From the IMG/VR virus record IMGVR_UViG_3300006056_000038, positions 1 to 64,000 of that record: DNA of 64,000 nt; one strand, 5' to 3'. This stretch comes from a virus. The notes beneath the pieces were generated by a model. The model was not told the origin of the DNA. It ran no database searches and worked only from the letters and a program-made list of their open reading frames with translations. Positions within the stretch are counted from its first letter, which is position 1. Every line of letters begins with the position of its first letter. The translations under genes and the position numbers were made by a program. This document shows positions 1-64,000 of the stretch, piece by piece.

Positions 1-675
1 TATTTCCCCACGCAGGATGTCATCCACCCAGAATTCGACCGAATCCTGACCTATCACGATGAGATAGTGGTTCACATCGTTCGGGTTCGGCGTATATATG
101 TTGGCCACTTGTATCTCAGTGCCATTGTTGTTCATTACACCATTTACCTGACCTCCTGAAACACGGAAGAACACTCCATCGGTAGGAGCGGTCGTAGTGG
201 TGGCGTAACCAAGACCGAACTCTATAACGCTGCTCGCTTGAAGTGTATTGGAGAACTTCAATTGCATGTCCACATAAAGCGGATACGTGTTGAATATGGA
301 AAAGGTTCTGAACGTCTGTATCCTTGACACAGCACCTGATGCGACCGATCCGCCTGCATTCATCTTCAGGAACCCGCCCGCCAATGTGACCGTCTGCGTA
401 GATGTCACGCCAACGTATTTCGATGTATTCAATACGGTGTGATTGAATGTATCCTGCCATAGGATCTTATCCATTCCGACCCTCGTACGATAGTCCTGCG
501 AAGCATCCGATTGACGCTGCAACCTGACCCCGGTAACATTACCCGCATCGACCTCAGATACGATGGATACATATCCTGCGCCCGACAGTATGGTCGGAAG
601 GTTCACCTTCAAATTACCGTCCTGATCGACATCAGCAAGCGTGTTGGACGTTGCTCCCCTGATTATTACGCTCAT
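1..675 (-). CDS. Partial ORF (at least 225 codons, continues beyond window start), probable virion structural protein (tail fibre or baseplate associated)
   Basis: Manual translation of the minus strand from the ATG at 675-673 gives an uninterrupted 225-codon frame (MSVIIRGATSNTLADVDQDGNLKVNLPTILSGAGY...) that is not in the supplied ORF track because it runs off the edge. It is preceded by a CTATTTATCC motif (688-697) and lies directly downstream of the tail-fibre-like gene. Confidence 0.5.
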   Translation of the reverse strand, partial: MSVIIRGATSNTLADVDQDGNLKVNLPTILSGAGYVSIVSEVDAGNVTGVRLQRQSDASQDYRTRVGMDKILWQDTFNHTVLNTSKYVGVTSTQTVTLAGGFLKMNAGGSVASGAVSRIQTFRTFSIFNTYPLYVDMQLKFSNTLQASSVIEFGLGYATTTTAPTDGVFFRVSGGQVNGVMNNNGTEIQVANIYTPNPNDVNHYLIVIGQDSVEFWVDDILRGEI

Positions 676-699
676 GCTGTTGTTTTGGGATAAATAGAT

Positions 700-2052
700 T
701 CAGTTGATGATTCTATAGACTATGTTGTACTGACCCCAAGTGCCTCTTTCGGCGTATCCGTTTATGGTAAAACTCGCCCCATCGACAATATCGCTATTCG
801 CGAAAGAAACCTCGTCCAAAAGCGCCTCGCCGACCTCGGGATGATCATTTGAAGCAACAATCCCGATCAATATGATCGAATTGGTCCTTACACTGGAATT
901 ACTGACGGTGGTGGATGTAAAGTCGCCCTCTCCTCCTGAAGAAAAACCAAAATCCACGATAGTTGTTCCAGTGGTCGGGTTCAACAGGAAAATTGAGGAT
1001 ATATCCGCCGAACCGGAAAATATTGTTGATGCGGAAAGGGATGAAGCCGATAGCGACGCGAACGAAGGCGAAACAACAACATCCACCGTTTGCGCCCCGA
1101 AGGTTCCGCCCGTCACAAGATTGCTCCCCGGAATTATCCTCGTTCTCGATTGCTGAATGATCGTCGATAAGTCCGTTCCGCCCGAAAGAATCAGACCTCC
1201 GTTGATCGTTTGCGATCCGAGGCTCGTTGCGTTGACGGTTCCAACGAGCAACGAAGAAGCGGTCACGTCGGTAAACGTGGGATCCGCCACTACGTCCACC
1301 GTGGGACGGGTTATCGTTCCTCCGGTCGTTGTGTTGGTTCCGTTCTGGACGTAGGTCGGGGCGATGAACTCCTCCGCCTGATCGCCCACGTAGAGGTGTT
1401 TCTTTACGGTGAGATTATCGACGGAGATTTTTGTGGCCTCGATTTCGTTGAACGCCCCAACGTTGGCCCCGATATATTCCGCTTCGATCTGCGGGGAGGA
1501 GAGCAGCGTTAAGGCCTTCAATGTGTTCACGTTCACATCAACGAACGTCGGGTTATCGACGACGTTCACCGATGGGCGTGACGGCGTTCCTCCTGTGAAC
1601 GTGTTGCTTCCGTTTTGGACGTAGGTCGGCGTTCCTCCGGTCATATATCTGGACAAATCGGTCCCCGCGCTATAGAACGTGGTGGCGGAAACAGCCACAG
1701 CGAACATCGAAGCGAAGGAAGGCGACAACACGATGTTGATCGTTGGTCGTGATGGCGTCCCACCTGTGAACGTGTTGTTTCCATCTTGTACAAACGTAGA
1801 TGTTCCGCCCATGAGCAAGCTCAAATCGGTGGACCCGCTGTAGAACGTGGTGGCAGACACCGCGCTACCTCCCGAATAGAGCGCCCGTAGGAAATCGTAC
1901 TGCAAGGGACCAACGTGGTAGTACACCTGCTCCTCGCCGCCCAATAACGATGTCAATCCACTATGTGAGGGCGATGGTCGAAGATAGATGGACATGCTTG
2001 CTTTTGGCGCAGAACGGAGAAAATCAGCGCCTCCGCAATAAATAGAATACAA
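700..2052 (-). CDS. Tail-fibre-like repeat protein; the probable true start is the ATG at 1995 (the track start at 2052 is TTG)
   Basis: Three tandem ~50-aa repeats (YVQ[ND]G[NST]NTFTGGTPSRP[TS][IV]N[IV]V ... FYS[GA][GS]TDLS). Gly/Thr/Ser-rich beta-type composition typical of fibre or receptor-binding proteins. Position is next to the tail tube gene. Confidence 0.55.
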   Translation of the reverse strand: MYSIYCGGADFLRSAPKASMSIYLRPSPSHSGLTSLLGGEEQVYYHVGPLQYDFLRALYSGGSAVSATTFYSGSTDLSLLMGGTSTFVQDGNNTFTGGTPSRPTINIVLSPSFASMFAVAVSATTFYSAGTDLSRYMTGGTPTYVQNGSNTFTGGTPSRPSVNVVDNPTFVDVNVNTLKALTLLSSPQIEAEYIGANVGAFNEIEATKISVDNLTVKKHLYVGDQAEEFIAPTYVQNGTNTTTGGTITRPTVDVVADPTFTDVTASSLLVGTVNATSLGSQTINGGLILSGGTDLSTIIQQSRTRIIPGSNLVTGGTFGAQTVDVVVSPSFASLSASSLSASTIFSGSADISSIFLLNPTTGTTIVDFGFSSGGEGDFTSTTVSNSSVRTNSIILIGIVASNDHPEVGEALLDEVSFANSDIVDGASFTINGYAERGTWGQYNIVYRIIN

Positions 2053-2087
2053 ACGGGCCCGGAAAAATATTCCACCGCTTATTTATG
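2036..2087. promoter_or_regulatory. Divergent regulatory region carrying two copies of the CTATTTATGG-family motif, one per orientation
   Basis: CAATAAATAG (2036-2045; reads CTATTTATTG on the minus strand) and CTTATTTATG (2078-2087), between the divergent genes 700-1995(-) and 2111(+). Confidence 0.5.
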
Positions 2088-2110
2088 AGAAATCTAACAA
2101 ACAGAAACAC

Positions 2111-2599
2111 ATGGCAGATATGTTCCGTCCCGTGCCGATCGATCAGGAGCCGCTCCTCCAGAACAGGTTCGCACTTGAATTCCCGACCGAACTGGGCATC
2201 GACCAGTTCATTGTTCAGACGGCCAAGAAGCCGAGCTTGAACATCAACGCCGTTGAGATCCCTTACATGAACGGGATGAACTTCGTAGCTGGCCGCGCTG
2301 TGTGGCAGCCGATGGAGATCAGCTTCATCGACGTGATCGGCCCCTCCACCACCCAGAAGGTCATGGAATGGGTGAACCTTCACTACGAAAGCTCCACGGG
2401 CCGTGCAGGCTATGCCGTTGGTTACAAGAAGAACCTTGTACTGAAGGCTCTTGACGGCCCGGGCGTAGAGGTGCAGAAATGGACTTTGATCGGTTGCCAG
2501 ATCGTCACCGCCGATTGGGGCGACTTCGATTACGGCGCGGACGAGGTGGTTCGTATCAACCTCACCATCCAGCCCGATCGTTGCATCCTGAGCAACTAA
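2111..2599 (+). CDS. gp19: Tail tube protein, T4 gp19-like
   Basis: 162 aa. The segment IPYMNGMNFVAGRAVWQP...D matches the T4 gp19 pattern IPVGFMNRKINVAGDRTFDDW...D, with a similar C-terminal D/W/Y-rich end. T4 gp19 is 163 aa. Confidence 0.6.
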   Translation: MADMFRPVPIDQEPLLQNRFALEFPTELGIDQFIVQTAKKPSLNINAVEIPYMNGMNFVAGRAVWQPMEISFIDVIGPSTTQKVMEWVNLHYESSTGRAGYAVGYKKNLVLKALDGPGVEVQKWTLIGCQIVTADWGDFDYGADEVVRINLTIQPDRCILSN

Positions 2600-2612
2600 A
2601 CGTTCTCCTTCC

Positions 2613-3035
2613 ATGGCGAACCTGTTGCGCGTCTATCGGAGGTTCTATCGCATCAGCATCGCTGACGACCTGACCTCATCGTATACGCTCATCGACCCAT
2701 ACTTCCTGACGGCCACCGTAAGGAATGTATCGCAAGGGAACGTCATCGTTGAGGCATCGGCTACCACGGTGAACACATTGGTCGGCATTTATTATGCCGA
2801 CCTTTCTGTTTCCCTCTACAACACCGATGACGAATACGAGATCGATTGGCAGGTCAGCTACTCCGCGCTCTCCCCGATAAAACATCTGCACACGCAGTTC
2901 CGCTTCCCCGACCGCGCTGTATCCACCGGTAATGTCATCCGGGAGCTCGACGTGGAACTTGTGAACCAACCGTCACTGGACGTTGCCGTCGAAAAACATA
3001 CGTTCAACTATTCCATCGAACCCAACAATCCCTGA
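2613..3035 (+). CDS. Hypothetical protein
   Basis: 140-aa ORF packed directly after the tube gene; no recognisable motif. Confidence 0.4.
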   Translation: MANLLRVYRRFYRISIADDLTSSYTLIDPYFLTATVRNVSQGNVIVEASATTVNTLVGIYYADLSVSLYNTDDEYEIDWQVSYSALSPIKHLHTQFRFPDRAVSTGNVIRELDVELVNQPSLDVAVEKHTFNYSIEPNNP

Positions 3036-3039
3036 ACCC

Positions 3040-3399
3040 ATGCCATTGACCAAACGTGATTTCGCCATGAAGAGGAACGATACGCTCCCCTCCTTGCGGT
3101 TGAACGTATTGGACCGTGGATGTTTGGGCCAGAGCGAACGCTTCGACATGACGGGCGCCACGGGCGTGACCTTCACCATGACGGACTCCTCGGGCAACTA
3201 CAAGATCGCAAAAAAGGACGGCATCATCGTTTCCTCCTCCGGGGGCACCATTCAATATGATTGGGACCAAGAGGACACCAACGAAGAAGGCATCTTCACG
3301 GCCGAGTTCCAGATCAACTACGCGGGCGGCGGGAGGCTCACTGTGCCGCAACAGGGGTTCCTGACCATTGAGATCTATCGGGACATAACGTTCGATTGA
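3040..3399 (+). CDS. Hypothetical protein (start chosen at the internal Met to avoid overlap)
   Basis: ORF 2983-3399; the second Met (MPLTKRDF...) follows the stop of the upstream gene. Confidence 0.4.
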   Translation: MPLTKRDFAMKRNDTLPSLRLNVLDRGCLGQSERFDMTGATGVTFTMTDSSGNYKIAKKDGIIVSSSGGTIQYDWDQEDTNEEGIFTAEFQINYAGGGRLTVPQQGFLTIEIYRDITFD

Positions 3400-4409
3400 T
3401 GCAACATCTGCGGCGCCTTATCCGTACAACCATCTTGGAAATGGCAATGACGGGACCCAAACGTATCGCTCTCCTGCGTCAGATGCAGGACCCTGATGTC
3501 CAGCGCTTCATCGCGATGGTGGACGCGGCGCAGAGTGAAAAGGAACTGCGCACCATCGACCAATACGCAATCATCCCGGGATTGGGACAACGACCCGAAA
3601 TGATCGGAGATGCCCAACTATATTGGGCCGTTAGCGAACTCCATCACGCAAAGGAAGCAGAGCTTCGCCGGGAGGTGAAGGCCCGCGAGCGCGCCGCCAT
3701 CGACGCCCGCAAGGCCGAACGCCAACAGAAGAAGGACACCGTGGTCGCCAAGATCCGTCACGGCCTGAGCAATCCAGTCCTGAAGGCAGCGCTCGATAAG
3801 ATCGGCGACGGATTCCATGCCCAACTCAAGGCGCGGATTGTCGAGCGGGAGACCTCCATGGTCGAACGCTACTTCACCGATGGCGTGTTCAATCTCGTTG
3901 ACCCGGATCCATACGGTATGAAGGGGAGAGACCCTGTGATCAGAGCGGAGAGGGATGAATACCGTAAGGTCCGCCAAATGCTCATGTGGTTCTTCAAAAG
4001 AGACATGAACAACACCTATAGCGAACGGGAAAACAGCAATGTCCTTGTGGACAATTGGAAAGAAGTCATCGACGCGCACGGCCAGCGTTATGCCGACGGC
4101 ATCGTGAACTCGTGGAAGGAGAAGATGTCCCTGAAGCTCGGAGAGGTCATCGACCGCAAGGGCGGAGCGGAAATTGAACTGCAAGGCCAGCTTTGGAGCG
4201 AATACATGACCTTCGCATTCGCGGACGGCTCTTCCTTCGACATGAAGACCCAACAGGTATACGCCAGAAGCAAGTTGGGAACGGACTTCGTTCGCTTCCC
4301 CACCACGTTCCACAACGTACGCTTCGTCGATGGCACCGCCATGGCAAAGCCTTCGTCGAACAAGATGCAGGACGAATTCGGGATATCCGACGCTACAGCA
4401 TCGAAATAG
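3396..4409 (+). CDS. Hypothetical protein with CTS-like N-terminus; internal/packaged protein candidate
   Basis: N-terminus MQHLRRLIRTTILE matches the M-D-I-R-R-x-I-R-x-x-I-x-E N-terminal family described in the findings. 337 aa, charged and helical. Confidence 0.5.
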   Translation: MMQHLRRLIRTTILEMAMTGPKRIALLRQMQDPDVQRFIAMVDAAQSEKELRTIDQYAIIPGLGQRPEMIGDAQLYWAVSELHHAKEAELRREVKARERAAIDARKAERQQKKDTVVAKIRHGLSNPVLKAALDKIGDGFHAQLKARIVERETSMVERYFTDGVFNLVDPDPYGMKGRDPVIRAERDEYRKVRQMLMWFFKRDMNNTYSERENSNVLVDNWKEVIDAHGQRYADGIVNSWKEKMSLKLGEVIDRKGGAEIELQGQLWSEYMTFAFADGSSFDMKTQQVYARSKLGTDFVRFPTTFHNVRFVDGTAMAKPSSNKMQDEFGISDATASK

Positions 4410-4423
4410 TGCTCTATTTATGG
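4405..4423 (+). promoter_or_regulatory. Palindromic CTATTTATGG motif (GAAATAG tg CTCTATTTATGG), 14 nt upstream of the ATG at 4438
   Basis: Inverted repeat AAATAG/CTATTT overlapping the TAG stop of the upstream gene. Confidence 0.5.
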
Positions 4424-4437
4424 GGACAATTTCTCCC

Positions 4438-5028
4438 ATGGATAACACCCTGAACGACCAGCGCCGCGAACAACTCATTGAACGCGCCCTCCAGTTGCAC
4501 GAACAACAAAAGGACCTCGAACAGGAGTTTTCCCCAGAGGAATTGCAGGAACTTTGGAGCGGCCTGAAGCACCTCGCCTCACGCGGAGCTGAAGCTTTAG
4601 GGGGAGCCATGCAAAGGGTCGGAAACAATGTGGCGAACAAGATAGATTCGGCCGCCAATGCCGTCGGGAACGCCGTATACGACAACACCATCGGGGTCGC
4701 CAAGAATGCCGCATCGGCCGTCAAAGGAGCCGTAGGAAATGCAGCAACTGCCACCAAACAAGCTGCTCAAGGGGTTCAGAACAAAGTGGTGGACACCTAC
4801 CGTCAAGGCGAGATCAATGGCATCGTACAGCGGATCCATGACCTGAACAACAAGTACAAGGAACTCACCGGGAAGAGCTTCGTACGCCAATTCAGCGCCG
4901 CCTCCGCTCCCACTCCGAACGCCCAGAAACGCGCAGCCTCGCAGTCTGCGACCCAAGCCAAGATGGCAATGGCGGAATGTCAGCGCATGCAGAAGCTCGC
5001 AGGCTTGATTACCGAGTCGGAGGATTGA
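4438..5028 (+). CDS. Hypothetical protein
   Basis: 196-aa ORF starting MDNTLNDQRREQLIE; Ala/Gly/Asn-rich middle. Track ORF 4330-5028 trimmed to the ATG after the motif. Confidence 0.45.
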   Translation: MDNTLNDQRREQLIERALQLHEQQKDLEQEFSPEELQELWSGLKHLASRGAEALGGAMQRVGNNVANKIDSAANAVGNAVYDNTIGVAKNAASAVKGAVGNAATATKQAAQGVQNKVVDTYRQGEINGIVQRIHDLNNKYKELTGKSFVRQFSAASAPTPNAQKRAASQSATQAKMAMAECQRMQKLAGLITESED

Positions 5029-5274
5029 TCACCTCGCGCTTTCGTAGAAACGGAAGATTGCTATTCCCACGAAGGCCACTCCAAAGAGCGCCAAGCAGAA
5101 CTTCTGAACGAAGGTCGCCATGGGCGCTGGGTCCCATTGCAGGATGACAGGGTCCGGGCCGATCTGAACGAATACCGACATAAGCACCAATAGGAACAAG
5201 GCGCCGAAGACGGCCCATCCGTGCTTGAAGAAGATGTATATCCAGTTCATGGTTTTTGGGTTTAGCGGTTTCAC
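5029..5274 (-). CDS. Small membrane protein (two predicted TM helices)
   Basis: 81 aa; hydrophobic stretches WAVFGALFLLVLMSVFVQI and FCLALFGVAFVGIAIF. Confidence 0.45.
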   Translation of the reverse strand: MKPLNPKTMNWIYIFFKHGWAVFGALFLLVLMSVFVQIGPDPVILQWDPAPMATFVQKFCLALFGVAFVGIAIFRFYESAR

Positions 5275-5741
5275 TTAGCGGGACCCCAACGCGGCCCATG
5301 GTAAGGACACGGATCGCAATTGCATGCGGCTCCGGCTTGCGGAACCTGCTTATTGCGTTGATGGCGGCGCGATTTCTGCACCTCACTGATGCCGATGGCC
5401 ACGGCCGTGGTGCCAACCAGCGCAGGGACCGGGGACTTGGCGGCCGCTCCCTGCACGCCACCTACCACCTCGCCGAGCACTTGAGGCTTGACGGTGGATT
5501 GATAGACGGCCTTTGAGGTGCCTACGATACCGGCGTTCCAGATGTCATCCCACACTGATGTGGACTTCTGGTAGGGACAATAGCAGCCGTGCTTTTCCTG
5601 TTGCCGACGGACCTTACGCGAGGGGCGATGGGCCTCATGGTTCTCGGCGGCGGGAGGGACCGAATCCGGGTCGTAATAGTCGGATTGGGCAAATGAGGTA
5701 ATGGATGCAAGCAACGAAAGGGCTAGAATGAGATGCTTCAT
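5271..5741 (-). CDS. Secreted Cys-rich protein with N-terminal signal peptide
   Basis: From MKHLILALSLLASITSFAQ^SDYY...: a classical signal peptide with an ...SFAQ cleavage region of the kind common in Bacteroidota. Eight Cys residues in the mature part. Confidence 0.45.
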   Translation of the reverse strand: MKHLILALSLLASITSFAQSDYYDPDSVPPAAENHEAHRPSRKVRRQQEKHGCYCPYQKSTSVWDDIWNAGIVGTSKAVYQSTVKPQVLGEVVGGVQGAAAKSPVPALVGTTAVAIGISEVQKSRRHQRNKQVPQAGAACNCDPCPYHGPRWGPAK

Positions 5742-5764
5742 GTTCCTTTTTACGAAAGGTAACG

Positions 5765-7606
5765 TCATTTTGTTGCAGGCGTCCACGAGAAGCGCATATT
5801 ACCGCAATCCCAGATGCGGTCCATGCCGAGGAGTTGGGCGAGTTCCCATTCCTTCATGGAAAGCGCGTCCTCTATACTCATCAACTGGGCTTCCGCGACT
5901 TTTTTGGCAACGACATCTTTTCGATATTGGAATCGATGATGACGATTCCAATAGTTGCCTTTTTTGAAATACCAATAGTTGGGCTTACTGAAGCCTTCGA
6001 ATTTGAACCCGTTCTTGACATATACGGTTCTATCTGGATCGTTGCCGCTCCATCCTATGTCAGCGAACGTGGCTATTTCCTTTGGATTATGTTCAGTGAT
6101 GAAATACGACAGCAATTTCGAAAAAGCTCCCACCACATTATATCCGATTAGGCTGGAAAAACGTATCAACTCAAAAACTCCCTCCTTATCCTCCTTGGTA
6201 CCCAGCGCTCTTCGCCTTCCCCCGAAAGACATTGCCGATACGATCTCATTCTCGTACATGAGACCAAATGTAATTCTTGATGGGGCATCACCTTGTATGT
6301 GGTTTTTTTCGAAGAAGTCGCGCTTATCGACGAATTCCAATGGTACCACCCTGCATTTTCTGGCGCCCAATTTGACTTCACATATACCGATGGACGACAA
6401 TATTCTTGAGATTACCACATCCGGACGGTCCACTATTTCATCTTCGAATACATGGATCAATCTTAATCCACTCTCTTGCGCCATCTTGGTCTTCATCAAG
6501 TGGTATTCCTTTGTTTTACCTCCTCCACGTTCTGCATGATAGTAATTTCCGTTGAATTCTATCGCTATCCCATGGTCTTCCAACACAAAATCCAATTCAT
6601 ATTTCTTGATGTGTCTTCTGGAATTCTCTACGAATTTTATCTCTCTCTCAATCAATGCTTTTCTCAATGCGTTATGCGTCATTGGACTTGTTGGAGAAGG
6701 GAAGCATTTTCTACATATGGGAATGGTTGGACTACAGAATTTTCTCTTGAATTCATTGCTACAGACTAAGCATCGAAATTCATACTCTTTATATCCAATG
6801 CTATCTCTGAATCCAGTGAATTCACCCATGAGCTCTATGTCGTTCGCATTCAGTTGCTGTATCAATGCATACTGCTTTGTACTTTCTATTTTTGAGAACC
6901 ATGCTTCCGTCACCTTTGCTTTATATTCAGATGTTTGAGAATAATACTCCACACCATATCTCTCCTTCGATGTTTTTTTTGCCCTATCCAATATTTCTTC
7001 GCTCTTAAGCGGAACATCAACACCATAATTATTCATCAGGGTTTCCTTGGCTTTCTCCTGAAAATCCAACCGCTTCATTGCATGCGTCTCGCCATAAAGA
7101 TCCATCATTGTCTCTGCGGCCTTCTCTCTATTATTGTAGTTCTCATCCCCATGCACCTCTGATTTTGTTTCACGATTCTGGGGCATGTTGTTGTAATTCT
7201 CGTCCCCGTACTTCTCCAATTTCGTTGCCTTGATCTTTGCTGTTCTTTCATCTCCATGTTCATTCAGCGTATTACGCATGGCTTCCGCAGCCTTCTCTTG
7301 GATCTCCTTCACCATGAACGCGCTCTCCACTCCGTACTTCTCCAAGACCGCCTCCTTGGTTCGTTCCATGCGCGCGGCGATGTTCTCCGGACGTCCCTGC
7401 CAGTCCAAGCGGCATGGTTCGGAACAGAACCTGCGCTCGCGTTTGATGCGTTCTTCGAATTGGGTCGAACACACAGGGCACGTCCGGGTCTCGTAGGTCT
7501 TCCCTCGTTTTATTACGTTCGAGCATTCGCGTGAGCAGGTCTCGCTCTTCGGGAATTTCTTCGTTCCGCCGCATACGGCGCATCCATTTGTTATTTCATT
7601 TGACAT
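5765..7606 (-). CDS. Multidomain protein: N-terminal zinc ribbons, six tandem ~24-aa YG[VD]E..EK.KET repeats, and a Vsr/DUF559-like (PD-(D/E)xK) endonuclease-type domain; homing-endonuclease-like
   Basis: CAVCGG...CSRECSN and CPVCST...CSEPC zinc ribbons. Repeats KYGVESAFMVKEIQEKAAE / KYGDENYNNMPQNRETKSE / VHGDENYNNREKAAET / LYGETHAMKRLDFQEKAKET / NYGVDVPLKSEEILDRAKKT / RYGVEYYSQTSEYKAKVTE. YELDFVLEDHGIAIEFNGNYYH resembles the Vsr-like endonuclease core. Confidence 0.5.
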   Translation of the reverse strand: MSNEITNGCAVCGGTKKFPKSETCSRECSNVIKRGKTYETRTCPVCSTQFEERIKRERRFCSEPCRLDWQGRPENIAARMERTKEAVLEKYGVESAFMVKEIQEKAAEAMRNTLNEHGDERTAKIKATKLEKYGDENYNNMPQNRETKSEVHGDENYNNREKAAETMMDLYGETHAMKRLDFQEKAKETLMNNYGVDVPLKSEEILDRAKKTSKERYGVEYYSQTSEYKAKVTEAWFSKIESTKQYALIQQLNANDIELMGEFTGFRDSIGYKEYEFRCLVCSNEFKRKFCSPTIPICRKCFPSPTSPMTHNALRKALIEREIKFVENSRRHIKKYELDFVLEDHGIAIEFNGNYYHAERGGGKTKEYHLMKTKMAQESGLRLIHVFEDEIVDRPDVVISRILSSIGICEVKLGARKCRVVPLEFVDKRDFFEKNHIQGDAPSRITFGLMYENEIVSAMSFGGRRRALGTKEDKEGVFELIRFSSLIGYNVVGAFSKLLSYFITEHNPKEIATFADIGWSGNDPDRTVYVKNGFKFEGFSKPNYWYFKKGNYWNRHHRFQYRKDVVAKKVAEAQLMSIEDALSMKEWELAQLLGMDRIWDCGNMRFSWTPATK

Positions 7607-7665
7607 TGTACCTACAAGTATTGCTGTTTATAAGTACAAATATATGAAATATTACTTAATAATAG

Positions 7666-7700
7666 AAAAGGCGTCTGACATCAGACGCCTTTTCTATTTA
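7666..7700. terminator. Bidirectional intrinsic terminator downstream of the sheath gene
   Basis: Perfect 13-bp stem AAAAGGCGTCTGA/TCAGACGCCTTTT with a 2-nt loop, flanked by a T-run on both strands (TTTTCTATTT on plus; TTTTCTATTATT on minus). Confidence 0.7.
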
Positions 7701-7712
7701 ATTGACTGGTTA

Positions 7713-10121
7713 TCAGAACTCTTCGAAGTTCGCGCCAGTGGGCAGGATTTGGTATGAGATGTCAATGAATTCTGCCACTCTTGTCGGCTTGATCTGGATC
7801 TTACCGATCAACATGTTCCGGTCGATCGTATCGGCGGTGTTGTTGCTCGCATCCATCGTTACCTTGAAGCCCACCAGACCTCTTTGGTTCTGGATCTGGA
7901 GCAACAGCGGCTCGACCTTTGCAAGGAACTGATCGCGCAGGGTCTGGTCGTTCTGTTCGAACACCAAGGTGATAGCGGCTGCGGACACCAAGCGCTCGAT
8001 GGTCAAGAGCAATCTGCGAACGTTGATACGGTCCAGAGCGCTCTCCTTCACCTGCAAGGTCTTCTGACCCCAGATCAACACACCGTTCTGGGTGCTGTCC
8101 ATGATCGGATTGATACGTCCGGCATACAACACGTCACGTTGAGTCTTGGACAGGCGCACATCGGCGCGGATCACGTTGCTCGGCATTTCACCACGGTTGG
8201 TACCAGCAACACCGTTCCAGCTCTTGTACTTGTTGTCGGTGTAAGCGATGGCGCGGGCCACGGCGAAGCTCGGTGGCAGATAGATCTGACGGCTACTGCT
8301 GACGTCCGATACTTGCACCCAAGGCCAGTAAGTGGCGCCGTAGGTGGTGTCGATACCGGTGAGATCAAGCGCTTCCACGGCCTCGTCAGGAGTTCCCTTG
8401 GTCTGACCAACGGTCAGGCGTGGGGAGTCGATGACGTAGAACAGATCGGCGCGTTCCTCGACCATTTCCAAGGCATACTTCACCAGTTCTTCGTTGTTCT
8501 GGTAATCGATACCCGATGTGCTCAGGACGTTCACGTCCACGCTGGCATCGCTGGCGAAGCAGTCGATCGCATCCTTGTAGGCCTGCACGTTCGACAGTTC
8601 ACCTTCAGCGAATTCTTCGTATGCATTGTCGTACTTCTTGTACTTGTCCCATCCATCGAAACCACCGTAAGGCACAACGGTGAACTTGAGCTTCGCGCGG
8701 TCCAGAGCACCTGCGGAGTTGGTGTAAGCCGTCAAGGAATTCTTGTTGCCGGATGCGAATTCAGTAGGCAACACGGTGTTCTCCATGTGGAAACCGAGCG
8801 TGGTGGTCTTACCGGTGGTGATGGCGCCTTGGAATTGGAACAGGTCATGCTCCACGTTCTGAGCGGCGTTGCGCACACCCACGGCGGAAGAGGTCAGCGC
8901 GGTGTAGCCCAGCTCGGAAACGCCCAAGTAGGTCTTTGGCACAGAGTCCCCCGAGAAGTATGTGGTCTTGTAATAGATGTTCGGACGGATCGTCGCGGTG
9001 TCAGCCCCCACGGAAGTCGTGGTGGAACGAAGCTCGTAACCACGGAAACCGGCAGGAACGGTATCGACAGGGAAACTGTCGGCCATTTCGATCTCGATGA
9101 AGTTTGACTTGCGCACGTACGGCTCATCACCAACGGTACCGATCATGCGGGCGATGAAGCGCGAGTTGTCGACATCCAATGAGAGACGATTGTGGCGCTC
9201 AACGATCGTGAAGGACGTGGCGTCGCTACTATCGTAGTAACGTACAACGATGTCGAACAACTTGTTGTTGAGGTCGATGTTGGCGATGGAGATCTTGACC
9301 TCCCTGTTGGAGGCGTCACCATCGCTGCGGGTGTGGACACGGAACAGGTTCTTCACCGCTCCGCCGATCACGCGCGATACGATCCAAGGCGTCACCGCAT
9401 TGGTGTATCCTGTAGCGTAGTTGGCAAAGTCAGGATTGGTGTCCGGTACGTAGATGAGCGAGGCATTGATGCCGACGATCTCACCACGAGCGGAGGCTTC
9501 TCTCACGAAGTGTGGGAAGATACTCTCGACATACAGGTTAGTGGTATCGGGAATGATCTTCGGGCTCTTGCCGATGGCCTTCGCCAAGTAGTCCGTACGG
9601 GTCTCATCCAACGAAACGCTGAGCGTATTGGCGCTCATCAGGCCGGTGGTACCGCACAGGACGAATGACGAAAGGGCCGAACCTGTGACCGACTGCCAGT
9701 TGCCGAGGACCACATCGGTGGAAGCGCTGAAATACGGAACACCCGAGGCGTCCTTCTTTGAGCGAATGACGGCGAGGGTGGTACCGGACTTCGAACCGCC
9801 CCCTGTGGTACCCGTGAGATTCGCCACCAACAGCCATGCGGGCGAGTTGGTGAAACCCACCTTACCGAGGACCCGGCTGACGAACAACTCGCTCGACTGG
9901 GTCAGGAAGGCATCGGTGGTGTAAGTAGCCGGGAACTCGTAGTTCGTCCCACCGAAACGCAGTACGTTCTCATCTGCGGTGGAGATCTTGATGGCCTCAA
10001 AGGCCGGACCCTTGGGGAATTTACCAACGACCGCGAGCTTGGTGATACCAATTCGCGAGGCGAAGGCGGTGAAGTCCTGTTCGGTTGTGTACACACCGGG
10101 GGAGACGAATACTGTTGCCAT
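7713..10121 (-). CDS. gp18: Tail sheath protein, T4 gp18-like
   Basis: 802 aa. The C-terminal region LDRINVRRLLLTIERL...ADTIDRNMLIGKIQIKPTRVAEFIDISYQILPTGANFEEF aligns with T4 gp18 FDRINVRRLFNMLKTNIG...PSVIDRNEFVATFYIQPARSINYITLNFVATATGADFDEL. Confidence 0.8.
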   Translation of the reverse strand: MATVFVSPGVYTTEQDFTAFASRIGITKLAVVGKFPKGPAFEAIKISTADENVLRFGGTNYEFPATYTTDAFLTQSSELFVSRVLGKVGFTNSPAWLLVANLTGTTGGGSKSGTTLAVIRSKKDASGVPYFSASTDVVLGNWQSVTGSALSSFVLCGTTGLMSANTLSVSLDETRTDYLAKAIGKSPKIIPDTTNLYVESIFPHFVREASARGEIVGINASLIYVPDTNPDFANYATGYTNAVTPWIVSRVIGGAVKNLFRVHTRSDGDASNREVKISIANIDLNNKLFDIVVRYYDSSDATSFTIVERHNRLSLDVDNSRFIARMIGTVGDEPYVRKSNFIEIEMADSFPVDTVPAGFRGYELRSTTTSVGADTATIRPNIYYKTTYFSGDSVPKTYLGVSELGYTALTSSAVGVRNAAQNVEHDLFQFQGAITTGKTTTLGFHMENTVLPTEFASGNKNSLTAYTNSAGALDRAKLKFTVVPYGGFDGWDKYKKYDNAYEEFAEGELSNVQAYKDAIDCFASDASVDVNVLSTSGIDYQNNEELVKYALEMVEERADLFYVIDSPRLTVGQTKGTPDEAVEALDLTGIDTTYGATYWPWVQVSDVSSSRQIYLPPSFAVARAIAYTDNKYKSWNGVAGTNRGEMPSNVIRADVRLSKTQRDVLYAGRINPIMDSTQNGVLIWGQKTLQVKESALDRINVRRLLLTIERLVSAAAITLVFEQNDQTLRDQFLAKVEPLLLQIQNQRGLVGFKVTMDASNNTADTIDRNMLIGKIQIKPTRVAEFIDISYQILPTGANFEEF

Positions 10122-10185
10122 ATCTGTTCTGGTTTTCTTGGGTTGTGGGTTCTATCCTCGGAACGACCGCTCAGGTCGCATTGAA

Positions 10186-10195
10186 CATAAATAGG
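10186..10195 (-). promoter_or_regulatory. CTATTTATG motif upstream of the sheath gene
   Basis: CATAAATAGG on plus (reads CCTATTTATG on the minus strand), between the terminator at 10221-10260 and the sheath ATG at 10121. Confidence 0.45.
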
Positions 10196-10220
10196 CTTGT
10201 TTTTCTCGGAACATCACGGA

Positions 10221-10260
10221 AGAGAAAAAAAGAAAGCGGAACCTTGTTCGTTCCGCTTTC
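10221..10260 (-). terminator. Intrinsic terminator (minus strand) after the 102-aa gene
   Basis: Minus strand reads GAAAGCGGAAC-gaacaag-GTTCCGCTTTC followed by TTTTTTTCTCTT. Confidence 0.7.
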
Positions 10261-10283
10261 TTTGCCTTTCATGCTATTGTGGA

Positions 10284-10592
10284 TCAGTTGTATTTGATCT
10301 CGAAACGCCCTTTGACTTGCTTGGTCTCGGAGATCCCTTTGCGGTGATCGCTCGAAGCAGTAGCCACCGATAGGCCATCCTTGTAGGGATTGGTGATGTT
10401 GGTGGTGGTGGCGCTCATGGACACCGGCTTGGCGGTGAAATTGCTGATGGTCATCACGTTCTTCACCGCGTTGATATCAACGAGCCCAGCGACGTTCAAA
10501 CTCTCGAACGGCTTGAGCTTCACTTTTTGCATCTTGCCTCCCACCTTGTAGTGGAATGTGGTCGACTTGGCTCTGTTGTTGGTGACTTTCAT
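10284..10592 (-). CDS. Hypothetical small protein (structural module)
   Basis: 102 aa; preceded by CTATTTATGG (10615-10624 on plus as CCATAAATAG) about 22 nt upstream. Confidence 0.45.
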   Translation of the reverse strand: MKVTNNRAKSTTFHYKVGGKMQKVKLKPFESLNVAGLVDINAVKNVMTISNFTAKPVSMSATTTNITNPYKDGLSVATASSDHRKGISETKQVKGRFEIKYN

Positions 10593-10638
10593 AGGGTTGG
10601 TTTTATGGTTGTCCCCATAAATAGCAGGGCAATGATGG

Positions 10639-11350
10639 TCAGTCGCGGTTTTCGGAGATTTTTATCGAAACACGCGTCACGGCGTTCACTTTCTCGAACT
10701 GCTTGGGGTCAACGAGCTTCCCGAACACCGTGATGGGGATGGCGATCTGGAATATCCGCTCGTCGTTCACTTCGATCTTATTGTCCTCCGAAGGGTCCTG
10801 CATGGTGCTGCGAATCTGGTACCCGTTGATGTTCATGTAGGCCTGACCGCTGGTGTAGTGGTCGCGCATCACGATCTCGTAGAACTTGTTGACGTCCTCC
10901 ATGTAGGAGGAAACGAAGCGGAGTTCGTACTCCACATCGACATAACTGGGTTGAGGAATTTTGTACAAGTCGTATTCCTTGGTGGATCCATTGAATTTGG
11001 GCACCTTCCGGAACACGAACTTGCGCTTCACTGGAATGGTGCGCTTGAGCGGGGACGTTCCCTGCTTCACGCCTCGTCGTGCAATGGCGATGAAGGGACG
11101 GGAGATCTCCTCCCCCTGTTCATTGGTCATGATGTGCCAATGCTGTTTGCGCTCGGCCCAAAGCTCCTGACCCACCCAGATGACAGGTACGGTGCGCATG
11201 TTGTTCCCGTTATCCAACGCGAAGCCCGCAGCATTGAACAGCTCGAACAAACCGTGATCGAAATCCTCTATCTCCAACTTCTGCGGGAGATATCCGGCAT
11301 TCTCGAAGCTCTTGTCCAATTGCGATCCAATATTGTCGGATATGCTCATG
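10639..11350 (-). CDS. Hypothetical structural-module protein (the track start at 11364 is TTG; an ATG lies 4-5 codons in)
   Basis: About 237 aa; CTATTTACC motif 3 nt upstream of the ATG. Note: hand-counted coordinates near 11341 disagree with the track by 1 nt. Confidence 0.45.
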
Positions 11351-11848
11351 CAGGTAAATAGCAAGGCGCATGGAACGATGCGGCATCATTCAAAACCACT
11401 TCCCCTCTTTCCTTCCGAATGAAAGGATTTCCATATCAATCCGGCATTCAAGGCGGATCATCAATTATTTTCTTCCTAGAACTTGACTTTGTCAAAAGAG
11501 AACGTATCTTTGCCTCGCTTTTGCCGCCCTATAAAGCTGTTTCTTTTTGAGGGGATTTGATCAGATGGGCGGACTTTGTACTGCAAGCGCAAGTTGCGAG
11601 CAGGGCAAAATTCAAACCAACCAACTCACGTAAAAAATCGTGGGGAGGAAAGGAGGGGGTTTGAATTTTGGAACTCTTCGAGTTCTTTTCCCTGACTTCG
11701 CAAGATCTCCCTTCTGGAATTCTTCTACTACAGAATATCATCCAGAAAAGAGAGAGAAATTTAATACTTGATGTAGAAGAATTCTACATCATAACAAGGG
11801 AAAAAATCGATGTTAGAGTTGCTCTCCATGCAGAAGGAAAATTCCCTC

Positions 11849-12409
11849 TCACCTTGCCTTGAAGACATCCTCGTCGACCTCGTTCGCTTTTATCGTAATG
11901 GCAAATCTTCTGTCCCCTCCGTACGAGAACTCATTGTTCAATTGGGAGAACCCATCATCGACGATCTTGAAGTACTGACCTTTGAACATGATGAAGTCCC
12001 CAACCTTCAGGTCCAACTGCACATGTTGTCCATCCCGTTTGATGAGAAGACCCAATTCCACCAGATGTTCGAGATACACATGGGCCGTCATTGCGCCCGG
12101 ACCGCGTTTCATGATGCCTCCCGCTGTTTGCTGGCTTACGGGATTTGATTCGATGTCCAATCTTCCGTAAACCTCCACGTGTTCCTTGTAGACCTTGCGT
12201 TTGCTCTCCCCGTAGAAATTGGGAACGGTCTTCTTCAGATCGACGCGGTACAAGAGAAAGCTCTCCTTGAGCCAACTTTCGGAGAGTTCTCGACCAACGG
12301 ATGACAGGAAGGCAACATCCTCCTCTCCCAAGAACAGCTCAATGCCCTTGGGCTTGTGTTCATGAGCATCTTGCTCTTGTGGTTGCCCTTGTATCTCGTT
12401 GATGTCCAT
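11849..12409 (-). CDS. Hypothetical protein (tail/baseplate module)
   Basis: 186 aa; translationally coupled to the upstream 389-aa gene (12410). Confidence 0.45.
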   Translation of the reverse strand: MDINEIQGQPQEQDAHEHKPKGIELFLGEEDVAFLSSVGRELSESWLKESFLLYRVDLKKTVPNFYGESKRKVYKEHVEVYGRLDIESNPVSQQTAGGIMKRGPGAMTAHVYLEHLVELGLLIKRDGQHVQLDLKVGDFIMFKGQYFKIVDDGFSQLNNEFSYGGDRRFAITIKANEVDEDVFKAR

Positions 12410-13579
12410 TTAGTCGACGTATATGCCCATTGGAGTGAATCCAAGCGTCTTGCTGATGGATTCCTGCACCGAGGCGCGGTTCTCCATGATCTTCTGATAG
12501 GAGAGTTCCGAAAGGTCATCTTCTAGCTTCTTGAACAGCCGATCCCGTTCCTCGTTGAAGAAGGAACGAAGAGCCTCGGCGTTGAGAGTAACCTTGTCGC
12601 CCGGAATGGGTACTTCGCTGAACTTGCCGCGCACGAACGACAGAATGATGGCGCAACGGGCGAGGGCGTAATTGAATACCCAGTTCTGGGCCACGGAGTT
12701 CATCTGGGCGTAGGAGATGGTGCGAAGCTGCGCGTCGGCGGGGCTGGATACCAATCCGTTCCCGAATTCCGTACTTCCGGTGTATCCGGGGTTGGCGGAA
12801 GTTCCCGAGAAGAGCGGGTTCCCATAATAGCCCGCTCGGTCGTAGTAGTAATAGAACACCGTACCGGGCGTGCTGGCGCCTCCTCCGATGCCGAAGGATG
12901 CAGCGGCCAGCCCGTTGTTGCTCCGTGGCACGGGATACACACGAAGCTTGCGTTGTCCGTCCGGACCGCCATGAAGGGAGTAAGAATATTCCGACCCCCT
13001 TACGCGGTTGCGCAATTCAGCCGCTTGGGCCGTCAGGATCGTATCGAACACCGGCATGACGTGATAGAGCGAATGTCCGGCGAAGGATGCCCCGAACTCC
13101 GAGAAGGCGATATTGGTGTTGGCGTGTGGGTCCATGCCGAACAGGTTGATGAAGGACGGGGTATGCCAGAGCACCTCGTTCACTTCCCTTCCGGCCGGAA
13201 TGAGATAATCCTGCGTGCCTCCCGAAAGGAGAATGGACCCGAGCTTCAGTTCACGTTGTGAATTGGCGCCCAACCCGACCTGTTCGGCAAGGTGGGTGGA
13301 GAAGCTCTGTTCGAAGTACAGCGAGTTGGAGACGTACTTCATGGTGAAGTCGATCTCGCTGGGCAACCCTAGCATCTCCCCGAGCTTGTTGCGCAGGAAC
13401 CAATCGTTGATGAAGGTGGAATACTCCGAAATTGACGTGCATAGAGCGGACTCGATCTGCTGGTCATCCAGTTCGACCTTCACTACGGGAGCGCCGAAGA
13501 ACAGCCTCACCTTGTTGATGATGGCGCTCTTCTGGGATTCCGTTACCCCTGAGAGGCATCCTTCGATCTGGCAGCTCAT
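12410..13579 (-). CDS. Hypothetical structural protein (tail/baseplate module)
   Basis: 389 aa; the Gly/Tyr-rich segment GIGGGASTPGTVFYYYYDRAGYYGNPLFSGTSANPGYTGSTEFGNG is typical of fibre or baseplate proteins. Same strand and operon as the sheath. Confidence 0.45.
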   Translation of the reverse strand: MSCQIEGCLSGVTESQKSAIINKVRLFFGAPVVKVELDDQQIESALCTSISEYSTFINDWFLRNKLGEMLGLPSEIDFTMKYVSNSLYFEQSFSTHLAEQVGLGANSQRELKLGSILLSGGTQDYLIPAGREVNEVLWHTPSFINLFGMDPHANTNIAFSEFGASFAGHSLYHVMPVFDTILTAQAAELRNRVRGSEYSYSLHGGPDGQRKLRVYPVPRSNNGLAAASFGIGGGASTPGTVFYYYYDRAGYYGNPLFSGTSANPGYTGSTEFGNGLVSSPADAQLRTISYAQMNSVAQNWVFNYALARCAIILSFVRGKFSEVPIPGDKVTLNAEALRSFFNEERDRLFKKLEDDLSELSYQKIMENRASVQESISKTLGFTPMGIYVD

Positions 13580-13583
13580 GGGA

Positions 13584-13859
13584 TCAGTTTGACTTTATTT
13601 GGGTCAGTGCGCCCATGTTGTTGGGCGAGAAGCCACAGAAAGTACCACTGCTGACGTTGATGCCGGAACAGAGTAGTTCAATGCTTTGTCCGGCCGTCAA
13701 CGATACGGTAAGCGATCCACCTCCGATGGCGGTCACCGTGACGCTCCCTGCGGTCATGCAGAACACCTCATGAACGATCGGGCGTGTAGCCGTTCCGAAG
13801 GGTCCATTGGTGCCACCGGAAAGGGAGACGATCTTGTAGTTGGAGTTCGCTGTGGCCAT
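13584..13859 (-). CDS. Hypothetical small beta-rich protein
   Basis: 91 aa, Gly/Ser/Thr-rich. Confidence 0.4.
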   Translation of the reverse strand: MATANSNYKIVSLSGGTNGPFGTATRPIVHEVFCMTAGSVTVTAIGGGSLTVSLTAGQSIELLCSGINVSSGTFCGFSPNNMGALTQIKSN

Positions 13860-13870
13860 GTTCGTTTTTG

Positions 13871-13889
13871 CTATTTGAACCTAAATAGG
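13871..13889. promoter_or_regulatory. Divergent motif pair CTATTTGAAC / CTAAATAGG between 13859(-) and 13932(+)
   Basis: Inverted repeat CTATTT-gaacc-TAAATAG, a variant of the CTATTTATGG family. Confidence 0.4.
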
Positions 13890-13931
13890 ATGGGGTTCGT
13901 TCCTCATCGGCCCTTTCAAATCGAAAACAAC

Positions 13932-14333
13932 ATGAAAAAGAGCAAATTCTCCAAATTGTTGAACGGCGAGGGAAAACACATCCTGTTCTTCGATGGCGAC
14001 GTCTCACGTATCGGCCGCGTGGTGGAAGCGGCCGATACGGATACCGTAGTGGTGCAGATCGATGAGCGAGAGAAGAAGAAGGTCAAGCGTCCCGATGTGA
14101 TCGGGAAGGTGAAGCGTTATAGTTGGTTCCCCATGGACCGCATGCCTCCGGAGAACAAGCAGCTCCTATTGGAGCATAAGGACGGGAGCATCCGCATGGG
14201 AAAACTCCTTGGTCCGGACGCGGCGGAGTTCTACGAAGTGGACCGGACCCATTTCCACGACCCGTATTGGCATCGGCCGTTCCCGATGAGCGACTTCACC
14301 CATTGGTGCTTGGTTCAGGGTCGAAAGCCTTGA
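13932..14333 (+). CDS. Hypothetical protein
   Basis: 134 aa from MKKSKFSKLLNGEG... Confidence 0.4.
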   Translation: MKKSKFSKLLNGEGKHILFFDGDVSRIGRVVEAADTDTVVVQIDEREKKKVKRPDVIGKVKRYSWFPMDRMPPENKQLLLEHKDGSIRMGKLLGPDAAEFYEVDRTHFHDPYWHRPFPMSDFTHWCLVQGRKP

Positions 14334-14377
14334 AATTCGGCTTCTGAGCCATTATCATTCCAAAAACAACTAGAACC

Positions 14378-14623
14378 ATGCAAGAACAAACAATAGGCGA
14401 ACAGAGAGTGCGTACGGCGTTCAATCCGAGCTTGGAGGGCATCGTCGACCAGATCAAGCAGAAGTCGGCAGAGTTGATCAACATGTGCGAAAGTTTGAAA
14501 GAGCCGTATTCCGGGGTCCCAAGCGAAAAGAACCGTCTTTGTGCCATTGCGCAAACGGAATATGAATCGGCGTGCATGTGGGCGGTCAAGGCGGCAACAA
14601 CTCAATTACCGCCAAAGTCATAA
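14378..14623 (+). CDS. Hypothetical small protein
   Basis: 81-aa ORF, charged and helical. Confidence 0.3.
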   Translation: MQEQTIGEQRVRTAFNPSLEGIVDQIKQKSAELINMCESLKEPYSGVPSEKNRLCAIAQTEYESACMWAVKAATTQLPPKS

Positions 14624-14627
14624 GCGC

Positions 14628-14930
14628 ATGTTCGTCGAACTATTCGTCCACGGTCCGTTGACCGATGCCGACAAACGCTACGAAGTATTCGGCCGTCCCG
14701 TCCCATACATGGCGCCCGACACTGCCAGTGGGTTCCGGGAGGACTCCCCGGTGGACGGCGTTGATTATCCTTTATTGGTGACCGAGCCATCCTCGATGGT
14801 ACACGGCGGGACCGTTATAATCCATCAAGACGAACTTCGCCTGCTTGAGGAGTACGGGCTCAGGAGCCATCTTCCTCGGGAAGTCGTGCTCATGAGCAGC
14901 AAGAGAGCGTGGGCGATGCTTCGGCGTTGA
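14628..14930 (+). CDS. Hypothetical small protein
   Basis: 100 aa from MFVELFVHGPLTDADKRYEV...; start trimmed from track ORF 14541-14930. Confidence 0.3.
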   Translation: MFVELFVHGPLTDADKRYEVFGRPVPYMAPDTASGFREDSPVDGVDYPLLVTEPSSMVHGGTVIIHQDELRLLEEYGLRSHLPREVVLMSSKRAWAMLRR

Positions 14931-14933
14931 TGA

Positions 14934-15452
14934 TCAAAGATCGCTCCCCGGCATTTCCCTTCCCGGGTTCTTCACGACCTTCATGGTCACTTGAGGCGCC
15001 GTCCTGTCGTGGGTCCCGTCGATGTTCGCGACATATCCGGCATCATGCGCCATGGCTTGGGCGTGGATGATGAAATCACGGTCCACCAAGATCGTGAACT
15101 TCGTGTTTCCGAGCGCGCCCTTGAAGTGGACCTTGTCGCCCAATGCGTCGGCGAACATGTTCTCGGCCGCCGACAACGGTCCGGGCTTTTGGTAATGGGC
15201 CAAGAAATCGTACATCACGGTTTCCTCGTCCCCGCTCAGCGGTTCGTTGAATCGCTTCTCGTAGGCCGCCAAGGCGTAACGATAAACGGCCATCTTGTCG
15301 CTTCCATGTTCCAGCGAGAACTGATAGGTCCCCGCATCCTGCTGGGCGAACAAAATGAGCCCGTGCGCCTGAGGCGTCAATGCGCCGGTCGGGAATCGCA
15401 TGTTGCCGAGCTCTTCCGAGATGACGGTACGAATAAGAGAACGGACATCCAT
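14934..15452 (-). CDS. CTS-family protein (putative packaged/internal protein); paralogue of 16444-16956
   Basis: N-terminus MDVRSLIRTVISEE. The C-terminal part (EETVMYDFLAHYQK...) is similar to 16444-16956 (EEAVFYDFAAHYDK...). Confidence 0.5.
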   Translation of the reverse strand: MDVRSLIRTVISEELGNMRFPTGALTPQAHGLILFAQQDAGTYQFSLEHGSDKMAVYRYALAAYEKRFNEPLSGDEETVMYDFLAHYQKPGPLSAAENMFADALGDKVHFKGALGNTKFTILVDRDFIIHAQAMAHDAGYVANIDGTHDRTAPQVTMKVVKNPGREMPGSDL

Positions 15453-15456
15453 TGGT

Positions 15457-15479
15457 CATAAATAGCTCTCTATTTATGG
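15457..15479. promoter_or_regulatory. Palindromic motif CATAAATAG-ctct-CTATTTATGG in the divergent region
   Basis: Serves the start of 15452(-) (about 4 nt) and 15496(+) (16 nt). Confidence 0.5.
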
Positions 15480-15495
15480 CGAGACATCCACGCCC

Positions 15496-16443
15496 ATGAG
15501 CTTCATCATCACCGCCCGGAACCCCGCAGGAGAAATCTATTTCTATCCCGCCAGCGGACGATGGACTAAGGAATCCGACAAAGCCGCCATCTATGATGAC
15601 AAGGCGGAGGTGGACCGGGTCAGCGCGCAACTCCAACATCAATGGAAGGGTCTTACGTTGAAGGTCGAACCGTCCGCCAAGGTCCCGGGCGTGCAACTCA
15701 AACTTTCCGCCCTCTCCGAAGGTCTCCGCCAAGAGGTGAAAAAGCACATGAAGGAAGGGAAAGCGAAACTTTCCGCCATGCCCACAGACCTCAAAGAGCG
15801 CATCTTGAAGGAAACCGGCGAATGGGACAACAGCGATGAGGGTATGGTGGCTTGGAAAGAACAATTAAGGACCGACATCCTCGACATCATCGACGCCGTT
15901 GGGACCAGAATGGAGCTTGTCTCGGTCCATGGATTTGACGTCTATCAAGGACCGTACGCGTGGGTGAAGATCGACGGAAAGCCATACAAGGTATGGACGC
16001 AAGATGGGGACCTATGGATCGAGAAATACAAGGTCGACAACACGTCGATGCACGATAAGCTTCCCGGGTTCCAAGGGACGCCCGATGAGATCGCCCACAT
16101 GCTGTCGACCGATCACATGATGTCGAGCGAGTTCGGGCTCAATGAATTGCGTAATGAGATAAGCGGCGCAATAAAAGAGGGATTGGGAGGAACGATGCCA
16201 GCGGAGACGAAATCGCTATGGGCGGTCTTGGGGATCAAGGACATGAAGGAACTTCCTCAATCGCCAGCTCTACCGGAGATCATGCAAATGTTGCATGATA
16301 ACGGAATCACCGGACCCTTCAAGTACGGCAGGTTCGGTACCGACGGCTTGATTTACATAATGGGCAATGGCGGCAAGATCGGCATTGGATTGCATAATGG
16401 AAAACTCGAAGCCTTGTCCGCTGGTATGCTTTGGGACCTTTGA
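15496..16443 (+). CDS. Hypothetical protein carrying one copy of the KLSALSEGLRQEVKKHMKEGKAKLSAMP module
   Basis: 315 aa; the module is shared with 18069-19611. Confidence 0.5.
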   Translation: MSFIITARNPAGEIYFYPASGRWTKESDKAAIYDDKAEVDRVSAQLQHQWKGLTLKVEPSAKVPGVQLKLSALSEGLRQEVKKHMKEGKAKLSAMPTDLKERILKETGEWDNSDEGMVAWKEQLRTDILDIIDAVGTRMELVSVHGFDVYQGPYAWVKIDGKPYKVWTQDGDLWIEKYKVDNTSMHDKLPGFQGTPDEIAHMLSTDHMMSSEFGLNELRNEISGAIKEGLGGTMPAETKSLWAVLGIKDMKELPQSPALPEIMQMLHDNGITGPFKYGRFGTDGLIYIMGNGGKIGIGLHNGKLEALSAGMLWDL

Positions 16444-16956
16444 TCAGCGCATCTCCAGCTCCACCGGGGACACCACAAGGGCAATAGCGCCCAAGCTCTC
16501 CATGCGTTCGCCCGCGCGGCACCACCATCCGAATTGACGGACGCAATCCTTGGCTTGTTGCAATTGGTCGTCCTTCACCGAGACGATCATGAAGCGTTCG
16601 TAACAGGTCGGGTTGGCATCGACGCCGCCGTCGTAACCCCATAGGTCTCCGAATATCTTCTCGCCCATCCTCTTCCAATAACCATTGCCCTTGTCATAGT
16701 GGGCGGCGAAGTCATAAAAGACCGCTTCTTCGTCCTCTTGGTTGTCCGCAAGAGGGCTTCTTCCTTGATGGCGGAAGATGTCCAAGATCATGTCGAACAG
16801 CGCGCGTAGGTCGCCCTTCGTGTCGGACATCTTCTGGTCGCACGTGAACCTCGCGCCTTTGGCCCAATCGAGCATCTCGCGCGCCGTGCGCGTCTTTGCG
16901 CGGGAAGCCGTAAGGACAGCTTCCGTTATCATGGAGCGGATGAGGCGATGGAAGTT
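16444..16956 (-). CDS. CTS-family protein (start at the internal Met MNFHRLIRSMITE)
   Basis: Track ORF 16444-17133 overlaps the upstream gene. A Met at residue 60 gives an N-terminus matching the family and removes the overlap. Confidence 0.45.
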   Translation of the reverse strand, partial: NFHRLIRSMITEAVLTASRAKTRTAREMLDWAKGARFTCDQKMSDTKGDLRALFDMILDIFRHQGRSPLADNQEDEEAVFYDFAAHYDKGNGYWKRMGEKIFGDLWGYDGGVDANPTCYERFMIVSVKDDQLQQAKDCVRQFGWWCRAGERMESLGAIALVVSPVELEMR

Positions 16957-16970
16957 CATTCTAAGGCGGG

Positions 16971-18030
16971 TCAAGCCACGTAATGGGTCAACTCGAATGA
17001 GTTGTTCATGCCGTACACTTGAATATTGAGCGTCTTGTTCGCGGGCTTTCCATTGAAGGTCAGTCCAATGGCTGTCGAGAATGTATCCCCAACGGCAGGC
17101 TTTCCGGGTCCTGTCGTTATCTGGTTGAACCAATCCTGCTCGTCCACCACGAACCCCTTCTTCTCCGCCGTGTCCTTGGCGTGCTGAACGGCTGCGCTGA
17201 AGGTGGGAAAGTAGATGTTGGCGTTGTGCTTTGCGGAGTAAGCCTCTGCGTACACTTTTGTTGCCAAACCATCGAGGTCGGGTTTGCCCAATCTCGCCGG
17301 GTCATAGATGCCGCACTTGTAGCCTTCATGGTCATACACCGTGATCACCGATGTCCCATCGCGGACCTCGACCGCCCGGAACGTCAATGGTTCACCGTCT
17401 TCATCTTCATATCTCGACTTGTCCGTCAATAGTTGGGCCAGTTTGTTGGCATAATCGGTCGGAAGATGGATGGACAACTCCCGTACAGCATCCGAATTCT
17501 CCTCCATTACAGGCTCGGCCTCCAGTCCGTTATCGGCGTTCTGTTCGTCGCTCTTCAAGGCCGATACCATGCTCTTGGTCAACGCCCCATGGACCTCCGG
17601 CCCGAAGCGCTCCATAACACCGTTCCGCTCGCGCATGTCGAACAATTCGCCTCCGCACAGAAAGGCAAGGACGTTATCGAGCTTGAAGTTCCTGAAGCTT
17701 CCTTTGGCGGCCAAAGCCGCGTCCCCGGACTCCCTCTTGAGCTTGATGAAGACATTGGTGTCGTAGGCCGTCATCAGGTTGTTGTTCTGCAACTTGTTGG
17801 CTTGGGCGTCGGTCTTCTCGACGTCGCTGCGGATGTAAGCGGTCAAGCTCCTGCGGAAGGCCATGTGGCGCACCGTTCCGTCCTTCTTGACGAAGGCCAC
17901 GCTGATGGTGATGTTGCGCCTGTAGTAGTCCTTCACCTTCTGGGGCAGGTCGTCGAAGGTGAGGGCCGATCCTGAAATGCCTTCATAGGCTTCTTGGACC
18001 AATTTTCGGATGATGCGGCGGATATCCATG
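16971..18030 (-). CDS. CTS-family protein
   Basis: From MDIRRIIRKLVQEAYE (trimmed from the track start at 18059); 353 aa. Confidence 0.5.
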
Positions 18031-18034
18031 AACG

Positions 18035-18055
18035 TAAATAGAGCACTATTTATGT
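18035..18055. promoter_or_regulatory. Palindromic motif GTAAATAG-agca-CTATTTATG in the divergent region
   Basis: 3 nt upstream of the ATG of 18030(-) and 14 nt upstream of 18069(+). Confidence 0.5.
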
Positions 18056-18068
18056 TCAAACCTCATTC

Positions 18069-19611
18069 CATGTCGAAGCGCACCATCAAACTCTCCTCCC
18101 TCTCCGAGGGCCTCCGCAAAGAAGTCAAGAAGCACCTCAAGGAGGGAAGGACCAAGTTGGGTCAGATGCCTACTCGTCTGAGAAAACTTATTGAATCAGA
18201 GGCTTTCTATGGCACTGACTCTGACGAGTACAGACCGGATATGGAAAGTTCTTCCCGAGCCATCCCTAAGTTCACGCTGAAACCACGCAAAAATGCAGGC
18301 GAGTTTGAGGGGGAGAGCGGGCCATGGAAGGTGTGGATTTATACATATAACGATGGTAAGAAGTTCGGATGGACGCTACTCCATCGAGGCGAGTCTCTCG
18401 TTGGGGGAGAAGGGCATAGCTCGCTAAAGGCCGCTTGTAAGGCTGCGGAGAAAGAGGCGACACTAGATCGTTACCAGCACCTCAAGGAGGGCAGGACGAA
18501 GATGAGCCAGATGCCGCCGAAGCTGAAGCGGTTGATAGAGAATGAGACTGTAGGCAAAAAAGAATTCATTAAGAATTTAGGAAATGCTGGTGTTTATGGA
18601 AAGCCAGATATGTATTATGATCATTCTAAAAATATGGCTATAGCTGTTAATGTGTATGATAGGACAGGTCAAAAAACTGAAGATACATCGCCTCGATATC
18701 CATATCCATTACCTCAAGTCGCAGGCGTGACGCACCAAATCGATAAAGAAAACAGAGAGAAGTTTATGGATAAAAGATGCGAATGGTGTGTTTATAGCTC
18801 CGCACATTCCGAGTTAATTCACGAAATTGGAGTGCTACAAAACAACGGTCCATCAGCAACCAACGCTATGAATGCTAGAGCAAGCGATGATGAAGGTGGA
18901 TATTTTGAAGAACAAAAAACCATCAACCTCTCATCCCTCTCCGAGGGTCTCCGCAAGGAAGTCAAGAAGCACCTCAAGGAGGGCAGGACGAAGATGTCCA
19001 TGCTGCCATCTAAGTTGGCAAACAAGATCTTGATTGAGATGGAACATGACAGTTCAGGAAACCCCATTGCTCCTTGGGATAGAAAAGGACCCAAATCGCC
19101 TCATGGAAGTGATTTGCCGTATGTCCCTCATTCGCGCATCAACGCAGGAACCTATGATATAGATGGCGAATTTAGTAGCAGCGACGATATTGGCGATGAT
19201 GACAATTTCAATGTCAATGTCGATGATACTGAACTACTGAGCGCAATGGAGGATGCAAAAATGCAAAGCGAAAACGGATATGTCGTCCATGTGAACAAGT
19301 CACCAAAAGGCGACTACGAATTGAGCGACTGGTATGACGACGAATCGACTGTTGCAAGCTATGAAAATGGAAGAAAGCTCAACGAAAACAAACGTGCCAG
19401 CATGAAAAACAAGCAGATCAAACTCTCCTCCCTCTCCGAGGGCCTACGCAAGGAAGTGAAGAAGCACCTCAAGGAGGGCAGGACCAAATTGGGACAGATG
19501 CCGCCGAAGTTGGCAAACGAGATCTTGAGCGAAATGAATGACATGGGGTCACAATTTGATAGCTCAGGAAATCCCATTCTTCCTTGGGGAAGCAATGGTT
19601 CTAGCAAATAG
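18069..19611 (+). CDS. Modular repeat protein with four or more copies of KLSSLSEGLRKEVKKHLKEGRTK[LM][GS]QMP.KL
   Basis: Start MSKRTIKLSSL after the motif. Protein-level repeats at about residues 1, 140, 300 and 470. The underlying DNA repeats (about 18087, 18474, 18912, 19410) are roughly 85% identical. A second repeat, SSGNPI[AL]PW, is also present. Confidence 0.55.
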
Positions 19612-19713
19612 TTCCGTCGTTCATTGCTTTTTATGACAAAGAGCGACATTATTTTCCTTCTTCATGGACGGCACCGTTAGCGTGTTTGATGATATGGTGG
19701 ATGTTCTGGGTGA

Positions 19714-20013
19714 TCATACGCGCTGGCTCAGCGCGCCACGGATTATCGAGCGGAGGAACCGCTCGTTCACCACAGGGGTTCCCATCCGCTTTTGAACGGC
19801 GGCATCGTATTGTTGCTTGATGTTGTCGGAGGACATCTCGTATTGTTCGTCAGTCAATTTATGTCCACTCTCCGCCGTCTTCAACGCATACTGAAGTCGT
19901 ATGATAAAGGAACCTGCCCGTTCTGTACGACTCCAAAATGATCGATCGTACGAGGCGGCGTAATTCCATTGGCCATAAATATGGCCATATTTAGCTTTGA
20001 TGGACATTCGACG
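19714..20013 (-). CDS. Doubtful small ORF (would contain the 19973-19994 motif inside its coding sequence)
   Basis: Track ORF 19714-20073; low-complexity, W/Y-rich. Confidence 0.2.
   Translation of the reverse strand, partial: RRMSIKAKYGHIYGQWNYAASYDRSFWSRTERAGSFIIRLQYALKTAESGHKLTDEQYEMSSDNIKQQYDAAVQKRMGTPVVNERFLRSIIRGALSQRV
19973..19994. promoter_or_regulatory. Palindromic motif CCATAAATATGG-CCATATTTAG
   Basis: Perfect inverted repeat ending 5 nt before the ATG of 20000(+). Confidence 0.5.
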
Positions 20014-20632
20014 TATGATCAGGAACATCCTCTTGGAGGAAGCGTCCGGCATCGCCTTCGAAACGCAACACACGGCCAGCTATCACGGCCAGAGCAATTT
20101 CACGCTTCGTCTTCTGGCGAACGGAAGAGAGGTTGCGCATTTGGATTACACCATCTTTCAAGGCGAGACGCAGATCGCCATGGTGGAGGTCCCGCGTCCG
20201 GAGGACAAGCGAAAGGGATACGGCCGCATGCTGGTGGACCGCTTGGCGCAGGAGCGCGGCGGATACGATAAGATCCAATGGGGCTCCATGACCCCCGATG
20301 GCGCGGCGCTGCAACAGGCCATGGACCGCGAAAAGAACTTCGACCGGGAGGAGCACGAGAACCTGCATTATCGGCAAGAGGACATGATCGCTCTCATCTC
20401 GAAGAAAGGCAAGAACGCGGCCGGGTTCTTTCGGGACACATGCGCAATAGGATACGAGGCGGCATGGCAGAAATGGGCCGCCAACATCAAGGATTCCCAC
20501 ATTGACGGGATCGATCAGAGCGACCTCAGCGACCTAGCCGAATGGACGCGTGGATCGGTCGAGAACCATCATCCCAAGGATTGGGAACCTCAGGATTGGG
20601 TGCAGCGGTTCGTGGCGGAGTTGAGGGCTTGA
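20000..20632 (+). CDS. GNAT-family N-acetyltransferase with CTS-like N-terminus
   Basis: N-terminus MDIRRMIRNILLEE. Motif-A-like segment QIAMVEVPRPEDKRKGYGRMLVDRLAQERG (R-x-x-G-x-G). Confidence 0.55.
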   Translation: MDIRRMIRNILLEEASGIAFETQHTASYHGQSNFTLRLLANGREVAHLDYTIFQGETQIAMVEVPRPEDKRKGYGRMLVDRLAQERGGYDKIQWGSMTPDGAALQQAMDREKNFDREEHENLHYRQEDMIALISKKGKNAAGFFRDTCAIGYEAAWQKWAANIKDSHIDGIDQSDLSDLAEWTRGSVENHHPKDWEPQDWVQRFVAELRA

Positions 20633-20683
20633 TCGAGATCAAACCATTCCGGTTTGGATGGCATTATCGCCATATTTATGTAC

Positions 20684-21604
20684 ATGGATATCAAGAAGTT
20701 GATCAAGAACATGATAGCAGAGGTAGCGGGCGTGCAATTGAACGTAAAACGCCTGTCCGAGATAATGGCGGACGTGACCATTGACCATATTATATCAACC
20801 GCCCAAAAGAGAAAGGACATATTGGACGGGGAACATTGGAATGTTCCATTTGGATATGAACCACCAGCCATGATATCAGGAGACACATGGATAAGGACGG
20901 TCGAAGTGTCGGTCGAATTCTGCAACTCACCAAGGGAAGAGCCGACAGGGTCATTCCAATCCAGCAAGACCAAGAAGCACAGCAAGCCGGAGTCCTCCTA
21001 TTCCATATCCATAGGACTTGTTGTTCATGTTCCAATAGCGGAATTGAAGAACGAAAGAACAGCACTGCGATCGATATTCGCCCACGAGCTCAACCACGCC
21101 TTCGTGTTCATCCACGACGTGAACAAAAAGTCGGCCGTCTTGAACGCCAAAAACAGGCGCATTGGCGCAGCCTACAGCGAGGACCCCGGAGTCCAATTGT
21201 TGAATAAGGCCATCTACCTCTCCAACCCCATGGAGATACAAGCAAGAATTCAAGACATCGGCGGTCTGGTGGACGACTTGATGAGCACCACCGCAGAGGA
21301 CGCTCTTTCTGAGCTTCTATTGTACCAGCCGATGCGAGAGTTGTCAGAACTGAACAACATGGACTTCAGAAAGATCGAGCGCACGCAGGCCGTTCAGGAC
21401 TTCGCGCGCAAAATGGGCGGAGATGACGTTATGCAATTCATTTCGGACCTCAACAGAAAGCGCAAGACATCGGCATTCCAAGCCTTGAAGAAAGTCTATC
21501 GCCTCGTCTCGGACCGATACAGCGTCAACGAGGAGTTCTGGATCGATGCCGAAGCGTATAGCATCATCCATGAGAGCGATTGGCCGCCGAGGGAACTCCT
21601 ATGA
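20684..21604 (+). CDS. HExxH zinc-metallopeptidase-like protein with CTS-like N-terminus
   Basis: N-terminus MDIKKLIKNMIAE. HExxH motif in IFAHELNHAFVFIHD. CATATTTATG motif (20671-20680) 3 nt upstream. Confidence 0.5.
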   Translation: MDIKKLIKNMIAEVAGVQLNVKRLSEIMADVTIDHIISTAQKRKDILDGEHWNVPFGYEPPAMISGDTWIRTVEVSVEFCNSPREEPTGSFQSSKTKKHSKPESSYSISIGLVVHVPIAELKNERTALRSIFAHELNHAFVFIHDVNKKSAVLNAKNRRIGAAYSEDPGVQLLNKAIYLSNPMEIQARIQDIGGLVDDLMSTTAEDALSELLLYQPMRELSELNNMDFRKIERTQAVQDFARKMGGDDVMQFISDLNRKRKTSAFQALKKVYRLVSDRYSVNEEFWIDAEAYSIIHESDWPPRELL

Positions 21605-23008
21605 GGACTTTTCCTTCTTTTCGCCAAGCAATTTGTCCAGCACGGCCCTGCCCTCATCCGTTGAGGCCATGCCCGTCAGCATACCGGCGATGTCGACGCC
21701 TCCGCCCGGATTGAACATCCCCATAATGCCCTTCACGCTGCCGGGGATGTTCCCGCCGCTCCCCACGATCTTGATATCGGCTTTCTCCAGCGCTACCGCC
21801 ATTGCCTTTCCTACAACTTCGTTGGCCTCTACCTGACGGTTGTCGATCAAGTATTTCTGGTATTCTGGAGATCCAGCGATCTTCTCGGCCAACTTGATCT
21901 GAGCGTCCACTGGAGCCATCAGCTTCGCCTTCTCGGCCTCTCCCTCCGCCTTGCCTTTAGCGGCAATGCCCTCGGCGTTCTTGAGCGAAGCGAACAGCAT
22001 GCCTTCGGCCAACGTCTGAGTGGCGGCCTTTTCGCCGTCCGCCTTTACCGTCATCACCTCCTTCTCTTGTTGGGCGTTCACCACCGCAACGTTCTTGTTT
22101 TGTTCCGCCAACACTTCAGCGGCCTTCTTGCTGATCTCCGCCTTGCGGACGGTGTTGATGGATAGCACCTCCATCTCCTTTACCGTCGTGATGGCCGTCT
22201 GTTCCTGCACGGACTGTGTGGCCTTTTCCTTTGCGATGCCTATCTCCCGCACCCGCTCAGCCTCACGAATACCAACAGCTTGTAATGCCTGTTGGTCTTG
22301 AATGTCGATCTCGCGTTTGGCCGATATCTCCGCAAGCTTTGCGATACGACCGTGATCGGCCACCTGAACGCGGCTTTCTTGATCGATGCGCGCCTGTTCC
22401 TTGGCCATGATGTTATGGATGACGTTCGACTTCTGTTCCGTAGAATCCCGCAGGTCCATGAACTCGATCATCTTGACGGTCTGAACGCCCCACTCCTTGA
22501 TGTTGTCGTCTACTTCGTCGGTGAACTGCTTCCCCAAGGTGGAACGTTGATGCATGATCTCCTCCAATTGATTGGTAGCGAGGATCCGGCGGACGGCACC
22601 TTGCAACACGGAATGCAATTGCGTTTCCAATTCCCTGAAAGATGCCACCCGCTGCGCGGCGGTATCGGAATTCGCTATCCTGAAGAATGCGGATACATCC
22701 ACCACGAACGGAAGTCTGGCCGAATCGTAAGCTTCATAATTCGCAAGGCTGACCTGAAAGACACTTTCAGGCATCTCAACTTTGGTCACACCAATAATGG
22801 GGAACCACGTAGGCCATTCATAATAGACGTTCCCGCTATCCCTTCCTCGTCCATACGAGGTGGTCTTTTTGCCCGTCTGCACGATGTGGACCGTGTTGGT
22901 CGGGACCACGCGGCGCAAAAAGAGAGCGGAAAAGAGCCCGATGGCGAGGGCGATAACGCCGATCACAATGAGGATGGTCGGCCAATTGGAGAATAGGTTC
23001 TGTATCAT
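21599..23008 (-). CDS. SPFH/band-7 (flotillin/prohibitin-like) membrane protein
   Basis: N-terminal TM helix (WPTILIVIGVIALAIGLFSALFL), then SPFH-type core and a long Ala/Glu/Lys coiled-coil tail (AEISKKAAEVLAEQNKNVAVVNAQQEKE...). Confidence 0.65.
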   Translation of the reverse strand: MIQNLFSNWPTILIVIGVIALAIGLFSALFLRRVVPTNTVHIVQTGKKTTSYGRGRDSGNVYYEWPTWFPIIGVTKVEMPESVFQVSLANYEAYDSARLPFVVDVSAFFRIANSDTAAQRVASFRELETQLHSVLQGAVRRILATNQLEEIMHQRSTLGKQFTDEVDDNIKEWGVQTVKMIEFMDLRDSTEQKSNVIHNIMAKEQARIDQESRVQVADHGRIAKLAEISAKREIDIQDQQALQAVGIREAERVREIGIAKEKATQSVQEQTAITTVKEMEVLSINTVRKAEISKKAAEVLAEQNKNVAVVNAQQEKEVMTVKADGEKAATQTLAEGMLFASLKNAEGIAAKGKAEGEAEKAKLMAPVDAQIKLAEKIAGSPEYQKYLIDNRQVEANEVVGKAMAVALEKADIKIVGSGGNIPGSVKGIMGMFNPGGGVDIAGMLTGMASTDEGRAVLDKLLGEKKEKSS

Positions 23009-23048
23009 GGCGCCAAAGATAACAAAAGAAATGTCAACTTGTAGCGGG

Positions 23049-23065
23049 CCCGATATTATCGGCGT
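23049..23065. promoter_or_regulatory. Palindrome GCCGATAATATCGGC next to a TTGACA and a TATCTTTG (TAnnTTTG-like) element upstream of the SPFH gene
   Basis: The minus strand reads ...GCCGATAATATCGGGCCCGCTACAAGTTGACATTTCTTTTGTTATCTTTGGCGCCATG. Confidence 0.35.
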
Positions 23066-23081
23066 CCGTAATGTGAAACGG

Positions 23082-25880
23082 TCATTGGTTGGAAGTTTGT
23101 TTATTGCATGTGATCAATGCCTGTCTTTTTTCCTGACCTCCACTACGCATGTAATGCGACTTCTTCACACCATAGTACTCTGTTGAAACAATGGTGAACC
23201 CTGCGTTCAACAGGCAATGAGAAAGTTCAACGACATACTTCTCGTTCATATCCAGAACCATCTTTCCGCTCGTCTTCAGATAGGCATGACAGTTTACAAG
23301 GACGGGGAGTAATTCCTTTGCGAACCATGTCTGGGTGTCCAAACCTTTTGGAGTTTCGCTATACGAATACAGTTCATCGTAATAGAAAGGAGGAGATGTG
23401 AAGATGAAATCCACCCTCCCCTTCAAACTCTCTTGGTACACCTTGGAGTCACCGAATGTCACCGTGCAATTCTTCAGGTCCTTTTCCTTGATGATGCGTT
23501 CATATCCATCCTTAAGATGGAGGTTTATGTCATTGCCGACGTAATGTGCTCCTCGTTCGCAGCAAGCGAGCATGCGGCTGCCCCAGCCAGCATATGGGTC
23601 ATACACCACATCGTCGTATTGCACATTGTTCTGATATACGCCCCTTGCTTGCTCGATAGGGAATACCCCCACGTTGTACACGGTTCTCACCGCAATACCG
23701 CGATACAACTGCATGATGGAGACATCGAACAGCTCCTTCTTCTTGTTCAGCCCCAGACGGTACTTCACCACTTCCCTTAAAACACCCTTGTCTTGAAATA
23801 TGTCAAATAACCCCTTCTCTCTCTTATGAGAACGATAATAGGAATCGGCGAACACGCCTTTCAACCACGATACTGTAGTGGGTCTCTTCGATAGATCGAT
23901 ACAATCCTTTATGTACTTCTCCGGAGGGTAGAACGTGGTCCAGAATTCCAGAAGAGTGTCAACTAGATCTTCATTCTTCAGCATCTCATCTCTGCCTCTT
24001 TCGCAATACTCCTTGCTGAATATTATGTCATGCTCTTTAAGGCGCAACAGCGGATGGTCTTGAAGATTGATTTCGTATCTATCCAAGAATGTGATCAAGT
24101 CATTCTCTGAATTGAATTTTTGTGGCGCATGCTGCTTCACGTCTTTCTCACGAATGCGGTAAAGGCGATAGCCGCTTTCTTTTGCTACTTCGTCTTTCTT
24201 GACGTCACGGACGAAATTCAATATCTGCTTGAAATGATATCCTCCCTTGCTGACATATCCGTGCCAGTAATCCCCATCCAATTCTATCAATATCTTCCTG
24301 TCTTCCAAGCACCAATCGAACATGAACTTACCAACAGATTTCTGCTTCCGTATTCCTTGAAGTTCGCAAGTGGCTTCACGGAATGCTCGTTCCAGTTTGT
24401 TCTCCTTATATGTCTGCTTGGTTTTGTTGTACAATATGGCGGTATCTGACATTTTCTTCGATGTCGTACTGTTGAATATGCCCTTAGCTCCATACTTCTC
24501 TTTGTACATCGTATGGTCCATACCATGGACTGCCAAATGTGTTTGGGTTATGGCTCTCAATTTCTCTCCACAAACACCACACTCTACCCAATTTTGAGGA
24601 TTGACCTGCATGTCGATTGCGTTCGCCTTTTTCTGTTCGATACGCTCAAGCTCTGTTTTGAATAGCAGGCTTTCTTCTTCATGAATTTTCACGTGTTCCT
24701 CTACTGTAAGGTTATGCACACTTACAATGTGTGTGGTATACCATCCGCTGGCATTTGAGAGATCATTGGTGGTCCAATCGCAGTACGCGCATTTCCTCTT
24801 TTCTTGTACAACATTATCTACTTCATTGAAATCGAAATGTTCGTAGTACCACGGCTTTCCTGTGGTCTTGAAAAACTCGCGCTTCTTTGTGTTGGTCTCA
24901 TGCTCCATATCGGGCATTATCCTCTCAAGGTGCCTCGTTATGATGCCGGATGCATTCAAGTAATCAGGAAAACGTTCTCCGGTCTGCCTACAAATCGCCA
25001 CATAATTCTTCCCTTCTTCGAAGAAGGATGGCATCCCCTTCTTGTCGAAACGGATGTTCTGCTTGGCTTTTTCTGACCTCAAACGTTTGTACTCCTCAAG
25101 GCGCTCATGTTTGTTGGGCCAATCCTCCAACGGAGGGAATGGAACGAACATGTTCCACTCCATAAGCACGCGATGAATGAGACTTGAGCTCATACCGACC
25201 GCTTCTTCCAGCGCGCGCATGGAAAGGCCGTCCTCCAAATATCCTTTCTTGATGACCGTGAACTGCGCTTCGGTGATCTCCGCGCGTGGCTGATACTGAT
25301 ATGTGCGCGCCTCCTTTGGCTGCGGTTGGATGAATTCGAAGTGGTCCACGAACCATGGTCGCCCTTGTTCGGTTTGGAACTTCTTCTTTTTGAAGTCGCT
25401 CTGGTCCGCCATGGGGACCCTCAGTTTTCTCAAATGTGCCGTAAGGGCCCCGGATGCGTTACGGAAGTCATCAAACTCCTTTCCTGTGGCCTTACATACG
25501 GCCACATACTCGACGCCCGGTTTGAAGAACGGTGCGGGCACGGTAATGAGAGGGTTACCGTGATTCCATTTCCTGTCGCGCTCTTCATCGGAACCATCGG
25601 CGCCAACATATAACCCAACCTCTTGAAGTGTTTTCGTACACCACATGAGGCTTCGCCCCATTTCGGTCGCCATCCGACTCAATGGTAATTTGTCTTTCAG
25701 ATGTAAACGGGCCAGATTCAGGATGTCCTCCGATGTGGCTTCTACTTTTTTGATGCTTCCTCCCATGCAACAAAGGTAGTACATCAATTCATATATTCCA
25801 AATTTGCCGAATGACTTTACTCCATCTAAAGGAATTATGACGATCTTTCTTGAAATATAACAAAAGAGAAAGGCGACCAT
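23082..25880 (-). CDS. Fusion protein: triplicated Cys-motif DNA-binding repeats + Vsr/DUF559-like endonuclease domain + C-terminal DNA (N6-adenine/N4-cytosine-type) methyltransferase
   Basis: Three repeats of C..TG..F.D..NASG..T.HL (VCKATGKEFDDFRNASGALTAHL, ICRQTGERFPDYLNASGIITRHL, CAYCDWTTNDLSNASGWYTTHI). RKILIELDGDYWHGY matches the Vsr-like PD-(D/E)xK core. The MTase segment has motif I VVYDPYAGWGSR and motif IV FIFTSPPFYYDEL. Confidence 0.65.
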   Translation of the reverse strand: MVAFLFCYISRKIVIIPLDGVKSFGKFGIYELMYYLCCMGGSIKKVEATSEDILNLARLHLKDKLPLSRMATEMGRSLMWCTKTLQEVGLYVGADGSDEERDRKWNHGNPLITVPAPFFKPGVEYVAVCKATGKEFDDFRNASGALTAHLRKLRVPMADQSDFKKKKFQTEQGRPWFVDHFEFIQPQPKEARTYQYQPRAEITEAQFTVIKKGYLEDGLSMRALEEAVGMSSSLIHRVLMEWNMFVPFPPLEDWPNKHERLEEYKRLRSEKAKQNIRFDKKGMPSFFEEGKNYVAICRQTGERFPDYLNASGIITRHLERIMPDMEHETNTKKREFFKTTGKPWYYEHFDFNEVDNVVQEKRKCAYCDWTTNDLSNASGWYTTHIVSVHNLTVEEHVKIHEEESLLFKTELERIEQKKANAIDMQVNPQNWVECGVCGEKLRAITQTHLAVHGMDHTMYKEKYGAKGIFNSTTSKKMSDTAILYNKTKQTYKENKLERAFREATCELQGIRKQKSVGKFMFDWCLEDRKILIELDGDYWHGYVSKGGYHFKQILNFVRDVKKDEVAKESGYRLYRIREKDVKQHAPQKFNSENDLITFLDRYEINLQDHPLLRLKEHDIIFSKEYCERGRDEMLKNEDLVDTLLEFWTTFYPPEKYIKDCIDLSKRPTTVSWLKGVFADSYYRSHKREKGLFDIFQDKGVLREVVKYRLGLNKKKELFDVSIMQLYRGIAVRTVYNVGVFPIEQARGVYQNNVQYDDVVYDPYAGWGSRMLACCERGAHYVGNDINLHLKDGYERIIKEKDLKNCTVTFGDSKVYQESLKGRVDFIFTSPPFYYDELYSYSETPKGLDTQTWFAKELLPVLVNCHAYLKTSGKMVLDMNEKYVVELSHCLLNAGFTIVSTEYYGVKKSHYMRSGGQEKRQALITCNKQTSNQ

Positions 25881-25895
25881 TTCTGATCGCCTTTC
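25868..25895 (-). terminator. Intrinsic terminator after the capsid gene; its hairpin loop contains the ATG of the MTase fusion gene
   Basis: GAAAGGCGA-ccatttctga-TCGCCTTTC; on the minus strand it is followed by TCTTTTGTTATATTTC. The start codon at 25878-25880 sits in the loop. Confidence 0.55.
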
Positions 25896-25924
25896 TTTCT
25901 GCGGAAACCTGCGTCGCTCTAGGC

Positions 25925-27565
25925 TTAGTAGGTGTTGATGTTGTCGATGTACACTACACCGTAGAAGCGGTTGTTGACCATCTTCTTAGCATACCTTGTC
26001 ATGATCCCCTTACGCGGAGTAAAGTCATTCGGATCATAGATCGTCTGCGTCAATTGCAGCGGGATGTATGGGGCGTAGATGTAACCAGCCTCCAAGAAGG
26101 TGTTACCCTTGTGACCCAACAGCACGATCTGCGCAGGCAGGTACGGATCCTTGTAGACCACGTAACGGCTACCCAACTGACCGATCTTCTCGATACCGAG
26201 GTTGTACTTCTCCGACTCAGGGGAAGCACTGCCATCGACGTGGAAGTATTCCAGATCATCGAAGATCGCACCGGCCTCAGCCGAGCACACGATCCAGTTC
26301 GCACCACCTCTCAAGGTTGCCTTGTGGATCTGGGCGCTGAGCTCGTTCACACGGGTGATCAGCGTTTGGTTCCAGTCCTTTTGGGTACCGAAGAAGTTCG
26401 CGTTGTTCTGGAGACCTTGGTAGTCCCAACGAGCACGGAAAGGTGCGCCGTTGATGAGGTCCGTCAGGATCTCGCGGTCGATCTCAGCAGCAACGTGCTC
26501 GGAGAGAAGAGCGGTCAGCTCAGCCTCGGCATCAATGCTGTGGTAGGCCTCAAGATCTTGGGCCAATTCAGGGGTCCAGTGAGCGCGGAGCTTACGGGTC
26601 ACGGTGTTCACGGTCACGCTGGAGAAGCGGATCGAGATCTCGGACATTTCACCCTTCGCTTCCAAGTCGTTGTAGACCTCGAATGCAGGAGTGACGGTCA
26701 GGGCGAACTGAGTACCGAAGTTGGTACCGTTGTTCAACATCGCGGAGTTGAAGTCCGAACCGTAAACGCTCGGTGGACGAAGGTCCAACACGATGTTCGA
26801 GGTGGAACCTTGGAACTGGTCGGTTCCCCATGCTTGCACGTTCGCGAACACAGGAACGCTTCCGCCAGCGGCAACGAGCAGGATGTTGCTCGATCCAGCG
26901 CTGTAGTAGATAGCGGTGGTCGAGGAGTACCTCAAGGAAGCAGAAGACTGCTGCTTGGAGGTGTCGAAGCCCGTGAGGGTGAAAGCACCCGGATCGTACA
27001 AACCATTGCTGAAGCTGTCAGCGGAGAAGGTCTTGGAAACGCCAAGAGCCGTTTCGCCCGTACCGAAGGACAGATCGAAACCACGGTTGTTGTAGAAACG
27101 CTCGTAGGCAGAGGTGTCCGCGAACACAGGGCCACCTTGACCGTTCGCGGTATTCTTGGGGTTCACCTTGTTCATGCGTGCGATTTCCTGAGCACGCGTG
27201 ATCGACGTGTCGAAGGTGTTGTCACTACCGTTGAACGATACACGCGCGTCCATGTAGAACAACAGACCGGTAGGGAGCGCCAAAGGCTGCACCGAAACCA
27301 GTTCATTGGCCAACAGACGCGAGAATACGCGACGAACGATAGGGAACGCCACCGTATCGAAACGTCCAGCGGACGCGTCGAGGGTTACCTCGTTCAGCAT
27401 CGAAGCAGCCTGCGACTCCAGCAACTGCGCGATGTTGGAACGCTTGGGTCCCTTCAGGCCTTTGAGCAGGCCAGACTCCTCCCAGTTCGCAACGATAGCG
27501 TTGCGCTGTTCTGCGAGGTTCTTCAAAGTGGTAAGGCCGACCTTACCGGTTCTGAGTAATTCCAT
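25925..27565 (-). CDS. gp23: Major capsid protein, T4 gp23-like
   Basis: 546 aa. RRVFSRLLANELVSVQPLALPTGLLFYMD aligns with T4 RRAIPNLIAFDICGVQPMNSPTGQVFALR. ELAQDLEAYHSIDAEAELTALLSEHVAAEIDREILTDLI aligns with ELAQDLRAVHGMDADAELSGILATEIMLEINREVVDWI. AGYIYAPYIPLQLT aligns with AGIYYAPYVALTPL. Confidence 0.85.
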   Translation of the reverse strand: MELLRTGKVGLTTLKNLAEQRNAIVANWEESGLLKGLKGPKRSNIAQLLESQAASMLNEVTLDASAGRFDTVAFPIVRRVFSRLLANELVSVQPLALPTGLLFYMDARVSFNGSDNTFDTSITRAQEIARMNKVNPKNTANGQGGPVFADTSAYERFYNNRGFDLSFGTGETALGVSKTFSADSFSNGLYDPGAFTLTGFDTSKQQSSASLRYSSTTAIYYSAGSSNILLVAAGGSVPVFANVQAWGTDQFQGSTSNIVLDLRPPSVYGSDFNSAMLNNGTNFGTQFALTVTPAFEVYNDLEAKGEMSEISIRFSSVTVNTVTRKLRAHWTPELAQDLEAYHSIDAEAELTALLSEHVAAEIDREILTDLINGAPFRARWDYQGLQNNANFFGTQKDWNQTLITRVNELSAQIHKATLRGGANWIVCSAEAGAIFDDLEYFHVDGSASPESEKYNLGIEKIGQLGSRYVVYKDPYLPAQIVLLGHKGNTFLEAGYIYAPYIPLQLTQTIYDPNDFTPRKGIMTRYAKKMVNNRFYGVVYIDNINTY

Positions 27566-27593
27566 TTTCTTGTTTGGTTGTTTTTGTTAACGA

Positions 27594-28967
27594 TCAATCT
27601 TGGTCAGGAGCATCGAGACCCGCGAGTACACGGTTCCGTTTTGCTTCAGCACTTTCGTAAATAGGCTGCTTTTTTGGTTGTGCCACTGGAATGGCGGAGG
27701 ATTTGATCACACCCTTGTCTTTTGGCATGCTCTTTTCGCTGATGATCTCTTTGTAGATGCGCTCAGCTTCCTCTGCACTCGTTGCGGCTTCGAAGCGTTC
27801 GGAGATCCGAACCTTCTCCTTTTCCGTCAAGCCCCCATTGGATACCACGCGGTATGCAAGCGCCAACTTCTTGTTGAACGTCTGCACCTCGTTGTAGTGC
27901 TCCCGGAGTTCGATGAAGGCGCTTTTGAATTCGCCTATCTGACCCTTCAAACTTTTGTTTTCCTTCTTTAGCTCGGCGATGATCGCCTCATGGTGAGCTT
28001 CTTCTTTCTTGGTATTCTCGTTCACTGCACCCGTGCGGGTACGGTTGTCAACGGCCACCTTGGGCGCGGTGTGCGGTCCTGCGGTGCGGTTGACGGTATG
28101 CGATTGACCCATGGCCTTTACTTCGTCCACGAGCGCTTCGTCCTCTTCCATTTCGAGTTCGATGAGATCATCGTCCTCGTCCAGCTCGATCATTTCCTCC
28201 ATGGCAGGGGCCATTTCAGGGGCGGGCGCTGGAGCTTCTGCGGCAGGAGCAACAGCTCCGGCCTCGTCGTCCACGATGTCCACTTCGTCACCATCGCTGG
28301 TGGGAGCGGCGCCGGTCTGTTGGGCGATCATCTTCTTGATGACGTCCGCCAACTGGGCGGTGAGATCTTCTTGGGGAGCAGCTTCTGGAGCCACCTCAGG
28401 TGCAACCTCTGGGGCTGGAGCTGGGGCGGCTTCTGGAGCGGCGGGTGCGGGTTGTTCCATGTTGGGTTGTGTTTGTTCTTCTTCCGCAGTGATCTGGATC
28501 TCATCCTCATCGGAGGAGAGCTCGATCTGCTCGTCATCGCCCACCGCATCAACAGCGACGGGAGTAGGTGCGACTGACGTAGGCGCCACCGGAGCGGCAG
28601 GAGTGGCATCGACCGGGGTCTGGGTAACGGCGTCGACGGGGGTCTCGGGGACCTCACCGGCTTCGGGTTCCTTGAATTCGTTCTTGATGGAACCATCGTC
28701 GTCGATCGTCACCTTCTGGGTGTCGGTCTCCACCTTGATGGTCTCCGAAACGATCTCAACGGGGACCTTCGTCTCTTCGACGGGCTCCTCGTTGTTCACT
28801 TCATCGATGGCATCTTCGACCAATCGTTGGATCCTCTCTTGGTTCTCCTTGAGAAGATTGTCCTGAGCCAGCTTGACGATGGAGTCGATGTCCACCTTTG
28901 CTTGTTGAAGAATATTCTTTTCCTTGCTCATATCGCTGATCTTCGATTTTGAATAAATAATGCACAA
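27594..28967 (-). CDS. Scaffolding/prohead core protein (gp22-like by position), acidic coiled-coil with a Pro/Ala/Glu low-complexity region
   Basis: Sits between the protease and MCP genes as in T4 (21-22-23). Very acidic, with the AAPEAAPAPAPEVAPEVAPEAAP repeat region and coiled-coil ends. Antisense ORFs here (e.g. 28111-28866+) are repeat artefacts. Confidence 0.55.
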   Translation of the reverse strand: MCIIYSKSKISDMSKEKNILQQAKVDIDSIVKLAQDNLLKENQERIQRLVEDAIDEVNNEEPVEETKVPVEIVSETIKVETDTQKVTIDDDGSIKNEFKEPEAGEVPETPVDAVTQTPVDATPAAPVAPTSVAPTPVAVDAVGDDEQIELSSDEDEIQITAEEEQTQPNMEQPAPAAPEAAPAPAPEVAPEVAPEAAPQEDLTAQLADVIKKMIAQQTGAAPTSDGDEVDIVDDEAGAVAPAAEAPAPAPEMAPAMEEMIELDEDDDLIELEMEEDEALVDEVKAMGQSHTVNRTAGPHTAPKVAVDNRTRTGAVNENTKKEEAHHEAIIAELKKENKSLKGQIGEFKSAFIELREHYNEVQTFNKKLALAYRVVSNGGLTEKEKVRISERFEAATSAEEAERIYKEIISEKSMPKDKGVIKSSAIPVAQPKKQPIYESAEAKRNRVLAGLDAPDQD

Positions 28968-28987
28968 AAACGCATTTTCCGTTTCAG

Positions 28988-30811
28988 TTAGAGCGATTTC
29001 CAGAATTTGTTGTTCTGCATTTCCTTCAAGTCGGAATATTTCCCGCTCTTCGACACCTGTTCGATGCCTCCGATCTTGAGCATTTTCATGCTGCGCGATT
29101 CACGGAAAAGGAATGCTCCGGGGGTCGATGGGGACGATACGAAGTCGAATGCGATGAGTTCGAAGTCCTCTTGGACAACGTCATGGCCGTTCTGCGATTT
29201 CACAGATCCGACGCCACGACTGGAGATGCCCAGTTTGAATCCGGTCTTGAGAAGACCTTTCAATGTGTCGCCCGCTTTTGTTTCGGCGATCTGCACCTTG
29301 CCGTACAGGGTGTCGCCGTCCCACCATAGATCGAGTACCTTGTGGGAGACGTTGGTAAGAGAAATAACTGCGGAGTTTCCGGTCCAGTGCGCCTTGCCAT
29401 TGCGCATGGTGTAGAAATTTCCGTTCTTGACACGTACGCAATACACACGATCATTGTATGCTACCTTTTCGATCTTCATCATTCTCTTGTCGAGATAGAT
29501 GAATTCGGTGGATGAGATGTTGAGGTTGTATTGCAGAACAGAGTTCTCTGCCTTGATGGTCCTCGGGATCATGACCTCCGTTCTTACGAGGCTGAGCGTG
29601 CCATCGCCGTTGTCAACCTCATTGACAACTTCTTTCCATTCATTGATGACCCTATCCTTAGGTTGCCATTCACTGATGTTTCCACAACCGCCTATCTTCA
29701 CAAGTACTTCTTGCAGATCATATATGAGCTGCTTGGACGTGGAGAAGACAGATTGCTTCTCCCACTGCCCATTTGGTCCCTGCTTTACATTGCGCCCGTC
29801 ACCTTTCATGAAGGCGTCGAACATGATCTTCAAAAGACGTGGAGATGCCTTCTTGAGCTCTTCAGGAATGTATTTGTTGTGCGAATTGCCAAGTGGCTTG
29901 AGGTATTCATGCAGTCTGAGGTCGGTGAACCTGAATGACGCTTTGCCATTCTTTTCATACACCGACTTTCGGAATGGGAGCCTTTCTTGCAGCGCACGGA
30001 TCTCTTCCTTGGGTCCGTTTTTCACTTGATGGATGGAAACCGAGTAATTACGCGCAGCTTCATAGTCGTATCCCTCGGATCCGGTAACATGACCCTCAGC
30101 AAGCCACCATCCCATGAATTCAAACCAATCCTCCGCTTTGACTTTGATGTCCTGCTCTTGTTCCTTTATGAAGTAGTCATGGGACTTGCGGTTTGACATA
30201 TCCATGCCGGGAATGGTGAAGAATTCCATTTCCTCCCCGATCCAATCGCCCTTTTTCGGGAGTTTCCACTTATTGTCACGATACTCATAGAGTTCGGCTG
30301 CCGTTTTGTAGAACCGTTTGCCGTTCCTATCTTCAATGAGAAACCTATGGTTTGGTGTGACCATTTGATCGATGTTCTTTCCTGTGAAATGGAACATCTC
30401 TCCCTTGTAGTGCTGGTCAATGCGTTTTTCTATCTTCTGGTATTCGATCTCATTGGTCTCTACGTTCAGTGTGGCGACCACCTCATTATCGGTCACATCC
30501 CTCCATGATTTCCATCCTTGAGATGTGAGTATCATACTCATAAAGTCCTGACAATCAGGGTGGTCTAGCTCCCCTCCGGCCGTATTATCCCTCACAGAAG
30601 CAAGGTATTTCTCCACTTCTCTCTCAAGGATTGCCCTTGGATAAACTCTCCCATTTTTGTTCAGTGCATTCGCCTTTTGCATAATGCCCGACATGATGAT
30701 GGGCTGGTTGGTTTTCTCAGCTTCTATGATCAATTCCCGACTGGTACCGAATTCATAGAATTCACTGATGACCATTCTTTCATCCAACGGGTTCAATGGG
30801 GTAATCTCCAT
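28988..30811 (-). CDS. Prohead protease (T4 gp21-like extein, 91+128 aa) interrupted by a 388-aa Hint/LAGLIDADG intein
   Basis: Extein PIIMSGIMQKANALNKNGRVYPRAILEREVEKYLASVRDNTAGGELDHPD ... SAVISLTNVSHKV...LGISSRGVGS...; spliced size 219 aa (T4 gp21 is 212 aa), positioned before scaffold and MCP. Intein evidence: block A SMILTSQGW, block B TPNH, two LAGLIDADG-like motifs (FMGWWLAEGHV; LKIMFDAFMKGDG), terminal ...HWTGN|S. Confidence 0.6.
   Translation of the reverse strand: MEITPLNPLDERMVISEFYEFGTSRELIIEAEKTNQPIIMSGIMQKANALNKNGRVYPRAILEREVEKYLASVRDNTAGGELDHPDCQDFMSMILTSQGWKSWRDVTDNEVVATLNVETNEIEYQKIEKRIDQHYKGEMFHFTGKNIDQMVTPNHRFLIEDRNGKRFYKTAAELYEYRDNKWKLPKKGDWIGEEMEFFTIPGMDMSNRKSHDYFIKEQEQDIKVKAEDWFEFMGWWLAEGHVTGSEGYDYEAARNYSVSIHQVKNGPKEEIRALQERLPFRKSVYEKNGKASFRFTDLRLHEYLKPLGNSHNKYIPEELKKASPRLLKIMFDAFMKGDGRNVKQGPNGQWEKQSVFSTSKQLIYDLQEVLVKIGGCGNISEWQPKDRVINEWKEVVNEVDNGDGTLSLVRTEVMIPRTIKAENSVLQYNLNISSTEFIYLDKRMMKIEKVAYNDRVYCVRVKNGNFYTMRNGKAHWTGNSAVISLTNVSHKVLDLWWDGDTLYGKVQIAETKAGDTLKGLLKTGFKLGISSRGVGSVKSQNGHDVVQEDFELIAFDFVSSPSTPGAFLFRESRSMKMLKIGGIEQVSKSGKYSDLKEMQNNKFWKSL
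29375..30538 (-). mobile_element. Intein (Hint + double-motif LAGLIDADG homing endonuclease) inside the prohead protease gene
   Basis: Boundaries inferred from alignment with the free-standing paralogue and from the intein blocks: Ser at +1 of the N-junction (DCQDFM|SMILT), C-terminal Asn followed by Ser (HWTGN|SAVIS). In-frame, with no stops. Confidence 0.6.
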
Positions 30812-30830
30812 ATTATCTGAAGTGTTTGCC

Positions 30831-30873
30831 CTATAAATAGAGAAGGGCTCTGCATTTCCGCAGAGCCCTTCTC
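30831..30873. promoter_or_regulatory. CTATTTATAGG motif (30831-30840) plus a perfect 14-bp-stem hairpin (30840-30873) between the HEG and protease genes
   Basis: GAGAAGGGCTCTGC-atttcc-GCAGAGCCCTTCTC; an A7 run follows on plus and a T7 run precedes on minus. Confidence 0.5.
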
Positions 30874-30893
30874 AAAAAAACATCATCACACAC

Positions 30894-32081
30894 TCATTCC
30901 ATGCCGCCTATCCAATGTACCTTGTAATTGTACATCACGCAATAATTCCCCTGTTCTGTCTTGAAGTCATACATCATTCCCTTATGACGCACCTTATCCA
31001 CAGACATCATTCTATTATCCAGATAGATGTACTCCGTAGATGCTACATTGAGATTGAATTGCAGATGAGAATTCTCTGCCTTGATCTCTCTTGTGACTTT
31101 ATTCCTTGTAACGACTTCTACCATTTCACTGCCATTATCCACTTCTTCAACAACATCTTTCCATTCATTGATAACCCTGTCTTTTGGTTGCCATTCGCTA
31201 ATATTTCCTGAACCGCCCATCTTCATTAGTATTTCTTGCATGTCATATACGAGCTGACGTGACGTGGAGAATACTGATTGCTTTTTGTATTGACCCTTGT
31301 CTCCTTGCGTTACATCACGCCCGTCGCCTCTCATGAAAGCATCGAACATGAGTTTCAGCAAATGAATAGGGACTTGTTTCAATTCCTTAGGAACGTATTT
31401 TACATGCGAATGTCCAAGCGGTAACAGATAGCCGTGAAGTCTCGCATCGGTGATAACAAATTGTATTGATCTTCCATCAGAAGTATGCTCACGATATGTT
31501 TCAAATGGCATGGCCATCATGGTATCGCGTATTTCTTGTTTATTATCTCCATCCTTCACCTGTGCAATATGTACTCTATATGCCTTCGTTTTTGATCCTG
31601 CGGTCCCAACTGCGTAACCTTCCGACAAATACCATCCCATGAACCGGAACCATACTTCCGCAGGAATTTCCACATCCTTTGAATAAGCGTCTCTCAAATC
31701 TTCAGGGGCTCGATTTGATATCGTAGCCCCATCCAACTTGAACGTCTCCATCTCCTCTCCGACCCATTTGCATTTCTTCAGCACCTTCCACTTGTTGCTC
31801 CTATACTTCAGCAACTCACCTGACGTGCTATAGAACTGCTTCCCCTGTCGGTTCTCCAGCAAGAACCGATGGTCCGGCGTGGTCAACTGTTCCAAGTTCT
31901 TTCCGTGGAACCGAACGGCATGTCCATCATAATTCTCCTTCTTCACTTCCGTGACGGGATGGTACACAAGAAACCCTTCCCCGTTCAGCGTGGCCAGCTC
32001 ATCGCCAACGTTCACATCCGCGACGTTCCTCCATCCCGACTTCGTCAATACCAACGCTTTTTCTGCTATCATAACAAGCAA
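30894..32081 (-). mobile_element. Free-standing Hint/LAGLIDADG homing-endonuclease gene, a degenerate paralogue of the protease intein
   Basis: 395 aa, collinear with the intein (about half of the residues identical by eye; e.g. QGKQFYSTSGELLKYRSNKWKVLKK.. versus NGKRFYKTAAELYEYRDNKWKLPKK..). It has no exteins, begins M..EK-ALVLT (Ala where an intein would have Ser/Cys) and ends HWIGGME* (Gly where the intein has its terminal Asn). Confidence 0.6.
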
Positions 32082-32120
32082 AAATAAGGAATTACAATAA
32101 GTTCTGCAAATAGAAATTCC

Positions 32121-32651
32121 TCACCGATTGCTCCTTCTCACCTCGAAACCCTTCCGATCTGTCATCAATTCGCTGCTCACAAATGCCTCCGCGACCTTCA
32201 ACGCCGATCCGTACAATGGGCTCTTCACCATCAATGGCACCTTCTCTCGATCCTTGACGTTCGAGGTATGCAGGTACAATTCGAGGTTCACATAGTTGCG
32301 CTTCTCGTTGTAGGCGAAGTTCTCGGGGATGTTGACGATGAAAATGTTGTTCTTACGGTCCGGAAAGGCCGGGTTCGCATCGATGTGCTTTCCCTCCACC
32401 GCTCCATAGCATTCCCCTATCGCATTCTCCAATCGCTTGCGTGCATTGGTGATGTCCCCGATGGGACGCGTCCAGAAGCCCATGGAGATGTAGATCGTGC
32501 TGGGGGACTCCCGGTTTTCCATCGCCCCGATCTGCACGGAAACGTTCTCGTTCGACAATTCGAACGGCTTTACTTTTATCTCTCTTGCGGTTCTGATCAT
32601 TTTTGTTATATTTCTCCCGGAGAATATAAACAAAAACGACTGCCGAACCAA
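32121..32651 (-). CDS. Hypothetical protein
   Basis: 176-aa ORF with good coding character, no motif. Confidence 0.45.
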   Translation of the reverse strand: MVRQSFLFIFSGRNITKMIRTAREIKVKPFELSNENVSVQIGAMENRESPSTIYISMGFWTRPIGDITNARKRLENAIGECYGAVEGKHIDANPAFPDRKNNIFIVNIPENFAYNEKRNYVNLELYLHTSNVKDREKVPLMVKSPLYGSALKVAEAFVSSELMTDRKGFEVRRSNR

Positions 32652-32667
32652 GCGCGCAAGTGCCGGG

Positions 32668-33495
32668 TCAGCGCGCCATCAGCGTGCCCTTGAGCTCGAA
32701 CAGCGAAAGGAGGTATTCATCGCTGGCGGTCTTCTCGACCGGAACCTCCTTTTTCACCTTGCCAAGGAAGGTCTCCAGAATGACGGTGTCCTCTTGGTTG
32801 TCGCTCTTCTTGATGCGTTCGCTCAGCATGGATGAAAGCTCATCGCGAAGCCGCTCGGCCGCCTCTGTCTTTTCCTTCCTGTCCCCGATGAGCGCCTTGA
32901 ACATGGTGCGCTCGTCCTCGCTGAGCGCTTCGTATCGTTCGTTGAAATACCCCAACGCGTTCTTGGTGACATAGCGCCACATCTTGTTGAGCTCCGGACG
33001 CTCCTTCTCTTGGTTCATCTCCTCCACGGGTACCTTGCGGGTCATGTGTTCCACCAGTTCTCCATAAGCCTTCGCATCCTTGTCGAAATGCTTGAAGTTC
33101 TTGTTGAGTTTGGCCTCGATGATCGTGTTGAGGTTCTCGAAGAGCTGCTCATTGTCCTTCGACGCCATGACGGTAGCCTCGTCGGGACCGCCCAGCAGGT
33201 TCTGGCGAAGATGTGCATTGGCGTCCTGTAGCTGAGGCCACGACACCTCGTTCATGAGCTGGAGGTTCTGTTCGATGAAACGCTCGGCCAAACGCGCGCT
33301 CTCAAAGGGCTTGGTGCGCTCGAAGTTCTTGTAGAGCAGGAACTGCTTCTTGAGCACGGGACTTTTCTTCACCGCCTCCATGAAGTCCACGAGGGTCGCG
33401 TTCCGATTGTCCCGCGCCATCTCGATGGCGGCTTTCTTGGTGATCGAGTCCTTGAGCGCCCCGAAGTTCAATGTGGTCTTCATCTCTTGCTTCAT
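32668..33495 (-). CDS. Hypothetical helical protein
   Basis: 275 aa, Lys/Glu-rich; CATAAATAG (33501-33509) 5 nt upstream of the start. Confidence 0.45.
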   Translation of the reverse strand: MKQEMKTTLNFGALKDSITKKAAIEMARDNRNATLVDFMEAVKKSPVLKKQFLLYKNFERTKPFESARLAERFIEQNLQLMNEVSWPQLQDANAHLRQNLLGGPDEATVMASKDNEQLFENLNTIIEAKLNKNFKHFDKDAKAYGELVEHMTRKVPVEEMNQEKERPELNKMWRYVTKNALGYFNERYEALSEDERTMFKALIGDRKEKTEAAERLRDELSSMLSERIKKSDNQEDTVILETFLGKVKKEVPVEKTASDEYLLSLFELKGTLMAR

Positions 33496-33537
33496 TTACA
33501 CATAAATAGCCTCCTTTCCCGAAGGAATTGATTATCT

Positions 33538-35883
33538 TTGCAAGACAAATTACAAACAAACATGTTGAAGGAGAAAGCAAAATTGGACTTAGGGAAATAT
33601 TCCCTCATTCGTGTATCGGCGGCCGGGCCCGCCAAAAAGGAGGATGTCGTCCCGCGCGGCGTCCACCACATCTTCGTGTTGGACTGCTCGGGATCGATGA
33701 CCTACCAACTGGGGCAGATACGGACGGACCTCTACAACAAGGCGTCCACCCTGCTCAAACCGGGGGACTCCCTCACCATCGTATGGTTCTCCTCGAAGGG
33801 GGAGTTCGGCGTCGTTCTGGAGGACTTCCGCCTGAAGTCCGACGTCAGCATGTCCCAGCTTCGCACGGTCATCGAACGGGAACTACGCCCTCGCGGCCTG
33901 ACGGCCTTCAAGGACCCTCTGGTGGAGACCAAGAAGATCATCGCCCGGGTATCGGCGCGAGACGCGGACCTCGCTCATTCGCTGTTCTTCCTCACCGATG
34001 GGCATGACAACCAATATTCGGAGAAGGAGATCGTAGCGGCCATTGGCGAACTGCGTTCCTTGGTGGCATCGGCCGCCATCGTGGAGTACGGCTATTATTG
34101 CAATCGGAAGCTGCTCAGCGAGATGAGCATGGAGGTGGGCGGCGTCCACGTGTTCTCATCGGACTTCCAAGACTACGAACCCTACCTCAAAAAGCAGTTC
34201 GATCAACAGATCCGCTCCGAACGTAAGAAGGTCACCTTCGGAAAGACGCACGGCAACATCGTGTTCGCCAAGAGCGGCGATGACGTTCTCACTTACAAGG
34301 TGGATGATAACGGAGACGCCTTGATTGACGCCGATGGCGGGGACCTGTTCTATCTGGTTCCATCCGCATCGAAGGAAGTTCCGGCTTCCACGGCCGATTT
34401 CTTCGCCGGAATGACAAAAGGGAATGCTTCGAAGGAAGATACGGAAATGGCGCAAGCCGCATATGCGGCCATGTTCGCCTTCTCTCGTAAGAGCGACTAC
34501 GCCACGATCAGCGATATCCTGCGCGCGGTGGGCGACGCCTATTTCATCCGCAAGAAGGCCAACACCTTCGGAACCCAGAAGATCAACGAATTGGAATCGG
34601 AATTCCTAGCGGCCGCCAGCAACAGCGACGCCATGTTCGTGGACGGCTACGATCCTTCGCTTGAACCGCGCGAGGATGCCTACTGCGTCATGGACATGAT
34701 CGATGACCTGATGGAGCATGATGACAACCTATGGTATCCCAACCATCCGGCCTTCTCCTATCAGCGCATCGGCCGCAAGGCCGTCTTGGCGGGCAAGAAA
34801 GCCTCGAAGGACCAGAAGGACGAGCTCAAGTTGCTGATCGAGAACGGCGACACGGCCGAGGCCCTCAAGAAGTTGCAGGAGCTTGCGGAAGAGCCCGCCA
34901 CGCTCAAGTTCGAGATCACGGATAAGGACAAGGGCCAGCCCATCCATAACCTCGTGTGGAACAACTCGCGCGCCAACCTCTCGGTGCAAGTGACCTTTGA
35001 CGGGACGGTGGAACTCCCCGAAAATTCCTTCGCCAAACTGCCCAAGATCTTCCCCACTAAGAAGTTCCGGAACTTCACGATCATCAAGGACGGCATCATC
35101 AACACCTATCGTTTGCCCGTTTCCTTGAACAAGGAAACCTTCGACAAACTGCAAGCGAACGACCTGTTGACGGGCGAGACCTACGAAGCCGGTAAGGTCT
35201 ACGTGCTGGACTTCTCCGCCCTTCCCGTCATCAACCAGAAGATGGTCAAGGAAACTTCCGCGAAGGAACTCTTCGAGAACCAATTCAAGCTTTTGGGCGT
35301 GCAGGCGCGCAACACGGTGTTCAACCACCTGAAGAAGGCCTACTTCGGCAACGTGTCCATCGACTTCGCCGCCCAATACGGGGAGGACGCCGCCGCGTGG
35401 CTCAAAGAGATCGGCATCACGCCCAACGGTTTCGCGCCGAAGGTGACGCTGGAACCCTCCACGGAAGAGGCCGTGGTGAACACCTTGTCGGTGAAGGTCG
35501 ACAAGATGACCGTGCCCACGGCCAAGAAGGACTTCGACGCCATCCTGTCCAAAATGGACAAGGGCATGGGATTGACGCCTCGCGAGAAGCTGCTGGAACG
35601 CCCGATCTTGGAGTTCAAGGCCTTCGAGAAGTTGTCCGATGGTACCAGCGATGATGCCAAGAAAACGCTCATTGAGACGTGGCTCACCGCCCGTAGCAAG
35701 GAGATCCGCAAAGAGAAGTCCAAGCTCATGAACGGCATCTCCCGGACCCAGTTCGTGACGATCGTCGGGAAGAGTTGGTTTACCGATTTGGGAAGCCGCG
35801 ATGAGAAGGAAATGTTGCTGGAGATCGACGGCGAGGAACGCAAGTTCATAATCGAGGATGCGATGGAGACCATCAAGATCTGA
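33538..35883 (+). CDS. von Willebrand factor A (vWA) domain protein, 781 aa
   Basis: N-terminal MIDAS-type motif HIFVLDCSGSMTY ... TIVWFSS ... FFLTDGHDN; long C-terminal region of unknown function. Confidence 0.6.
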   Translation: MQDKLQTNMLKEKAKLDLGKYSLIRVSAAGPAKKEDVVPRGVHHIFVLDCSGSMTYQLGQIRTDLYNKASTLLKPGDSLTIVWFSSKGEFGVVLEDFRLKSDVSMSQLRTVIERELRPRGLTAFKDPLVETKKIIARVSARDADLAHSLFFLTDGHDNQYSEKEIVAAIGELRSLVASAAIVEYGYYCNRKLLSEMSMEVGGVHVFSSDFQDYEPYLKKQFDQQIRSERKKVTFGKTHGNIVFAKSGDDVLTYKVDDNGDALIDADGGDLFYLVPSASKEVPASTADFFAGMTKGNASKEDTEMAQAAYAAMFAFSRKSDYATISDILRAVGDAYFIRKKANTFGTQKINELESEFLAAASNSDAMFVDGYDPSLEPREDAYCVMDMIDDLMEHDDNLWYPNHPAFSYQRIGRKAVLAGKKASKDQKDELKLLIENGDTAEALKKLQELAEEPATLKFEITDKDKGQPIHNLVWNNSRANLSVQVTFDGTVELPENSFAKLPKIFPTKKFRNFTIIKDGIINTYRLPVSLNKETFDKLQANDLLTGETYEAGKVYVLDFSALPVINQKMVKETSAKELFENQFKLLGVQARNTVFNHLKKAYFGNVSIDFAAQYGEDAAAWLKEIGITPNGFAPKVTLEPSTEEAVVNTLSVKVDKMTVPTAKKDFDAILSKMDKGMGLTPREKLLERPILEFKAFEKLSDGTSDDAKKTLIETWLTARSKEIRKEKSKLMNGISRTQFVTIVGKSWFTDLGSRDEKEMLLEIDGEERKFIIEDAMETIKI

Positions 35884-35902
35884 AGTGATCCAAAACGAAA
35901 CA

Positions 35903-35932
35903 AGAAAGGGCGTCCGGATGGACGCCCTTTTC
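35903..35932. terminator. Intrinsic terminator after the vWA gene
   Basis: GAAAGGGCGTCC-ggat-GGACGCCCTTTTC followed by TTTGTTG. Confidence 0.7.
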
Positions 35933-35998
35933 TTTGTTGACGTGTCTTTCCGGTTGTCCAGAAAGCGCATGTCCGGATGTGTCCGGATGATGTCCGGT

Positions 35999-36151
35999 TC
36001 AGATCAAGATCTCCTTCCCGTCCTCGGTGAACGTCTTCTTGTCGTTGCGTTCAACGATGTCGTTCTTCTTCTTTACGACCTTCTTGGGGTCGATCGAATC
36101 CGGCGTGGACTGGTCCAGTTTATTCGGGTCGATGAGTTTCTCTTGGCTCAT
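35999..36151 (-). CDS. Small hypothetical protein (50 aa)
   Basis: MSQEKLIDPNKLDQ...; CGCTATTTATGG motif 14 nt upstream (36166-36175 on plus). Confidence 0.3.
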   Translation of the reverse strand: MSQEKLIDPNKLDQSTPDSIDPKKVVKKKNDIVERNDKKTFTEDGKEILI

Positions 36152-36198
36152 GGTGCTTGTGTTTTCCATAAATAGCGCGGATCTCCCAAAATGGGAAA

Positions 36199-36990
36199 TC
36201 ATGCCTTTTGTTCCTTGCGGTAACGCTTCATCAGGTCGATGAGTATCTCGCTTCTCACGATGTCATCTTCAGTGAATTCGAAGAATCCTACGCCCTTTAC
36301 GCCTTTGAAACGGTTAAATGCATCGGCCAGACCATGGATCTCATTGCTGCGAAGCATGAGGTCCGTCTGGTCGGTGTCCCCGATGATGATCATCTTGGAG
36401 GTCTCCCCTATCCTCGATACAAAAAGCTTCATTGCGATCGGCGTGGTGTTCTGGGCCTCATCCAAGATCGATACTGATCTTCTGAATGTATTTCCACGTA
36501 TGAACGACAACGGCATTGCTTCGATAACGCCTGCGGCGATAAGGTTCCTTGTGGCCTCCTTCCCGATAAGCTCTTTTATGTTATCTTCGAAAGACTTCAT
36601 ATAAGGTTGCGTCTTCTCGTCTGCATCACCCGGAAGGAATCCGATCGATTCCCCCGCCTCCACGATGGGCTTAGTGAGGGTTATTTTGTTGATGTTGTTC
36701 CCCGTGTCCTGAAGCACTTCAATTGCCGCTTTTAACGCCATTAGCGTTTTTCCTGTGCCCGCCGATCCCTTGATGAACACGATCTGGTTCTCATGGATCA
36801 GCTTCACCAGATCCTTCTGTTTTGCGTTCTTGTATTTGATTGACTTGTTGATGGTGGCCTTGCGGATCATCTCGCTCTTTTGCTCATCCTCCCGCTGTTC
36901 GGTGGTCCTGACGATCGAGTCCAACTGCTCTTCCTCGTACTGCTGCTTGGCGGAACGTTTGTCCCTGCCCTTCCCGTTATATTTCTTCAT
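36199..36990 (-). CDS. phoH: PhoH-like ATPase
   Basis: Walker A FIKGSAGTGKTLMAL and LDEAQNTTPIAMKLFVSRIGETSKMIIIGDTDQTDL, as in PhoH. Start taken at MKKYNGKG, after the CATATTTAG motif (37008-37018). Confidence 0.75.
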   Translation of the reverse strand: MKKYNGKGRDKRSAKQQYEEEQLDSIVRTTEQREDEQKSEMIRKATINKSIKYKNAKQKDLVKLIHENQIVFIKGSAGTGKTLMALKAAIEVLQDTGNNINKITLTKPIVEAGESIGFLPGDADEKTQPYMKSFEDNIKELIGKEATRNLIAAGVIEAMPLSFIRGNTFRRSVSILDEAQNTTPIAMKLFVSRIGETSKMIIIGDTDQTDLMLRSNEIHGLADAFNRFKGVKGVGFFEFTEDDIVRSEILIDLMKRYRKEQKA

Positions 36991-37007
36991 GATGGTTTCG
37001 TCCACAA

Positions 37008-37047
37008 CTAAATATGGGTGACTTCTCCGCAAAACCATCTATTTATG
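37008..37047. promoter_or_regulatory. Divergent motif pair CTAAATATGGG (for phoH) and CTATTTATGAG (for 37060+)
   Basis: Two motif copies, one per orientation, in a roughly 70-bp divergent intergenic region. Confidence 0.45.
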
Positions 37048-37059
37048 AGAAAGAAACCG

Positions 37060-37986
37060 ATGAAAGTGAGCGACGAACAGTTGGGGACGATAATCGCCAA
37101 CAAGATCAAGGAGAGCGGTCTCAACGGCGTTTTCGATCCTTCGGTATTGGAGTCCATTAAGCAAAAGGTGAAGGCCGAATACAAAAAGCTTCGCGCCATT
37201 CCGCTCCCCGAGGGGGAATATCGCCCATCGGGCGACACCTTCCCTTACGGGGAGGATCCCGTAGAAACGGCCGCTCCTTCGGTTCCGCTCGACGTCGCTC
37301 CGGCCATGGAAGCCGGGTCCGAACCAACCGATCAACCCTATGCTCCCACGGTGTACACACCTGATCTCCCCGAGGTACTTCGTAATGTGGAACCCGCCAA
37401 GTTGGTGGTGTTGGAACTCAATGACATCATCGAGAACGGGGAGAACCTCGCAAACAAACCACTGCGCACCATGGACAATCTCGATTGCACCAAGAGCATG
37501 CAGATGCTCTGGAGCTCCGACGGGGTCACCAAGGCGGAGGTATTCCAGATCAAGTTCGAACGCATCGGCGAGATGACCTTCGACTATGCCAGCGGAACGG
37601 CGATGTTCACGGAAACGCCCGCTCCCATGGAGGTCGGTACCGCTGAGCCTTTTCGCGACAATCCATATAAGGAAGCGCCCGTCGTGGATGGCATCGCTGC
37701 TTCGCCCAGCGCGCAGGACATCGAAACCTACGTGAAGACATCCGTCAATGTGGAGGACATCATCAAGAAGGTCGCCATCGATCTTATGGCCAAGGCCTAT
37801 GAGGAAAAAGCCGGAATTGATGCCAAGGAGCACATGGGGCTGGGTCCCGCTTTGGTGCCTACGGAGATATACGAATCGTATCAACTCGGAAATGCCGTTC
37901 CCGGAGTTGAATTCCTCGGTTCCCAGAATGGGTCGAGCATCTATGCATTCAAAGGCAGGACGTACATCATGGGCAAAACGGCTTGA
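37060..37986 (+). CDS. Hypothetical protein
   Basis: 309 aa from MKVSDEQLGTIIANKIKE; Pro/Glu-rich middle. Confidence 0.45.
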   Translation: MKVSDEQLGTIIANKIKESGLNGVFDPSVLESIKQKVKAEYKKLRAIPLPEGEYRPSGDTFPYGEDPVETAAPSVPLDVAPAMEAGSEPTDQPYAPTVYTPDLPEVLRNVEPAKLVVLELNDIIENGENLANKPLRTMDNLDCTKSMQMLWSSDGVTKAEVFQIKFERIGEMTFDYASGTAMFTETPAPMEVGTAEPFRDNPYKEAPVVDGIAASPSAQDIETYVKTSVNVEDIIKKVAIDLMAKAYEEKAGIDAKEHMGLGPALVPTEIYESYQLGNAVPGVEFLGSQNGSSIYAFKGRTYIMGKTA

Positions 37987-38027
37987 ATTATCCAATCAAC
38001 AAACACTAAAATTGAACATGAGCAATT

Positions 38028-38305
38028 ACTGGAAGATCTCCAATACACAATCGGTGCCCACCAAGGTGGCCATCGCCACGGCGAGCAACGGGTCCATCGG
38101 GCTTATCCTTCAGCCGAACCAATTCTGCCTCTCTCTTGACCAGATGACCAAGATGGTCGATGCGCAGGAGAAGCGCGGCTTCATCGCCGTCGACCGTGCA
38201 TACGCCAACGAGTACAACTTGGAGACAGGATTGGTGTTCGACGAGGGATATGTTCCCGAAGGTCACGCCAAGACGAAAGTGAACGAGTATAAGGCGGCGA
38301 ACTGA
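38028..38305 (+). CDS. Hypothetical small protein
   Basis: 92 aa from MSNYWKISNTQ; followed by a terminator. Confidence 0.35.
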
Positions 38306-38326
38306 GAAAACTCTCTTCATGACAAC

Positions 38327-38360
38327 GTCGGGCCTTTCGGGGCCCGATTTGTTTTTGTTG
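38327..38360 (+). terminator. Intrinsic terminator
   Basis: TCGGGCC-tttcgg-GGCCCGA followed by TTTGTTTTTGTTGTTG. Confidence 0.65.
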
Positions 38361-38371
38361 TTGCCGGAACT

Positions 38372-39679
38372 ATGTTGTTCCATATGAGCAACAAAATAAA
38401 GATATTGGTGTGCCCCTCGGATCGACAAGGTGTAGGATTCTGGAGATCCATATGGCCAACTCAACATTTGAAGCGTACGCACTCTGATGAGGTCGACATT
38501 CATTTGGATCTCAGCCCAAACACGGCAGACATCGATTATCTCTCCAAGTTCGACATCATCCATTTCCACCGAGCGCTCGGACCATACGATGGTTCTGAAG
38601 TATTGTTCTCAGAGCTGAGAAGACGTGGCGTGAAATTGGTGATGGACATCGATGACTATTGGATGCCGCCGCCAACACACCATCTGTATGCCATCATCAT
38701 CGCCGACAAGATGGATAAACAGATCGAGAACAATCTACGTCTCGTGGATTGTGTCACCACGACGACCGACATCTTTGCCGAGGAGATCCGGAAGTTCAAC
38801 CCCAATGTCGTGGTTCTGCCCAACGCCATCAATCGGGAAGAGTCAATGTGGGCATCCCAAACGGTTCCAGACCCATTGGGAAGAGTAAGGGTTGGATGGG
38901 CAGGAGGAAGTTCGCACAGTCATGACCTTATCAAACTCAAGGATTCCATGGCTCTTCTTTCGAATGATAACGGAATCCATGACAAGTTCCAATTCGTGAT
39001 GTCTGGTTTTGATGTTCGAGGGTCCATCACCGAGATCAATGGGAGCGAACGTAGAGTGCGACCCATCCATAAGCATGAGACCATCTGGCTTGAATTCGAG
39101 AAGATCTTCACCAATGACTACGCGTTGATCGATGATCCGGAGTACAAGAAATGGCTCCTGAAGATCGAGAACAAGGATTATCCGAACATGTACGAGAAGA
39201 ACTACGTGCGACGCTGGACGCTTCCCCTATCCCAATACGCCAAGCACTACGACTACTGCGACATCTGCTTGGCCCCGCTCGCGGAGACCTATGAGCATCG
39301 CGGACCTACGAATCCAAAGACCGGAGCTCCGGGGCCCATGTCCTATCGGGAACACACCTTCAATAAGGTAAAGAGCGAGATAAAGATCGTAGAGGCCGGA
39401 ATGAAGAAAAAGACCCTCATTGCGCAGGATTTCGGCATCTACAGCGAGCTGATAGAGGACGGAGTGAACGGTATCCTCGTCAACAAGTCCGATGACAAGA
39501 AAGGTTGGTACAAGGCCATCAAGCGCCTGATCAACGACCCGGAGCTGCGCCAGAGCATGGCCGAAAACCTACATGAGATGGTCAAGGACCGCTATGACAT
39601 CAATACGGTCAACGTCGCTCGCCTTGACTTCTACCGCTCGCTCGTAGGCGCCCACAAGGAAGCCGTCGCGCACGAATGA
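38372..39679 (+). CDS. Glycosyltransferase, GT-B fold (GT4/group-1-like)
   Basis: C-terminal E-x7-E-type motif KSEIKIVEAGMKKKTLIAQDFGIYSELIEDGVNGILV; 435 aa; first gene of the glycan cluster. Confidence 0.6.
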   Translation: MLFHMSNKIKILVCPSDRQGVGFWRSIWPTQHLKRTHSDEVDIHLDLSPNTADIDYLSKFDIIHFHRALGPYDGSEVLFSELRRRGVKLVMDIDDYWMPPPTHHLYAIIIADKMDKQIENNLRLVDCVTTTTDIFAEEIRKFNPNVVVLPNAINREESMWASQTVPDPLGRVRVGWAGGSSHSHDLIKLKDSMALLSNDNGIHDKFQFVMSGFDVRGSITEINGSERRVRPIHKHETIWLEFEKIFTNDYALIDDPEYKKWLLKIENKDYPNMYEKNYVRRWTLPLSQYAKHYDYCDICLAPLAETYEHRGPTNPKTGAPGPMSYREHTFNKVKSEIKIVEAGMKKKTLIAQDFGIYSELIEDGVNGILVNKSDDKKGWYKAIKRLINDPELRQSMAENLHEMVKDRYDINTVNVARLDFYRSLVGAHKEAVAHE

Positions 39680-39692
39680 ACATCCCCAAAAC

Positions 39693-39724
39693 AAAGAAGG
39701 GCGCTCAATTGAGCGCCCTTCTTT
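39693..39724. terminator. Bidirectional intrinsic terminator
   Basis: AAAGAAGGGCGCTC-aatt-GAGCGCCCTTCTTT with T-runs on both sides. Confidence 0.7.
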
Positions 39725-39742
39725 GTTTTGGGATTGCGGAAC

Positions 39743-40444
39743 TTAGATCCCGGACAACCGGGCCATTCTGCTGAGCTCCTTGGACAGGAGCGGGTTTGCT
39801 TTCTTGCCGAGACGATCCACACCTTCGTTCACCAAGGCGGTGCCACGAACGCTATGTTGTTCTCCTGCCTCATCGACAGCGACCTCATCGATCTCGATCT
39901 CGTCTTCTTCCTTTTCTTCTTCCGGAGCATCTTCGGTGGCTGCGTCTTCAGCAGGAGCCTCTTCGGTCTCCGCGTCATCACCCAGTTCGATAGCAGGCTC
40001 GTCCGTCACGTCATCGGTAACTTCCATGTCGTCCATTCCGGCGCCCACGGCTCCGTCCAGCTTCATGTCCAGTTCACGTCCAATGGCGGCCATCTTGGCT
40101 TCGAAGGTCTCAGGAGCCATTTCGGCATCCAAACCACCTTCCAAGTCAGCGTCCATGTCGCCATCCAGCTCAACGGTGTCATCCGATGGGAATTCGTCGG
40201 TCATCGGGTCCTCTTCCTTCAGGTGGGTTCCCTTCTTTTCGAACTTGGCGACCGGGGTACCTTTCTCGTACCACTCCTCGCCGGAGGCTGTTCCGCCCAC
40301 TTCGACTTCGTCGAGTTTGGCCAGTTCCTCGTTCACAGCGGCCAAGCGCGCCTTGATCTGGTCGATCTTGCGGATCTTGGCGATCTCTTCATTGATCATC
40401 CTGTCGATATCCGCGACCTTGATCTTGTTGGTTTTGTTCGTCAT
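39743..40444 (-). CDS. Highly acidic protein (possible prohead core/internal protein)
   Basis: 233 aa, more than 35% Asp/Glu (DDAETEEAPAEDAATEDAPEEEKEEDEIEIDE); N-terminal coiled-coil with EELAKLDEV, similar to TELAALNEV in the next gene. Confidence 0.45.
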   Translation of the reverse strand: MTNKTNKIKVADIDRMINEEIAKIRKIDQIKARLAAVNEELAKLDEVEVGGTASGEEWYEKGTPVAKFEKKGTHLKEEDPMTDEFPSDDTVELDGDMDADLEGGLDAEMAPETFEAKMAAIGRELDMKLDGAVGAGMDDMEVTDDVTDEPAIELGDDAETEEAPAEDAATEDAPEEEKEEDEIEIDEVAVDEAGEQHSVRGTALVNEGVDRLGKKANPLLSKELSRMARLSGI

Positions 40445-40454
40445 GGGTGTTGGT

Positions 40455-40811
40455 TTAGATGGTAGGGTTCAATTGGGTCTTCAACTTTTCCAGCTCAAGA
40501 CGAAGGGTTTCGTTCTCCTCCTTCAAGGCTTTCGCTTCGTCCAATGCGTCCACGACGGGCTCCTCCTTGAGGTCGTCCATGAGGCGTTTCACGTTCGAGA
40601 GGGCTTGTGGTTCCACAAAACCTGTCTTGGTGATGTTGCTGACGTCGTTCGGGGTTGCGAATCCGAATGAACCGACCATGCCTACCTCGTTCAGGGCGGC
40701 CAGTTCGGTATCGAATTTCTTCAGTTCCTCGAAGATCTCTCGTTTGCGCTTGATCGCCTTCGCTTCAGCGATGATGGCTTCCTGCACAAGGCTTGGGCTG
40801 ATTTTCTTCAT
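40455..40811 (-). CDS. Small coiled-coil protein
   Basis: 118 aa; TTATTTATGG motif (40849-40858 on plus) upstream. Confidence 0.45.
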   Translation of the reverse strand: MKKISPSLVQEAIIAEAKAIKRKREIFEELKKFDTELAALNEVGMVGSFGFATPNDVSNITKTGFVEPQALSNVKRLMDDLKEEPVVDALDEAKALKEENETLRLELEKLKTQLNPTI

Positions 40812-40945
40812 GATGGGTTACTTTCTTGGGTGCGCTCTTTACGCACATCCATAAATAACAGGAAAAACCAGAAATGCCTTTTTGATCCTATCGGGAAGAA
40901 AAAATATCTTCCGTCGTTGGATGTGATTTCTCTTGGTTTAGCTTT

Positions 40946-41308
40946 GTGCGAGCATATTTATTGTTCTACGCACCCTTCATGGACAACATCTTCACCGGCA
41001 CGTTGGACAACTTCAAGGAGCTGGTAGGTACGCAGGACAAGGTCATTATAGTGGATTTCTATGCCGAATGGTGCGGACCGTGCCGTGGACTGAGCGTCGC
41101 GATAGATGCGGTGGCCGAGAAATACGGGGAGATCATGGTGATCAAGGTGGACGTCGATAAGAACGGGGAGCTCGGCCGGTCCGCTCCTTACAACGTAAAG
41201 GGTATTCCCCAGATGTTCTTCATCAAGAACGGGGAGGTCATGGAAAAGACCGTGGGCCTGCAATCCATCGAGCGGATCAGCTCATTGATCGATCCGTTGC
41301 TGAACTGA
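40946..41308 (+). CDS. trx: Thioredoxin (probable start at MDNIFTG, about 40979)
   Basis: DFYAEWCGPCRGLS with the WCGPC active site, and the overall thioredoxin-fold order. Confidence 0.75.
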   Translation: MRAYLLFYAPFMDNIFTGTLDNFKELVGTQDKVIIVDFYAEWCGPCRGLSVAIDAVAEKYGEIMVIKVDVDKNGELGRSAPYNVKGIPQMFFIKNGEVMEKTVGLQSIERISSLIDPLLN

Positions 41309-41357
41309 TTGGATTCTATTTCTTCTTTTTCCTATCTTTGCGTCCTGACGGACCCGA

Positions 41358-42836
41358 ATGATAAGGCATATCCTTTTCTCTTCCAACGAAGCGTTCAAGC
41401 TCAATGAATTCGTTCTACGCGCCGAACGTTATATGCCCGCACCATTCGACCTGATCATCGATTGCAAGGGCAATGATGTATCGGAGGCGGCGTACGACAA
41501 GGTCATTTCGGAGTTGTACCTCGAAGATCGTTTCGGTTCCATCCAGAAAATGGACGGTGGATCGATAGCTGACGCGGTGAACGACGTCATGGAGGGATAC
41601 GACCCGGAAGACATCGTATGTCTCATCACAACCGATGAGATGCTTGTGGATGTCGTGGATGAAAACGCCATCGAGGAGGCGTTCAAGGAGAAGATGCTTA
41701 TGGCGTTCTCCCTACGGTTGGGAAAGAACATCACCAAGAACAGCATGGTCGGAATGGCCAATTTGGTGGTTCCTGTCCGGGAAGACGACACCATCATGGT
41801 GTGGGATTGGGACAAGCACTACGTGGACTTCTCCGGACCGTTGTCGGTCCATGGTCATTACTTCCGGGTCAAGGAGATCGCTCGAATGATCAAAAGGGCG
41901 GGCGGAAGTTCCTACGACGAACTGGAGGAGAACCTTCAGGTGTTCATGAACTTCCCCAAGAAACTCATGGCGTCCTTTGTCCAGAACAAGGCCTATTCGA
42001 TCGATCCACTCCTGCATGGGACCCATCGTGAAGATGTGAGCCGAGCGGCCGAGAAGCGCCTTCTGGACAACAATCCCGTTGCCATCGAGGTATCGGGCGA
42101 ACACAACGAAATCCATTTCAATCCATTCTTGGAGCTCATGTCGGAACTATATGCATGGCAACGAAGTCCCATTTTGTTCAAATTCCCCGCTCGTGGTCGT
42201 CGAGATAAGCTTTTGACGACCCTCAAGGCTTACCATGAACATCTGATCAACAAAGAGGATTTTCAATTCCTCATCAGCATCGATGAGGACGACTTGGAAC
42301 TCAACAACGACGAGACAAGGGCGGCGCTGGAGGCCAACAAGAACACAAAGGTCGTGGTGGGACCATCCATCGGAAAGATCGGAGCGGTGAACCGCGATAT
42401 GGACCAAGCTGCACCGTGGGATATCGTGGTGCTCCTGAGCGACGACATGATCCCGAAGATCAAAGGCTTCGACATGCTCATCCGCAAGGACATGCACAAG
42501 GCGTTCCCGGACGGTGACGGTGTATTGTGGTACAACGACGGGCATCAGGGAGACAAACTCAATACGTTGTGCATCCTCGGGAAGAAGTACTACGACCGCT
42601 TCGGCTGGATCTACTATCCCGGATATAAGAGCCTCTTTTCGGATAATGAATTCATGGAGACCTCCCAGCGTCTGGGGCGGGTGAAGTACAACTCGCTCTG
42701 CATCATCGAGCATCAACATTGGGTCTGGGGATACGGCGCCATGGACGACCTGTATATCGAGAACGAGAAGTACTTCAAAGAGGATAGCGAGCTGTTCCAA
42801 AAGCGCATGGCGGAAAACTTTGGACTTACAGCATGA
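41358..42836 (+). CDS. Two-domain putative glycosyltransferase (GT-A-like)
   Basis: 492 aa; the C-terminal half has D-rich motifs (ISIDEDDLE, LLSDDMIP) and a GT-A-like beta/alpha pattern. Assignment by pattern only. Confidence 0.4.
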   Translation: MIRHILFSSNEAFKLNEFVLRAERYMPAPFDLIIDCKGNDVSEAAYDKVISELYLEDRFGSIQKMDGGSIADAVNDVMEGYDPEDIVCLITTDEMLVDVVDENAIEEAFKEKMLMAFSLRLGKNITKNSMVGMANLVVPVREDDTIMVWDWDKHYVDFSGPLSVHGHYFRVKEIARMIKRAGGSSYDELEENLQVFMNFPKKLMASFVQNKAYSIDPLLHGTHREDVSRAAEKRLLDNNPVAIEVSGEHNEIHFNPFLELMSELYAWQRSPILFKFPARGRRDKLLTTLKAYHEHLINKEDFQFLISIDEDDLELNNDETRAALEANKNTKVVVGPSIGKIGAVNRDMDQAAPWDIVVLLSDDMIPKIKGFDMLIRKDMHKAFPDGDGVLWYNDGHQGDKLNTLCILGKKYYDRFGWIYYPGYKSLFSDNEFMETSQRLGRVKYNSLCIIEHQHWVWGYGAMDDLYIENEKYFKEDSELFQKRMAENFGLTA

Positions 42837-43561
42837 ACATGTGGCCGCCATTTTTTGTCGACCCCTATCAAGATGATATGACTCCGGATACGCCGCAGAA
42901 CAATATTCGAAATACAGTGAAAATGGAAAAGCTTGATGTATCAAAGGTCTTCGTGACCCATTGGGATGCGCTCACCGAAAGAAGAGCGTTCATGGAGGGC
43001 CAACTCCAAAAGAGCGGCATAAAGGACGTGGAATGGGTGACCTCCTTCCCGGTCCCGGAACTGGACAATGAGGAGTTGATCGCGAAGTACCCTGTTGTCT
43101 TCGCCCGAGGAAAGATGGACGCCCGCCTGAGTCCTCCTGTGACCTCTCTTCTTCTCAAGCATTGTTATGTCATCGAGGAGATGGTAAAGCACCAATATGA
43201 GTCCGCGCTCATCTTGGAGGACGACGCCATCCTCGCCAGCAACTTCGCCTCCAAGTTCAACCTCTATAAAAGCCAGCTTCCGGAGGAGTGGGACCTTTTG
43301 TGGGTGGGCACCTGTTGCAATATACATGCGCCCTATCAGCGAGGTAGCAACATCTATGAAGGAGATAGGTCGAGGTGTACCCATTGCTTTTTGATAAGCC
43401 TCAAGTGCGCCCAGAAAATACATGATGACATGTATTCCATCGATATGCCAATCGATTGGTATTATAATGCAATGATCAAGAGGCATTCTCTTCGGAACTA
43501 TTGGGCCGAGCCTCCATTGTCGATGCAGAGCAAGTCATTCAAAACCACCCTGCAACTATGA
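42833..43561 (+). CDS. Glycosyltransferase family 25-like (LPS glycosyltransferase type)
   Basis: THWDALTERRAFMEGQLQKSGIKDVEWV and the overall length fit the GT25 signature (..RR..M..QL...GI....F.A.DG). Confidence 0.45.
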   Translation: MNMWPPFFVDPYQDDMTPDTPQNNIRNTVKMEKLDVSKVFVTHWDALTERRAFMEGQLQKSGIKDVEWVTSFPVPELDNEELIAKYPVVFARGKMDARLSPPVTSLLLKHCYVIEEMVKHQYESALILEDDAILASNFASKFNLYKSQLPEEWDLLWVGTCCNIHAPYQRGSNIYEGDRSRCTHCFLISLKCAQKIHDDMYSIDMPIDWYYNAMIKRHSLRNYWAEPPLSMQSKSFKTTLQL

Positions 43562-44445
43562 GCATCAAGATAGCCTTCTTGGACTTCTGGGGCGACTTCG
43601 ATCCTCACAACAATTTCTTCAAAGACCTGTTGGCATCCATATCGGATGTTGAGGTAACGGATCCGCATGCCTGCGACGTGCTTTTCTTCTCGTGTTTCGG
43701 TCAACAAAATCTGGCCTATCGTAACAAGAAGCGCATCTACTTTACGGGCGAGAACCTTCGTCCGAGCTACGACGTTGATCGGGTGGACCACCGTGGATTC
43801 CGCTCGGACAAATGCGATTATTCCCTCTCCTTCGACTTCAGCGAAGACCCACGCAACATCCGTCTTCCGTTGTGGATGCTCCAGATCGACTGGTTCAACA
43901 AGAAGGGTTACGTCAATCCGAAATTCGTGATGCCGTACGATCAGCTCCACGACAATCTTCTGATGCGGAGGGAGCGTACGGAATTCTGCTCCTTCGTCTA
44001 CAACAATGACGCTCCGCATCGCAAGGAGATCGTACAGGAGCTGTCCCGCTACAAGAAAGTGGATTGCTTCGGGAAGCCGCACGGCAATTGGTTCTACGGC
44101 GAAGACAACAAGCTTGCCACTTTGTCGAGGTACAAGTTCAACATCTGTTTCGAGAACTCCATCCATCCGGGCTATTACACCGAGAAGCCGATCCATGCGA
44201 AGTACGCCGGGTGCGTTCCGGTCTATTGGTCCGACGCCGACATGGGCATCGACTTCAATGCTGCGGCATACTTGAACCTGAACGACTTTGCTGGCATTAA
44301 GGAGCTATGCGAACGGATTGTCGAGTTGGACCAAGACGACCAGCAATACGAAGCGCTGCGTTCCCGACCGATGTTCACGCTGCAACAGGACCCCAAGCAT
44401 TTGCTTGATGCAATTGTCGATCAACTAAAGCCCATTCTGACATGA
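43558..44445 (+). CDS. Glycosyltransferase family 10-like (alpha-1,3-fucosyltransferase motif)
   Basis: [34 protein letters not shown] matches the GT10 signature (F/Y)xLAFENS...(D/G)YxTEK...AL..G.VPV. Start taken at MSIKIAF, overlapping the previous stop. Confidence 0.6.
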
Positions 44446-45533
44446 AGACGGCATTGATCACAGGTTCAGCGGGGCTCATTGGCTCCCAAGCGTGTCGTTT
44501 CTTCCACGATAGGGGCTATCGCATCATCGGTATCGACAACAACATGCGTGCCTACTTCTTCGGAGAGGAAGCATCCACCATGGCCTCGCGCAACGGATTG
44601 GAGGCCTCCCTGTCGAACTACCAACACTACGTCACCGACATCCGCGACCACGCTTCCTTGGAACGATTGTTCCGGGCGTATTCCTCGGACATCGACATCA
44701 TCATCCATACCGCCGCGCAGCCATCGCACGACTGGGCCGCCAAGGAACCATTGACGGACTTCAGCGTCAACGCCACAGGCACCATGAACCTGTTGGAGTT
44801 GACCCGACTGCACTGCCCCAAGGCCACCTTCATCTTCACCTCCACCAACAAGGTGTACGGCGATCGACCGAACTATCTGGAGCTAGTAGAAATGGAGAAA
44901 CGCTGGGAGCTTGACCATGAGCTCCACGAGTTGTCATCGCATCTGGAGGGCGCCAGCATCAATGGCATCGATGAGCGCATGTCCATTGACCGCATCACCC
45001 ACTCGGTGTTCGGGGCCTCCAAGGTGGCCGCTGACATCATGTGCCAAGAGTACGGGAGGTACTTCGGGATGAACGTTGGCGTGTTCCGGGGCGGATGCCT
45101 CACGGGCCCCAACCATGCCGGAACGGAGCTTCACGGCTTCCTGTCGTATTTGGTGAAATGCATCGTCCACGACAAGCCGTACACGATATTCGGGTACAAG
45201 GGCAAGCAGGTTCGCGATAACATCCACAGCGCCGATCTGATCGCCATGTTTTGGGAGTTCCACAAGAACCCGAGGCCGGGCGCCGTATACAATGCTGGAG
45301 GCGGAAGGGAGAATTCCACGTCCATTCTGGAGGCCATCGATTCGATCAATGAAATCGCCGGAACACAGTGGAGCAACTACACGGTCTCGAAGGACAACCG
45401 TATCGGAGATCACATCTGGTACATCAGCGACCTGACGCGCTTCAAGCTGGACTACCCGAAGTGGAGAATGAACATCAACCTGAAGGAGACCATCAAGCAA
45501 ATGGTGGAAGTTGAAAAAATAAGTACGAGATGA
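44442..45533 (+). CDS. NAD-dependent nucleotide-sugar epimerase/dehydratase (extended SDR); the catalytic YxxxK reads FGASK
   Basis: GSAGLIGS Rossmann motif; [10 protein letters not shown]; ...[13 protein letters not shown] aligns with PYGASKAAAD of CDP-paratose-epimerase / UDP-Glc-4-epimerase-type enzymes, but with Phe at the Tyr position. Confidence 0.65.
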
Positions 45534-46174
45534 TATATCCAAGACAAACCGACCTTCCATACCCGCAGCCTTGGGAGTTTGTTTATGAGAACTTCTTCAA
45601 AGACAAAAAAGATTTGTTTTATGTCGATGTTGGCGCGAATGACGGACTTTTGGTCTCAAATACAGCTTTTTTCGAACTTGACATGAACTGGATAGGCATA
45701 TGTATAGAGCCTCATCCTCTTGCATTTTCAAAGCTGGAGACCAATAGAAAGTGTGTAAAATACAACTGTTGCATTAGCGATGAATCAACCACCTTGGAGT
45801 ATAACAAGGTTTCTGGATATGCCGAAATGCTGAGCGGCATAAGATCCGTTCAGGACGATCAACACATGAGAAGGATAATGAGCGAAATACAAAAGCATGG
45901 TGGCACTCTTGAAGTGATCAATGTTGAGTCAAAGAGATTGGATGCCATCTTGAATGAAAACAACATACAACATGTCGACTACCTGTCGATAGACACAGAA
46001 GGCGCAGAAATGAAGGTGCTTTCAAGTTTGGACCTGACTGCTTTTGATATAAAAGTTATAAGTGCAGAGAATTCAGATACGAATGCAACTGTACGGGATT
46101 TCCTGAACTCAAAGGGGTATGACTTTATCACCAAAGTTTGTTCAGATGAAATCTTTGTAAAGCGAAATCCATGA
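45530..46174 (+). CDS. FkbM-family SAM-dependent methyltransferase
   Basis: [19 protein letters not shown]...IEPHP...[12 protein letters not shown] matches the FkbM domain pattern. First gene of the AT-rich island; its start overlaps the stop of the upstream gene (ATGA). Confidence 0.55.
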
Positions 46175-47118
46175 AAATAGCATTCCACGATAACTCGATC
46201 AGTTTGAGAGGCACGACCGTTGCTGTTTTTGACTATGCCTATTGGACTAGGAAAATACTAGGCAATGAGTCCATAATATTGTACAACAAGAACCATTCAG
46301 CCAATTCACCTGATGTGTACAACAAGTTTGCAAAGGAATTCGACATATTTTCCTATGATAACGCGTCTGAAATAGACAGCATCCTTTCAAAGAATGGCTG
46401 TGATGTCTTTTTCATGGAAAAAGCAGGCAAACAAGATGGTGTGATATCGAATGTTTGTGAAAATTGGGTTCACGCCATCGGCATATGCAACAAAGGCAAT
46501 ATACATGGAGACAAGTTCGCCTTAGGTTCAAGGTGGCTTTCAAAAATTGTCAACTTTGACATACCGTATGTGCCATATATGGTCTCTCTTCCGGATCACG
46601 ACGAGAACATGAGAGCGGAATTGAACATACCGGGTGACGCATTTGTATTTGGTAGGAATGGTGGTATTGAGACGTTTGATATTCCTTGGGTCAAACAGAT
46701 GATAATTGAATCCCTAAGATTAAGGAATGATGTCTGGTATGTTTTTCAATTCACCGAACAGTTCGTTCAACATGAGCGGGTCATCCATCTGAATGGCAGT
46801 TCGGACCTGAACGCAAAAACCAAGTTTATCAATACGTGTGACGCCATGTTGCATGCCCGATCGGTTGGTGAATCCTTCGGCCTTTCTTGTGCAGAGTTCT
46901 CAATAAGAAACAAGCCAGTTGTAACTTGGCATGGCTCGCCAGAAAGGAGTCACATCGACATTCTTGGAGATACCGGGATATACTATAATGGCCAGAACGA
47001 TTTGCTTGATATTCTCTTAAGCATGAAGAAAGAAGATGTGGCCAACAAGGATTGGAACTGCTATAAGGACTACTCACCTGAAATAGTGATTGAAAAATTC
47101 AAACAAGTTTACCTATGA
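46171..47118 (+). CDS. Glycosyltransferase, GT-B fold (C-terminal GT4-like motif)
   Basis: VGESFGLSCAEFSIRNKPVVTW, i.e. the E-x-FG...E...G-PVV motif. Confidence 0.45.
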   Translation: MKIAFHDNSISLRGTTVAVFDYAYWTRKILGNESIILYNKNHSANSPDVYNKFAKEFDIFSYDNASEIDSILSKNGCDVFFMEKAGKQDGVISNVCENWVHAIGICNKGNIHGDKFALGSRWLSKIVNFDIPYVPYMVSLPDHDENMRAELNIPGDAFVFGRNGGIETFDIPWVKQMIIESLRLRNDVWYVFQFTEQFVQHERVIHLNGSSDLNAKTKFINTCDAMLHARSVGESFGLSCAEFSIRNKPVVTWHGSPERSHIDILGDTGIYYNGQNDLLDILLSMKKEDVANKDWNCYKDYSPEIVIEKFKQVYL

Positions 47119-47753
47119 CGATAGAACATTATTTGCTTACAATGAGAAACAATGGATATGTTCCAAATTCTATTTTGGACATTGGGGCCAATGTTGGGCA
47201 TCTTTCCATGTTCTGCAAAGGTTTGTGGCCAACGGCCAAAATCCTGATGATGGAAGGCAATGAAAATTGTGAACCAGATCTGCTGCAAACAGGGCTGGAC
47301 TACAAAATATGTCTATTGGGAGATTCCAATAAGGAAGTTGAATTCTTTATGAACAAGAAGAACCCAAAATGCACTGGAGGGTCTTACTACAAGGAGGTGA
47401 CACGACACTATTCAGACAGCGTTGTTATCACAAAACAACTTTCAAAACTCGATGATCTGGTCGATGACGGTTATGACATCATAAAAATAGACACTCAAGG
47501 ATCTGAATTGGACATAATGAAGGGCGGCCCAAGAACCATATCAAATTCTCAATTTGTCATACTTGAGGTCGCAACAAAACAGTACAATCAAGGGTCGCCA
47601 ATGTATGACGAGGTGGTATCATACATGACAAGTATCGGGTTTGACAATAGAGAAGAGATAGAGCGACACTATTGGATGGATGACGACTACGAAAACTTTA
47701 AGAAGGGAGACATTTTTCAAGTGGACATTGTCTTCAGCAGAAACAAAGCATGA
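47115..47753 (+). CDS. FkbM-family SAM-dependent methyltransferase (second copy)
   Basis: ILDIGANVGHLS ... IIKIDTQGSELDIMKG. Confidence 0.55.
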   Translation: MTIEHYLLTMRNNGYVPNSILDIGANVGHLSMFCKGLWPTAKILMMEGNENCEPDLLQTGLDYKICLLGDSNKEVEFFMNKKNPKCTGGSYYKEVTRHYSDSVVITKQLSKLDDLVDDGYDIIKIDTQGSELDIMKGGPRTISNSQFVILEVATKQYNQGSPMYDEVVSYMTSIGFDNREEIERHYWMDDDYENFKKGDIFQVDIVFSRNKA

Positions 47754-48505
47754 AAGTCGCAGTTTGTTTATACGGCTATCCCAGACATGCTCAAATCGGA
47801 GCCAGATCTCTTGGGCACTTTTTTGATGGGATCGAACATGACTTCTTCATACATGCTTGGTACGATCCGAACGAATCAATTGCTTCACTTGATTCTACCC
47901 AAAATGAAATAAGCGGCCTATTCAAGCCAGTGGAATTTGTACTCCAAAAGCAATTGGAGTTCAAGAAGACATTTGATTTCCCGCATGACCTTAGCTGCCT
48001 AAAACCGGAACTGGTCAACCAGAACATTGGTGTTTCCACGTTTTTGTCCATGCTATATTCCATGAAGCAAGTCGGTGAGCTTCTTCAAAGATCACCCAAT
48101 GACTATGAGCTTGTTGTACTGACGAGAACTGATGTTTTCTCTCATAATCAACTTAAAAATTACACCTTCAATTCGTATGATGAAATATACTCATCTTTTT
48201 GTCATGGCGGCATTTGGGATCTTAACAACGGAGGCGAGGCAATAGACACTAAAATGATATCATCAAATAGAAAGAATATGGAGTCACTGATGAACATTTA
48301 TGAGTTCGTCGAAGACTACATAGCTTTTGATAAGATCAAAGTGTGCCATCATAGAATTCTTGCGCATCATCTGAAAAAAATGAATCAAAAGTTTCATATG
48401 ATGTTTCCCGAAAGTGGAAATTGGTTTTACTTAAGAAGCAATGGTCTGTTACATGGAGAAAAATATGATTCTGACATATCGAATTATGCGAACGTCTTCA
48501 AATGA
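47750..48505 (+). CDS. Hypothetical protein, paralogue A (similar to 49233-50027)
   Basis: MKVAVCLYGYPRHAQ... versus MRIALCVSGQMRTFD...: shared N-terminus and similar length. Possibly a glycosyltransferase-like fold; not assignable. Confidence 0.45.
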   Translation: MKVAVCLYGYPRHAQIGARSLGHFFDGIEHDFFIHAWYDPNESIASLDSTQNEISGLFKPVEFVLQKQLEFKKTFDFPHDLSCLKPELVNQNIGVSTFLSMLYSMKQVGELLQRSPNDYELVVLTRTDVFSHNQLKNYTFNSYDEIYSSFCHGGIWDLNNGGEAIDTKMISSNRKNMESLMNIYEFVEDYIAFDKIKVCHHRILAHHLKKMNQKFHMMFPESGNWFYLRSNGLLHGEKYDSDISNYANVFK

Positions 48506-49236
48506 ACATTTTATTTCCAATAGCAGGGGAGGGCAAAAGGTTTCAAAACCAATCCCACATCCCAAAGCCATTGATTGAGATCAATGGAAAGCCAATGTTG
48601 TGGTGGGCGATAAAGACGCTCAACTTGGAAGGCAACTATATTTTCGTTATCCTCAACTATCATGATGACTCTTTCAACGAAAAGATGTCACTTATCCTGA
48701 GTGAAGTCAAAAATGCCAAAATCATAAAGGTAGATCGACCAACAAAAGGTTCGGCCTTCACTTGTCTCTTAGCTGAAGAATACATAGACAATGATGACTC
48801 ATTACTGGTGACGAATTGTGATCAATATCTGAATTGGAAATCAAAAGAGTTTCTTGAGTTCGTCAGCCAAGAGCATTTGGATGCATGCGTTTCCATATAT
48901 GACCATGGAGACATAACAGTAGGAGAAAAAAGCCCTTACTGCTTCGTGGATATCGATGCAGATGGCAAAATAACGAAGTTCTGCGAGAAGCTCGCCATCT
49001 CGAAGCATTCGATGAATGGCATACATTACTGGCGGAAAGGAAAGGATTTTGTTGCTGGTTGTAAGAAAATGATCGAAGACAAGGTGACGGTGAATGGAGA
49101 ATTCTACTTCTCCAGCAGCTTCAATTATTTGATTGAGGACAAGAAGAAAATACTACCTTTCTTTATGAGAAGACATGAGTACATATCACTCGGCACACCG
49201 GAAGACGTTCAAAATAACATTCAAAAGATAAGATGA
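48502..49236 (+). CDS. Sugar-phosphate nucleotidyl(cytidylyl)transferase, IspD/TarI-like
   Basis: MNILFPIAGEGKRFQNQSHIPKPLIEINGKPMLWWAIKTL matches the IspD/TarI N-terminal signature (P-A-G-x-G-x-R ... PKQ(F/Y)L.I.GKP(I/M)L.H). Confidence 0.6.
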   Translation: MNILFPIAGEGKRFQNQSHIPKPLIEINGKPMLWWAIKTLNLEGNYIFVILNYHDDSFNEKMSLILSEVKNAKIIKVDRPTKGSAFTCLLAEEYIDNDDSLLVTNCDQYLNWKSKEFLEFVSQEHLDACVSIYDHGDITVGEKSPYCFVDIDADGKITKFCEKLAISKHSMNGIHYWRKGKDFVAGCKKMIEDKVTVNGEFYFSSSFNYLIEDKKKILPFFMRRHEYISLGTPEDVQNNIQKIR

Positions 49237-50027
49237 GAATAGCTTTATGTGTTTCCGGGCAAATGAGAACTTTTGACAATCCGGGGATAATCGATTTGAA
49301 CAGAAAACTGGTGAAACAATTTTCATGTGATGTTTTTATATCCACATGGAGCAATAGAGGCGTATCATTGTGGAGTCAAGTGGCGTTGCCAAATTTGAAG
49401 AATTTACATGACGTTTCGTTGATTGACCCAATCACAGAGAACATGATACTCAATTCATTTGACAATGTTAAATCTATTGAGATTGAAAATTATGACGATT
49501 TTACCAACCAAATTGAAAGTGTTCGCGTCAAAAACTTGCTGAATGGTGACACAAAATCAATGTTCAATAGCAAGGTGACAAGTTATCCTGAAATGTACAA
49601 AGTATACAAGGCAAATCGTTTGAAAAAAAACCATGAGGATGTTGGACAATTCAAGTATGATGTTGTAATAAGAACTCGACCGGATGTGGCGCACATCAAC
49701 ACCGACATCGATGTTCACTTTCATGATTTGAATGACTCCATATATCACATGAATACCGACTTGACTTTCTTCCAATTGCCAAGGATATACTCTATTTTCT
49801 TTTTTGGGAACTCAAAAACCATGGATGTCATCTCTGATTCCTACAGCGTTTTTCTTGAATTGGCTGACATGGATTCATGCAATCACCTGACTCAATTTGA
49901 TTCGCCCAGATTGTTCTATAATCAATGCACAAAAAATGGCATAGTCGTAAAGACAATACAGAAAACCGTTGGAGATGTGTTCAGAATGGAAGAAGATTTG
50001 GATGAGTATGTTTCAAGATTCAAATGA
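49233..50027 (+). CDS. Hypothetical protein, paralogue B (similar to 47750-48505)
   Basis: See paralogue A. Confidence 0.45.
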   Translation: MRIALCVSGQMRTFDNPGIIDLNRKLVKQFSCDVFISTWSNRGVSLWSQVALPNLKNLHDVSLIDPITENMILNSFDNVKSIEIENYDDFTNQIESVRVKNLLNGDTKSMFNSKVTSYPEMYKVYKANRLKKNHEDVGQFKYDVVIRTRPDVAHINTDIDVHFHDLNDSIYHMNTDLTFFQLPRIYSIFFFGNSKTMDVISDSYSVFLELADMDSCNHLTQFDSPRLFYNQCTKNGIVVKTIQKTVGDVFRMEEDLDEYVSRFK

Positions 50028-50037
50028 CTCAGTCACC

Positions 50038-50736
50038 ATGAGAAAGTTGTTCATGTCCTTTGCGGATTATCGCTATCAATCAAAGCAGGCGGATCTATCA
50101 AGGTCGGCGCAGGCCTATTTTCATACTGTTTATTCTTTTGGCCCGAATGACATTGATCCTGATTTCTTTGAAGAGAACAAGTCAATTCTTATCCATCCAA
50201 AAGGGGCTGGGTACTGGGTGTGGAAGCCTTATTTCTTGCTCAAATGCTTTGAAAGCATGAGTGATGGAGACGTTCTATTCTATGCAGATGCTGGCAATAC
50301 CATAGTTAATGACTTCCGTCCACTTTTCGATCTATTGGAAAGTACGCCCACAAAAACGCTGCTGTTCTTTAATCGCGGCGAAAATGACAAGGCATTTACC
50401 AATAGGTGGTATACCAAATACGACTGCTTTCATTTAATGGATTGTTTAGGCGAAGAGTTCTTTGATGGTGATCATGCGGATGCCGCCTATCAAGTTTATG
50501 AAAAGAACGAGTTCAATAAGAACTTCTTGGAGGAATACTTGAAGTACTGCCTGAATTGGCAAATAATATCAGATTCAAAGAGCATACATGGACAAGAATT
50601 CCAAGACTATCGTGATCATAGGCATGACCAGTCAGTTTTATCCAATCTTGCAATAAAGTACAAAATTCACTTACACCCTCAGCCTGATCAATACGGCATT
50701 AAGGATTACCTGAACGTTTTTGACCACCATAGATAA
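50038..50736 (+). CDS. Hypothetical protein (possible nucleotide-sugar-dependent transferase)
   Basis: Start MRKLFMSF, 11 nt after the upstream stop. Conserved-looking block ILIHPKGAGYWVWKPYFLLKCF...VLFYADAGN. Confidence 0.4.
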   Translation: MRKLFMSFADYRYQSKQADLSRSAQAYFHTVYSFGPNDIDPDFFEENKSILIHPKGAGYWVWKPYFLLKCFESMSDGDVLFYADAGNTIVNDFRPLFDLLESTPTKTLLFFNRGENDKAFTNRWYTKYDCFHLMDCLGEEFFDGDHADAAYQVYEKNEFNKNFLEEYLKYCLNWQIISDSKSIHGQEFQDYRDHRHDQSVLSNLAIKYKIHLHPQPDQYGIKDYLNVFDHHR

Positions 50737-50749
50737 AATACACTGAAGC

Positions 50750-51859
50750 ATGAATACAAGAACAACTTGCGTCATATGCCAGCACGATATATTGCGCGAA
50801 TTCCATAAGCTGAATTCAATGCCAGTTTTCATGGGAACTGTACCCAGTGAGATGGAATACAAGTTTCAAGAAATGTCCTTTGTCGAATGTCTTTCTTGTG
50901 GAGAAATTCAACTTGGATCATATCCCAGCATATCTGACCTCTACCTAAGAAACCACAATGTTGATGTGGTTGGACAGCTATGGAATTCACACTTCGACTC
51001 ATTCGCGAACTTTATCGGAAACGTTGAGAACAAAAGGGTTCTGGAAATAAGCGACCCCAGCGCTAAGGTTGCCAAAAAATGCAGCAAGTTCAAAAAGTGG
51101 ACCATAGTAGAGATGAACCCATTTTTTGAAACCACCGACAACATAGATGTGATAAAGGGCTATTTCTCGTATGATCTCTCAATCGACATTGATGTCGATA
51201 TAATAGTCCATTCGCACTTTTTCGAGCACTCGCTTGATCCCAACCGCGACCTTAAGAAGATGTGGGAAACCCTTCCTGAGGATGGTGAAATGTTTTTTTC
51301 GATACCAGACATCCCATCTTTGATCGAACATTCCAATTCGCCAACCGCTTTGAACTTTGAACACACCTACTACTATGATCTGGAACTGTTATCCTTCCTT
51401 CTTGAAAGGAATGGATTTCAAGTGGTCAGAGTAGATGGTTTTAAGAGCCATTCCATATTCATACATGTAAAAAAACTGCCACATCCCATGCCGCAAACAA
51501 GCATTGGTTACAGGGATAGGAAAAAAATATTCATAGATTGCTTTGTATTTCACAAAAATAGTATAACTTGCATTAACAATGCTTTAGAGAAACAAGAAAA
51601 CACGTTCATATACGGGTCACACGTAACAAGCCAGTTTTACATGTTCAATGGACTGAACATAAGTCTTGTCGGAGTTCTGGATAGGTCAAACTCAAAAAAC
51701 AGCGAACTTCTATACGGCACAAATCTGAGAACGTTTTATCCAGAAGAATTGCGAAACCACAATGAACCCAATGTCATAGTTTCTCATTCAAGCATCTACA
51801 AAAATGAGATCATAGACGACATAAGGTCCTTCGCTGGCGATAAGGTCAAATTCTTCTAA
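50750..51859 (+). CDS. SAM-dependent C-methyltransferase-type enzyme with N-terminal zinc ribbon (TylCIII/NDP-hexose C-methyltransferase-like architecture)
   Basis: CVICQHDIL...CLSCGEIQL Cys4 ribbon, followed by a methyltransferase-like core (LEISDPSAK; HSHFFEHSLDP) and a C-terminal domain. Confidence 0.5.
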   Translation: MNTRTTCVICQHDILREFHKLNSMPVFMGTVPSEMEYKFQEMSFVECLSCGEIQLGSYPSISDLYLRNHNVDVVGQLWNSHFDSFANFIGNVENKRVLEISDPSAKVAKKCSKFKKWTIVEMNPFFETTDNIDVIKGYFSYDLSIDIDVDIIVHSHFFEHSLDPNRDLKKMWETLPEDGEMFFSIPDIPSLIEHSNSPTALNFEHTYYYDLELLSFLLERNGFQVVRVDGFKSHSIFIHVKKLPHPMPQTSIGYRDRKKIFIDCFVFHKNSITCINNALEKQENTFIYGSHVTSQFYMFNGLNISLVGVLDRSNSKNSELLYGTNLRTFYPEELRNHNEPNVIVSHSSIYKNEIIDDIRSFAGDKVKFF

Positions 51860-51869
51860 CAAAAACAAA

Positions 51870-52484
51870 GTGAAAATGAACAAAGTAGACCAAGTAATAC
51901 AAGACATTAAAAATGGCAAACCCGTCATCATAGTTGATGATTATGACCGAGAGTTTGAAGGGGACATCATGCTCGCAGCAGAGATGGCAGATAAGTACAA
52001 TCTCATTTTCTCTATGAGGCACGCCAAAGGCCTTATGTGTCTCCCTTGCTTGCAGGAGCGTTGTGATCGATTGGATATCCCCATGATGAGAACAAACAAC
52101 AATGACAAATTTGGTACGCCATTTACAGTATCAATTGATGCCATTGAAGATACGACCACGGGTATGTCTGTTTTTGACAGACTGAAGACCATATCTGTTT
52201 TTCTTGATGAAAGCTCAAGCCCGAAACAGCTTGCTCAGCCCGGACACTTATTTCCACTTCGAGCAAGACCCGGACTCCTGAAAGAGAGAAGGGGACATAC
52301 GGAAGGCTCAATTGAATTGTGCCTGCTATCCGGGCTAAAACCTGTAGCGGTCATAATCGAGATTATGAACGAAGATGGAACCATGATCAAAGGCGAGCAG
52401 CTTGAGGACTTCTCCAAGATATACAACTTGAGCATAATCTCAATAGAAGAGATCCATAATGCAGTTTATAACAAGGGCCTATAA
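51870..52484 (+). CDS. ribB: 3,4-dihydroxy-2-butanone-4-phosphate synthase (RibB)-like enzyme
   Basis: Collinear with E. coli RibB: IIVDDYDREFEGDIMLAAE (VLDDEDRENEGDMIFPAE), MRHAKGLMCLPC (IRHGSGIVCLCI), FGTPFTVSIDA (YGTGFTVTIEA), PGHLFPLRARPGLLKERRGHTEGSIEL ([27 protein letters not shown]), MNEDGTM (TNDDGTM). Confidence 0.75.
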   Translation: MKMNKVDQVIQDIKNGKPVIIVDDYDREFEGDIMLAAEMADKYNLIFSMRHAKGLMCLPCLQERCDRLDIPMMRTNNNDKFGTPFTVSIDAIEDTTTGMSVFDRLKTISVFLDESSSPKQLAQPGHLFPLRARPGLLKERRGHTEGSIELCLLSGLKPVAVIIEIMNEDGTMIKGEQLEDFSKIYNLSIISIEEIHNAVYNKGL

Positions 52485-53418
52485 CAGCTTTGAAATTGAT
52501 AGCTCCAACCTATCAGTTGTCATCAAGAGGTCAAAGGAAACCAGACTCCTTGAGGAAATAGGCTATTATGATAACTTGCCAAAAGAGTTGGCCCCATTCT
52601 TCCCAAGGCATTTCCATTCGGATAAAATCGGGCCAGAGTTTCGCCTTGGCTTAGAATATTATGCATATCAAAATGTTGGCAACAAAATGATATCGCATGA
52701 ATATGATGATGAGTTCTGGAATTCATTTTTCAACATCATAGGGAAGTATTTCAAAGCTTACAAGTCCATTACTGAGTCGCCCAAAAATGAGAATGATTGC
52801 AGGATGATGTTCATTGATAAGACCGAAAAAGAATACCAGTCCTTGGTAGACAATTTCATGTTCTTCGGCGAATTGACCTCTCATGACACCATCAATCTAA
52901 ATGGCAGAAAGCTGCGATCATTTTCTCATGTCTGGCCCAAGGTAAGGTCATACATCGATGGGAGTTGTCTTTCGGAAAAAACGTACTTGATACATGGAGA
53001 CCTTTGCTTCAGCAACATTCTATTTGGACAGAACCCAATAAACAATGATGTGATAATCAAGCTTATTGACCCAAGGGGCTCCTTCGGCGGTTCAATGCTG
53101 GGGGATATGTACTATGACCTTGCAAAGCTTTCACACTCTTCCAGCGGTGGTTATGAATACTTCATAAACGATAGTTTTGAAGTAAAAAGCGACGGGAACA
53201 AGTGTACTTTGTCTTATGATAACGACAACAAAGACAGAGTGAACGACCTGTTCATCAAATTTGTGGAAGACAATGAGTTTGACATGAAAAAGATCAAGAC
53301 CCTAGAGGGGGCTATTTTTATTGGAATGTGCGCCAGACATTATGATTCACCAGAAAGACAGAAAGCAATGTTTTTGACTGGCCTGAGAATTCTAAATGAT
53401 ATCTATGAAACAGTTTAG
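52459..53418 (+). CDS. Protein-kinase-like-fold phosphotransferase (APH/choline-kinase/sugar-kinase family)
   Basis: Brenner motif YLIHGDLCFSNILF (H-x-D-x4-N), followed by IKLIDPRGSFGG (the IDxxG segment that, with the Brenner motif, defines this kinase family). Confidence 0.5.
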   Translation: MQFITRAYNSFEIDSSNLSVVIKRSKETRLLEEIGYYDNLPKELAPFFPRHFHSDKIGPEFRLGLEYYAYQNVGNKMISHEYDDEFWNSFFNIIGKYFKAYKSITESPKNENDCRMMFIDKTEKEYQSLVDNFMFFGELTSHDTINLNGRKLRSFSHVWPKVRSYIDGSCLSEKTYLIHGDLCFSNILFGQNPINNDVIIKLIDPRGSFGGSMLGDMYYDLAKLSHSSSGGYEYFINDSFEVKSDGNKCTLSYDNDNKDRVNDLFIKFVEDNEFDMKKIKTLEGAIFIGMCARHYDSPERQKAMFLTGLRILNDIYETV

Positions 53419-53776
53419 GTATTGCTTCGATCTGGATGGTACAATATGCGAAACCAAATCACTTGGACAAAGCTATGCAGATGTCAACCCTCTTCCCGGC
53501 GCAGTAGAAACACTGAAAAAACTAAGAACCCAAGGGCACTACATAATAATTCTCACCGCGAGGAACATGTCAACCTATGACAATAATTTGGGAAAAGTCA
53601 TTGCAAATCAGGCGCCAATTGTCCTAGATTGGCTGAGAAAATACGAAATCCCATATGATGAGTTGTTGTTCGGAAAGCCGAATGCGGACTTCTTCATTGA
53701 TGATAAAGGGGTTCAATTCACCAACTGGAATGAGCTAAACCAAAAACTGCTTATAGATGAGAAAATTTCTAATTGA
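53396..53776 (+). CDS. HAD-superfamily phosphatase
   Basis: Motif I FDLDGTI, motif II IILTAR, motif III K....FFIDD; 126 aa. Confidence 0.6.
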   Translation: MISMKQFRYCFDLDGTICETKSLGQSYADVNPLPGAVETLKKLRTQGHYIIILTARNMSTYDNNLGKVIANQAPIVLDWLRKYEIPYDELLFGKPNADFFIDDKGVQFTNWNELNQKLLIDEKISN

Positions 53777-54563
53777 TACAGCCAATCAGGACTACATACG
53801 AAACCTTTGGAAATCCTTAAACGGCACCGTTGATAACAAGCTTGTTCAAGGAATAACAACCAATCCAAATGCGTTTTTCAAAACGAACGAATTGCACCTG
53901 AAGGACTGGGAGAAATCTCTCCCGAAGCTTTGTGAAATTGTATCAGAGATAAGACAGGACGACGCTGGATATGTGCATATTCAAGCTCCGAATTCATCCA
54001 TGAATGGAGATGCTATGTTGAGATATGCCGAGCATGTCCATAAACTAACCGATGGAAATACCAAGATCGCCATAAAAATTCCACCATTTGTTCGAGCGCT
54101 GAAAGCGGTAGACCAACTAAGGGAAATGGTCAAGATCAACGTCACTGGAATAGCAGACTGCTCAACTGCTTTGAAATGCATCACGTATGGTGTTGACTTT
54201 GTCAGTATCATACCCGGAAGAATGGAGGAGGTCGGGATAGATGCCAAAAAGCAGATATCCTTCATCCTGCAATCATGCAGGAAGAATTCTGAAATAATCA
54301 CAGGGTCTATGAGAACAATAGACGGATTGATATGGGTTTTTCAGTATGATACCATACCCACGATTGGGGAGAAGGTTTGGAATATTCTACTGGAAAACAA
54401 CAACCTTCAAAAAGTCATTGACATTGACTATAGCATGGCGCACGATGATAGTGAATTTTCTCCAGAGATCAATGAGTTGAATTCCAACCTGTCAAATTCC
54501 TTTTTCCAACAAATGGATGAATGTGGGAGAACGTGTTTTGAAGACTGGAAAAAATCATCATAA
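53757..54563 (+). CDS. Transaldolase/fructose-6-phosphate-aldolase (TalC/Fsa) family enzyme
   Basis: FLIDTANQDYI...GITTNPNAF matches the L(Y/F)LDT..(L/V)..I...G(V/I)TTNP signature. KIAIKIPPFVRALKAV aligns with the Schiff-base lysine region (VVKVPVTAEGLAAIKML of E. coli Fsa). Confidence 0.6.
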   Translation: MRKFLIDTANQDYIRNLWKSLNGTVDNKLVQGITTNPNAFFKTNELHLKDWEKSLPKLCEIVSEIRQDDAGYVHIQAPNSSMNGDAMLRYAEHVHKLTDGNTKIAIKIPPFVRALKAVDQLREMVKINVTGIADCSTALKCITYGVDFVSIIPGRMEEVGIDAKKQISFILQSCRKNSEIITGSMRTIDGLIWVFQYDTIPTIGEKVWNILLENNNLQKVIDIDYSMAHDDSEFSPEINELNSNLSNSFFQQMDECGRTCFEDWKKSS

Positions 54564-54575
54564 AGCTCATTTAAC

Positions 54576-55394
54576 ATGTTGGGCGTACAAGCAGGCAATG
54601 AAGCCATAAAGAACCTGATCCGGTCAGGAAAGCCATTCCTCGTGAACCGCATGCGGTCCGAGGTGGATGTCATTTTCAAATCCATCAAAGGTCTCCCTCT
54701 GAACAAGGAGAACCACGATGACCTGTACATCAAATGCGGCGTATACCCCTATGGGGACATGGAGCAAATTGGGCCCTTCATCCGGGAGACCATCACCTCG
54801 ATGAACTTGGCCGACGCATGGGGCTATTGCACATTCTACTGCCCCTATCAGGACTGGCTCATCAAGAACGTATCCCGGACCCAATGCGTGTTCGACTTCG
54901 TTGCCCTTGAGCCGATCTACCATGAAGTACCATGGACCCTTGAGCTTGCAGGTAAGAAAGTGCTCATCGTCCATCCTTATGTGGATACAATGAAACGGCA
55001 GGAATCGAAGCTTCTGGAGATCGCAGGCGGCAAGGAACAGTTCAGGGACGTGGAGTTCAAGTACATCAAGGCGGTGCAGTCGATGACCGGAAATGCCCCG
55101 CACGGGTCGTGGAGCGAATCCTACCAAACAATGAAGGATGAGATCGCCGACGCAGACTTCGACGTGGCCCTTCTGGGGTGCGGCGGATACGGCATGCCAC
55201 TGAGCGGATACATCAAGTCCATCGGCAAGAGCGCTGTGTACATCGGAGGCGGGCTTCAATTGATCTTCGGCATCAAAGGGAAGCGATGGGACGACTCGGA
55301 CATGTCCAAACATTACAACGAACACTGGGTGCGCCCCTCCGTGGAAGAAACCCCGGAGAACTACATGCTCCACGAAAACGGAGCGTATTTTTGA
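54576..55394 (+). CDS. Hypothetical protein (possible glycosyltransferase-like)
   Basis: 272 aa; GC content returns to the backbone level here; conserved-looking block FDVALLGCGGYGMPLSGYIK. Confidence 0.4.
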   Translation: MLGVQAGNEAIKNLIRSGKPFLVNRMRSEVDVIFKSIKGLPLNKENHDDLYIKCGVYPYGDMEQIGPFIRETITSMNLADAWGYCTFYCPYQDWLIKNVSRTQCVFDFVALEPIYHEVPWTLELAGKKVLIVHPYVDTMKRQESKLLEIAGGKEQFRDVEFKYIKAVQSMTGNAPHGSWSESYQTMKDEIADADFDVALLGCGGYGMPLSGYIKSIGKSAVYIGGGLQLIFGIKGKRWDDSDMSKHYNEHWVRPSVEETPENYMLHENGAYF

Positions 55395-56050
55395 TGAAGC
55401 TCCTCTGCTATTTCACCCCGTCCCACAAGGACATGTTCGAGGGCTTCCTCAAACGAAGCTGCGACCTATTTGGGGAGCATGAGATTATCGCCTTCATGGA
55501 CCAAGAGCAGTTGTCCGACGACGGCTCATTCTACAGCAAGGGATTCCACGAGACGGTGGTCAAGAAGATGGATTTCATTCTTGGTTCCAACGCGTGGGAT
55601 GACACGGAGCATTTCATCTTTTCGGATGCTGACGTCATTTTCACGGCGCCCACCCAAGAGTACTTTCTGGAGCAGATCGCCGAGCATGACATCGTGTTCC
55701 AAAGCGACCAGACCACTTACAACAGCGGGCTGTACGTGTTCCGCAATAACTCCAAGGTCAAGGCGATGTTCGAAGAGGCGGTCCGCGTAAAGGACCAACA
55801 CTTCGGGGACCAGTTGTGCATCGATGCTGCCCTGCGCGCCGTTCCGCTCAAGTGCAAGGCGTTTGACAAGACCATCTTCAACATCTCCTTCTACATGGGA
55901 GGAAGTCTTTGGGACAACGCCAGCACCATTCATTTCCCCAAGCACATGCGAGCCTACCATGCCAACTTCATCGTCGGTGTGGACAACAAGATAAAAGCGC
56001 TGACCCAAGCCCATGACCGATTCGTTGCGCCCAAGCTCAGCCACGCATAA
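55394..56050 (+). CDS. Putative GT-A nucleotide-diphospho-sugar transferase (DxD type)
   Basis: Start MKLLCYFTP (trimmed from track ORF 55178-56050). FIFSDADVIF (DxD), ...DQTTYNSGLYVFR. Confidence 0.45.
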   Translation: MKLLCYFTPSHKDMFEGFLKRSCDLFGEHEIIAFMDQEQLSDDGSFYSKGFHETVVKKMDFILGSNAWDDTEHFIFSDADVIFTAPTQEYFLEQIAEHDIVFQSDQTTYNSGLYVFRNNSKVKAMFEEAVRVKDQHFGDQLCIDAALRAVPLKCKAFDKTIFNISFYMGGSLWDNASTIHFPKHMRAYHANFIVGVDNKIKALTQAHDRFVAPKLSHA

Positions 56051-56849
56051 GTACCCGTTCTACCACGAGGGGCTTTACTTGGAGGAATACTTCCACCGCC
56101 ATCGGAAGCGCCATGACGGGCGGCAATACATCGATGCGTTCTGGACCAACATCTACTCCAACCGCTCCTTTGCTGGCATCCATAGCGTGGATGTGCAATC
56201 GGAGCTCGACAAGCTGGACCCGAACGGGCGATATTTCACCGTATGCCAGAACGACGACGGGGTCTTGGAACGCCTGCCAAAGGACACGCTGAAGTTCTGC
56301 GCCGGAGGCAACAACGTCGATGATGCCACCATCCCCATTCCTCTATTGGCGTCGCCCATTCCCGGCATTGACCTTTCCCGGGAGAAGGACCTGCTGGCGA
56401 GCTTCGTCGGAAGCAACACCCATCCTTTGCGTGCTGAGATGCACAAGACACTTCGTGGTCGTCCGGGATTTTCGGTACAGATGAAGAATTGGTCCCTTGA
56501 ACTTCCGGACGCTTCCGCAAGGCAGTTCATGGACCTGTCATCTCGCTCGAAGTTCATGCTCGCCCCGAGAGGATATGGAAGGACGAGTTTTCGTCTCTAC
56601 GAGGCCTTCCAGTTCGATTGCATTCCCGTGTATATCAGCGATTCGATGTTCCTTCCTTATTCTGATGTCATAAATTGGAATGATTTTACTATATTGATAA
56701 CTCCCGATAGAATCGGGGACATAGAGAATATCCTTAATGCTTCATTGACGAATGGTGAATATGACAGGATATTGAACAACGTCAAACAAAACAAACATCT
56801 GTTTACCATGGAGTACATGGTCGAATATATCGAAAGCAAAACAACATGA
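56013..56849 (+). CDS. Exostosin-like glycosyltransferase (GT47-type C-terminal domain)
   Basis: SRSKFMLAPRGYGRTSFRLYEAFQFDCIPVYISDSMFLPYSDVINWNDFTILI matches the exostosin/GT47 signature (S.F.L.P.G...S.R..EA...GCIPVI.SD...LPF.D..DW..FS). Confidence 0.5.
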   Translation: MTDSLRPSSATHKYPFYHEGLYLEEYFHRHRKRHDGRQYIDAFWTNIYSNRSFAGIHSVDVQSELDKLDPNGRYFTVCQNDDGVLERLPKDTLKFCAGGNNVDDATIPIPLLASPIPGIDLSREKDLLASFVGSNTHPLRAEMHKTLRGRPGFSVQMKNWSLELPDASARQFMDLSSRSKFMLAPRGYGRTSFRLYEAFQFDCIPVYISDSMFLPYSDVINWNDFTILITPDRIGDIENILNASLTNGEYDRILNNVKQNKHLFTMEYMVEYIESKTT

Positions 56850-57616
56850 GAACATTAGGCATTTCCATCGACGGCGTCATTCGGGACTTCAACTCCCAGT
56901 TCCATAAGACCTACGTCAAGACGTTCATCCATAACGATTCGCTCGTCGCCGCCAATATCCCTTCACATGCCGAAGCGCGCATGAACGGCTTGGGAGATGG
57001 AGACTTCGTGGCACAAGAGACCACCGAAAGTGACGAACTCATGGTGCAGCAGGCTGTTGAGAAAAAGGAAAAGGACCTGATCTCCCTACCCGTCAACAGC
57101 GACGACTTGCTCAACCACTATCGCTTCGAAGAGGGGAAGATGGATTTCATTACCACGGCAGATGGGAAGGAACCCGATAAGATCATCACGCCGAAGGATG
57201 CCTTGAACAAATTCATCTTCGAGGATTATCCGTTCCAGATCTTCGGCATGGCCTCCGAATACGATGGTGCCAATGAAATGGTGAACCGCATCCAAGGCTA
57301 CGGCCGTCAGAAGGAATTCTTCAACGTCGTTCTTCTGTCATCCGCGCAGAAACAGGCCATTCCCGCTACTTACAACTTTTTGGCGCGTTGCCATTCACGC
57401 GCCAAGTCGGTCGTATTCGTGGAGCGTGAAGAAGACAAGTGGGACCACTGCGACGTGCTCATTGATGCGAATCCACGCGCCATCCAAGCGGTGCCAACGG
57501 ACAAGTTCGTCATCCGCATTTTGCGCGACTGGAACCAATATGACGACATCGAGTACACTTATTCCAATCTGAAGGAGGTGCTCAGTTCCGGCGTTCTGGA
57601 CAAGCTGTTCAAGTGA
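56846..57616 (+). CDS. Hypothetical protein
   Basis: 256 aa. The N-terminus ISIDGVIRDF is reminiscent of, but does not satisfy, the HAD DxDGx motif. Confidence 0.4.
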   Translation: MRTLGISIDGVIRDFNSQFHKTYVKTFIHNDSLVAANIPSHAEARMNGLGDGDFVAQETTESDELMVQQAVEKKEKDLISLPVNSDDLLNHYRFEEGKMDFITTADGKEPDKIITPKDALNKFIFEDYPFQIFGMASEYDGANEMVNRIQGYGRQKEFFNVVLLSSAQKQAIPATYNFLARCHSRAKSVVFVEREEDKWDHCDVLIDANPRAIQAVPTDKFVIRILRDWNQYDDIEYTYSNLKEVLSSGVLDKLFK

Positions 57617-57642
57617 GTCGATAACCTCATATCCATTTCTGG

Positions 57643-57668
57643 AATGGGCGACAATATTGTCGCCCATT
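57643..57668 (+). terminator. Intrinsic terminator
   Basis: AATGGGCGACAA-tat-TTGTCGCCCATT followed by TTCTTTTTGC. Confidence 0.65.
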
Positions 57669-57714
57669 TTCTTTTTGCACAAAACTCCCTTTGTTTTCGG
57701 TAGCCTCCCATTCT

Positions 57715-58950
57715 ATGTTTATTCAAAGCGATAATAGCATGGCAGAGAACATGGAAACTACCGAAGCGGTGATGGACGCCCCGACCGGGAATCTATCCCA
57801 CAACGCGTTCATCGATCAGGTGATCGACAAGATCAAGAACAACGATTTCACCGTCCACTTCTATTCCCCGGCGATGAACACGCCAAGTGGTGGCATCGGT
57901 GTATTGCTGCGTCTGGCCCGCGCCCTGAAGGACAATGGACATAGGGTAAAGGTGTGGTATGAGCCACGGTTCGACCAAAAGGCGAGCATGGATGCCTCAA
58001 CAAAGGCCAAGAAGCGCATCGACCTGTTCGACCAGTTCCATCCGAACTGGGTGGACTTCAACATCTCGGACATCGACTTCGTCCCGCTGGGTGATTCGAA
58101 GATCAATTTCGTGAATGGAGAGTCGCAGGAAGCGACGCCGTTGAAAGTGGACACACAGGACATGTTCTTCATCCCTGAGGGTTTCCCCAATATCATGGAA
58201 AAGACGGCGGGTGTGACGTGCAAACGCATTGTGCTGGCCCAAAGCTGGCTCTACGTCCTGTCGGGCATGCAGAACGGTCAGACGTGGCAGAATTTCGGCA
58301 TCAAGGATGTTGTGAGCGTTTCGGACGCCATCACCGAATACTTGGATACGGTAATGCCGGGTCTTTCCATCAAGCAGTTGAAACAAGGGATCAACCGGGA
58401 GATCTTCCATCCCCCCACCAAGCGGTCGGAAAAGTATCCATGTATCGGCTTTGTCAATGGACGTGATTCCATCTCGCAATTGAAGCTGATCAACATGATC
58501 AAGATGTTCTCTTTGGCCTGCCCTCATTTCCGTTGGGTGAAGTTCATCGAGCTATCCAACCTGAGCCGCGAGGAGTTCGCAGAGCGCATCCGTTCCTGCG
58601 CATTCGTGCTCTACGCCGATGACGTGGCTGGCTTCGGCACACTACCTCTTGAGGCCATGGCCTGCGGAACGCACGTGATCGGATGGGCCGCCTTCGGTAG
58701 CAAAGAATACGTACAGAAGGACAATGGCTTCTGGTGCAACAACGGCGACGTGTTCCAGATGGCGGAAATGCTCGGCATTGCGCTGGACAAGTGGTTGAGC
58801 GGTGAGATGGACCTTGAAGACACGCAGGAAACCTATGAGGAAGTCCTCAGCAGGTATACCGTGGAGGGAGAAAAAAGTCGCATTACCGAGATCGTAGAAG
58901 AATATAAAACAGAAAGAACACATGAACTTGAAAGAGCTAAAAAACAGTGA
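57715..58950 (+). CDS. Glycosyltransferase, GT-B fold (GT4-like)
   Basis: Start uncertain (57691/57715/57749). C-terminal E-x7-E-type motif LYADDVAGFGTLPLEAMACGTHVIGWAAFGSKEYV. Confidence 0.55.
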   Translation: MFIQSDNSMAENMETTEAVMDAPTGNLSHNAFIDQVIDKIKNNDFTVHFYSPAMNTPSGGIGVLLRLARALKDNGHRVKVWYEPRFDQKASMDASTKAKKRIDLFDQFHPNWVDFNISDIDFVPLGDSKINFVNGESQEATPLKVDTQDMFFIPEGFPNIMEKTAGVTCKRIVLAQSWLYVLSGMQNGQTWQNFGIKDVVSVSDAITEYLDTVMPGLSIKQLKQGINREIFHPPTKRSEKYPCIGFVNGRDSISQLKLINMIKMFSLACPHFRWVKFIELSNLSREEFAERIRSCAFVLYADDVAGFGTLPLEAMACGTHVIGWAAFGSKEYVQKDNGFWCNNGDVFQMAEMLGIALDKWLSGEMDLEDTQETYEEVLSRYTVEGEKSRITEIVEEYKTERTHELERAKKQ

Positions 58951-59899
58951 CGTTCTGGTGGGCATGTTCGTAAAGAACGTGGTCCACGAAAGCATGCTGC
59001 ACGAATCGCTGTACAGCATTGCCATGCAGCACCTTCCCGTCAATTTGATCATTCTTCATTCGGGTCTTTCCGAAACGGAACTGGACAAATTGAAGGCCAT
59101 CGCCAAAGAGCCTACAGTTCGTATGAAAACGAACAAGAAGATCAAGGTGAAGAACGAGGATGGCACGGAGACCGAACGGGACGAGATCGTCACGGAGAGT
59201 GCAGGTGGTTCATTGAACTACGTCATCCAACAAGTGGAAGTGAACAGCTTCCCGGATGTCTTCAACATCGTATTCCAGACGGCCGTCGAGCATGGGTATA
59301 AGATCATGTCGGTGACCGAACCGGAGGACGTATACTCTCTGCGCTGGTTCGAGCTGGTGGATGAATGGCATAAGGAAAATCCCGAGATTTCCATGTTCCT
59401 TCCGCTGATCAAGCACATGAATTTCGGTACGTTCCAAGGATTCATGAACGAATCGTGCTGGGCCGAGGGCATGGCGGAAGAAGTCGGTAAATACGACAAC
59501 AACCTGTTGTTGAAATTCAACTTCGCCGCACATCCGCTGGGAGCCGCCATGGTCGTCCCAAACATGATGAAGGAAACCGGCGCATACGAACATCGTGGTG
59601 ACCTGACGTATCCGATGAAGAGCAGCATCAAACTGTTCAACTACTACGAGTTCTTCCTGCGATCGGCATACAATGACATCAAGATGATGAACATCCCGAG
59701 GATCGGTTACGAAATGCGGGTCATCGATATCGCCTCATACGATGCGCGGTCCAGCAAGATCCCGACCACACTTCTGAGCTTGCCTTCCGACAAGGGTGGC
59801 ATCACCGCAGGGGAGGCGCAGTTCTGGGCGAAGTATGCGACGGACGCCTACTTCATGGAAGAGGATGATAAAACAGTCACCTATGAACATAGCATCTGA
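58922..59899 (+). CDS. Hypothetical protein (possibly GT-A-like); last gene of the glycan cluster
   Basis: 325 aa; the N-terminus VLVGMFVKN...SLYSIAMQ loosely resembles GT2 N-termini. Weak. Confidence 0.35.
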   Translation: MNLKELKNSDVLVGMFVKNVVHESMLHESLYSIAMQHLPVNLIILHSGLSETELDKLKAIAKEPTVRMKTNKKIKVKNEDGTETERDEIVTESAGGSLNYVIQQVEVNSFPDVFNIVFQTAVEHGYKIMSVTEPEDVYSLRWFELVDEWHKENPEISMFLPLIKHMNFGTFQGFMNESCWAEGMAEEVGKYDNNLLLKFNFAAHPLGAAMVVPNMMKETGAYEHRGDLTYPMKSSIKLFNYYEFFLRSAYNDIKMMNIPRIGYEMRVIDIASYDARSSKIPTTLLSLPSDKGGITAGEAQFWAKYATDAYFMEEDDKTVTYEHSI

Positions 59900-60842
59900 T
59901 GTCTCCACCGGGAATACCATCGTGCCCATCGTGGAGGTCAAAAAGAAGCAAAAGATCTACTGGACTGAGGACACGGAAGCCGCTATAAAGGAGTTCTTGT
60001 CCCTTGACTCGAAACACCTTCAAGGGAAGTATGATGCTTACGTAAAGGCTCAGACCGAATCGGGAACCCATGACCCGACGATCGATGACGGCTATGCCGC
60101 AGAGCTACAGTCGAACATTCGAAAGAGCTCAACGGAAAAGGCCAAACTTCGAAAGGAGGAGATATTCCGTAGCAGGATACGTACGCCGCTCAATTTGTTG
60201 ATCGAGAACATCATCTTCAACTTCAAACTGTTCCGGCACGATGTCGGGGTCAAAACGCTGCACAACGACTGCATGTCACATGTGTACGAGAAGTTCTACA
60301 AGTTCGACCCCGAGAGGAACACCAAGTCGTTCTCTTACTTCGGGACCATTGCCAAACATTATCTTCAGAACCAGAAAAAGGACCTTGATAGCCTGAAGTC
60401 CATCAACCTGAACTATGACGACCATGTGGAAGAGGTTGATTCCTTGGACGGAGACGACGATAATGAAACACAGGCTTCCGATGAAATGCTTGATCTGTTC
60501 AATCACATGATCACGGCGTTCGAAAAGAACATGAGCAACAAGGCTTTGAACGATAACGACAAGAAAGTGTTGGATTCCATTCTGGAGCTCTTCAAGGGCC
60601 ACGGTAGCGGAAGCGACGAAAACCAGAAGGACGGAAAAGGCAAGGTGTTGGCGAACAACTGGAGAAAGAACCACGGAAATGACCTGCTCGACGAAAGCAA
60701 GTACAGCAAAGGGAACATCCTTGACTTCATTGCCGATCGATCCAAGTTGACCAAGGACGAAATGAGCAAAAGCCTCACCAAGTTGCGCAATCTGTACAAG
60801 GAAAAAAGGAAAGACTTCTATAACCGCCCACCGAAACATTGA
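59883..60842 (+). CDS. Late-transcription sigma factor, T4 gp55-like, with a long C-terminal extension
   Basis: Start at MNIASDV (overlaps the upstream stop). KFDPERNTKSFSYFGTIAKHYLQNQKKD aligns with T4 gp55 [32 protein letters not shown]. Upstream, EDTEAAIKEFL aligns with NKELLQAIIDW. 319 aa versus 185 aa in T4. Confidence 0.5.
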   Translation: MNIASDVSTGNTIVPIVEVKKKQKIYWTEDTEAAIKEFLSLDSKHLQGKYDAYVKAQTESGTHDPTIDDGYAAELQSNIRKSSTEKAKLRKEEIFRSRIRTPLNLLIENIIFNFKLFRHDVGVKTLHNDCMSHVYEKFYKFDPERNTKSFSYFGTIAKHYLQNQKKDLDSLKSINLNYDDHVEEVDSLDGDDDNETQASDEMLDLFNHMITAFEKNMSNKALNDNDKKVLDSILELFKGHGSGSDENQKDGKGKVLANNWRKNHGNDLLDESKYSKGNILDFIADRSKLTKDEMSKSLTKLRNLYKEKRKDFYNRPPKH

Positions 60843-61213
60843 CTCTCGAAGAAAAGAAAGAGATCTTCAGGCATCTATTGGGCCTGATATTCTTCGATGA
60901 CTGTCAGGACATCGGGGATGAACGCATCATTAGCTTCTACTTCTATCTTCTCGACAGTCTTGAAACGACGTCAGAGGTCCACATCTCCAAGGAGAACGAC
61001 GACTTCTTCGTGGTGGAATCGGTGGTAAGATTGTTGTCGGATTTCCACAATCTCGACGATTCGGTCCTTCTGCACATCGCCAAGGGGCATGACAATTTCA
61101 AGGAGGCCCTCATGGAGCAGACCGGAATGCCACCGGAGTTCGTGGATGAGGCCATCGAGCGTTTGCTGGGGGATTTCCAAGACATCAAGAACGGCTACCT
61201 CTTCATCGAATAA
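60839..61213 (+). CDS. Hypothetical protein
   Basis: 124-aa acidic ORF, translationally coupled to the upstream gene. Confidence 0.4.
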   Translation: MTLEEKKEIFRHLLGLIFFDDCQDIGDERIISFYFYLLDSLETTSEVHISKENDDFFVVESVVRLLSDFHNLDDSVLLHIAKGHDNFKEALMEQTGMPPEFVDEAIERLLGDFQDIKNGYLFIE

Positions 61214-61221
61214 TGGCCGAT

Positions 61222-61242
61222 CTCTATTTATGGGAAATAGAG
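61222..61242 (+). promoter_or_regulatory. Perfect palindromic motif CTCTATTTATGGGAAATAGAG, 5 nt upstream of the ATG at 61247
   Basis: CTCTATTT-ATGGG-AAATAGAG inverted repeat. Confidence 0.5.
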
Positions 61243-61246
61243 AAAC

Positions 61247-61666
61247 ATGAAAGACGACGCGGATTACAAGAATTCCTTTCCCAAGATCGATGTTGATCAG
61301 GAGGCCATCCTGAAAATGTTGACGAAGGTGGCGGCATTCAAAATGGAAGAGCGGGACCTTGCGTTGGACCGCTTCAAACGTTGTAACGAGGACATGGAGG
61401 ATGACGCCTTCTGGCTGCAAGGCAAAACCGCCATCATGTATCTGGATTCCGCCTCAAAGGCATCCAACTATCTGGGCGACCTAGGACAGAACATGCTCAA
61501 GATGCTACATAAGGATGAACCAACGCCGGAAGCCGGAAGTGGGAACATCGGCCTATCCGATGAAGACAAGAGCAATCTAGCATTGATGGCTGAAAGCCAC
61601 TTGCGTGAAAGAAGACTGAAGGAGAAGGGGTCCCGTTCCAAGAATTCCGACGAATACGACGGCTAA
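61247..61666 (+). CDS. Hypothetical protein
   Basis: 139 aa. Confidence 0.4.
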   Translation: MKDDADYKNSFPKIDVDQEAILKMLTKVAAFKMEERDLALDRFKRCNEDMEDDAFWLQGKTAIMYLDSASKASNYLGDLGQNMLKMLHKDEPTPEAGSGNIGLSDEDKSNLALMAESHLRERRLKEKGSRSKNSDEYDG

Positions 61667-61669
61667 ACA

Positions 61670-62941
61670 ATGTCATTGAAATTACCCACCGAGACGCCTC
61701 TGACCGAATCCCAGAGCGAATTGAATGCCACCATAGGCTCCATCAAGGGTCTGTTGTCGTTCTCGGGCAAGAAGCGTCTCAACATCCCGAAGGGTAACCA
61801 GATATCCACCTATGATTTTTCCAAGAAGCTGCTCAATACATTGGGCTTCAGCCTTGAGCCTTTATTTCTTCTGTTCATTGAAAAGGTGTTCGACCAAGCT
61901 GGCACGTTCTTGGAGCAACAGGTCCTTCGCGGCATGGCGGAATCACTAGCAGCAAAGGGCACGCTTCTGCCGAATACGCAGACCCCGACGGTGGAAATGA
62001 CCCCATTGTTGACCAAACAATACGAGGAAGGCAATCTCGCTTACTTGCTATCGTCCGCTGCTATTCCCGCCAACTTCCTTTCGGTCGCCAAACAACAGAT
62101 AGCGAAAAGTCTTGTTCTGATGATCTTTGGACCCAAGGATGGACCAACGGCCGAATACTTGAACCCGGACCCCGCCGAACGACAACGCTTGATCAGCGAG
62201 GCCGTATGTGGCTCCTTCGCGTTCTCCATGAGCAATGAGCCTATCGTAAGGGACGAGGACCTTGAGTACAACCGTATAGCGCTTGCCAGACAGCTTGAGC
62301 GCGGTAAGGTCATGTTCGAGATTAGTTGTCAGAACGTACATGTCGCCCTGCCGCAGAACCCCGCGATCATATTCGAAGGCGGGGGGCAATACACCATTCC
62401 AAGTCAATCCATCACCCCGGCTCAAAGCTTGAACTTCCTTGTGCAACACGTCGGCAACCAAGTGCAGAACATCAACTCGCAGGCGAACCGGGCATCAGGC
62501 GGCAGAAGCTTCTTTGAGATCATGGTGGAAAAGATGATGGGCTACATGTCATCTCTTGTCCCTCCGTTCCTCAGCCCCGTCATGTCCGCCATCAACGCAA
62601 CGAGCGCCGGGGCGAACTACGTGCAGGGAGACCTTGTTTATTCAACGTGCGACATCCTGAACAGTCCAGAAGACGTCCAAAAGAAGCAATTCGGAAAGAC
62701 GTTGGCGAACTACCTCTACAAGGCGCTTTTGGCGCTCATGCTGTCGACCCTGATAAGGGAGTTCAAGCGCATGGTAGCGAACTATTTCGCCAAGATCGCC
62801 ATTGAGAAACAAAAGCGGAAGCTCGATAGGATCCGTAAACGCTTCAAGCTCTTCGACAAGCTTCCCGAGAAGGCCAAGAAAGCCCAGCGCTATGCGGCCG
62901 CCGTCGCACCTTTGAACACCATATTGACCCAACAGGCCTGA
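61670..62941 (+). CDS. Hypothetical protein (possible baseplate component by position)
   Basis: 423 aa; upstream of the gp5-like gene, same strand. Confidence 0.4.
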   Translation: MSLKLPTETPLTESQSELNATIGSIKGLLSFSGKKRLNIPKGNQISTYDFSKKLLNTLGFSLEPLFLLFIEKVFDQAGTFLEQQVLRGMAESLAAKGTLLPNTQTPTVEMTPLLTKQYEEGNLAYLLSSAAIPANFLSVAKQQIAKSLVLMIFGPKDGPTAEYLNPDPAERQRLISEAVCGSFAFSMSNEPIVRDEDLEYNRIALARQLERGKVMFEISCQNVHVALPQNPAIIFEGGGQYTIPSQSITPAQSLNFLVQHVGNQVQNINSQANRASGGRSFFEIMVEKMMGYMSSLVPPFLSPVMSAINATSAGANYVQGDLVYSTCDILNSPEDVQKKQFGKTLANYLYKALLALMLSTLIREFKRMVANYFAKIAIEKQKRKLDRIRKRFKLFDKLPEKAKKAQRYAAAVAPLNTILTQQA

Positions 62942-63360
62942 TGGCAGCTTTATTCCCCATAGATGATGACAACATGCGGTCCGAAGAGATGGCGGACTTC
63001 CTGTTGTTCCTTCTGAATGAGGACAGGATACCCATTCCTCCGCTCACTCTTCCGCAGATCATTGCGGCGAAGACACGGCCCGGGTTGAGCGCCGATCAGA
63101 TCGCATCCCGGATCATCAGCAGGTTCCCTGAAGCCGGGATACCAGTTGGCCCTTTGAAAGGCGGTACGCAGAACTCCATGGAGCAGCTTATCAAGTTGAT
63201 ATGCGAAGAGTTTGTGGATGCCCTACAGAACGACATGCGCGTAGACATTGCGGTCGACCCCGGAATGATCGGACAAGGTACAGGGGCCAATGCCGCAGGG
63301 CCCGTATTGACCGTTAACACCACCTTGAACCCACACACGGGAACTGGCGTCGCAAGATGA
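62941..63360 (+). CDS. Hypothetical protein
   Basis: 139 aa; ATGA overlap with the upstream gene. Confidence 0.4.
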   Translation: MAALFPIDDDNMRSEEMADFLLFLLNEDRIPIPPLTLPQIIAAKTRPGLSADQIASRIISRFPEAGIPVGPLKGGTQNSMEQLIKLICEEFVDALQNDMRVDIAVDPGMIGQGTGANAAGPVLTVNTTLNPHTGTGVAR

Positions 63361-63554
63361 ACAACAACAGCATTGATCAACTCGAAAGCATCATCGTAGA
63401 AGTGCGCGATATGATCGCCGCCATGTGCGACGATATGGATGCTGCAACTTCCATATTGGAAAAGGAAACGATCAGAGTAGCTATCTTGAAGGAGGAGGAG
63501 CGGTTGCTCGATCTCATCGCACTTCAGAGTCACATGAATACAAAATCCTCCTGA
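63357..63554 (+). CDS. Small hypothetical protein
   Basis: 65 aa, coupled between neighbouring genes. Confidence 0.3.
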   Translation: MNNNSIDQLESIIVEVRDMIAAMCDDMDAATSILEKETIRVAILKEEERLLDLIALQSHMNTKSS

Positions 63555-63557
63555 CCA

Positions 63558-64000
63558 ATGCCGGGATTCGATCATCTATCAAAAGCACTGCACAGGAACA
63601 GCGAGCAGGATAAGACTGCCCAAGAGGGTAGGTCCATTCGTGATAAGTATCCCGCCATCGTCGTTAAGTCCGATGATCCGCTGGACCAAGGCAGGATCAT
63701 TGCACGTATCGTGGATTTCGATGAAACCGGAGCCATAAAAGGCGGGCGTGACCGTGACATACCGGACGACAAACTGCCGTTCGCCGTCCCGTCGTTCCCA
63801 AGCTTTCTTCATGCCCCTCCGCTTGAGGGGGAGATGGTCTACATCTTCTTGGAGAATCCGAACGTCAATACCTCCCCTCGTTATTGGACGGGACCGATCA
63901 TCACCTCGAAGCTGAAGCTGAAGTTCCAATCCATCAATGAGGCCATAAAGGTCTTCAACTACACCCAGTTCGGCCTCAACTCGACGGTCCCCACACGCCC
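63558..64000 (+). CDS. Baseplate hub/spike protein N-terminal OB domain, T4 gp5-like (partial, runs off the window)
   Basis: Manual translation with no stop to the end of the window. PAIVVKSDDPLDQGRIIARIVDFDETG...DIPDDKLPFA is similar to the T4 gp5 N-terminus (VGVVEDVMDPSLIGRVRVRVHGDDPDIPTEDLPWA). Confidence 0.45.
   Translation, partial: MPGFDHLSKALHRNSEQDKTAQEGRSIRDKYPAIVVKSDDPLDQGRIIARIVDFDETGAIKGGRDRDIPDDKLPFAVPSFPSFLHAPPLEGEMVYIFLENPNVNTSPRYWTGPIITSKLKLKFQSINEAIKVFNYTQFGLNSTVPTR

Follow-up and report, generated by a model that had tools for sequence, protein, structure and literature searches.

Multi-glycosyltransferase "LPS" clusters have been known in large T4-like cyanophages since 2005. 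The cluster of P-SSM2 comprises 24 genes (PMC1079782), S-SCSM2R encodes 13 glycosyltransferases (GTs) in at least seven families, GT10 and GT25 included (PMC12801897), and cyanophage clusters for "LPS / cell-wall synthesis and modification" have been reviewed (PMC7824862). Their function has so far been hypothesized, with modification of the host envelope as the standing hypothesis (PMC1079782, PMC7824862, PMC12801897). The clusters of P-SSM2, S-SCSM1 and S-SCSM2R, and an unannotated one in S-SKS1, are single-strand sets of 15–24 genes on a T4-related myovirus backbone, in which GT1/4, GT2, GT10, GT11 and GT25 enzymes are accompanied by NDP-sugar epimerases/dehydratases, kinases and nucleotidyltransferases. 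The locus analyzed here, spanning about 21 kb at 38372-59899 of a 64,000-nucleotide window (positions 1 to 64,000 of IMG/VR record IMGVR_UViG_3300006056_000038), shares with them the T4-related backbone and a gene content that varies between related phages. Compared with the cyanophage clusters, however, its backbone belongs to a different and very divergent clade, its anchor GTs are conserved over that clade, cassette replacement can be demonstrated, and a compositionally foreign island is present; no cyanophage signature gene was seen within the window. The preliminary description had placed the locus closer to giant-virus glycosylation machineries, but the closest precedent is the LPS/cell-wall clusters of large T4-like cyanophages; the S-SKS1 cassette is homologous. 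Giant-virus clusters (chlorovirus A064R/B736L, Megavirinae) have in common with it the virus-encoded, host-independent synthesis of activated rare sugars in the cytoplasm, many soluble GTs and methyltransferases, and clade-specific clustering, and two genes provide links (46171 to B736L by profile, and GT10 homologs in giant-virus MAGs). Giant viruses, however, have a demonstrated target, the capsid or fibrils, whereas that of the phage locus can only be proposed, and the gene sets are not orthologous.

The carrier of the locus is an uncultured jumbo myophage with a distant relation to T4, and related contigs reach 372-518 kb. The earlier label "T4-like" applies only distantly: the MCP (phrog_138), prohead protease (Peptidase_S77) and sheath (phrog_23) support it, but no GenBank phage exceeds 32% full-length MCP identity. 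The ORFs on which the preliminary description was built are real, as an independent gene caller gave the same genes on the identical ENA contig, and 26 genes were counted, with the following features.

38372..39679, plus strand: GT-B glycosyltransferase "GT4a", conserved anchor (Pfam Glycos_transf_1, 32 bits, and an additional weak Glyco_transf_4 match; phrog_7162 "glycosyltransferase", 1.7e-43)
39685..39732: bidirectional intrinsic terminator with a 20-bp stem, between convergent genes
39743..40811, minus strand: two acidic coiled-coil-like genes of 233 and 118 aa (independent gene caller)
40946..41308, plus strand: thioredoxin, first gene of an operon-like run, left anchor (Pfam Thioredoxin, 85 bits)
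41358..42836, plus strand: two-domain protein with a GT-like C-terminal half, left anchor (residues 277-470 match phrog_14945 "glycosyltransferase", 3e-18; no match in Pfam and PDB searches)
42833..43561, plus strand: GT25-family glycosyltransferase (Pfam PF01755, 48 bits)
43558..44445, plus strand: GT10 fucosyltransferase-like (Pfam FucT_N, 76 bits; Glyco_transf_10, 74 bits)
44442..45533, plus strand: extended SDR nucleotide-sugar epimerase/dehydratase (Pfam Epimerase, 134 bits; RmlB and GalE models match, both sub-threshold)
45530..54563, plus strand: low-GC island of 12 genes (GC 0.37-0.43, GC3 0.41-0.49)
45530..46174, plus strand: FkbM-type methyltransferase 1 (Pfam Methyltransf_21, 84 bits)
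46171..47118, plus strand: GT-B/GT4-like glycosyltransferase with EX7E (motif, profile match)
47115..47753, plus strand: FkbM-type methyltransferase 2 (Pfam Methyltransf_21, 54 bits)
47750..48505, plus strand: paralog of 49233, GT-A/nucleotidyltransferase superfold (phrog_13607, 7e-23)
48502..49236, plus strand: sugar-phosphate nucleotidyltransferase (Pfam NTP_transferase, 42 bits)
49233..50027, plus strand: GT-A/nucleotidyltransferase superfold protein
50038..50736, plus strand: GT candidate from a large enzyme family (4486 cluster representatives)
50750..51859, plus strand: class I SAM methyltransferase, Cys-rich near its N-terminus (Pfam Methyltransf_23, 31 bits)
51870..52484, plus strand: 3,4-dihydroxy-2-butanone-4-phosphate synthase, RibB (Pfam DHBP synthase, 232 bits; TIGR00506, 200 bits, cut-off 177)
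52459..53418, plus strand: APH-fold kinase (weak Pfam APH match, 4e-4)
53396..53776, plus strand: small HAD phosphatase of the EcbF/BcbF "capsule biosynthesis phosphatase" type (Pfam NT5C, HAD; TIGR01689, 82 bits, under its cut-off of 162)
53757..54563, plus strand: transaldolase/fructose-6-phosphate-aldolase (TAL/FSA) family paralog (Pfam TAL_FSA, 65 bits)
54576..55394, plus strand: weak GT-D-like candidate (16 bits to Pfam GT-D-like and 17 bits to NCBIfam GT-D_rel, neither reaching the cut-off; no support from a PDB search)
55394..56050, plus strand: nucleotide-diphospho-sugar transferase, GT-A type (Pfam PF03407, 52 bits)
56013..56849, plus strand: GT47 exostosin-like glycosyltransferase (Pfam PF03016, Exostosin_GT47, 77 bits)
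56846..57616, plus strand: conserved protein belonging to the right anchor (71% identical in the closest relative)
57715..58950, plus strand: GT-B glycosyltransferase "GT4b", right anchor (Pfam Glycos_transf_1, 35 bits)
58922..59899, plus strand: GT-A-fold protein, conserved partner of GT4b (AF2 pLDDT 86)

At least nine GTs had been proposed, and this number holds because six firm and five supported GTs were found, besides two candidates, where a firm GT scores above the Pfam gathering score and a supported one has PHROG, profile or fold evidence. The firm GTs are two GT1/GT4 enzymes and the GT25, GT10, PF03407 and GT47 enzymes, and HMM, profile and fold searches together place most of the ORFs that had been named as GTs in such families. 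Among the three genes called GT-B/GT4-like, 38372 and 57715 match Glycos_transf_1, and 46171 is assigned by its motif and profile: E234 and E242 of EX7E are invariant in its family, the profile matches PDB 3oy2 (chlorovirus GT B736L) at E 9e-4, some members carry PF00534, and some bear the JGI name "glycosyltransferase". The GT10, GT25 and GT47 assignments all exceed the Pfam gathering score, while the GT-A/DxD set stood in part: 55394 is supported by Pfam, 41358 by PHROG and 58922 by fold, but 50038 and 54576 remain candidates. The 58922 model matched WrtF, SpsA, TarP and RmlT in the PDB at E 1e-9 to 1e-7 (Foldseek), and its 60 homologs are 38-82% identical; a search of GenBank phages gave zero matches. 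For 50038, Pfam, PDB and profile searches returned no relative, and elsewhere its domain is fused to GT2, GT7C, GT15, PLOD-GT or methyltransferase domains. The 47750 protein can be aligned to the 49233 family (31% identity to S-SKS1), in a fold where GT-A and nucleotidyltransferase cannot be told apart. The SDR enzyme, the methyltransferases (three) and the sugar-activation genes of the preliminary description are likewise present. GT10 and GT47 had also been called rare in phages, and tblastn against 50,697 phage records agreed, with S-SKS1 and a single huge uncultured phage as the sole carriers of GT10, and S-SKS1 and a single 735-kb huge-phage sequence (two accessions) as the sole carriers of GT47.

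Comparison with related phages, which had been suggested as a check, indicates that the "one super-cluster" is not uniform. Conserved anchors (GT4a and thioredoxin-41358 on the left; 56846, GT4b and 58922 on the right) bracket a variable centre, 42833-56849, where related phages have other genes. In the closest relative (MCP 91%), thioredoxin (72%) and the 41358 homolog (63%) precede a stretch of about 10.9 kb with about 11 ORFs, partly typed, only three of which have even family-level similarity to genes of the window; the order then resumes with the homologs of 56846, GT4b (80%) and 58922 (75%). GT4a has homologs in seven relatives at 68% and about 50% identity, 56846 has homologs of about 32% identity in two loci (L091 and L031), and the run GT4b-58922-59796 is syntenic in several clade members at only 43-46% MCP identity. 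The centre, as judged by composition, consists of an older, adapted part (GT25-GT10-SDR and 54576-PF03407-GT47) and a freshly imported low-GC cassette, 45530-54563. GC3 steps sharply at 45530 and 54563, from 0.63-0.78 in all flanking genes to 0.41-0.49 inside, which argues for recent import, and the nearest homologs of the island lie in low-GC phages (S-SKS1 cassette, GC 0.33; L009/L010, 0.36). Bacterial O-antigen and capsule loci likewise have conserved flanks, a centre that is swapped through recombination, an imported segment of low GC and the same mix of sugar-activation enzymes, GTs and methyltransferases. Unlike them, the phage locus has no Wzx, Wzy, Wzz, ABC transporter, initiating phosphoglycosyltransferase, ligase or membrane protein, and it sits in a lytic-type phage.

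The whole centre is common to S-SKS1 and other aquatic phages and largely syntenic. The isolated cyanophage S-SKS1 has at least 13 homologous genes of 31-65% identity in largely the same order (GT47-GT25-GT10-50038h-49233h-MT-47750h-[NTase-RibB fusion]-kinase-HAD-TAL-46171h), and L009/L010 hold the same genes. For example, 46171 is 62-64% identical in S-SKS1 and L009, where methyltransferase 50750 also has homologs, and the GT47 homologs of S-SKS1 and huge phage LR756501 are 44% and 40% identical, respectively. The GT25 and GT10 pair also occurs in 10 IMG/VR contigs; GT10 identity is 42% to S-SKS1, about 50% to IMG/VR contigs and 27-30% to giant-virus MAGs, and an SDR homolog of 65% identity lies directly 3' of GT10 in L008, L013 and L014.

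The most novel element of the block is the RibB-containing activation unit, an uncharacterized sugar-activation pathway. Its RibB is 65% identical to S-SKS1 and 57% to L009, and the nearest PDB entries of the nucleotidyltransferase are 4evw and HddC (5xhw/6jq8). The kinase has 79 bacterial and archaeal homolog loci, adjoining HAD and nucleotidyltransferase genes, and the bacterial homologs are usually fused to a nucleotidyltransferase domain, as in LicCA. A triad of kinase, HAD phosphatase and nucleotidyltransferase links this unit to GDP-heptose-type activation (isomerase, kinase, HAD phosphatase GmhB, nucleotidyltransferase HddC) and to kinase-cytidylyltransferase pairs of the LicC/LicA type, and HddC is among the closest solved relatives of 48502. 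In contrast to the GDP-heptose logic, the phage kinase has an APH fold rather than GHMP, and RibB and the TAL/FSA paralog are attached instead of GmhA. These genes could also be a loose set of auxiliary metabolic genes acting separately beside the GTs, with RibB serving riboflavin, TAL the pentose-phosphate pathway (as cyanophage talC) and thioredoxin redox or nucleotide metabolism. Each of the three does stand alone as an auxiliary metabolic gene in other phages, and 51870 scores as a bona fide RibB. This explanation is nevertheless very improbable indeed, as three phage lineages keep RibB, kinase, nucleotidyltransferase, HAD phosphatase and TAL side by side or in close linkage, nucleotidyltransferase and RibB are one fused protein in S-SKS1, the genes are translationally coupled, and S-SKS1 keeps a separate, ordinary talC with 24% identity to the cassette TAL; 53757 is 46% identical to the cassette copy of S-SKS1.

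The block had been described as uninterrupted on the plus strand, but it is broken by minus-strand genes (39743-40444 and 40455-40811) and the strong terminator, which set GT4a apart from the operon-like run 40946-57616. With a second terminator on its other side (38327-38348), GT4a thus forms a separate transcription unit. The minus-strand pair, which had zero family matches in Pfam and PHROG, does not encode glycan enzymes; it is kept at 61-70% identity in the closest relative and is preceded by a late-promoter-like motif at 40850-40858. From 41358 to 50027 the genes overlap by four nucleotides (ATGA), and from 50027 to 57616 only overlaps or gaps of at most 13 nt occur. The putative late-promoter motif CTATTTATG has 13 occurrences against 0.76 expected, and the genes that it precedes include those for sheath and protease. 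It is absent from the plus strand across the whole block, which fits pre-late expression. No membrane segment was predicted in any protein encoded by the block, so any export would fall to host machinery.

Apparently non-late expression, a T4-related backbone and a GT-B plus GT-A pair conserved over the clade would suit DNA hypermodification, in which some or all GTs glycosylate 5hmC, 5hmU or 5-hydroxycytosine against restriction. T-even phages glycosylate modified DNA bases and thereby evade restriction, and systems that glycosylate modified phage bases have reportedly been described by Pyle et al. Multi-sugar DNA glycans exist (bioRxiv 10.1101/2023.12.21.572611; PMC13326640). Such a role is very unlikely here, however, as no hydroxymethylase, TET/5mYOX, C5-methyltransferase or AGT/BGT-type match turned up in the 64-kb window or the 10 kb that follow it, DNA glycosylation does not typically involve GT25, GT10 and GT47 enzymes, three methyltransferases and a capsule-type phosphatase, and about 20 genes far exceed known DNA-glycan systems.

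The position of the locus between structural gene regions would fit a virion acceptor. In the cytoplasm, GT4a, 41358, GT4b and 58922 could prime the phage's own capsid, tail or decoration proteins with a sugar, and the variable cassette would extend and methylate it, giving a lineage-specific glycan coat. Virion glycosylation occurs in mycobacteriophages, chloroviruses and mimiviruses; the Che8-type systems likewise have soluble phage GTs and a methyltransferase near structural genes, but with 2-4 genes, host nucleotide sugars and the C-termini of capsid and tail-tube proteins as the proven acceptor. A phage precedent is Freeman et al. 2023 (cited by PMC12619734 and PMC12801897). This assignment would agree with the all-soluble enzymes and the lack of any lipid-carrier, flippase or polymerase gene, the chlorovirus GT as sole PDB relative of the 46171 family, the GT10 homologs of giant-virus MAGs, and the two acidic proteins conserved with the locus inside it under a putative late promoter. 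The GT4b-58922 pair is kept in phages with GC from 0.28 to 0.53, so that the hosts probably differ widely, which is more easily explained by a phage-borne acceptor (virion protein or DNA) and counts against a host-envelope acceptor. We nonetheless consider a virion acceptor rather unlikely, as the putative late-promoter motif of the structural genes is missing from the block, S-SKS1 has the cassette with no match to the anchor GTs in the 40-kb region examined, and no acceptor-like Ser/Thr-rich extension came to light on non-systematic inspection.

We tentatively favor, at somewhat less than even confidence, a mosaic glycan-biosynthesis locus whose acceptor would most likely be a host envelope glycolipid, with the infected cell being re-coated. 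GT25, GT10 and GT4 are typical LOS/LPS outer-core families, and outer-core synthesis needs no Wzx/Wzy. The HAD phosphatase resembles a capsule-biosynthesis phosphatase, the missing late-promoter motif and the occurrence of the cassette in unrelated backbones such as S-SKS1 are in line with a host-envelope acceptor, and the flanking structural regions are not. Judging from their families, the products would be soluble cytoplasmic enzymes supplying two donors. First, an SDR-modified, probably 6-deoxyhexose-type nucleotide sugar would be used by the GT10 enzyme. Second, a nucleotide-activated unit would be made from pentose-phosphate intermediates via RibB, kinase, HAD phosphatase, nucleotidyltransferase and the TAL/FSA paralog. 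About 9-11 GTs of GT-A and GT-B folds would then attach sugars sequentially, with O-methylation by the two FkbM-type enzymes and the class I methyltransferase. The acceptor, the weakest step, may be an LPS/LOS-type core or similar on the cytoplasmic side of the inner membrane, and the glycolipid would be exported by host machinery, so that the cell could be re-coated over a prolonged latent period, for instance to prevent superinfection or re-adsorption of progeny.

In conclusion, what is new here compared with the known cyanophage clusters is a swappable middle cassette between conserved anchor genes. If the glycan is indeed placed on the host surface, the rapid swapping of this cassette would reflect diversifying selection on that glycan.

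The block at 38372-59899 comprises 26 genes, 24 of them on the plus strand, and it is a cluster in the sense that contiguous glycosyltransferase (GT) families occur together with enzymes that modify and activate nucleotide sugars. Six genes (named here, as throughout, by their start coordinates in the window) matched GT families of Pfam above the curated cut-offs.

Glycosyltransferase genes of the block with Pfam matches above the curated cut-offs (start, strand, assignment)
38372, plus strand: GT4a, Glycos_transf_1 (PF00534)
42833, plus strand: GT25, PF01755 at 48 bits (cut-off 24), matching positions 3-124 of the 199-position profile
43558, plus strand: GT10, FucT_N (PF18025) at 76 bits and the GT10 catalytic C-terminal domain (PF00852) at 74 bits
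55394, plus strand: nucleotide-diphospho-sugar transferase, PF03407
56013, plus strand: GT47 exostosin, PF03016 at 77 bits (cut-off 33), matching only the C-terminal profile half (145-293 of 293)
57715, plus strand: GT4b, Glycos_transf_1 (PF00534)

By both of its domains, 43558 is a predicted member of CAZy family GT10 (alpha-1,3/4-fucosyltransferase), as a family assignment only. Besides the RibB unit listed below, Pfam also identified in the block an SDR epimerase/dehydratase of the extended type, two methyltransferases of the FkbM type and one of class I, and a thioredoxin. Other GT genes were recognized by other means. The C-terminal half of 41358, a gene without a Pfam match, matches a PHROG glycosyltransferase family. 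Gene 46171 itself also has no Pfam match, PF00534 being found on some members of its family; it carries an invariant EX7E motif (E234-x7-E242), and its profile match is the chlorovirus glycosyltransferase B736L, a GT4 enzyme. For 58922, the predicted structure (pLDDT 86) has a GT-A fold, and Foldseek returned WrtF, SpsA, TarP and RmlT at E values of about 1e-9. Single-sequence PDB searches with 46171, 50038, 58922 and 41358 were uninformative, and hhalign found no relation between the 50038 family and two GT-A-fold families. Assignment of 54576 to GT-D was unsupported, as its scores with the two GT-D (DUF1792) models, 16.1 and 16.8 bits, fall short of the respective cut-offs of 27 and 75 and involve only the C-terminal 60 residues, and the PDB gave no support. 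The preliminary description had counted at least nine GTs, and since six are firm by Pfam and five more are supported, with 50038 and 54576 as further candidates, this count stands. Barring an internal strand of RibB, none of the 26 block proteins has a membrane segment (19-residue Kyte-Doolittle mean above 1.6), and Pfam families of initiating phosphoglycosyltransferases, flippases, ABC transporters, polymerases and ligases were not found in the block, which differs in this lack of membrane-protein components from the Wzx/Wzy- or ABC-dependent O-antigen and capsule loci.

The block had also been described as uninterrupted, and this part of the description has to be corrected: minus-strand genes at 39743-40811 and a bidirectional terminator with a 20-bp stem split GT4a from the rest. 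These genes (39743-40811, minus strand) encode two very acidic, coiled-coil-like proteins within the glycan locus and are conserved alongside it in the closest relative; a late-promoter-like motif would drive both, and a virion or scaffold role is possible. From the thioredoxin gene (40946) through 57616, the genes form an operon-like run and are translationally coupled by ATGA stop/start overlaps. The closest relative, whose major capsid protein (MCP) is 91% identical to that of the window, was compared by walking its contig in three hops. On the left it retains the thioredoxin (72% identity) and a homolog of 41358 (63%), and on the right it retains homologs of 56846 (71%), GT4b (80%) and 58922 (75%) together with the next four genes. 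Its centre, about 10.9 kb with about 11 ORFs, shows family-level similarity (27-43%) to the block in three ORFs only. Because this relative keeps the flanks and carries other ORFs between them, the locus is a set of conserved anchors around a replaceable centre (42833-56849). The synteny of GT4b, 58922 and 59796 was also found in several clade members with MCP identities of only 43-46%; a pattern scan of IMG/VR for GT4b relatives with strict exact-word patterns returned none, and the GT4b homolog of the closest relative was reached by contig walking. GT4a is conserved as well, and the segment PhoH-37060-38018-GT4a (36199-39679) is inverted with respect to seven related contigs, in which GT4a converges on a homolog of 33538-35883. 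Within the centre, the twelve genes at 45530-54563 have a GC content of 0.37-0.43 and a GC3 of 0.41-0.49, compared with a GC3 of 0.63-0.78 in every neighbouring gene, which marks the stretch as a sharp and recent import. An assembly chimera was ruled out as its source, because at the left boundary (45530) three independent Logan assemblies and an ENA contig agree with 100% identity; the ENA contig spans the right boundary (54563) too. Stated in this general form, as a mosaic and horizontally exchanged locus for glycan assembly, our description of the block is one in which we have high confidence.

The phage that carries the locus has a T4-related but distant myovirus backbone, as seen from its gp23-type MCP (phrog_138, 1e-65), its T4-type prohead protease (Peptidase_S77) and its contractile sheath (phrog_23). 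Among 50,697 GenBank phage records, the highest full-length MCP identity was 32%, to a 484-kb uncultured huge phage. In IMG/VR, relatives reach MCP identities of 91%, about 75% and 63-70%, on contigs as long as 372 and 518 kb, and hundreds of others lie near 44%. Because the GenBank match is so low and the IMG/VR relatives lie on large contigs, the source phage belongs, judged by its capsid protein, to a jumbo-phage clade that is poorly known and has only distant kinship to T4. It may be related to the 'moraphage' lineage, for which four core GT orthogroups have been described (PMC12619734). The fetched stretch 34442-55533 of the window is 100% identical to ENA ERZ27257534 k141_596645 (102 kb), and three Logan assemblies match parts of the window. 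The contig is metagenomic. No cyanophage signature genes (psbA, hli or similar) were found among the window ORFs scanned, and no tRNAs were found in the window. When three retrieved loci (L021, L005 and L008) were compared with the window, the MCPs were 75% identical yet GC was 0.28 versus 0.50-0.53, a spread implying that their hosts differ greatly or that base composition drifts rapidly. Several other features of the region were observed. The prohead protease gene (28988-30811, minus strand) is split by an intein that bears a LAGLIDADG domain, and both this protease-intein region and the neighbouring ORF 30894-32081 are low in GC. Two large low-GC ORFs among the structural genes (5765-7606 and 23082-25880, both minus strand) look like homing-endonuclease or mobile insertions, one with DUF7487 and DUF559 (Vsr-like) and the other with an N6/N4 DNA methylase, DUF559 and a Ros/MucR domain; in relatives, the interval from the capsid gene to the 13584 homolog lacks about 12 kb that the window has. 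The structural genes also surround a gene for an SPFH/Band 7 domain protein (21599-23008, minus strand). The ENA contig extends about 70 kb beyond the right end of the window, and the next 10 kb (L201, 11272-21272) encode large proteins of 620, 990 and more than 946 aa without Pfam matches, probably tail or baseplate components.

A megablast search of the whole block against GenBank phages gave no match. At the protein level (tblastn, GenBank phages), GT10 has matches in Synechococcus phage S-SKS1, in a single huge uncultured phage and nowhere else, GT47 is confined to S-SKS1 and a single huge-phage sequence of 735 kb that has two accessions, and the top match of RibB was again S-SKS1 (65%). 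In S-SKS1, at least 13 genes at 33.3-48.5 kb are homologous to the block (31-65% identity) and largely collinear with it.

Order of the S-SKS1 cassette, all on one strand (h, homolog of the window gene)
GT47, GT25, GT10 (split), 50038h, 49233h, methyltransferase, 47750h, nucleotidyltransferase-RibB fusion, kinase, HAD, TAL, 46171h, SDRs

In the S-SKS1 record (NC_020851, 38066-39493 and 43534-44390), the nucleotidyltransferase and RibB form one 475-aa CDS annotated as DHBP synthase only, the GT10 gene falls into two CDSs, and the annotation of the HAD reads 'phosphoheptose isomerase'. The GT25-GT10 pair was found in ten further IMG/VR contigs, and RibB, the kinase, the nucleotidyltransferase, the HAD and TAL are contiguous in two of these contigs (L009 and L010). 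The family of 46171 is very abundant, with 2132 metagenomic homologs, most at 60-80% identity, including Tara Oceans sequences and contigs of 138-217 kb; because this family is so unusually abundant and conserved in metagenomes, the cassette would seem to be common in aquatic phages. Comparable clusters have been reported: P-SSM2 has 24 'LPS' genes (PMC1079782), jumbo cyanophages have 15-gene clusters with at least 8 GT families (PMC7824862), and S-SCSM2R has 13 GTs including GT10 and GT25 (PMC12801897). A role of these cyanophage clusters in host-surface modification is hypothetical (PMC1079782, PMC7824862, PMC12801897). With its T4-related backbone, its multiple GTs and its synteny with S-SKS1, the window locus resembles the P-SSM2 and S-SKS1 type of 'LPS' cluster. 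The cassette is therefore already known in sequence, and the locus is one more case of a described cluster type rather than an unprecedented one; the initial observation was real and, apart from the claim of an uninterrupted block, mostly read correctly.

Particularly, the cassette contains a compact sugar-activation unit around RibB.

Members of the RibB unit (start, what it is)
48502: sugar-phosphate nucleotidyltransferase
51870: RibB, DHBP synthase, Pfam 232 bits and TIGR00506 200 bits against an equivalog cut-off of 177
52459: kinase, weak APH-fold match
53396: HAD, a small phosphatase resembling the EcbF/BcbF capsule phosphatase
53757: TAL/FSA paralog

No other riboflavin genes adjoin RibB. 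The kinase family was found at 79 bacterial or archaeal loci, with the same HAD adjoining in 58, the nucleotidyltransferase in 61, and GT1, GT2 or GT4 genes nearby; in 71 of the bacterial/archaeal loci the kinase makes up the C-terminal half of a nucleotidyltransferase-kinase fusion of about 550 aa. This module of kinase, small HAD and nucleotidyltransferase (L121-L200) occurs in Myxococcota, Planctomycetota, Clostridia, Bacilli, Thaumarchaeota and Asgard. There is no NCBIfam model for the kinase, its profile found no relative in the PDB, and the substrate of the bacterial and archaeal module appears to be uncharacterised so far. A GDP- or ADP-heptose pathway was rejected for the triad, as a GmhA-like sequence was absent from the window and the viral loci and was present in only 2 of 80 bacterial triad loci, by an approximate query sequence with which an absence counts for less than a match. 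RibB and TAL were never found in the bacterial/archaeal kinase loci; RibB and a dedicated TAL/FSA paralog are added only in phage cassettes, one of which fuses RibB to the nucleotidyltransferase. This fusion, in S-SKS1, suggests that the RibB product or a derivative may become nucleotide-activated. Nothing relevant to a RibB-linked glycan pathway was found in the literature searched. The five enzymes, a conserved unit, could constitute an undescribed pathway, in which ribulose-5-phosphate is converted through RibB to a nucleotide-activated C4-derived or rearranged sugar or polyol unit, which is then built into a phage-specified glycan by the tightly linked 46171 as a new and widespread glycan building block; we consider this complete proposal speculative and unlikely to be correct in full. 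If it is true, the product of the unit would add to the building blocks known from microbial glycans, and it would be widespread in aquatic phages, because more than 2000 metagenomic homologs belong to the 46171 family.

Expression of the block was addressed with a sequence motif. The motif CTATTTATG (YTATTTATR) has 13 sites in the window versus 0.76 expected (2079, 4414, 10186, 10616, 15457, 15470, 18046, 30832, 33501, 36167, 37039, 40850 and 61224), and 12 of these sites precede a start codon by 4-64 nt, the sheath and prohead protease genes being among those so preceded. We take the motif as a candidate late promoter for the clade; for the T4 late promoter TATAAATA there is no enrichment in the window (1 site versus 0.43 expected). 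A gene at 59928-60842 was considered as a gp55-like late sigma factor and dropped, as no Pfam, PHROG or PDB profile matched it. The plus strand of the whole block has no site of CTATTTATG, and this absence suggests that the block may be expressed pre-late. From the enzyme families, activated donors would be made in the cytoplasm, sugars would be transferred stepwise by GT-A and GT-B enzymes, and the glycan would then be O-methylated. With a host envelope glycolipid as the acceptor, we hold this full statement tentatively, at somewhat less than an even chance. It is consistent with the LOS/LPS-type GT families, which need no Wzx or Wzy, with the promoter pattern, with a cassette portable between unrelated backbones, and with the standing hypothesis. 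Virion proteins as the acceptor would fit the conservation of the anchor GTs across phages of GC 0.28-0.53, the position of the locus among structural genes, and precedents in mycobacteriophages and giant viruses; we regard this as somewhat unlikely. DNA bases as the acceptor are, in our view, very improbable; the window ORFs scanned and the next 10 kb, which make up the smaller part of the genome, contained no base-hydroxylation genes and gave no matches to AGT/BGT-type transferases or a base hydroxymethylation pathway.

In conclusion, the value of this locus lies in its anchor-and-cassette architecture, its link to a cultured phage and its RibB unit. First, the locus resembles bacterial O-antigen loci in its conserved anchors, in a centre replaced wholesale between phages with 91% identical MCPs, and in an imported low-GC cassette. 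Because the anchors are conserved, the centre is swapped between close phages and the low-GC import is recent, strong diversifying selection on the glycan is implied. Second, the cassette moves between unrelated phage backbones, and it also occurs in a phage that is in culture with its host (S-SKS1 on Synechococcus WH7803), which would allow the target to be determined directly. Large glycan clusters of aquatic T4-like phages have been on record for two decades, and, to the best of our knowledge, their target has been demonstrated by nobody. Third, the locus singles out the compact RibB unit, whose product may be a glycan constituent not seen before. Should the host surface be the target, the locus would represent phage-driven serotype conversion by lytic jumbo phages, and should it be the virion, virion glycosylation would be extended to aquatic T4-related jumbo phages.

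Follow-up and report, generated by a model that had tools for sequence, protein, structure and literature searches.

An AT-rich tract in a viral genome: a proposed replacement within a conserved phage glycan cassette that may make an activated keto-sugar

The window, that is, the whole 64,000-nucleotide stretch of viral DNA analysed here, carries a sharply bounded AT-rich tract (the island, Table 1), which is best explained by horizontal exchange. The block may be one allele of a glycan-precursor cassette that is conserved in many aquatic phages, the central 9 kb of which would have been swapped by recombination with the copy of a lower-GC relative, rather than a new function having been added. 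In turn, the cassette may build and activate an unusual, probably branched, keto-sugar from the riboflavin-pathway intermediate 3,4-dihydroxy-2-butanone 4-phosphate (DHBP). We place about even confidence in this reading as a whole. The gene combination of the cassette is not new, but its function appears to be undescribed.

Table 1. Location of the AT-rich tract, its genes and the flanking genes in the window
Feature	Position	Strand	Support
GT25 glycosyltransferase, GC-rich left flank	42833-43561	+	Pfam
GT10 fucosyltransferase, GC-rich left flank	about 43558-44445	+	Pfam
SDR epimerase/dehydratase, closest to CDP-tyvelose 2-epimerase	44442-45533	+	PDB 1orr, E = 2e-32, full length
AT-rich tract, 12 co-directional genes	45530-54563	+	GC, GC3, RSCU; nucleotide identity to L172/L174 and L002 blocks
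i1, FkbM-family methyltransferase	45530-46174	+	PF05050, 83.6 bits; TIGR01444; 82% identity in L172
i2, GT-B / GT4-like glycosyltransferase	46171-47118	+	invariant E234-x7-E242 motif; weak family-profile matches
i3, FkbM-family methyltransferase	47115-47753	+	PF05050, 53.5 bits; TIGR01444
i4, GT-A-fold glycosyltransferase-like protein	47750-48505	+	related to DUF7796 and phrog_13607
i5, nucleotidyltransferase (NTase), sugar-1-phosphate type	48502-49236	+	PF00483, 41.9 bits; PDB 4evw, HddC, RmlA
i6, paralog of i4, GT-A fold by homology	49233-50027	+	shared family alignments A2, A7; phrog_13607
i7, conserved protein	50008-50736	+	homologs of ~242 aa in 13/34 cassettes; 82% identity in L172
Sugar C-methyltransferase-like protein (MtmC/TylCIII type), accessory tailoring	50750-51859	+	family profile vs 4rv9
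RibB, DHBP synthase	51876-52484 (ATG 51876)	+	PF00926, 231.6 bits
APH/ELK-fold small-molecule kinase	52459-53418	+	structural neighbours include anomeric sugar kinases
Small cap-less HAD phosphatase	53396-53776 (start 53396 or 53405)	+	motifs DxDGT, T54, K94, DD102-103 invariant
Class-I aldolase, TAL/FSA family, Gln at transaldolase Glu position	53757-54563	+	PF00923, 65.4 bits
GC-rich right-flank gene block	54576-56849	+	
272-aa protein, GC-rich right flank	54576-55394	+	85% identity to gene after aldolase in L172
Homolog of PF03407 nucleotide-diphospho-sugar transferase, GC-rich right flank	start uncertain, ends 56050	+	via L002 homolog, 70% identity
GT47, GC-rich right flank	56013-56849	+	PF03016, 76.8 bits

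The original prediction, made by eye, placed step changes in composition at about 45.5 and 54.6 kb between flanks resembling the rest of the phage, and windowed GC, GC3 and codon usage all bear this out. The GC content is 40.0% in the tract, 52.1% in positions 1-45529 and 51.6% in 54564-64000. The 9-kb windows outside the tract have a mean GC of 0.520 (sd 0.011, minimum 0.493), which gives the tract a z of -10.8. GC3 is 0.41-0.49 in the 12 island genes versus 0.63-0.78 in the adjacent genes, and the RSCU distances to the backbone centroid form disjoint ranges, 1.58-1.93 for 12/12 island genes versus 0.50-1.26 for 21 backbone genes. The GC falls from 0.49 to 0.39 at 45530 and rises from 0.37 to 0.51 at 54576, each within one 150-nt window, and both steps coincide with gene boundaries: an ATGA stop/start overlap (45530-45533) on the left, which is the seamless splice that had been described, and a 12-nt spacer followed by an ATG on the right. 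All 12 predicted co-directional ORFs are present; the start codons of the RibB, i7 and HAD genes are probably slightly off the longest-ORF calls, and for i7 (49969 TTG, 49975, 50002 or 50008 ATG) a start at about 50002-50008 is favoured.

The same syntenic cassette was found in contigs L172-174 and L002, in Synechococcus phage S-SKS1 and in about 30 metagenomic phage contigs. Nucleotide identity between the tract and its counterpart is 76-79% for the lower-GC contigs L172/L174 and 71-80% for L002. Gene order is common to the window and L172-174, including the fucosyltransferase and SDR genes upstream and the 272-aa gene downstream. The GC of this region is 0.35-0.46 throughout in L172-174, and the flanks of the window alone reach 0.52-0.56; the island has the GC of the homologous block in the lower-GC relatives. 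Of the proposed horizontally acquired island, the exchange is supported by composition, but the insertion of a foreign function is not, since relatives hold the same syntenic cassette and flanks. The donor was not found in databases. The timing and direction of the exchange are read from composition alone, because the L172-174 proteins are no closer to those of the window in the island (69-93% identity) than in the flanks (72-85%).

These similar identities would also suit vertical inheritance, with a local mutational or selective regime (e.g. expression timing) making the genes AT-rich without horizontal exchange, as would the absence of an integrase, of tRNA genes (none found within the 64-kb window) and of a flanking repeat (a search for direct repeats at the tract borders gave none meaningful). 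However, such a regime would have to change within about 150 nt exactly at gene boundaries, inside an apparent single co-directional array with overlapping stops and starts, and to spare the functionally linked SDR, fucosyltransferase, 272-aa and GT47 genes, which have backbone composition. It would also leave the match in GC to the lower-GC relatives as a coincidence, and we consider it very improbable.

Across 34 cassettes, the kinase and RibB occur in all, the aldolase in 33 and the HAD phosphatase in 32, the order RibB-kinase-HAD-aldolase is fixed, and the strict core is NTase-RibB-kinase-HAD-aldolase. Since RibB, kinase, HAD and aldolase keep to this order and 18 of the 34 cassettes have an NTase::RibB fusion, the core appears to form one functional unit. 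The GT25 and GT10 genes are part of the same conserved glycan locus, and the cassette is likewise flanked by homologs of them in S-SKS1, L002, L003, L005 and L174. The GC-rich SDR gene (GC3 0.78) just 5' of the tract probably belongs to the pathway: its cluster is present in 24/34 cassettes, its homolog in L174 (81% identity) has the same position, and L088, L098 and L100 have further homologs (46-56% identity), which directly follow the aldolase gene in the first two contigs and lie elsewhere in the cassette in the third. The gene combination, which had been thought unfamiliar in a T4-like phage, is already in the published S-SKS1 genome, where the proteins are annotated as hypothetical, and in PHROGs, where their function is given as unknown, and no T4 hallmark gene was recovered for the backbone of this phage. 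The literature searched contained no paper discussing the S-SKS1 genes and no description of the function of the cassette, the chemistry of which nobody seems to have described.

As to the core enzymes, the predicted DHBP synthase is a canonical RibB: it passes the equivalog-domain model TIGR00506 (200.1 bits, cutoff 177.45), and its motif residues are canonical and invariant across 28 phage copies. The kinase and HAD assignments also hold, the former as a putative APH-fold kinase whose proposed target is the anomeric hydroxyl of the sugar, and the latter with intact motifs and a match to TIGR01689 EcbF-BcbF (E = 2e-23, below cutoff). By contrast, the predicted IspD/TarI-like cytidylyltransferase (i5) was reassigned: its IspD score of 23.6 falls short of the cutoff (27), sugar-1-phosphate nucleotidyltransferases match it best, and the G-x-G-x-R motif is conserved. 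The transaldolase/Fsa-like call stands at the level of the TAL/FSA family, with the correction that an invariant Gln replaces the catalytic Glu of transaldolase, as in FSA. The phage aldolase matches phrog_440 "transaldolase", and D7, N36, Q76, K107 and T130 are invariant in 29/29 sequences, the Phe/Tyr site being Ile, Val, Leu, Met or Phe. Thus, the enzyme shares the TAL_FSA Pfam, the Schiff-base Lys, Asp, Asn and Thr with FSA and transaldolase, and the Gln with FSA (Gln59); its best PDB match is the E60Q/F132Y FSA-mimic variant of Thermoplasma transaldolase. It differs from both in having neither the transaldolase Glu nor the FSA Tyr, in that the residue at the Phe/Tyr site is aliphatic, and in about 45 extra C-terminal residues; its score with the FSA equivalog model is only 48 bits (cutoff 246).

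Around this core, the two FkbM methyltransferases, the GT-B glycosyltransferase and the TylCIII-like C-methyltransferase were recovered as predicted. The GT4-like protein i2 (315 aa, EX7E motif) is present in 18/34 cassettes, and its family profile weakly matches B736L, TreT and WbaZ (best E = 0.004). The family profile of the C-methyltransferase (15/34 cassettes) aligns full-length, over positions 5-353, to the D-mycarose 3-C-methyltransferase 4rv9 (E = 4e-8), with an invariant F-E-H-T motif and a conserved C-terminal domain. The pair of proteins called unknown, i4 and i6, are indeed paralogs, but have a GT-A glycosyltransferase fold; i4 is a candidate transferase for the sugar of the cassette and has structural matches to M177L of chlorovirus MT325 and several giant-virus proteins, and i6 matches a 707-aa protein of E. 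coli L169 by tblastn (E = 1e-8). No match was found for i7 in Pfam, NCBIfam or PHROG, nor for any island protein among the phosphotransferase families of Pfam.

In bacteria and archaea, 539 loci also carry the kinase-HAD-NTase trio, without RibB or aldolase, inside ordinary polysaccharide loci. In the 80 best of them, the NTase is an immediate neighbour 72 times and the HAD 65 times, and a single locus has RibB and aldolase. The trio also occurs in E. coli, in O-antigen loci of the galF-gnd region, and in one of these PGAP labels wzm/wzt as O92-family. The comparison covers one genome labelled O92, in which genes are frameshifted, and related loci that lack the label, rather than the O92 reference strain. 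In every trio-bearing O-antigen locus tested, the profile of the phage GT-A family matches proteins. The O92 antigen consists of fructan alone, as a linear homopolymer (PMC7685785), and the HAD BcbF, related to the phage HAD, has been linked to fructose side chains of Pasteurella multocida capsules (PMC13552107). From gene content and the published glycan structure, which suggest the link to NDP-fructose, we infer that the trio activates ketofuranoses.

We further infer that RibB and the aldolase supply the trio with a new ketose made from DHBP. By family membership, RibB would convert ribulose 5-phosphate to DHBP and formate. With its four carbons, dephosphorylated DHBP is unable to close into a furanose ring; therefore, a chain-extending aldolase would be required, which fits the strict co-occurrence of RibB and aldolase. 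The FSA-like class-I aldolase would join DHBP and a second C2/C3 unit into a longer, cyclisable ketose phosphate, probably C-methyl- or hydroxymethyl-branched, or 1-deoxy. An attractive version is that DHBP, as a methyl-ketone analogue of glyceraldehyde 3-phosphate, and a dihydroxyacetone unit would give 4-C-methyl-hexulose 6-phosphate. These aldolase substrates are a guess. TAL/FSA enzymes seldom use a ketone as the aldol acceptor or a tertiary carbon as the donor. By homology to the E. coli O92 fructan-locus module, the HAD phosphatase would then strip the terminal phosphate, the kinase phosphorylate the anomeric hydroxyl and the NTase make the NDP-sugar. The SDR, C-methyltransferase and FkbM methyltransferases may tailor the sugar or the glycan, and the GT-A and GT4-like proteins may transfer the sugar and, with their fucosyl-, GT25- and GT47-type neighbours, assemble a glycan carried by a protein of the virion or by a molecule of the host surface. 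Of the self-contained route to an activated sugar or polyol phosphate in the original prediction, the unusual or branched sugar is thus plausible, but a polyol phosphate is less likely than a ketofuranose, because the O92 (fructan) loci share the trio, the companions are GT-A/GT-B proteins and phosphotransferase families are without a Pfam match.

The same genes could be read in other ways. In a version of the original CDP proposal, DHBP itself, or a methylated or reduced form of it, would be the substrate of the NTase, and the NTase::RibB fusion could equally be taken in this sense. The product would be a CDP-linked C4 ketol or polyol phosphate, comparable to CDP-glycerol, CDP-ribitol and CDP-methylerythritol, for a phosphodiester substituent of a glycan. 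Weak IspD-family similarity at the N-terminus of the NTase and the relationship of the SDR to a CDP-sugar epimerase would agree with this, and so would the C-methyltransferase: enzymes of the MtmC/TylCIII type modify NDP-linked substrates at a position beside a keto group, and DHBP offers such a position. However, the strictly conserved kinase, HAD and aldolase would be left without a role, and the same kinase-HAD-NTase module occurs in a fructan O-antigen locus; the best NTase matches are sugar-1-phosphate enzymes, with IspD below its cutoff, the conserved companions have GT-A and GT-B folds, Pfam gives no phosphotransferase family, and fewer than half of the cassettes have the C-methyltransferase. 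We regard this reading as rather unlikely.

Much the same holds for a role of RibB and the TAL-like gene as auxiliary metabolic genes (riboflavin supply; pentose-phosphate rerouting as proposed for cyanophage talC) that merely lie beside a module for an ordinary ketose such as fructose or xylulose. RibB does look fully canonical, the aldolase has its "transaldolase" PHROG, and the trio alone would suffice for fructose in E. coli O92-type loci. But the two genes stay with the trio in fixed order in 33-34 of the 34 phage cassettes, with the fusion besides, and accompany it in just one of the best 80 cellular loci; the aldolase has the Gln for Glu replacement and a Phe/Tyr site counted as non-aromatic (Phe being one of its five residues in the alignment), and Pfam detects no other riboflavin-pathway gene in the cassette and its neighbours. 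Alternatively, as in lincosamide or heptose synthesis, the aldolase might first build a longer ketose phosphate, and the RibB homolog, by dehydration, rearrangement and formate loss on this non-canonical ketose, give a 1-deoxy chain-shortened ketose for the kinase, phosphatase and NTase. The gene set resembles LmbR/LmbP/LmbK/LmbO and GmhA/HddA/GmhB/HddC in outline, and HddC is among the solved relatives of the NTase. Against this, the canonical motif residues and the TIGR00506 score favour ribulose 5-phosphate as the RibB substrate, and profile searches detected no sugar-phosphate isomerase in the cassette, which makes the proposal quite improbable.

The preferred keto-sugar pathway can be compared with several known systems. 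S-SKS1 (HQ633071, SWZG_00038-00046) has the C-methyltransferase, GT-A proteins, NTase, RibB, kinase, HAD, aldolase, GT4-like protein and SDR of the window (31-65% protein identity), likewise adjoining GT25, fucosyltransferase and GT47 genes. However, its NTase and RibB form a single 475-aa fusion, its gene order differs, FkbM is present as a remnant only, and the region is uniformly about 33-35% GC, without a compositional island. The E. coli O92-type module, also in a glycan locus with glycosyltransferases, shares the HAD (42% identity), the APH-fold kinase (29%, full domain), the NTase (24-25%) and a member of the phage GT-A family. It differs in the absence of RibB and aldolase, in an extra N-terminal NTase-like domain on the kinase, in its WavE-family and Wzm/Wzt companions and in its presumed substrate, the central metabolite fructose 6-phosphate, in place of a purpose-built sugar.

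The same logic, in which the phosphate moves from the terminal to the anomeric position before the nucleotide is added, is found in UDP-MurNAc recycling (MupP/AmgK/MurU) and in the routes to GDP-heptose (GmhB/HddA/HddC) and to the GDP-octose of lincomycin (LmbR/LmbP/LmbK/LmbO). AmgK has the APH fold of the phage kinase, and LmbR, like the phage aldolase, is a skeleton-building enzyme of the TAL/FSA family. None of these routes uses RibB or DHBP, and their products are aldoses; the heptose and octose routes have GHMP or ribokinase-type kinases and need a sugar-phosphate isomerase, which the profile searches did not detect in the phage cassette.

Chloroviruses and other giant viruses, like this phage, encode their own glycosyltransferases, methyltransferases and sugar-nucleotide enzymes, but they are eukaryotic viruses without a reported RibB-based sugar pathway. 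Fucose and methylated sugars occur in the N-glycans of chlorovirus capsids, and those of MT325 and TN603 also have xylulofuranose (PMC9614988), which is a precedent for a ketofuranose in virus glycans.

Does the AT-rich tract at 45530-54563 represent DNA inserted into the phage glycan cluster? Its GC content is 40.0%, compared with 52.1% on the left and 51.6% on the right, and lies at z = -10.8 relative to the 9-kb windows outside the tract (mean GC 0.520, sd 0.011). Synonymous positions carry the difference: all 12 island genes (i1-i12) have GC3 values of 0.41-0.49, the adjacent genes have 0.63-0.78, and the distances of relative synonymous codon usage (RSCU) to the backbone centroid form disjoint ranges (1.58-1.93 for the island genes, 0.50-1.26 for 21 backbone genes). 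The steps in composition are about 150 nt wide and fall at the ATGA overlap (45530) and at the 12-nt spacer before 54576. Consequently, the AT-rich tract with sharp edges at 45530 and about 54.6 kb, which the original prediction described and proposed to check by windowed GC, GC3 and codon usage, is confirmed by these measures, with a step change at both edges. By composition, codon usage and sharp borders, the tract has the marks of a horizontally acquired genomic island. As for mobility signatures, there is no tRNA gene in the window, no recombinase or integrase among the 12 island genes, and around the tract edges only repeats at the chance level (14-20-mers); recombination between syntenic gene cassettes describes the tract better.

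Smaller AT-rich patches (GC 0.41-0.47) also occur in the window, at 5765-7606, 18010-19611, 23082-25880 and 30894-32081, and look like separate mobile insertions. Among them, 5765-7606 and 23082-25880 coincide with ORFs matching HNH/homing endonucleases, the latter additionally containing a methyltransferase-like stretch, and the others coincide with ORFs of reduced GC3 (0.50-0.56).

The history of the tract was addressed by pairwise identities of island and flanks to the cassette-bearing phage contigs L002 and L172-L174. The gene order of L172-L174 is that of the window (GT25, fucosyltransferase, SDR and the block, with the 272-aa gene again following the aldolase), the position of the i6/i7 pair being the sole difference, and their protein identities to the window are alike for the island (69-93%) and the flanks (72-85%). 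The GC content of L172-L174 is 0.35-0.46 throughout, about 0.44 in the flanks and 0.40 in the block. L002 (GC about 0.35) is a sister of the window for both island and flanks, with protein identities of 61-88% and 40-70%, and nucleotide identities of 71-80% and about 65% (patchy in the flanks), respectively. The block has the same composition across all relatives, and the window's flanks alone are shifted, to 0.52-0.56 GC, functionally linked genes included. On the simplest reading of these comparisons, the phage lineage moved to higher GC and the cassette centre was then replaced through recombination with a lower-GC relative absent from the databases, so that an ancestral locus would have undergone xenologous replacement and no new function would have arrived. 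The horizontally acquired island of the original prediction is therefore real as an AT-rich tract, but the syntenic L172-L174 and L002 point to replacement rather than insertion.

The cassette itself is widespread. For the island and the left flank, megablast against GenBank phages gave no match, and an IMG/VR scan with a single protein gave none either, whereas a profile scan was successful. Gene neighbourhoods from metagenome assemblies and IMG/VR supplied 33 further loci, so that 34 cassettes were counted (see table). The gene order RibB-kinase-HAD-aldolase is invariable among them, and the kinase family has 916 metagenomic members. The nucleotidyltransferase (NTase) and RibB genes are often fused, into proteins of 449-480 aa (L001, L005, L089-L100, L103, L105 and L107). 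The nearest deposited phage is S-SKS1 (HQ633071, L001), whose genes SWZG_00038-00046 form the same set with 31-65% identity to the window, including the fusion SWZG_00042 (11248-12675), labelled in GenBank as DHBP synthase only (DHBP, 3,4-dihydroxy-2-butanone 4-phosphate). PHROGs labels the cassette families as 'unknown function', and neither the cassette nor the activation of ketofuranoses was described in the literature searched on S-SKS1, ribB, phage DHBP synthases, NDP-fructose and xylulofuranose. The gene combination, of which the original prediction was aware of no case in a T4-like phage, is already present in the S-SKS1 genome. The T4-like backbone that had been supposed is not supported either: no T4-type hallmark genes were recovered from the window, only a generic tail sheath, prohead protease and PhoH are recognised, and its best protein matches, about 30% identical, are to Aeromonas, Erwinia and Ackermannviridae-type phages. 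Note that gp32 is present in the related cassette contig L003.

Features of the window, gene families of the cassette and E. coli loci
Feature	Coordinates	Predicted identity	Basis or remark	Cassettes (of 34)
SDR	44442-45533	SDR, closest to CDP-tyvelose 2-epimerase	GC-rich, directly upstream of tract	24
i1	45530-46174	FkbM methyltransferase
i2	46171-47118	GT-B/GT4-like	invariant E-x7-E; weak profile matches to GT-B enzymes	18
i3	47115-47753	FkbM methyltransferase
i4	47750-48505	GT-A fold, paralog of i6	related to DUF7796, phrog_13607	30 (GT-A family, ~2 copies each)
i5	48502-49236	NTP_transferase, nearest to sugar-1-phosphate enzymes	Pfam and solved relatives
i6	49233-50027	GT-A fold, paralog of i4	related to DUF7796, phrog_13607	as i4
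i7	~50008-50736	no detectable family		13
i8	50750-51859	MtmC/TylCIII-like C-methyltransferase	family profile against 4rv9	15
i9	51876-52484	RibB	canonical by score and motif residues	34 (18 as NTase::RibB fusions)
i10	52459-53418	APH-fold kinase	intact catalytic loop; bilobal fold	34
i11	53396-53776	small HAD phosphatase	four motifs; nearest named family EcbF/BcbF capsule phosphatases	32
i12	53757-54563	TAL/FSA-family class-I aldolase	Pfam and residue conservation	33
Fucosyltransferase				18
GT47				14
GT25				13
L168	NZ_CP116925.1 1781265-1789242	E. coli O-antigen locus with trio
L169	NZ_AP045820.1 4536997-4546049	E. coli O-antigen locus with trio
L170		E. coli O-antigen locus with trio
L171		E. 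coli O-antigen locus with trio

Several observations lie beside the cassette. In contig L003 (12126-15822), which is T4-like, the cassette precedes genes for a second NTase (NTP_transf_3), a methyltransferase of the TylF type and a RuBisCO-large-subunit-like protein of 409 aa; unusual ketose phosphates are the substrates of RuBisCO-like proteins, and this one may perform a further tailoring or salvage step. In the window, a PhoH-like gene (36199-37038, minus strand), of a kind common in marine phages, is directly upstream of the glycan cluster. A 606-aa ORF (28988-30811, minus strand) matches prohead protease near its C-terminus only (residues 480-574), and phrog_85, labelled thymidylate synthase, is matched by its residues 85-165 as well as by the N-terminus of the ORF at 30894-32081 (minus strand), so that the protease region may contain an intein or some other insertion. 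Downstream of the tract, a homolog of the PF03407 nucleotide-diphospho-sugar transferases has its longest ORF at 55178-56050 with a GTG start, overlapping the 272-aa gene by about 200 nt; its true start is probably downstream of 55394.

The core enzymes could be assigned with different precision. The i9 protein scores 231.6 bits against PF00926 (cutoff 26.4) and 200.1 bits against the equivalog domain TIGR00506 (cutoff 177.45). Its residues R27, E28, E30, D32, C57, H126, R140, H143, T144, E145 and E164 are invariant across 28 phage copies and align with those of solved RibBs (the acidic RExEGD loop, the Cys, the GH-FPL His, the RRGHTE loop and the late Glu), which we take to be the active site. 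It is therefore a member of the DHBP synthase family by score and motif, with a predicted conversion of ribulose 5-phosphate into DHBP and formate. The i5 protein scores 41.9 bits against PF00483 (cutoff 21.2), conserves P6, A8, G9, G11 and R13 of the G-x-G-x-R signature, and has 4evw, HddC and RmlA as solved relatives; it reaches the cutoff of no NCBI equivalog. An IspD/TarI cytidylyltransferase identity is not supported, since i5 scores 23.6 bits against PF01128 (cutoff 27), over the N-terminal 75 residues only, and 19.4 bits against TIGR00453 (cutoff 181). By family, i5 is a predicted sugar-1-phosphate-type NTase, and CDP is no more than a possible nucleotide for it.

For i12, the PF00923 (TAL_FSA) score is 65.4 bits (cutoff 27), and D7, N36, the Schiff-base K107 and T130 are invariant in the family, so that by profile and residues it is a member of the TAL/FSA class-I aldolase superfamily. 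A transaldolase (EC 2.2.1.2) identity is not supported: the Lys is present, but all 29 family members compared have a Gln (Gln76) in place of the catalytic Glu (TalB Glu96, TacTAL Glu60). Nor is an FSA identity, for which the Gln59 equivalent is present but the Tyr131 equivalent is absent and the TIGR00875 score is 48 bits (cutoff 246). At this second site, Phe in transaldolase, the family has Ile, Val, Leu, Met or Phe, and i12 is aliphatic. In characterised enzymes the two replaced sites surround the acceptor carbonyl; the replacements fit an altered acceptor, without being evidence for one.

HAD motifs I-IV are intact in i11 (D12, D14, T16, T54, K94, D102 and D103, invariant in 27 sequences), which aligns over its full length with TIGR01689 (EcbF/BcbF; E = 2e-23) and at 82.5 bits is related to these phosphatases, but below the NCBI membership threshold of 162. 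In the matched region, the RefSeq record of S-SKS1 (NC_020851.1, ~37107-38066) lists among its features a 'phosphoheptose isomerase' in place of a hypothetical protein of the GenBank record, and phrog_1238, matched by the phage HAD, is labelled likewise; this looks like a propagated misannotation, because the HAD carries phosphatase motifs. The i10 protein has the HxDxxxxN catalytic loop, the metal-binding Asp and the bilobal fold of APH/eukaryotic-like kinases, and two anomeric kinases, MTR kinase and maltokinase, are among its structural neighbours.

Among the remaining genes, i2 has an invariant EX7E motif (E234-x7-E242), no Pfam match, and weak PDB profile matches confined to its C-terminal half (best E = 0.004), and i7 has no match in Pfam, NCBIfam or PHROG. 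The i4/i6 pair has a GT-A fold, which makes both candidate glycosyltransferases; a WavE-like identity for this family had been suspected because WavE proteins adjoin related bacterial genes, and was rejected at a profile-profile probability of 4%. The i8 family profile (residues 5-353 of 367) aligns to residues 11-392 of 4rv9 (E = 4e-8), with an invariant F-E-H-T motif and no Pfam match beyond Methyltransf_23, matches that do not separate C- from O-methylation. The original prediction was accordingly right on the RibB-like DHBP synthase, the HAD phosphatase, the kinase-like phosphotransferase and the two FkbM methyltransferases, whereas its cytidylyltransferase is not supported and the paralogous pair that it called unknown has a GT-A fold. 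Its transaldolase/Fsa-like aldolase stands at the family level but has neither the transaldolase Glu nor the FSA Tyr, and its TylCIII-like C-methyltransferase is still a candidate on the full-length alignment.

The kinase, HAD and NTase also occur together as a trio in bacteria. When one genome of each prokaryotic species was scanned by profile, 539 loci had a kinase homolog, at about 30% identity; of the 80 best, 72 have an NTase homolog next to it, 65 have the small HAD, and only one has RibB plus aldolase. The neighbours of the trio are polysaccharide genes (GT4, GT2, Wzm/Wzt, WbaP-like, WavE). The one exception, L011 (Saprospiraceae MAG contig CALNYY010000073.1, 7.2 kb), has RibB-kinase-NTase-HAD-aldolase and a GT-A gene, and may be a mis-binned phage contig, a prophage, or a case of bacterial use of the full pathway. 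With the Aeromonas copy as a DNA probe, the trio was found in 31 E. coli genomes, and all four E. coli loci examined are at the O-antigen locus, one of them with an O92-family transporter (wzm/wzt) annotation. Their HAD shares 42% identity with that of the phage; the kinase domain forms the C-terminal part of a protein of 513 aa, whose N-terminal 200 aa or so look NTase-like by eye; and a separate NTase, Wzm, Wzt and a WavE-family protein are present. In addition, a DUF7796-like protein of the locus matches the phage GT-A profile (E 1.7e-12 to 7e-47).

Fructose occurs in the glycans of E. coli O92 and K4 and in the Pasteurella B/E and Haemophilus capsules, and xylulose in those of E. coli O95/O97 and Yersinia; to our knowledge, no explanation exists for where bacteria obtain the nucleotide-activated ketofuranoses of their surface glycans. 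We infer that the trio makes them. Since the O92 antigen is a fructan (PMC7685785), the E. coli HAD, kinase, NTase, WavE-family and GT-A genes are candidates for NDP-fructofuranose synthesis and transfer, and genes for NDP-xylulofuranose are still unfound for O95 and O97 (PMC7685785). Pasteurella multocida BcbF, whose HAD family (TIGR01689) is the nearest to the phage HAD, is predicted to help add the capsule fructose side chain with BcbE and BcbG; bcbE and bcbG mutants confirm this role for BcbE and BcbG, and a bcbF mutant was unobtainable (PMC13552107). Neither E. coli K4 (fructosyltransferase KfoE) nor Campylobacter HS1 (fructose transferase HS1.08) provided evidence that bears on the trio. 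The literature searched holds no account of a ketofuranose pathway of this type, nor of an NDP-fructofuranose role for the E. coli loci.

What, then, could the phage cassette make? The observations are the family memberships, the motif integrity, the gene linkage, the fusion and the E. coli homology; substrates, products, nucleotide and glycosylation target are all inferred from them. RibB would convert ribulose 5-phosphate into DHBP. With its four carbons this compound is too short for a furanose ring; therefore it offers no anomeric hydroxyl to the kinase, and a chain-extending step is required, for which the aldolase, strictly co-occurring with RibB, would be the sole candidate in the cassette. 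DHBP is the methyl-ketone analogue of glyceraldehyde 3-phosphate, the normal TAL/FSA acceptor, and also a substituted hydroxyacetone, a normal FSA donor; in either role it could yield a branched or 1-deoxy ketose phosphate, for example 4-C-methyl-hexulose 6-phosphate. The HAD would then release the free ketose, the kinase would form the ketose 2-phosphate and the NTase the NDP-ketose, with tailoring by the SDR, C-methyltransferase and FkbM enzymes and transfer by the GT-A and GT4-like proteins.

The original functional outline, a CDP-activated unusual sugar or polyol phosphate, would thus be largely right, with a ketofuranose as the more likely product. A choline-type (LicA/LicC) reading was rejected, as there is no choline-kinase Pfam match, the transferases have glycosyltransferase folds and an HAD is present. 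A heptose-type logic is kept as a low-probability rival only, because no sugar-phosphate isomerase was detected in the cassette (Pfam, NCBIfam) and the kinase type differs. Some chlorovirus capsid glycans, reportedly including the N-glycan of MT325, contain xylulofuranose (PMC9614988), so viral glycans can carry ketofuranoses; in structure, the protein M177L (BFVD A7ITQ7) of MT325, a Paramecium bursaria Chlorella virus, matches i4, a correlation only, and further structural relatives of i4 are DUF7796 proteins of Catovirus, Tupanvirus, Fadolivirus and Sylvanvirus. Tentatively, and with the combined proposal rather doubtful as a whole, we suggest that RibB and a new FSA-like aldolase subfamily build a branched-chain ketofuranose; that a widespread, unrecognised phosphatase/anomeric-kinase/NTase module activates it and in bacteria supplies O-antigens and capsules with NDP-fructose and, probably, NDP-xylulose; and that the DUF7796-like GT-A family of bacteria, phages and giant viruses is the ketofuranosyltransferase.

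If true, this would be a new class of sugar-nucleotide pathway and a new phage-made sugar, with a SAM-independent route to a branched sugar and, as far as we know, the first use of DHBP synthase outside flavin biosynthesis for a glycan building block. The trio and the GT-A family are a concrete, testable candidate for the origin of ketofuranoses, in culturable E. coli. The cassette is common in aquatic phages, and exotic phage-made glycans may be under-appreciated in aquatic phage-host interaction, given the number of kinase homologs in metagenomes. Through its link to the fructan O-antigen locus, the phage pathway can be tested directly, and so can the bacterial ketofuranose question; S-SKS1 on Synechococcus WH7803 is a culturable system for the cassette. 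The cassette is a new version of a sugar-nucleotide pathway with uncharacterised chemistry. In S-SKS1, as in the window, it adjoins GT25, fucosyltransferase and GT47 genes; unlike in the window, the S-SKS1 NTase and RibB are joined in one protein of 475 aa.
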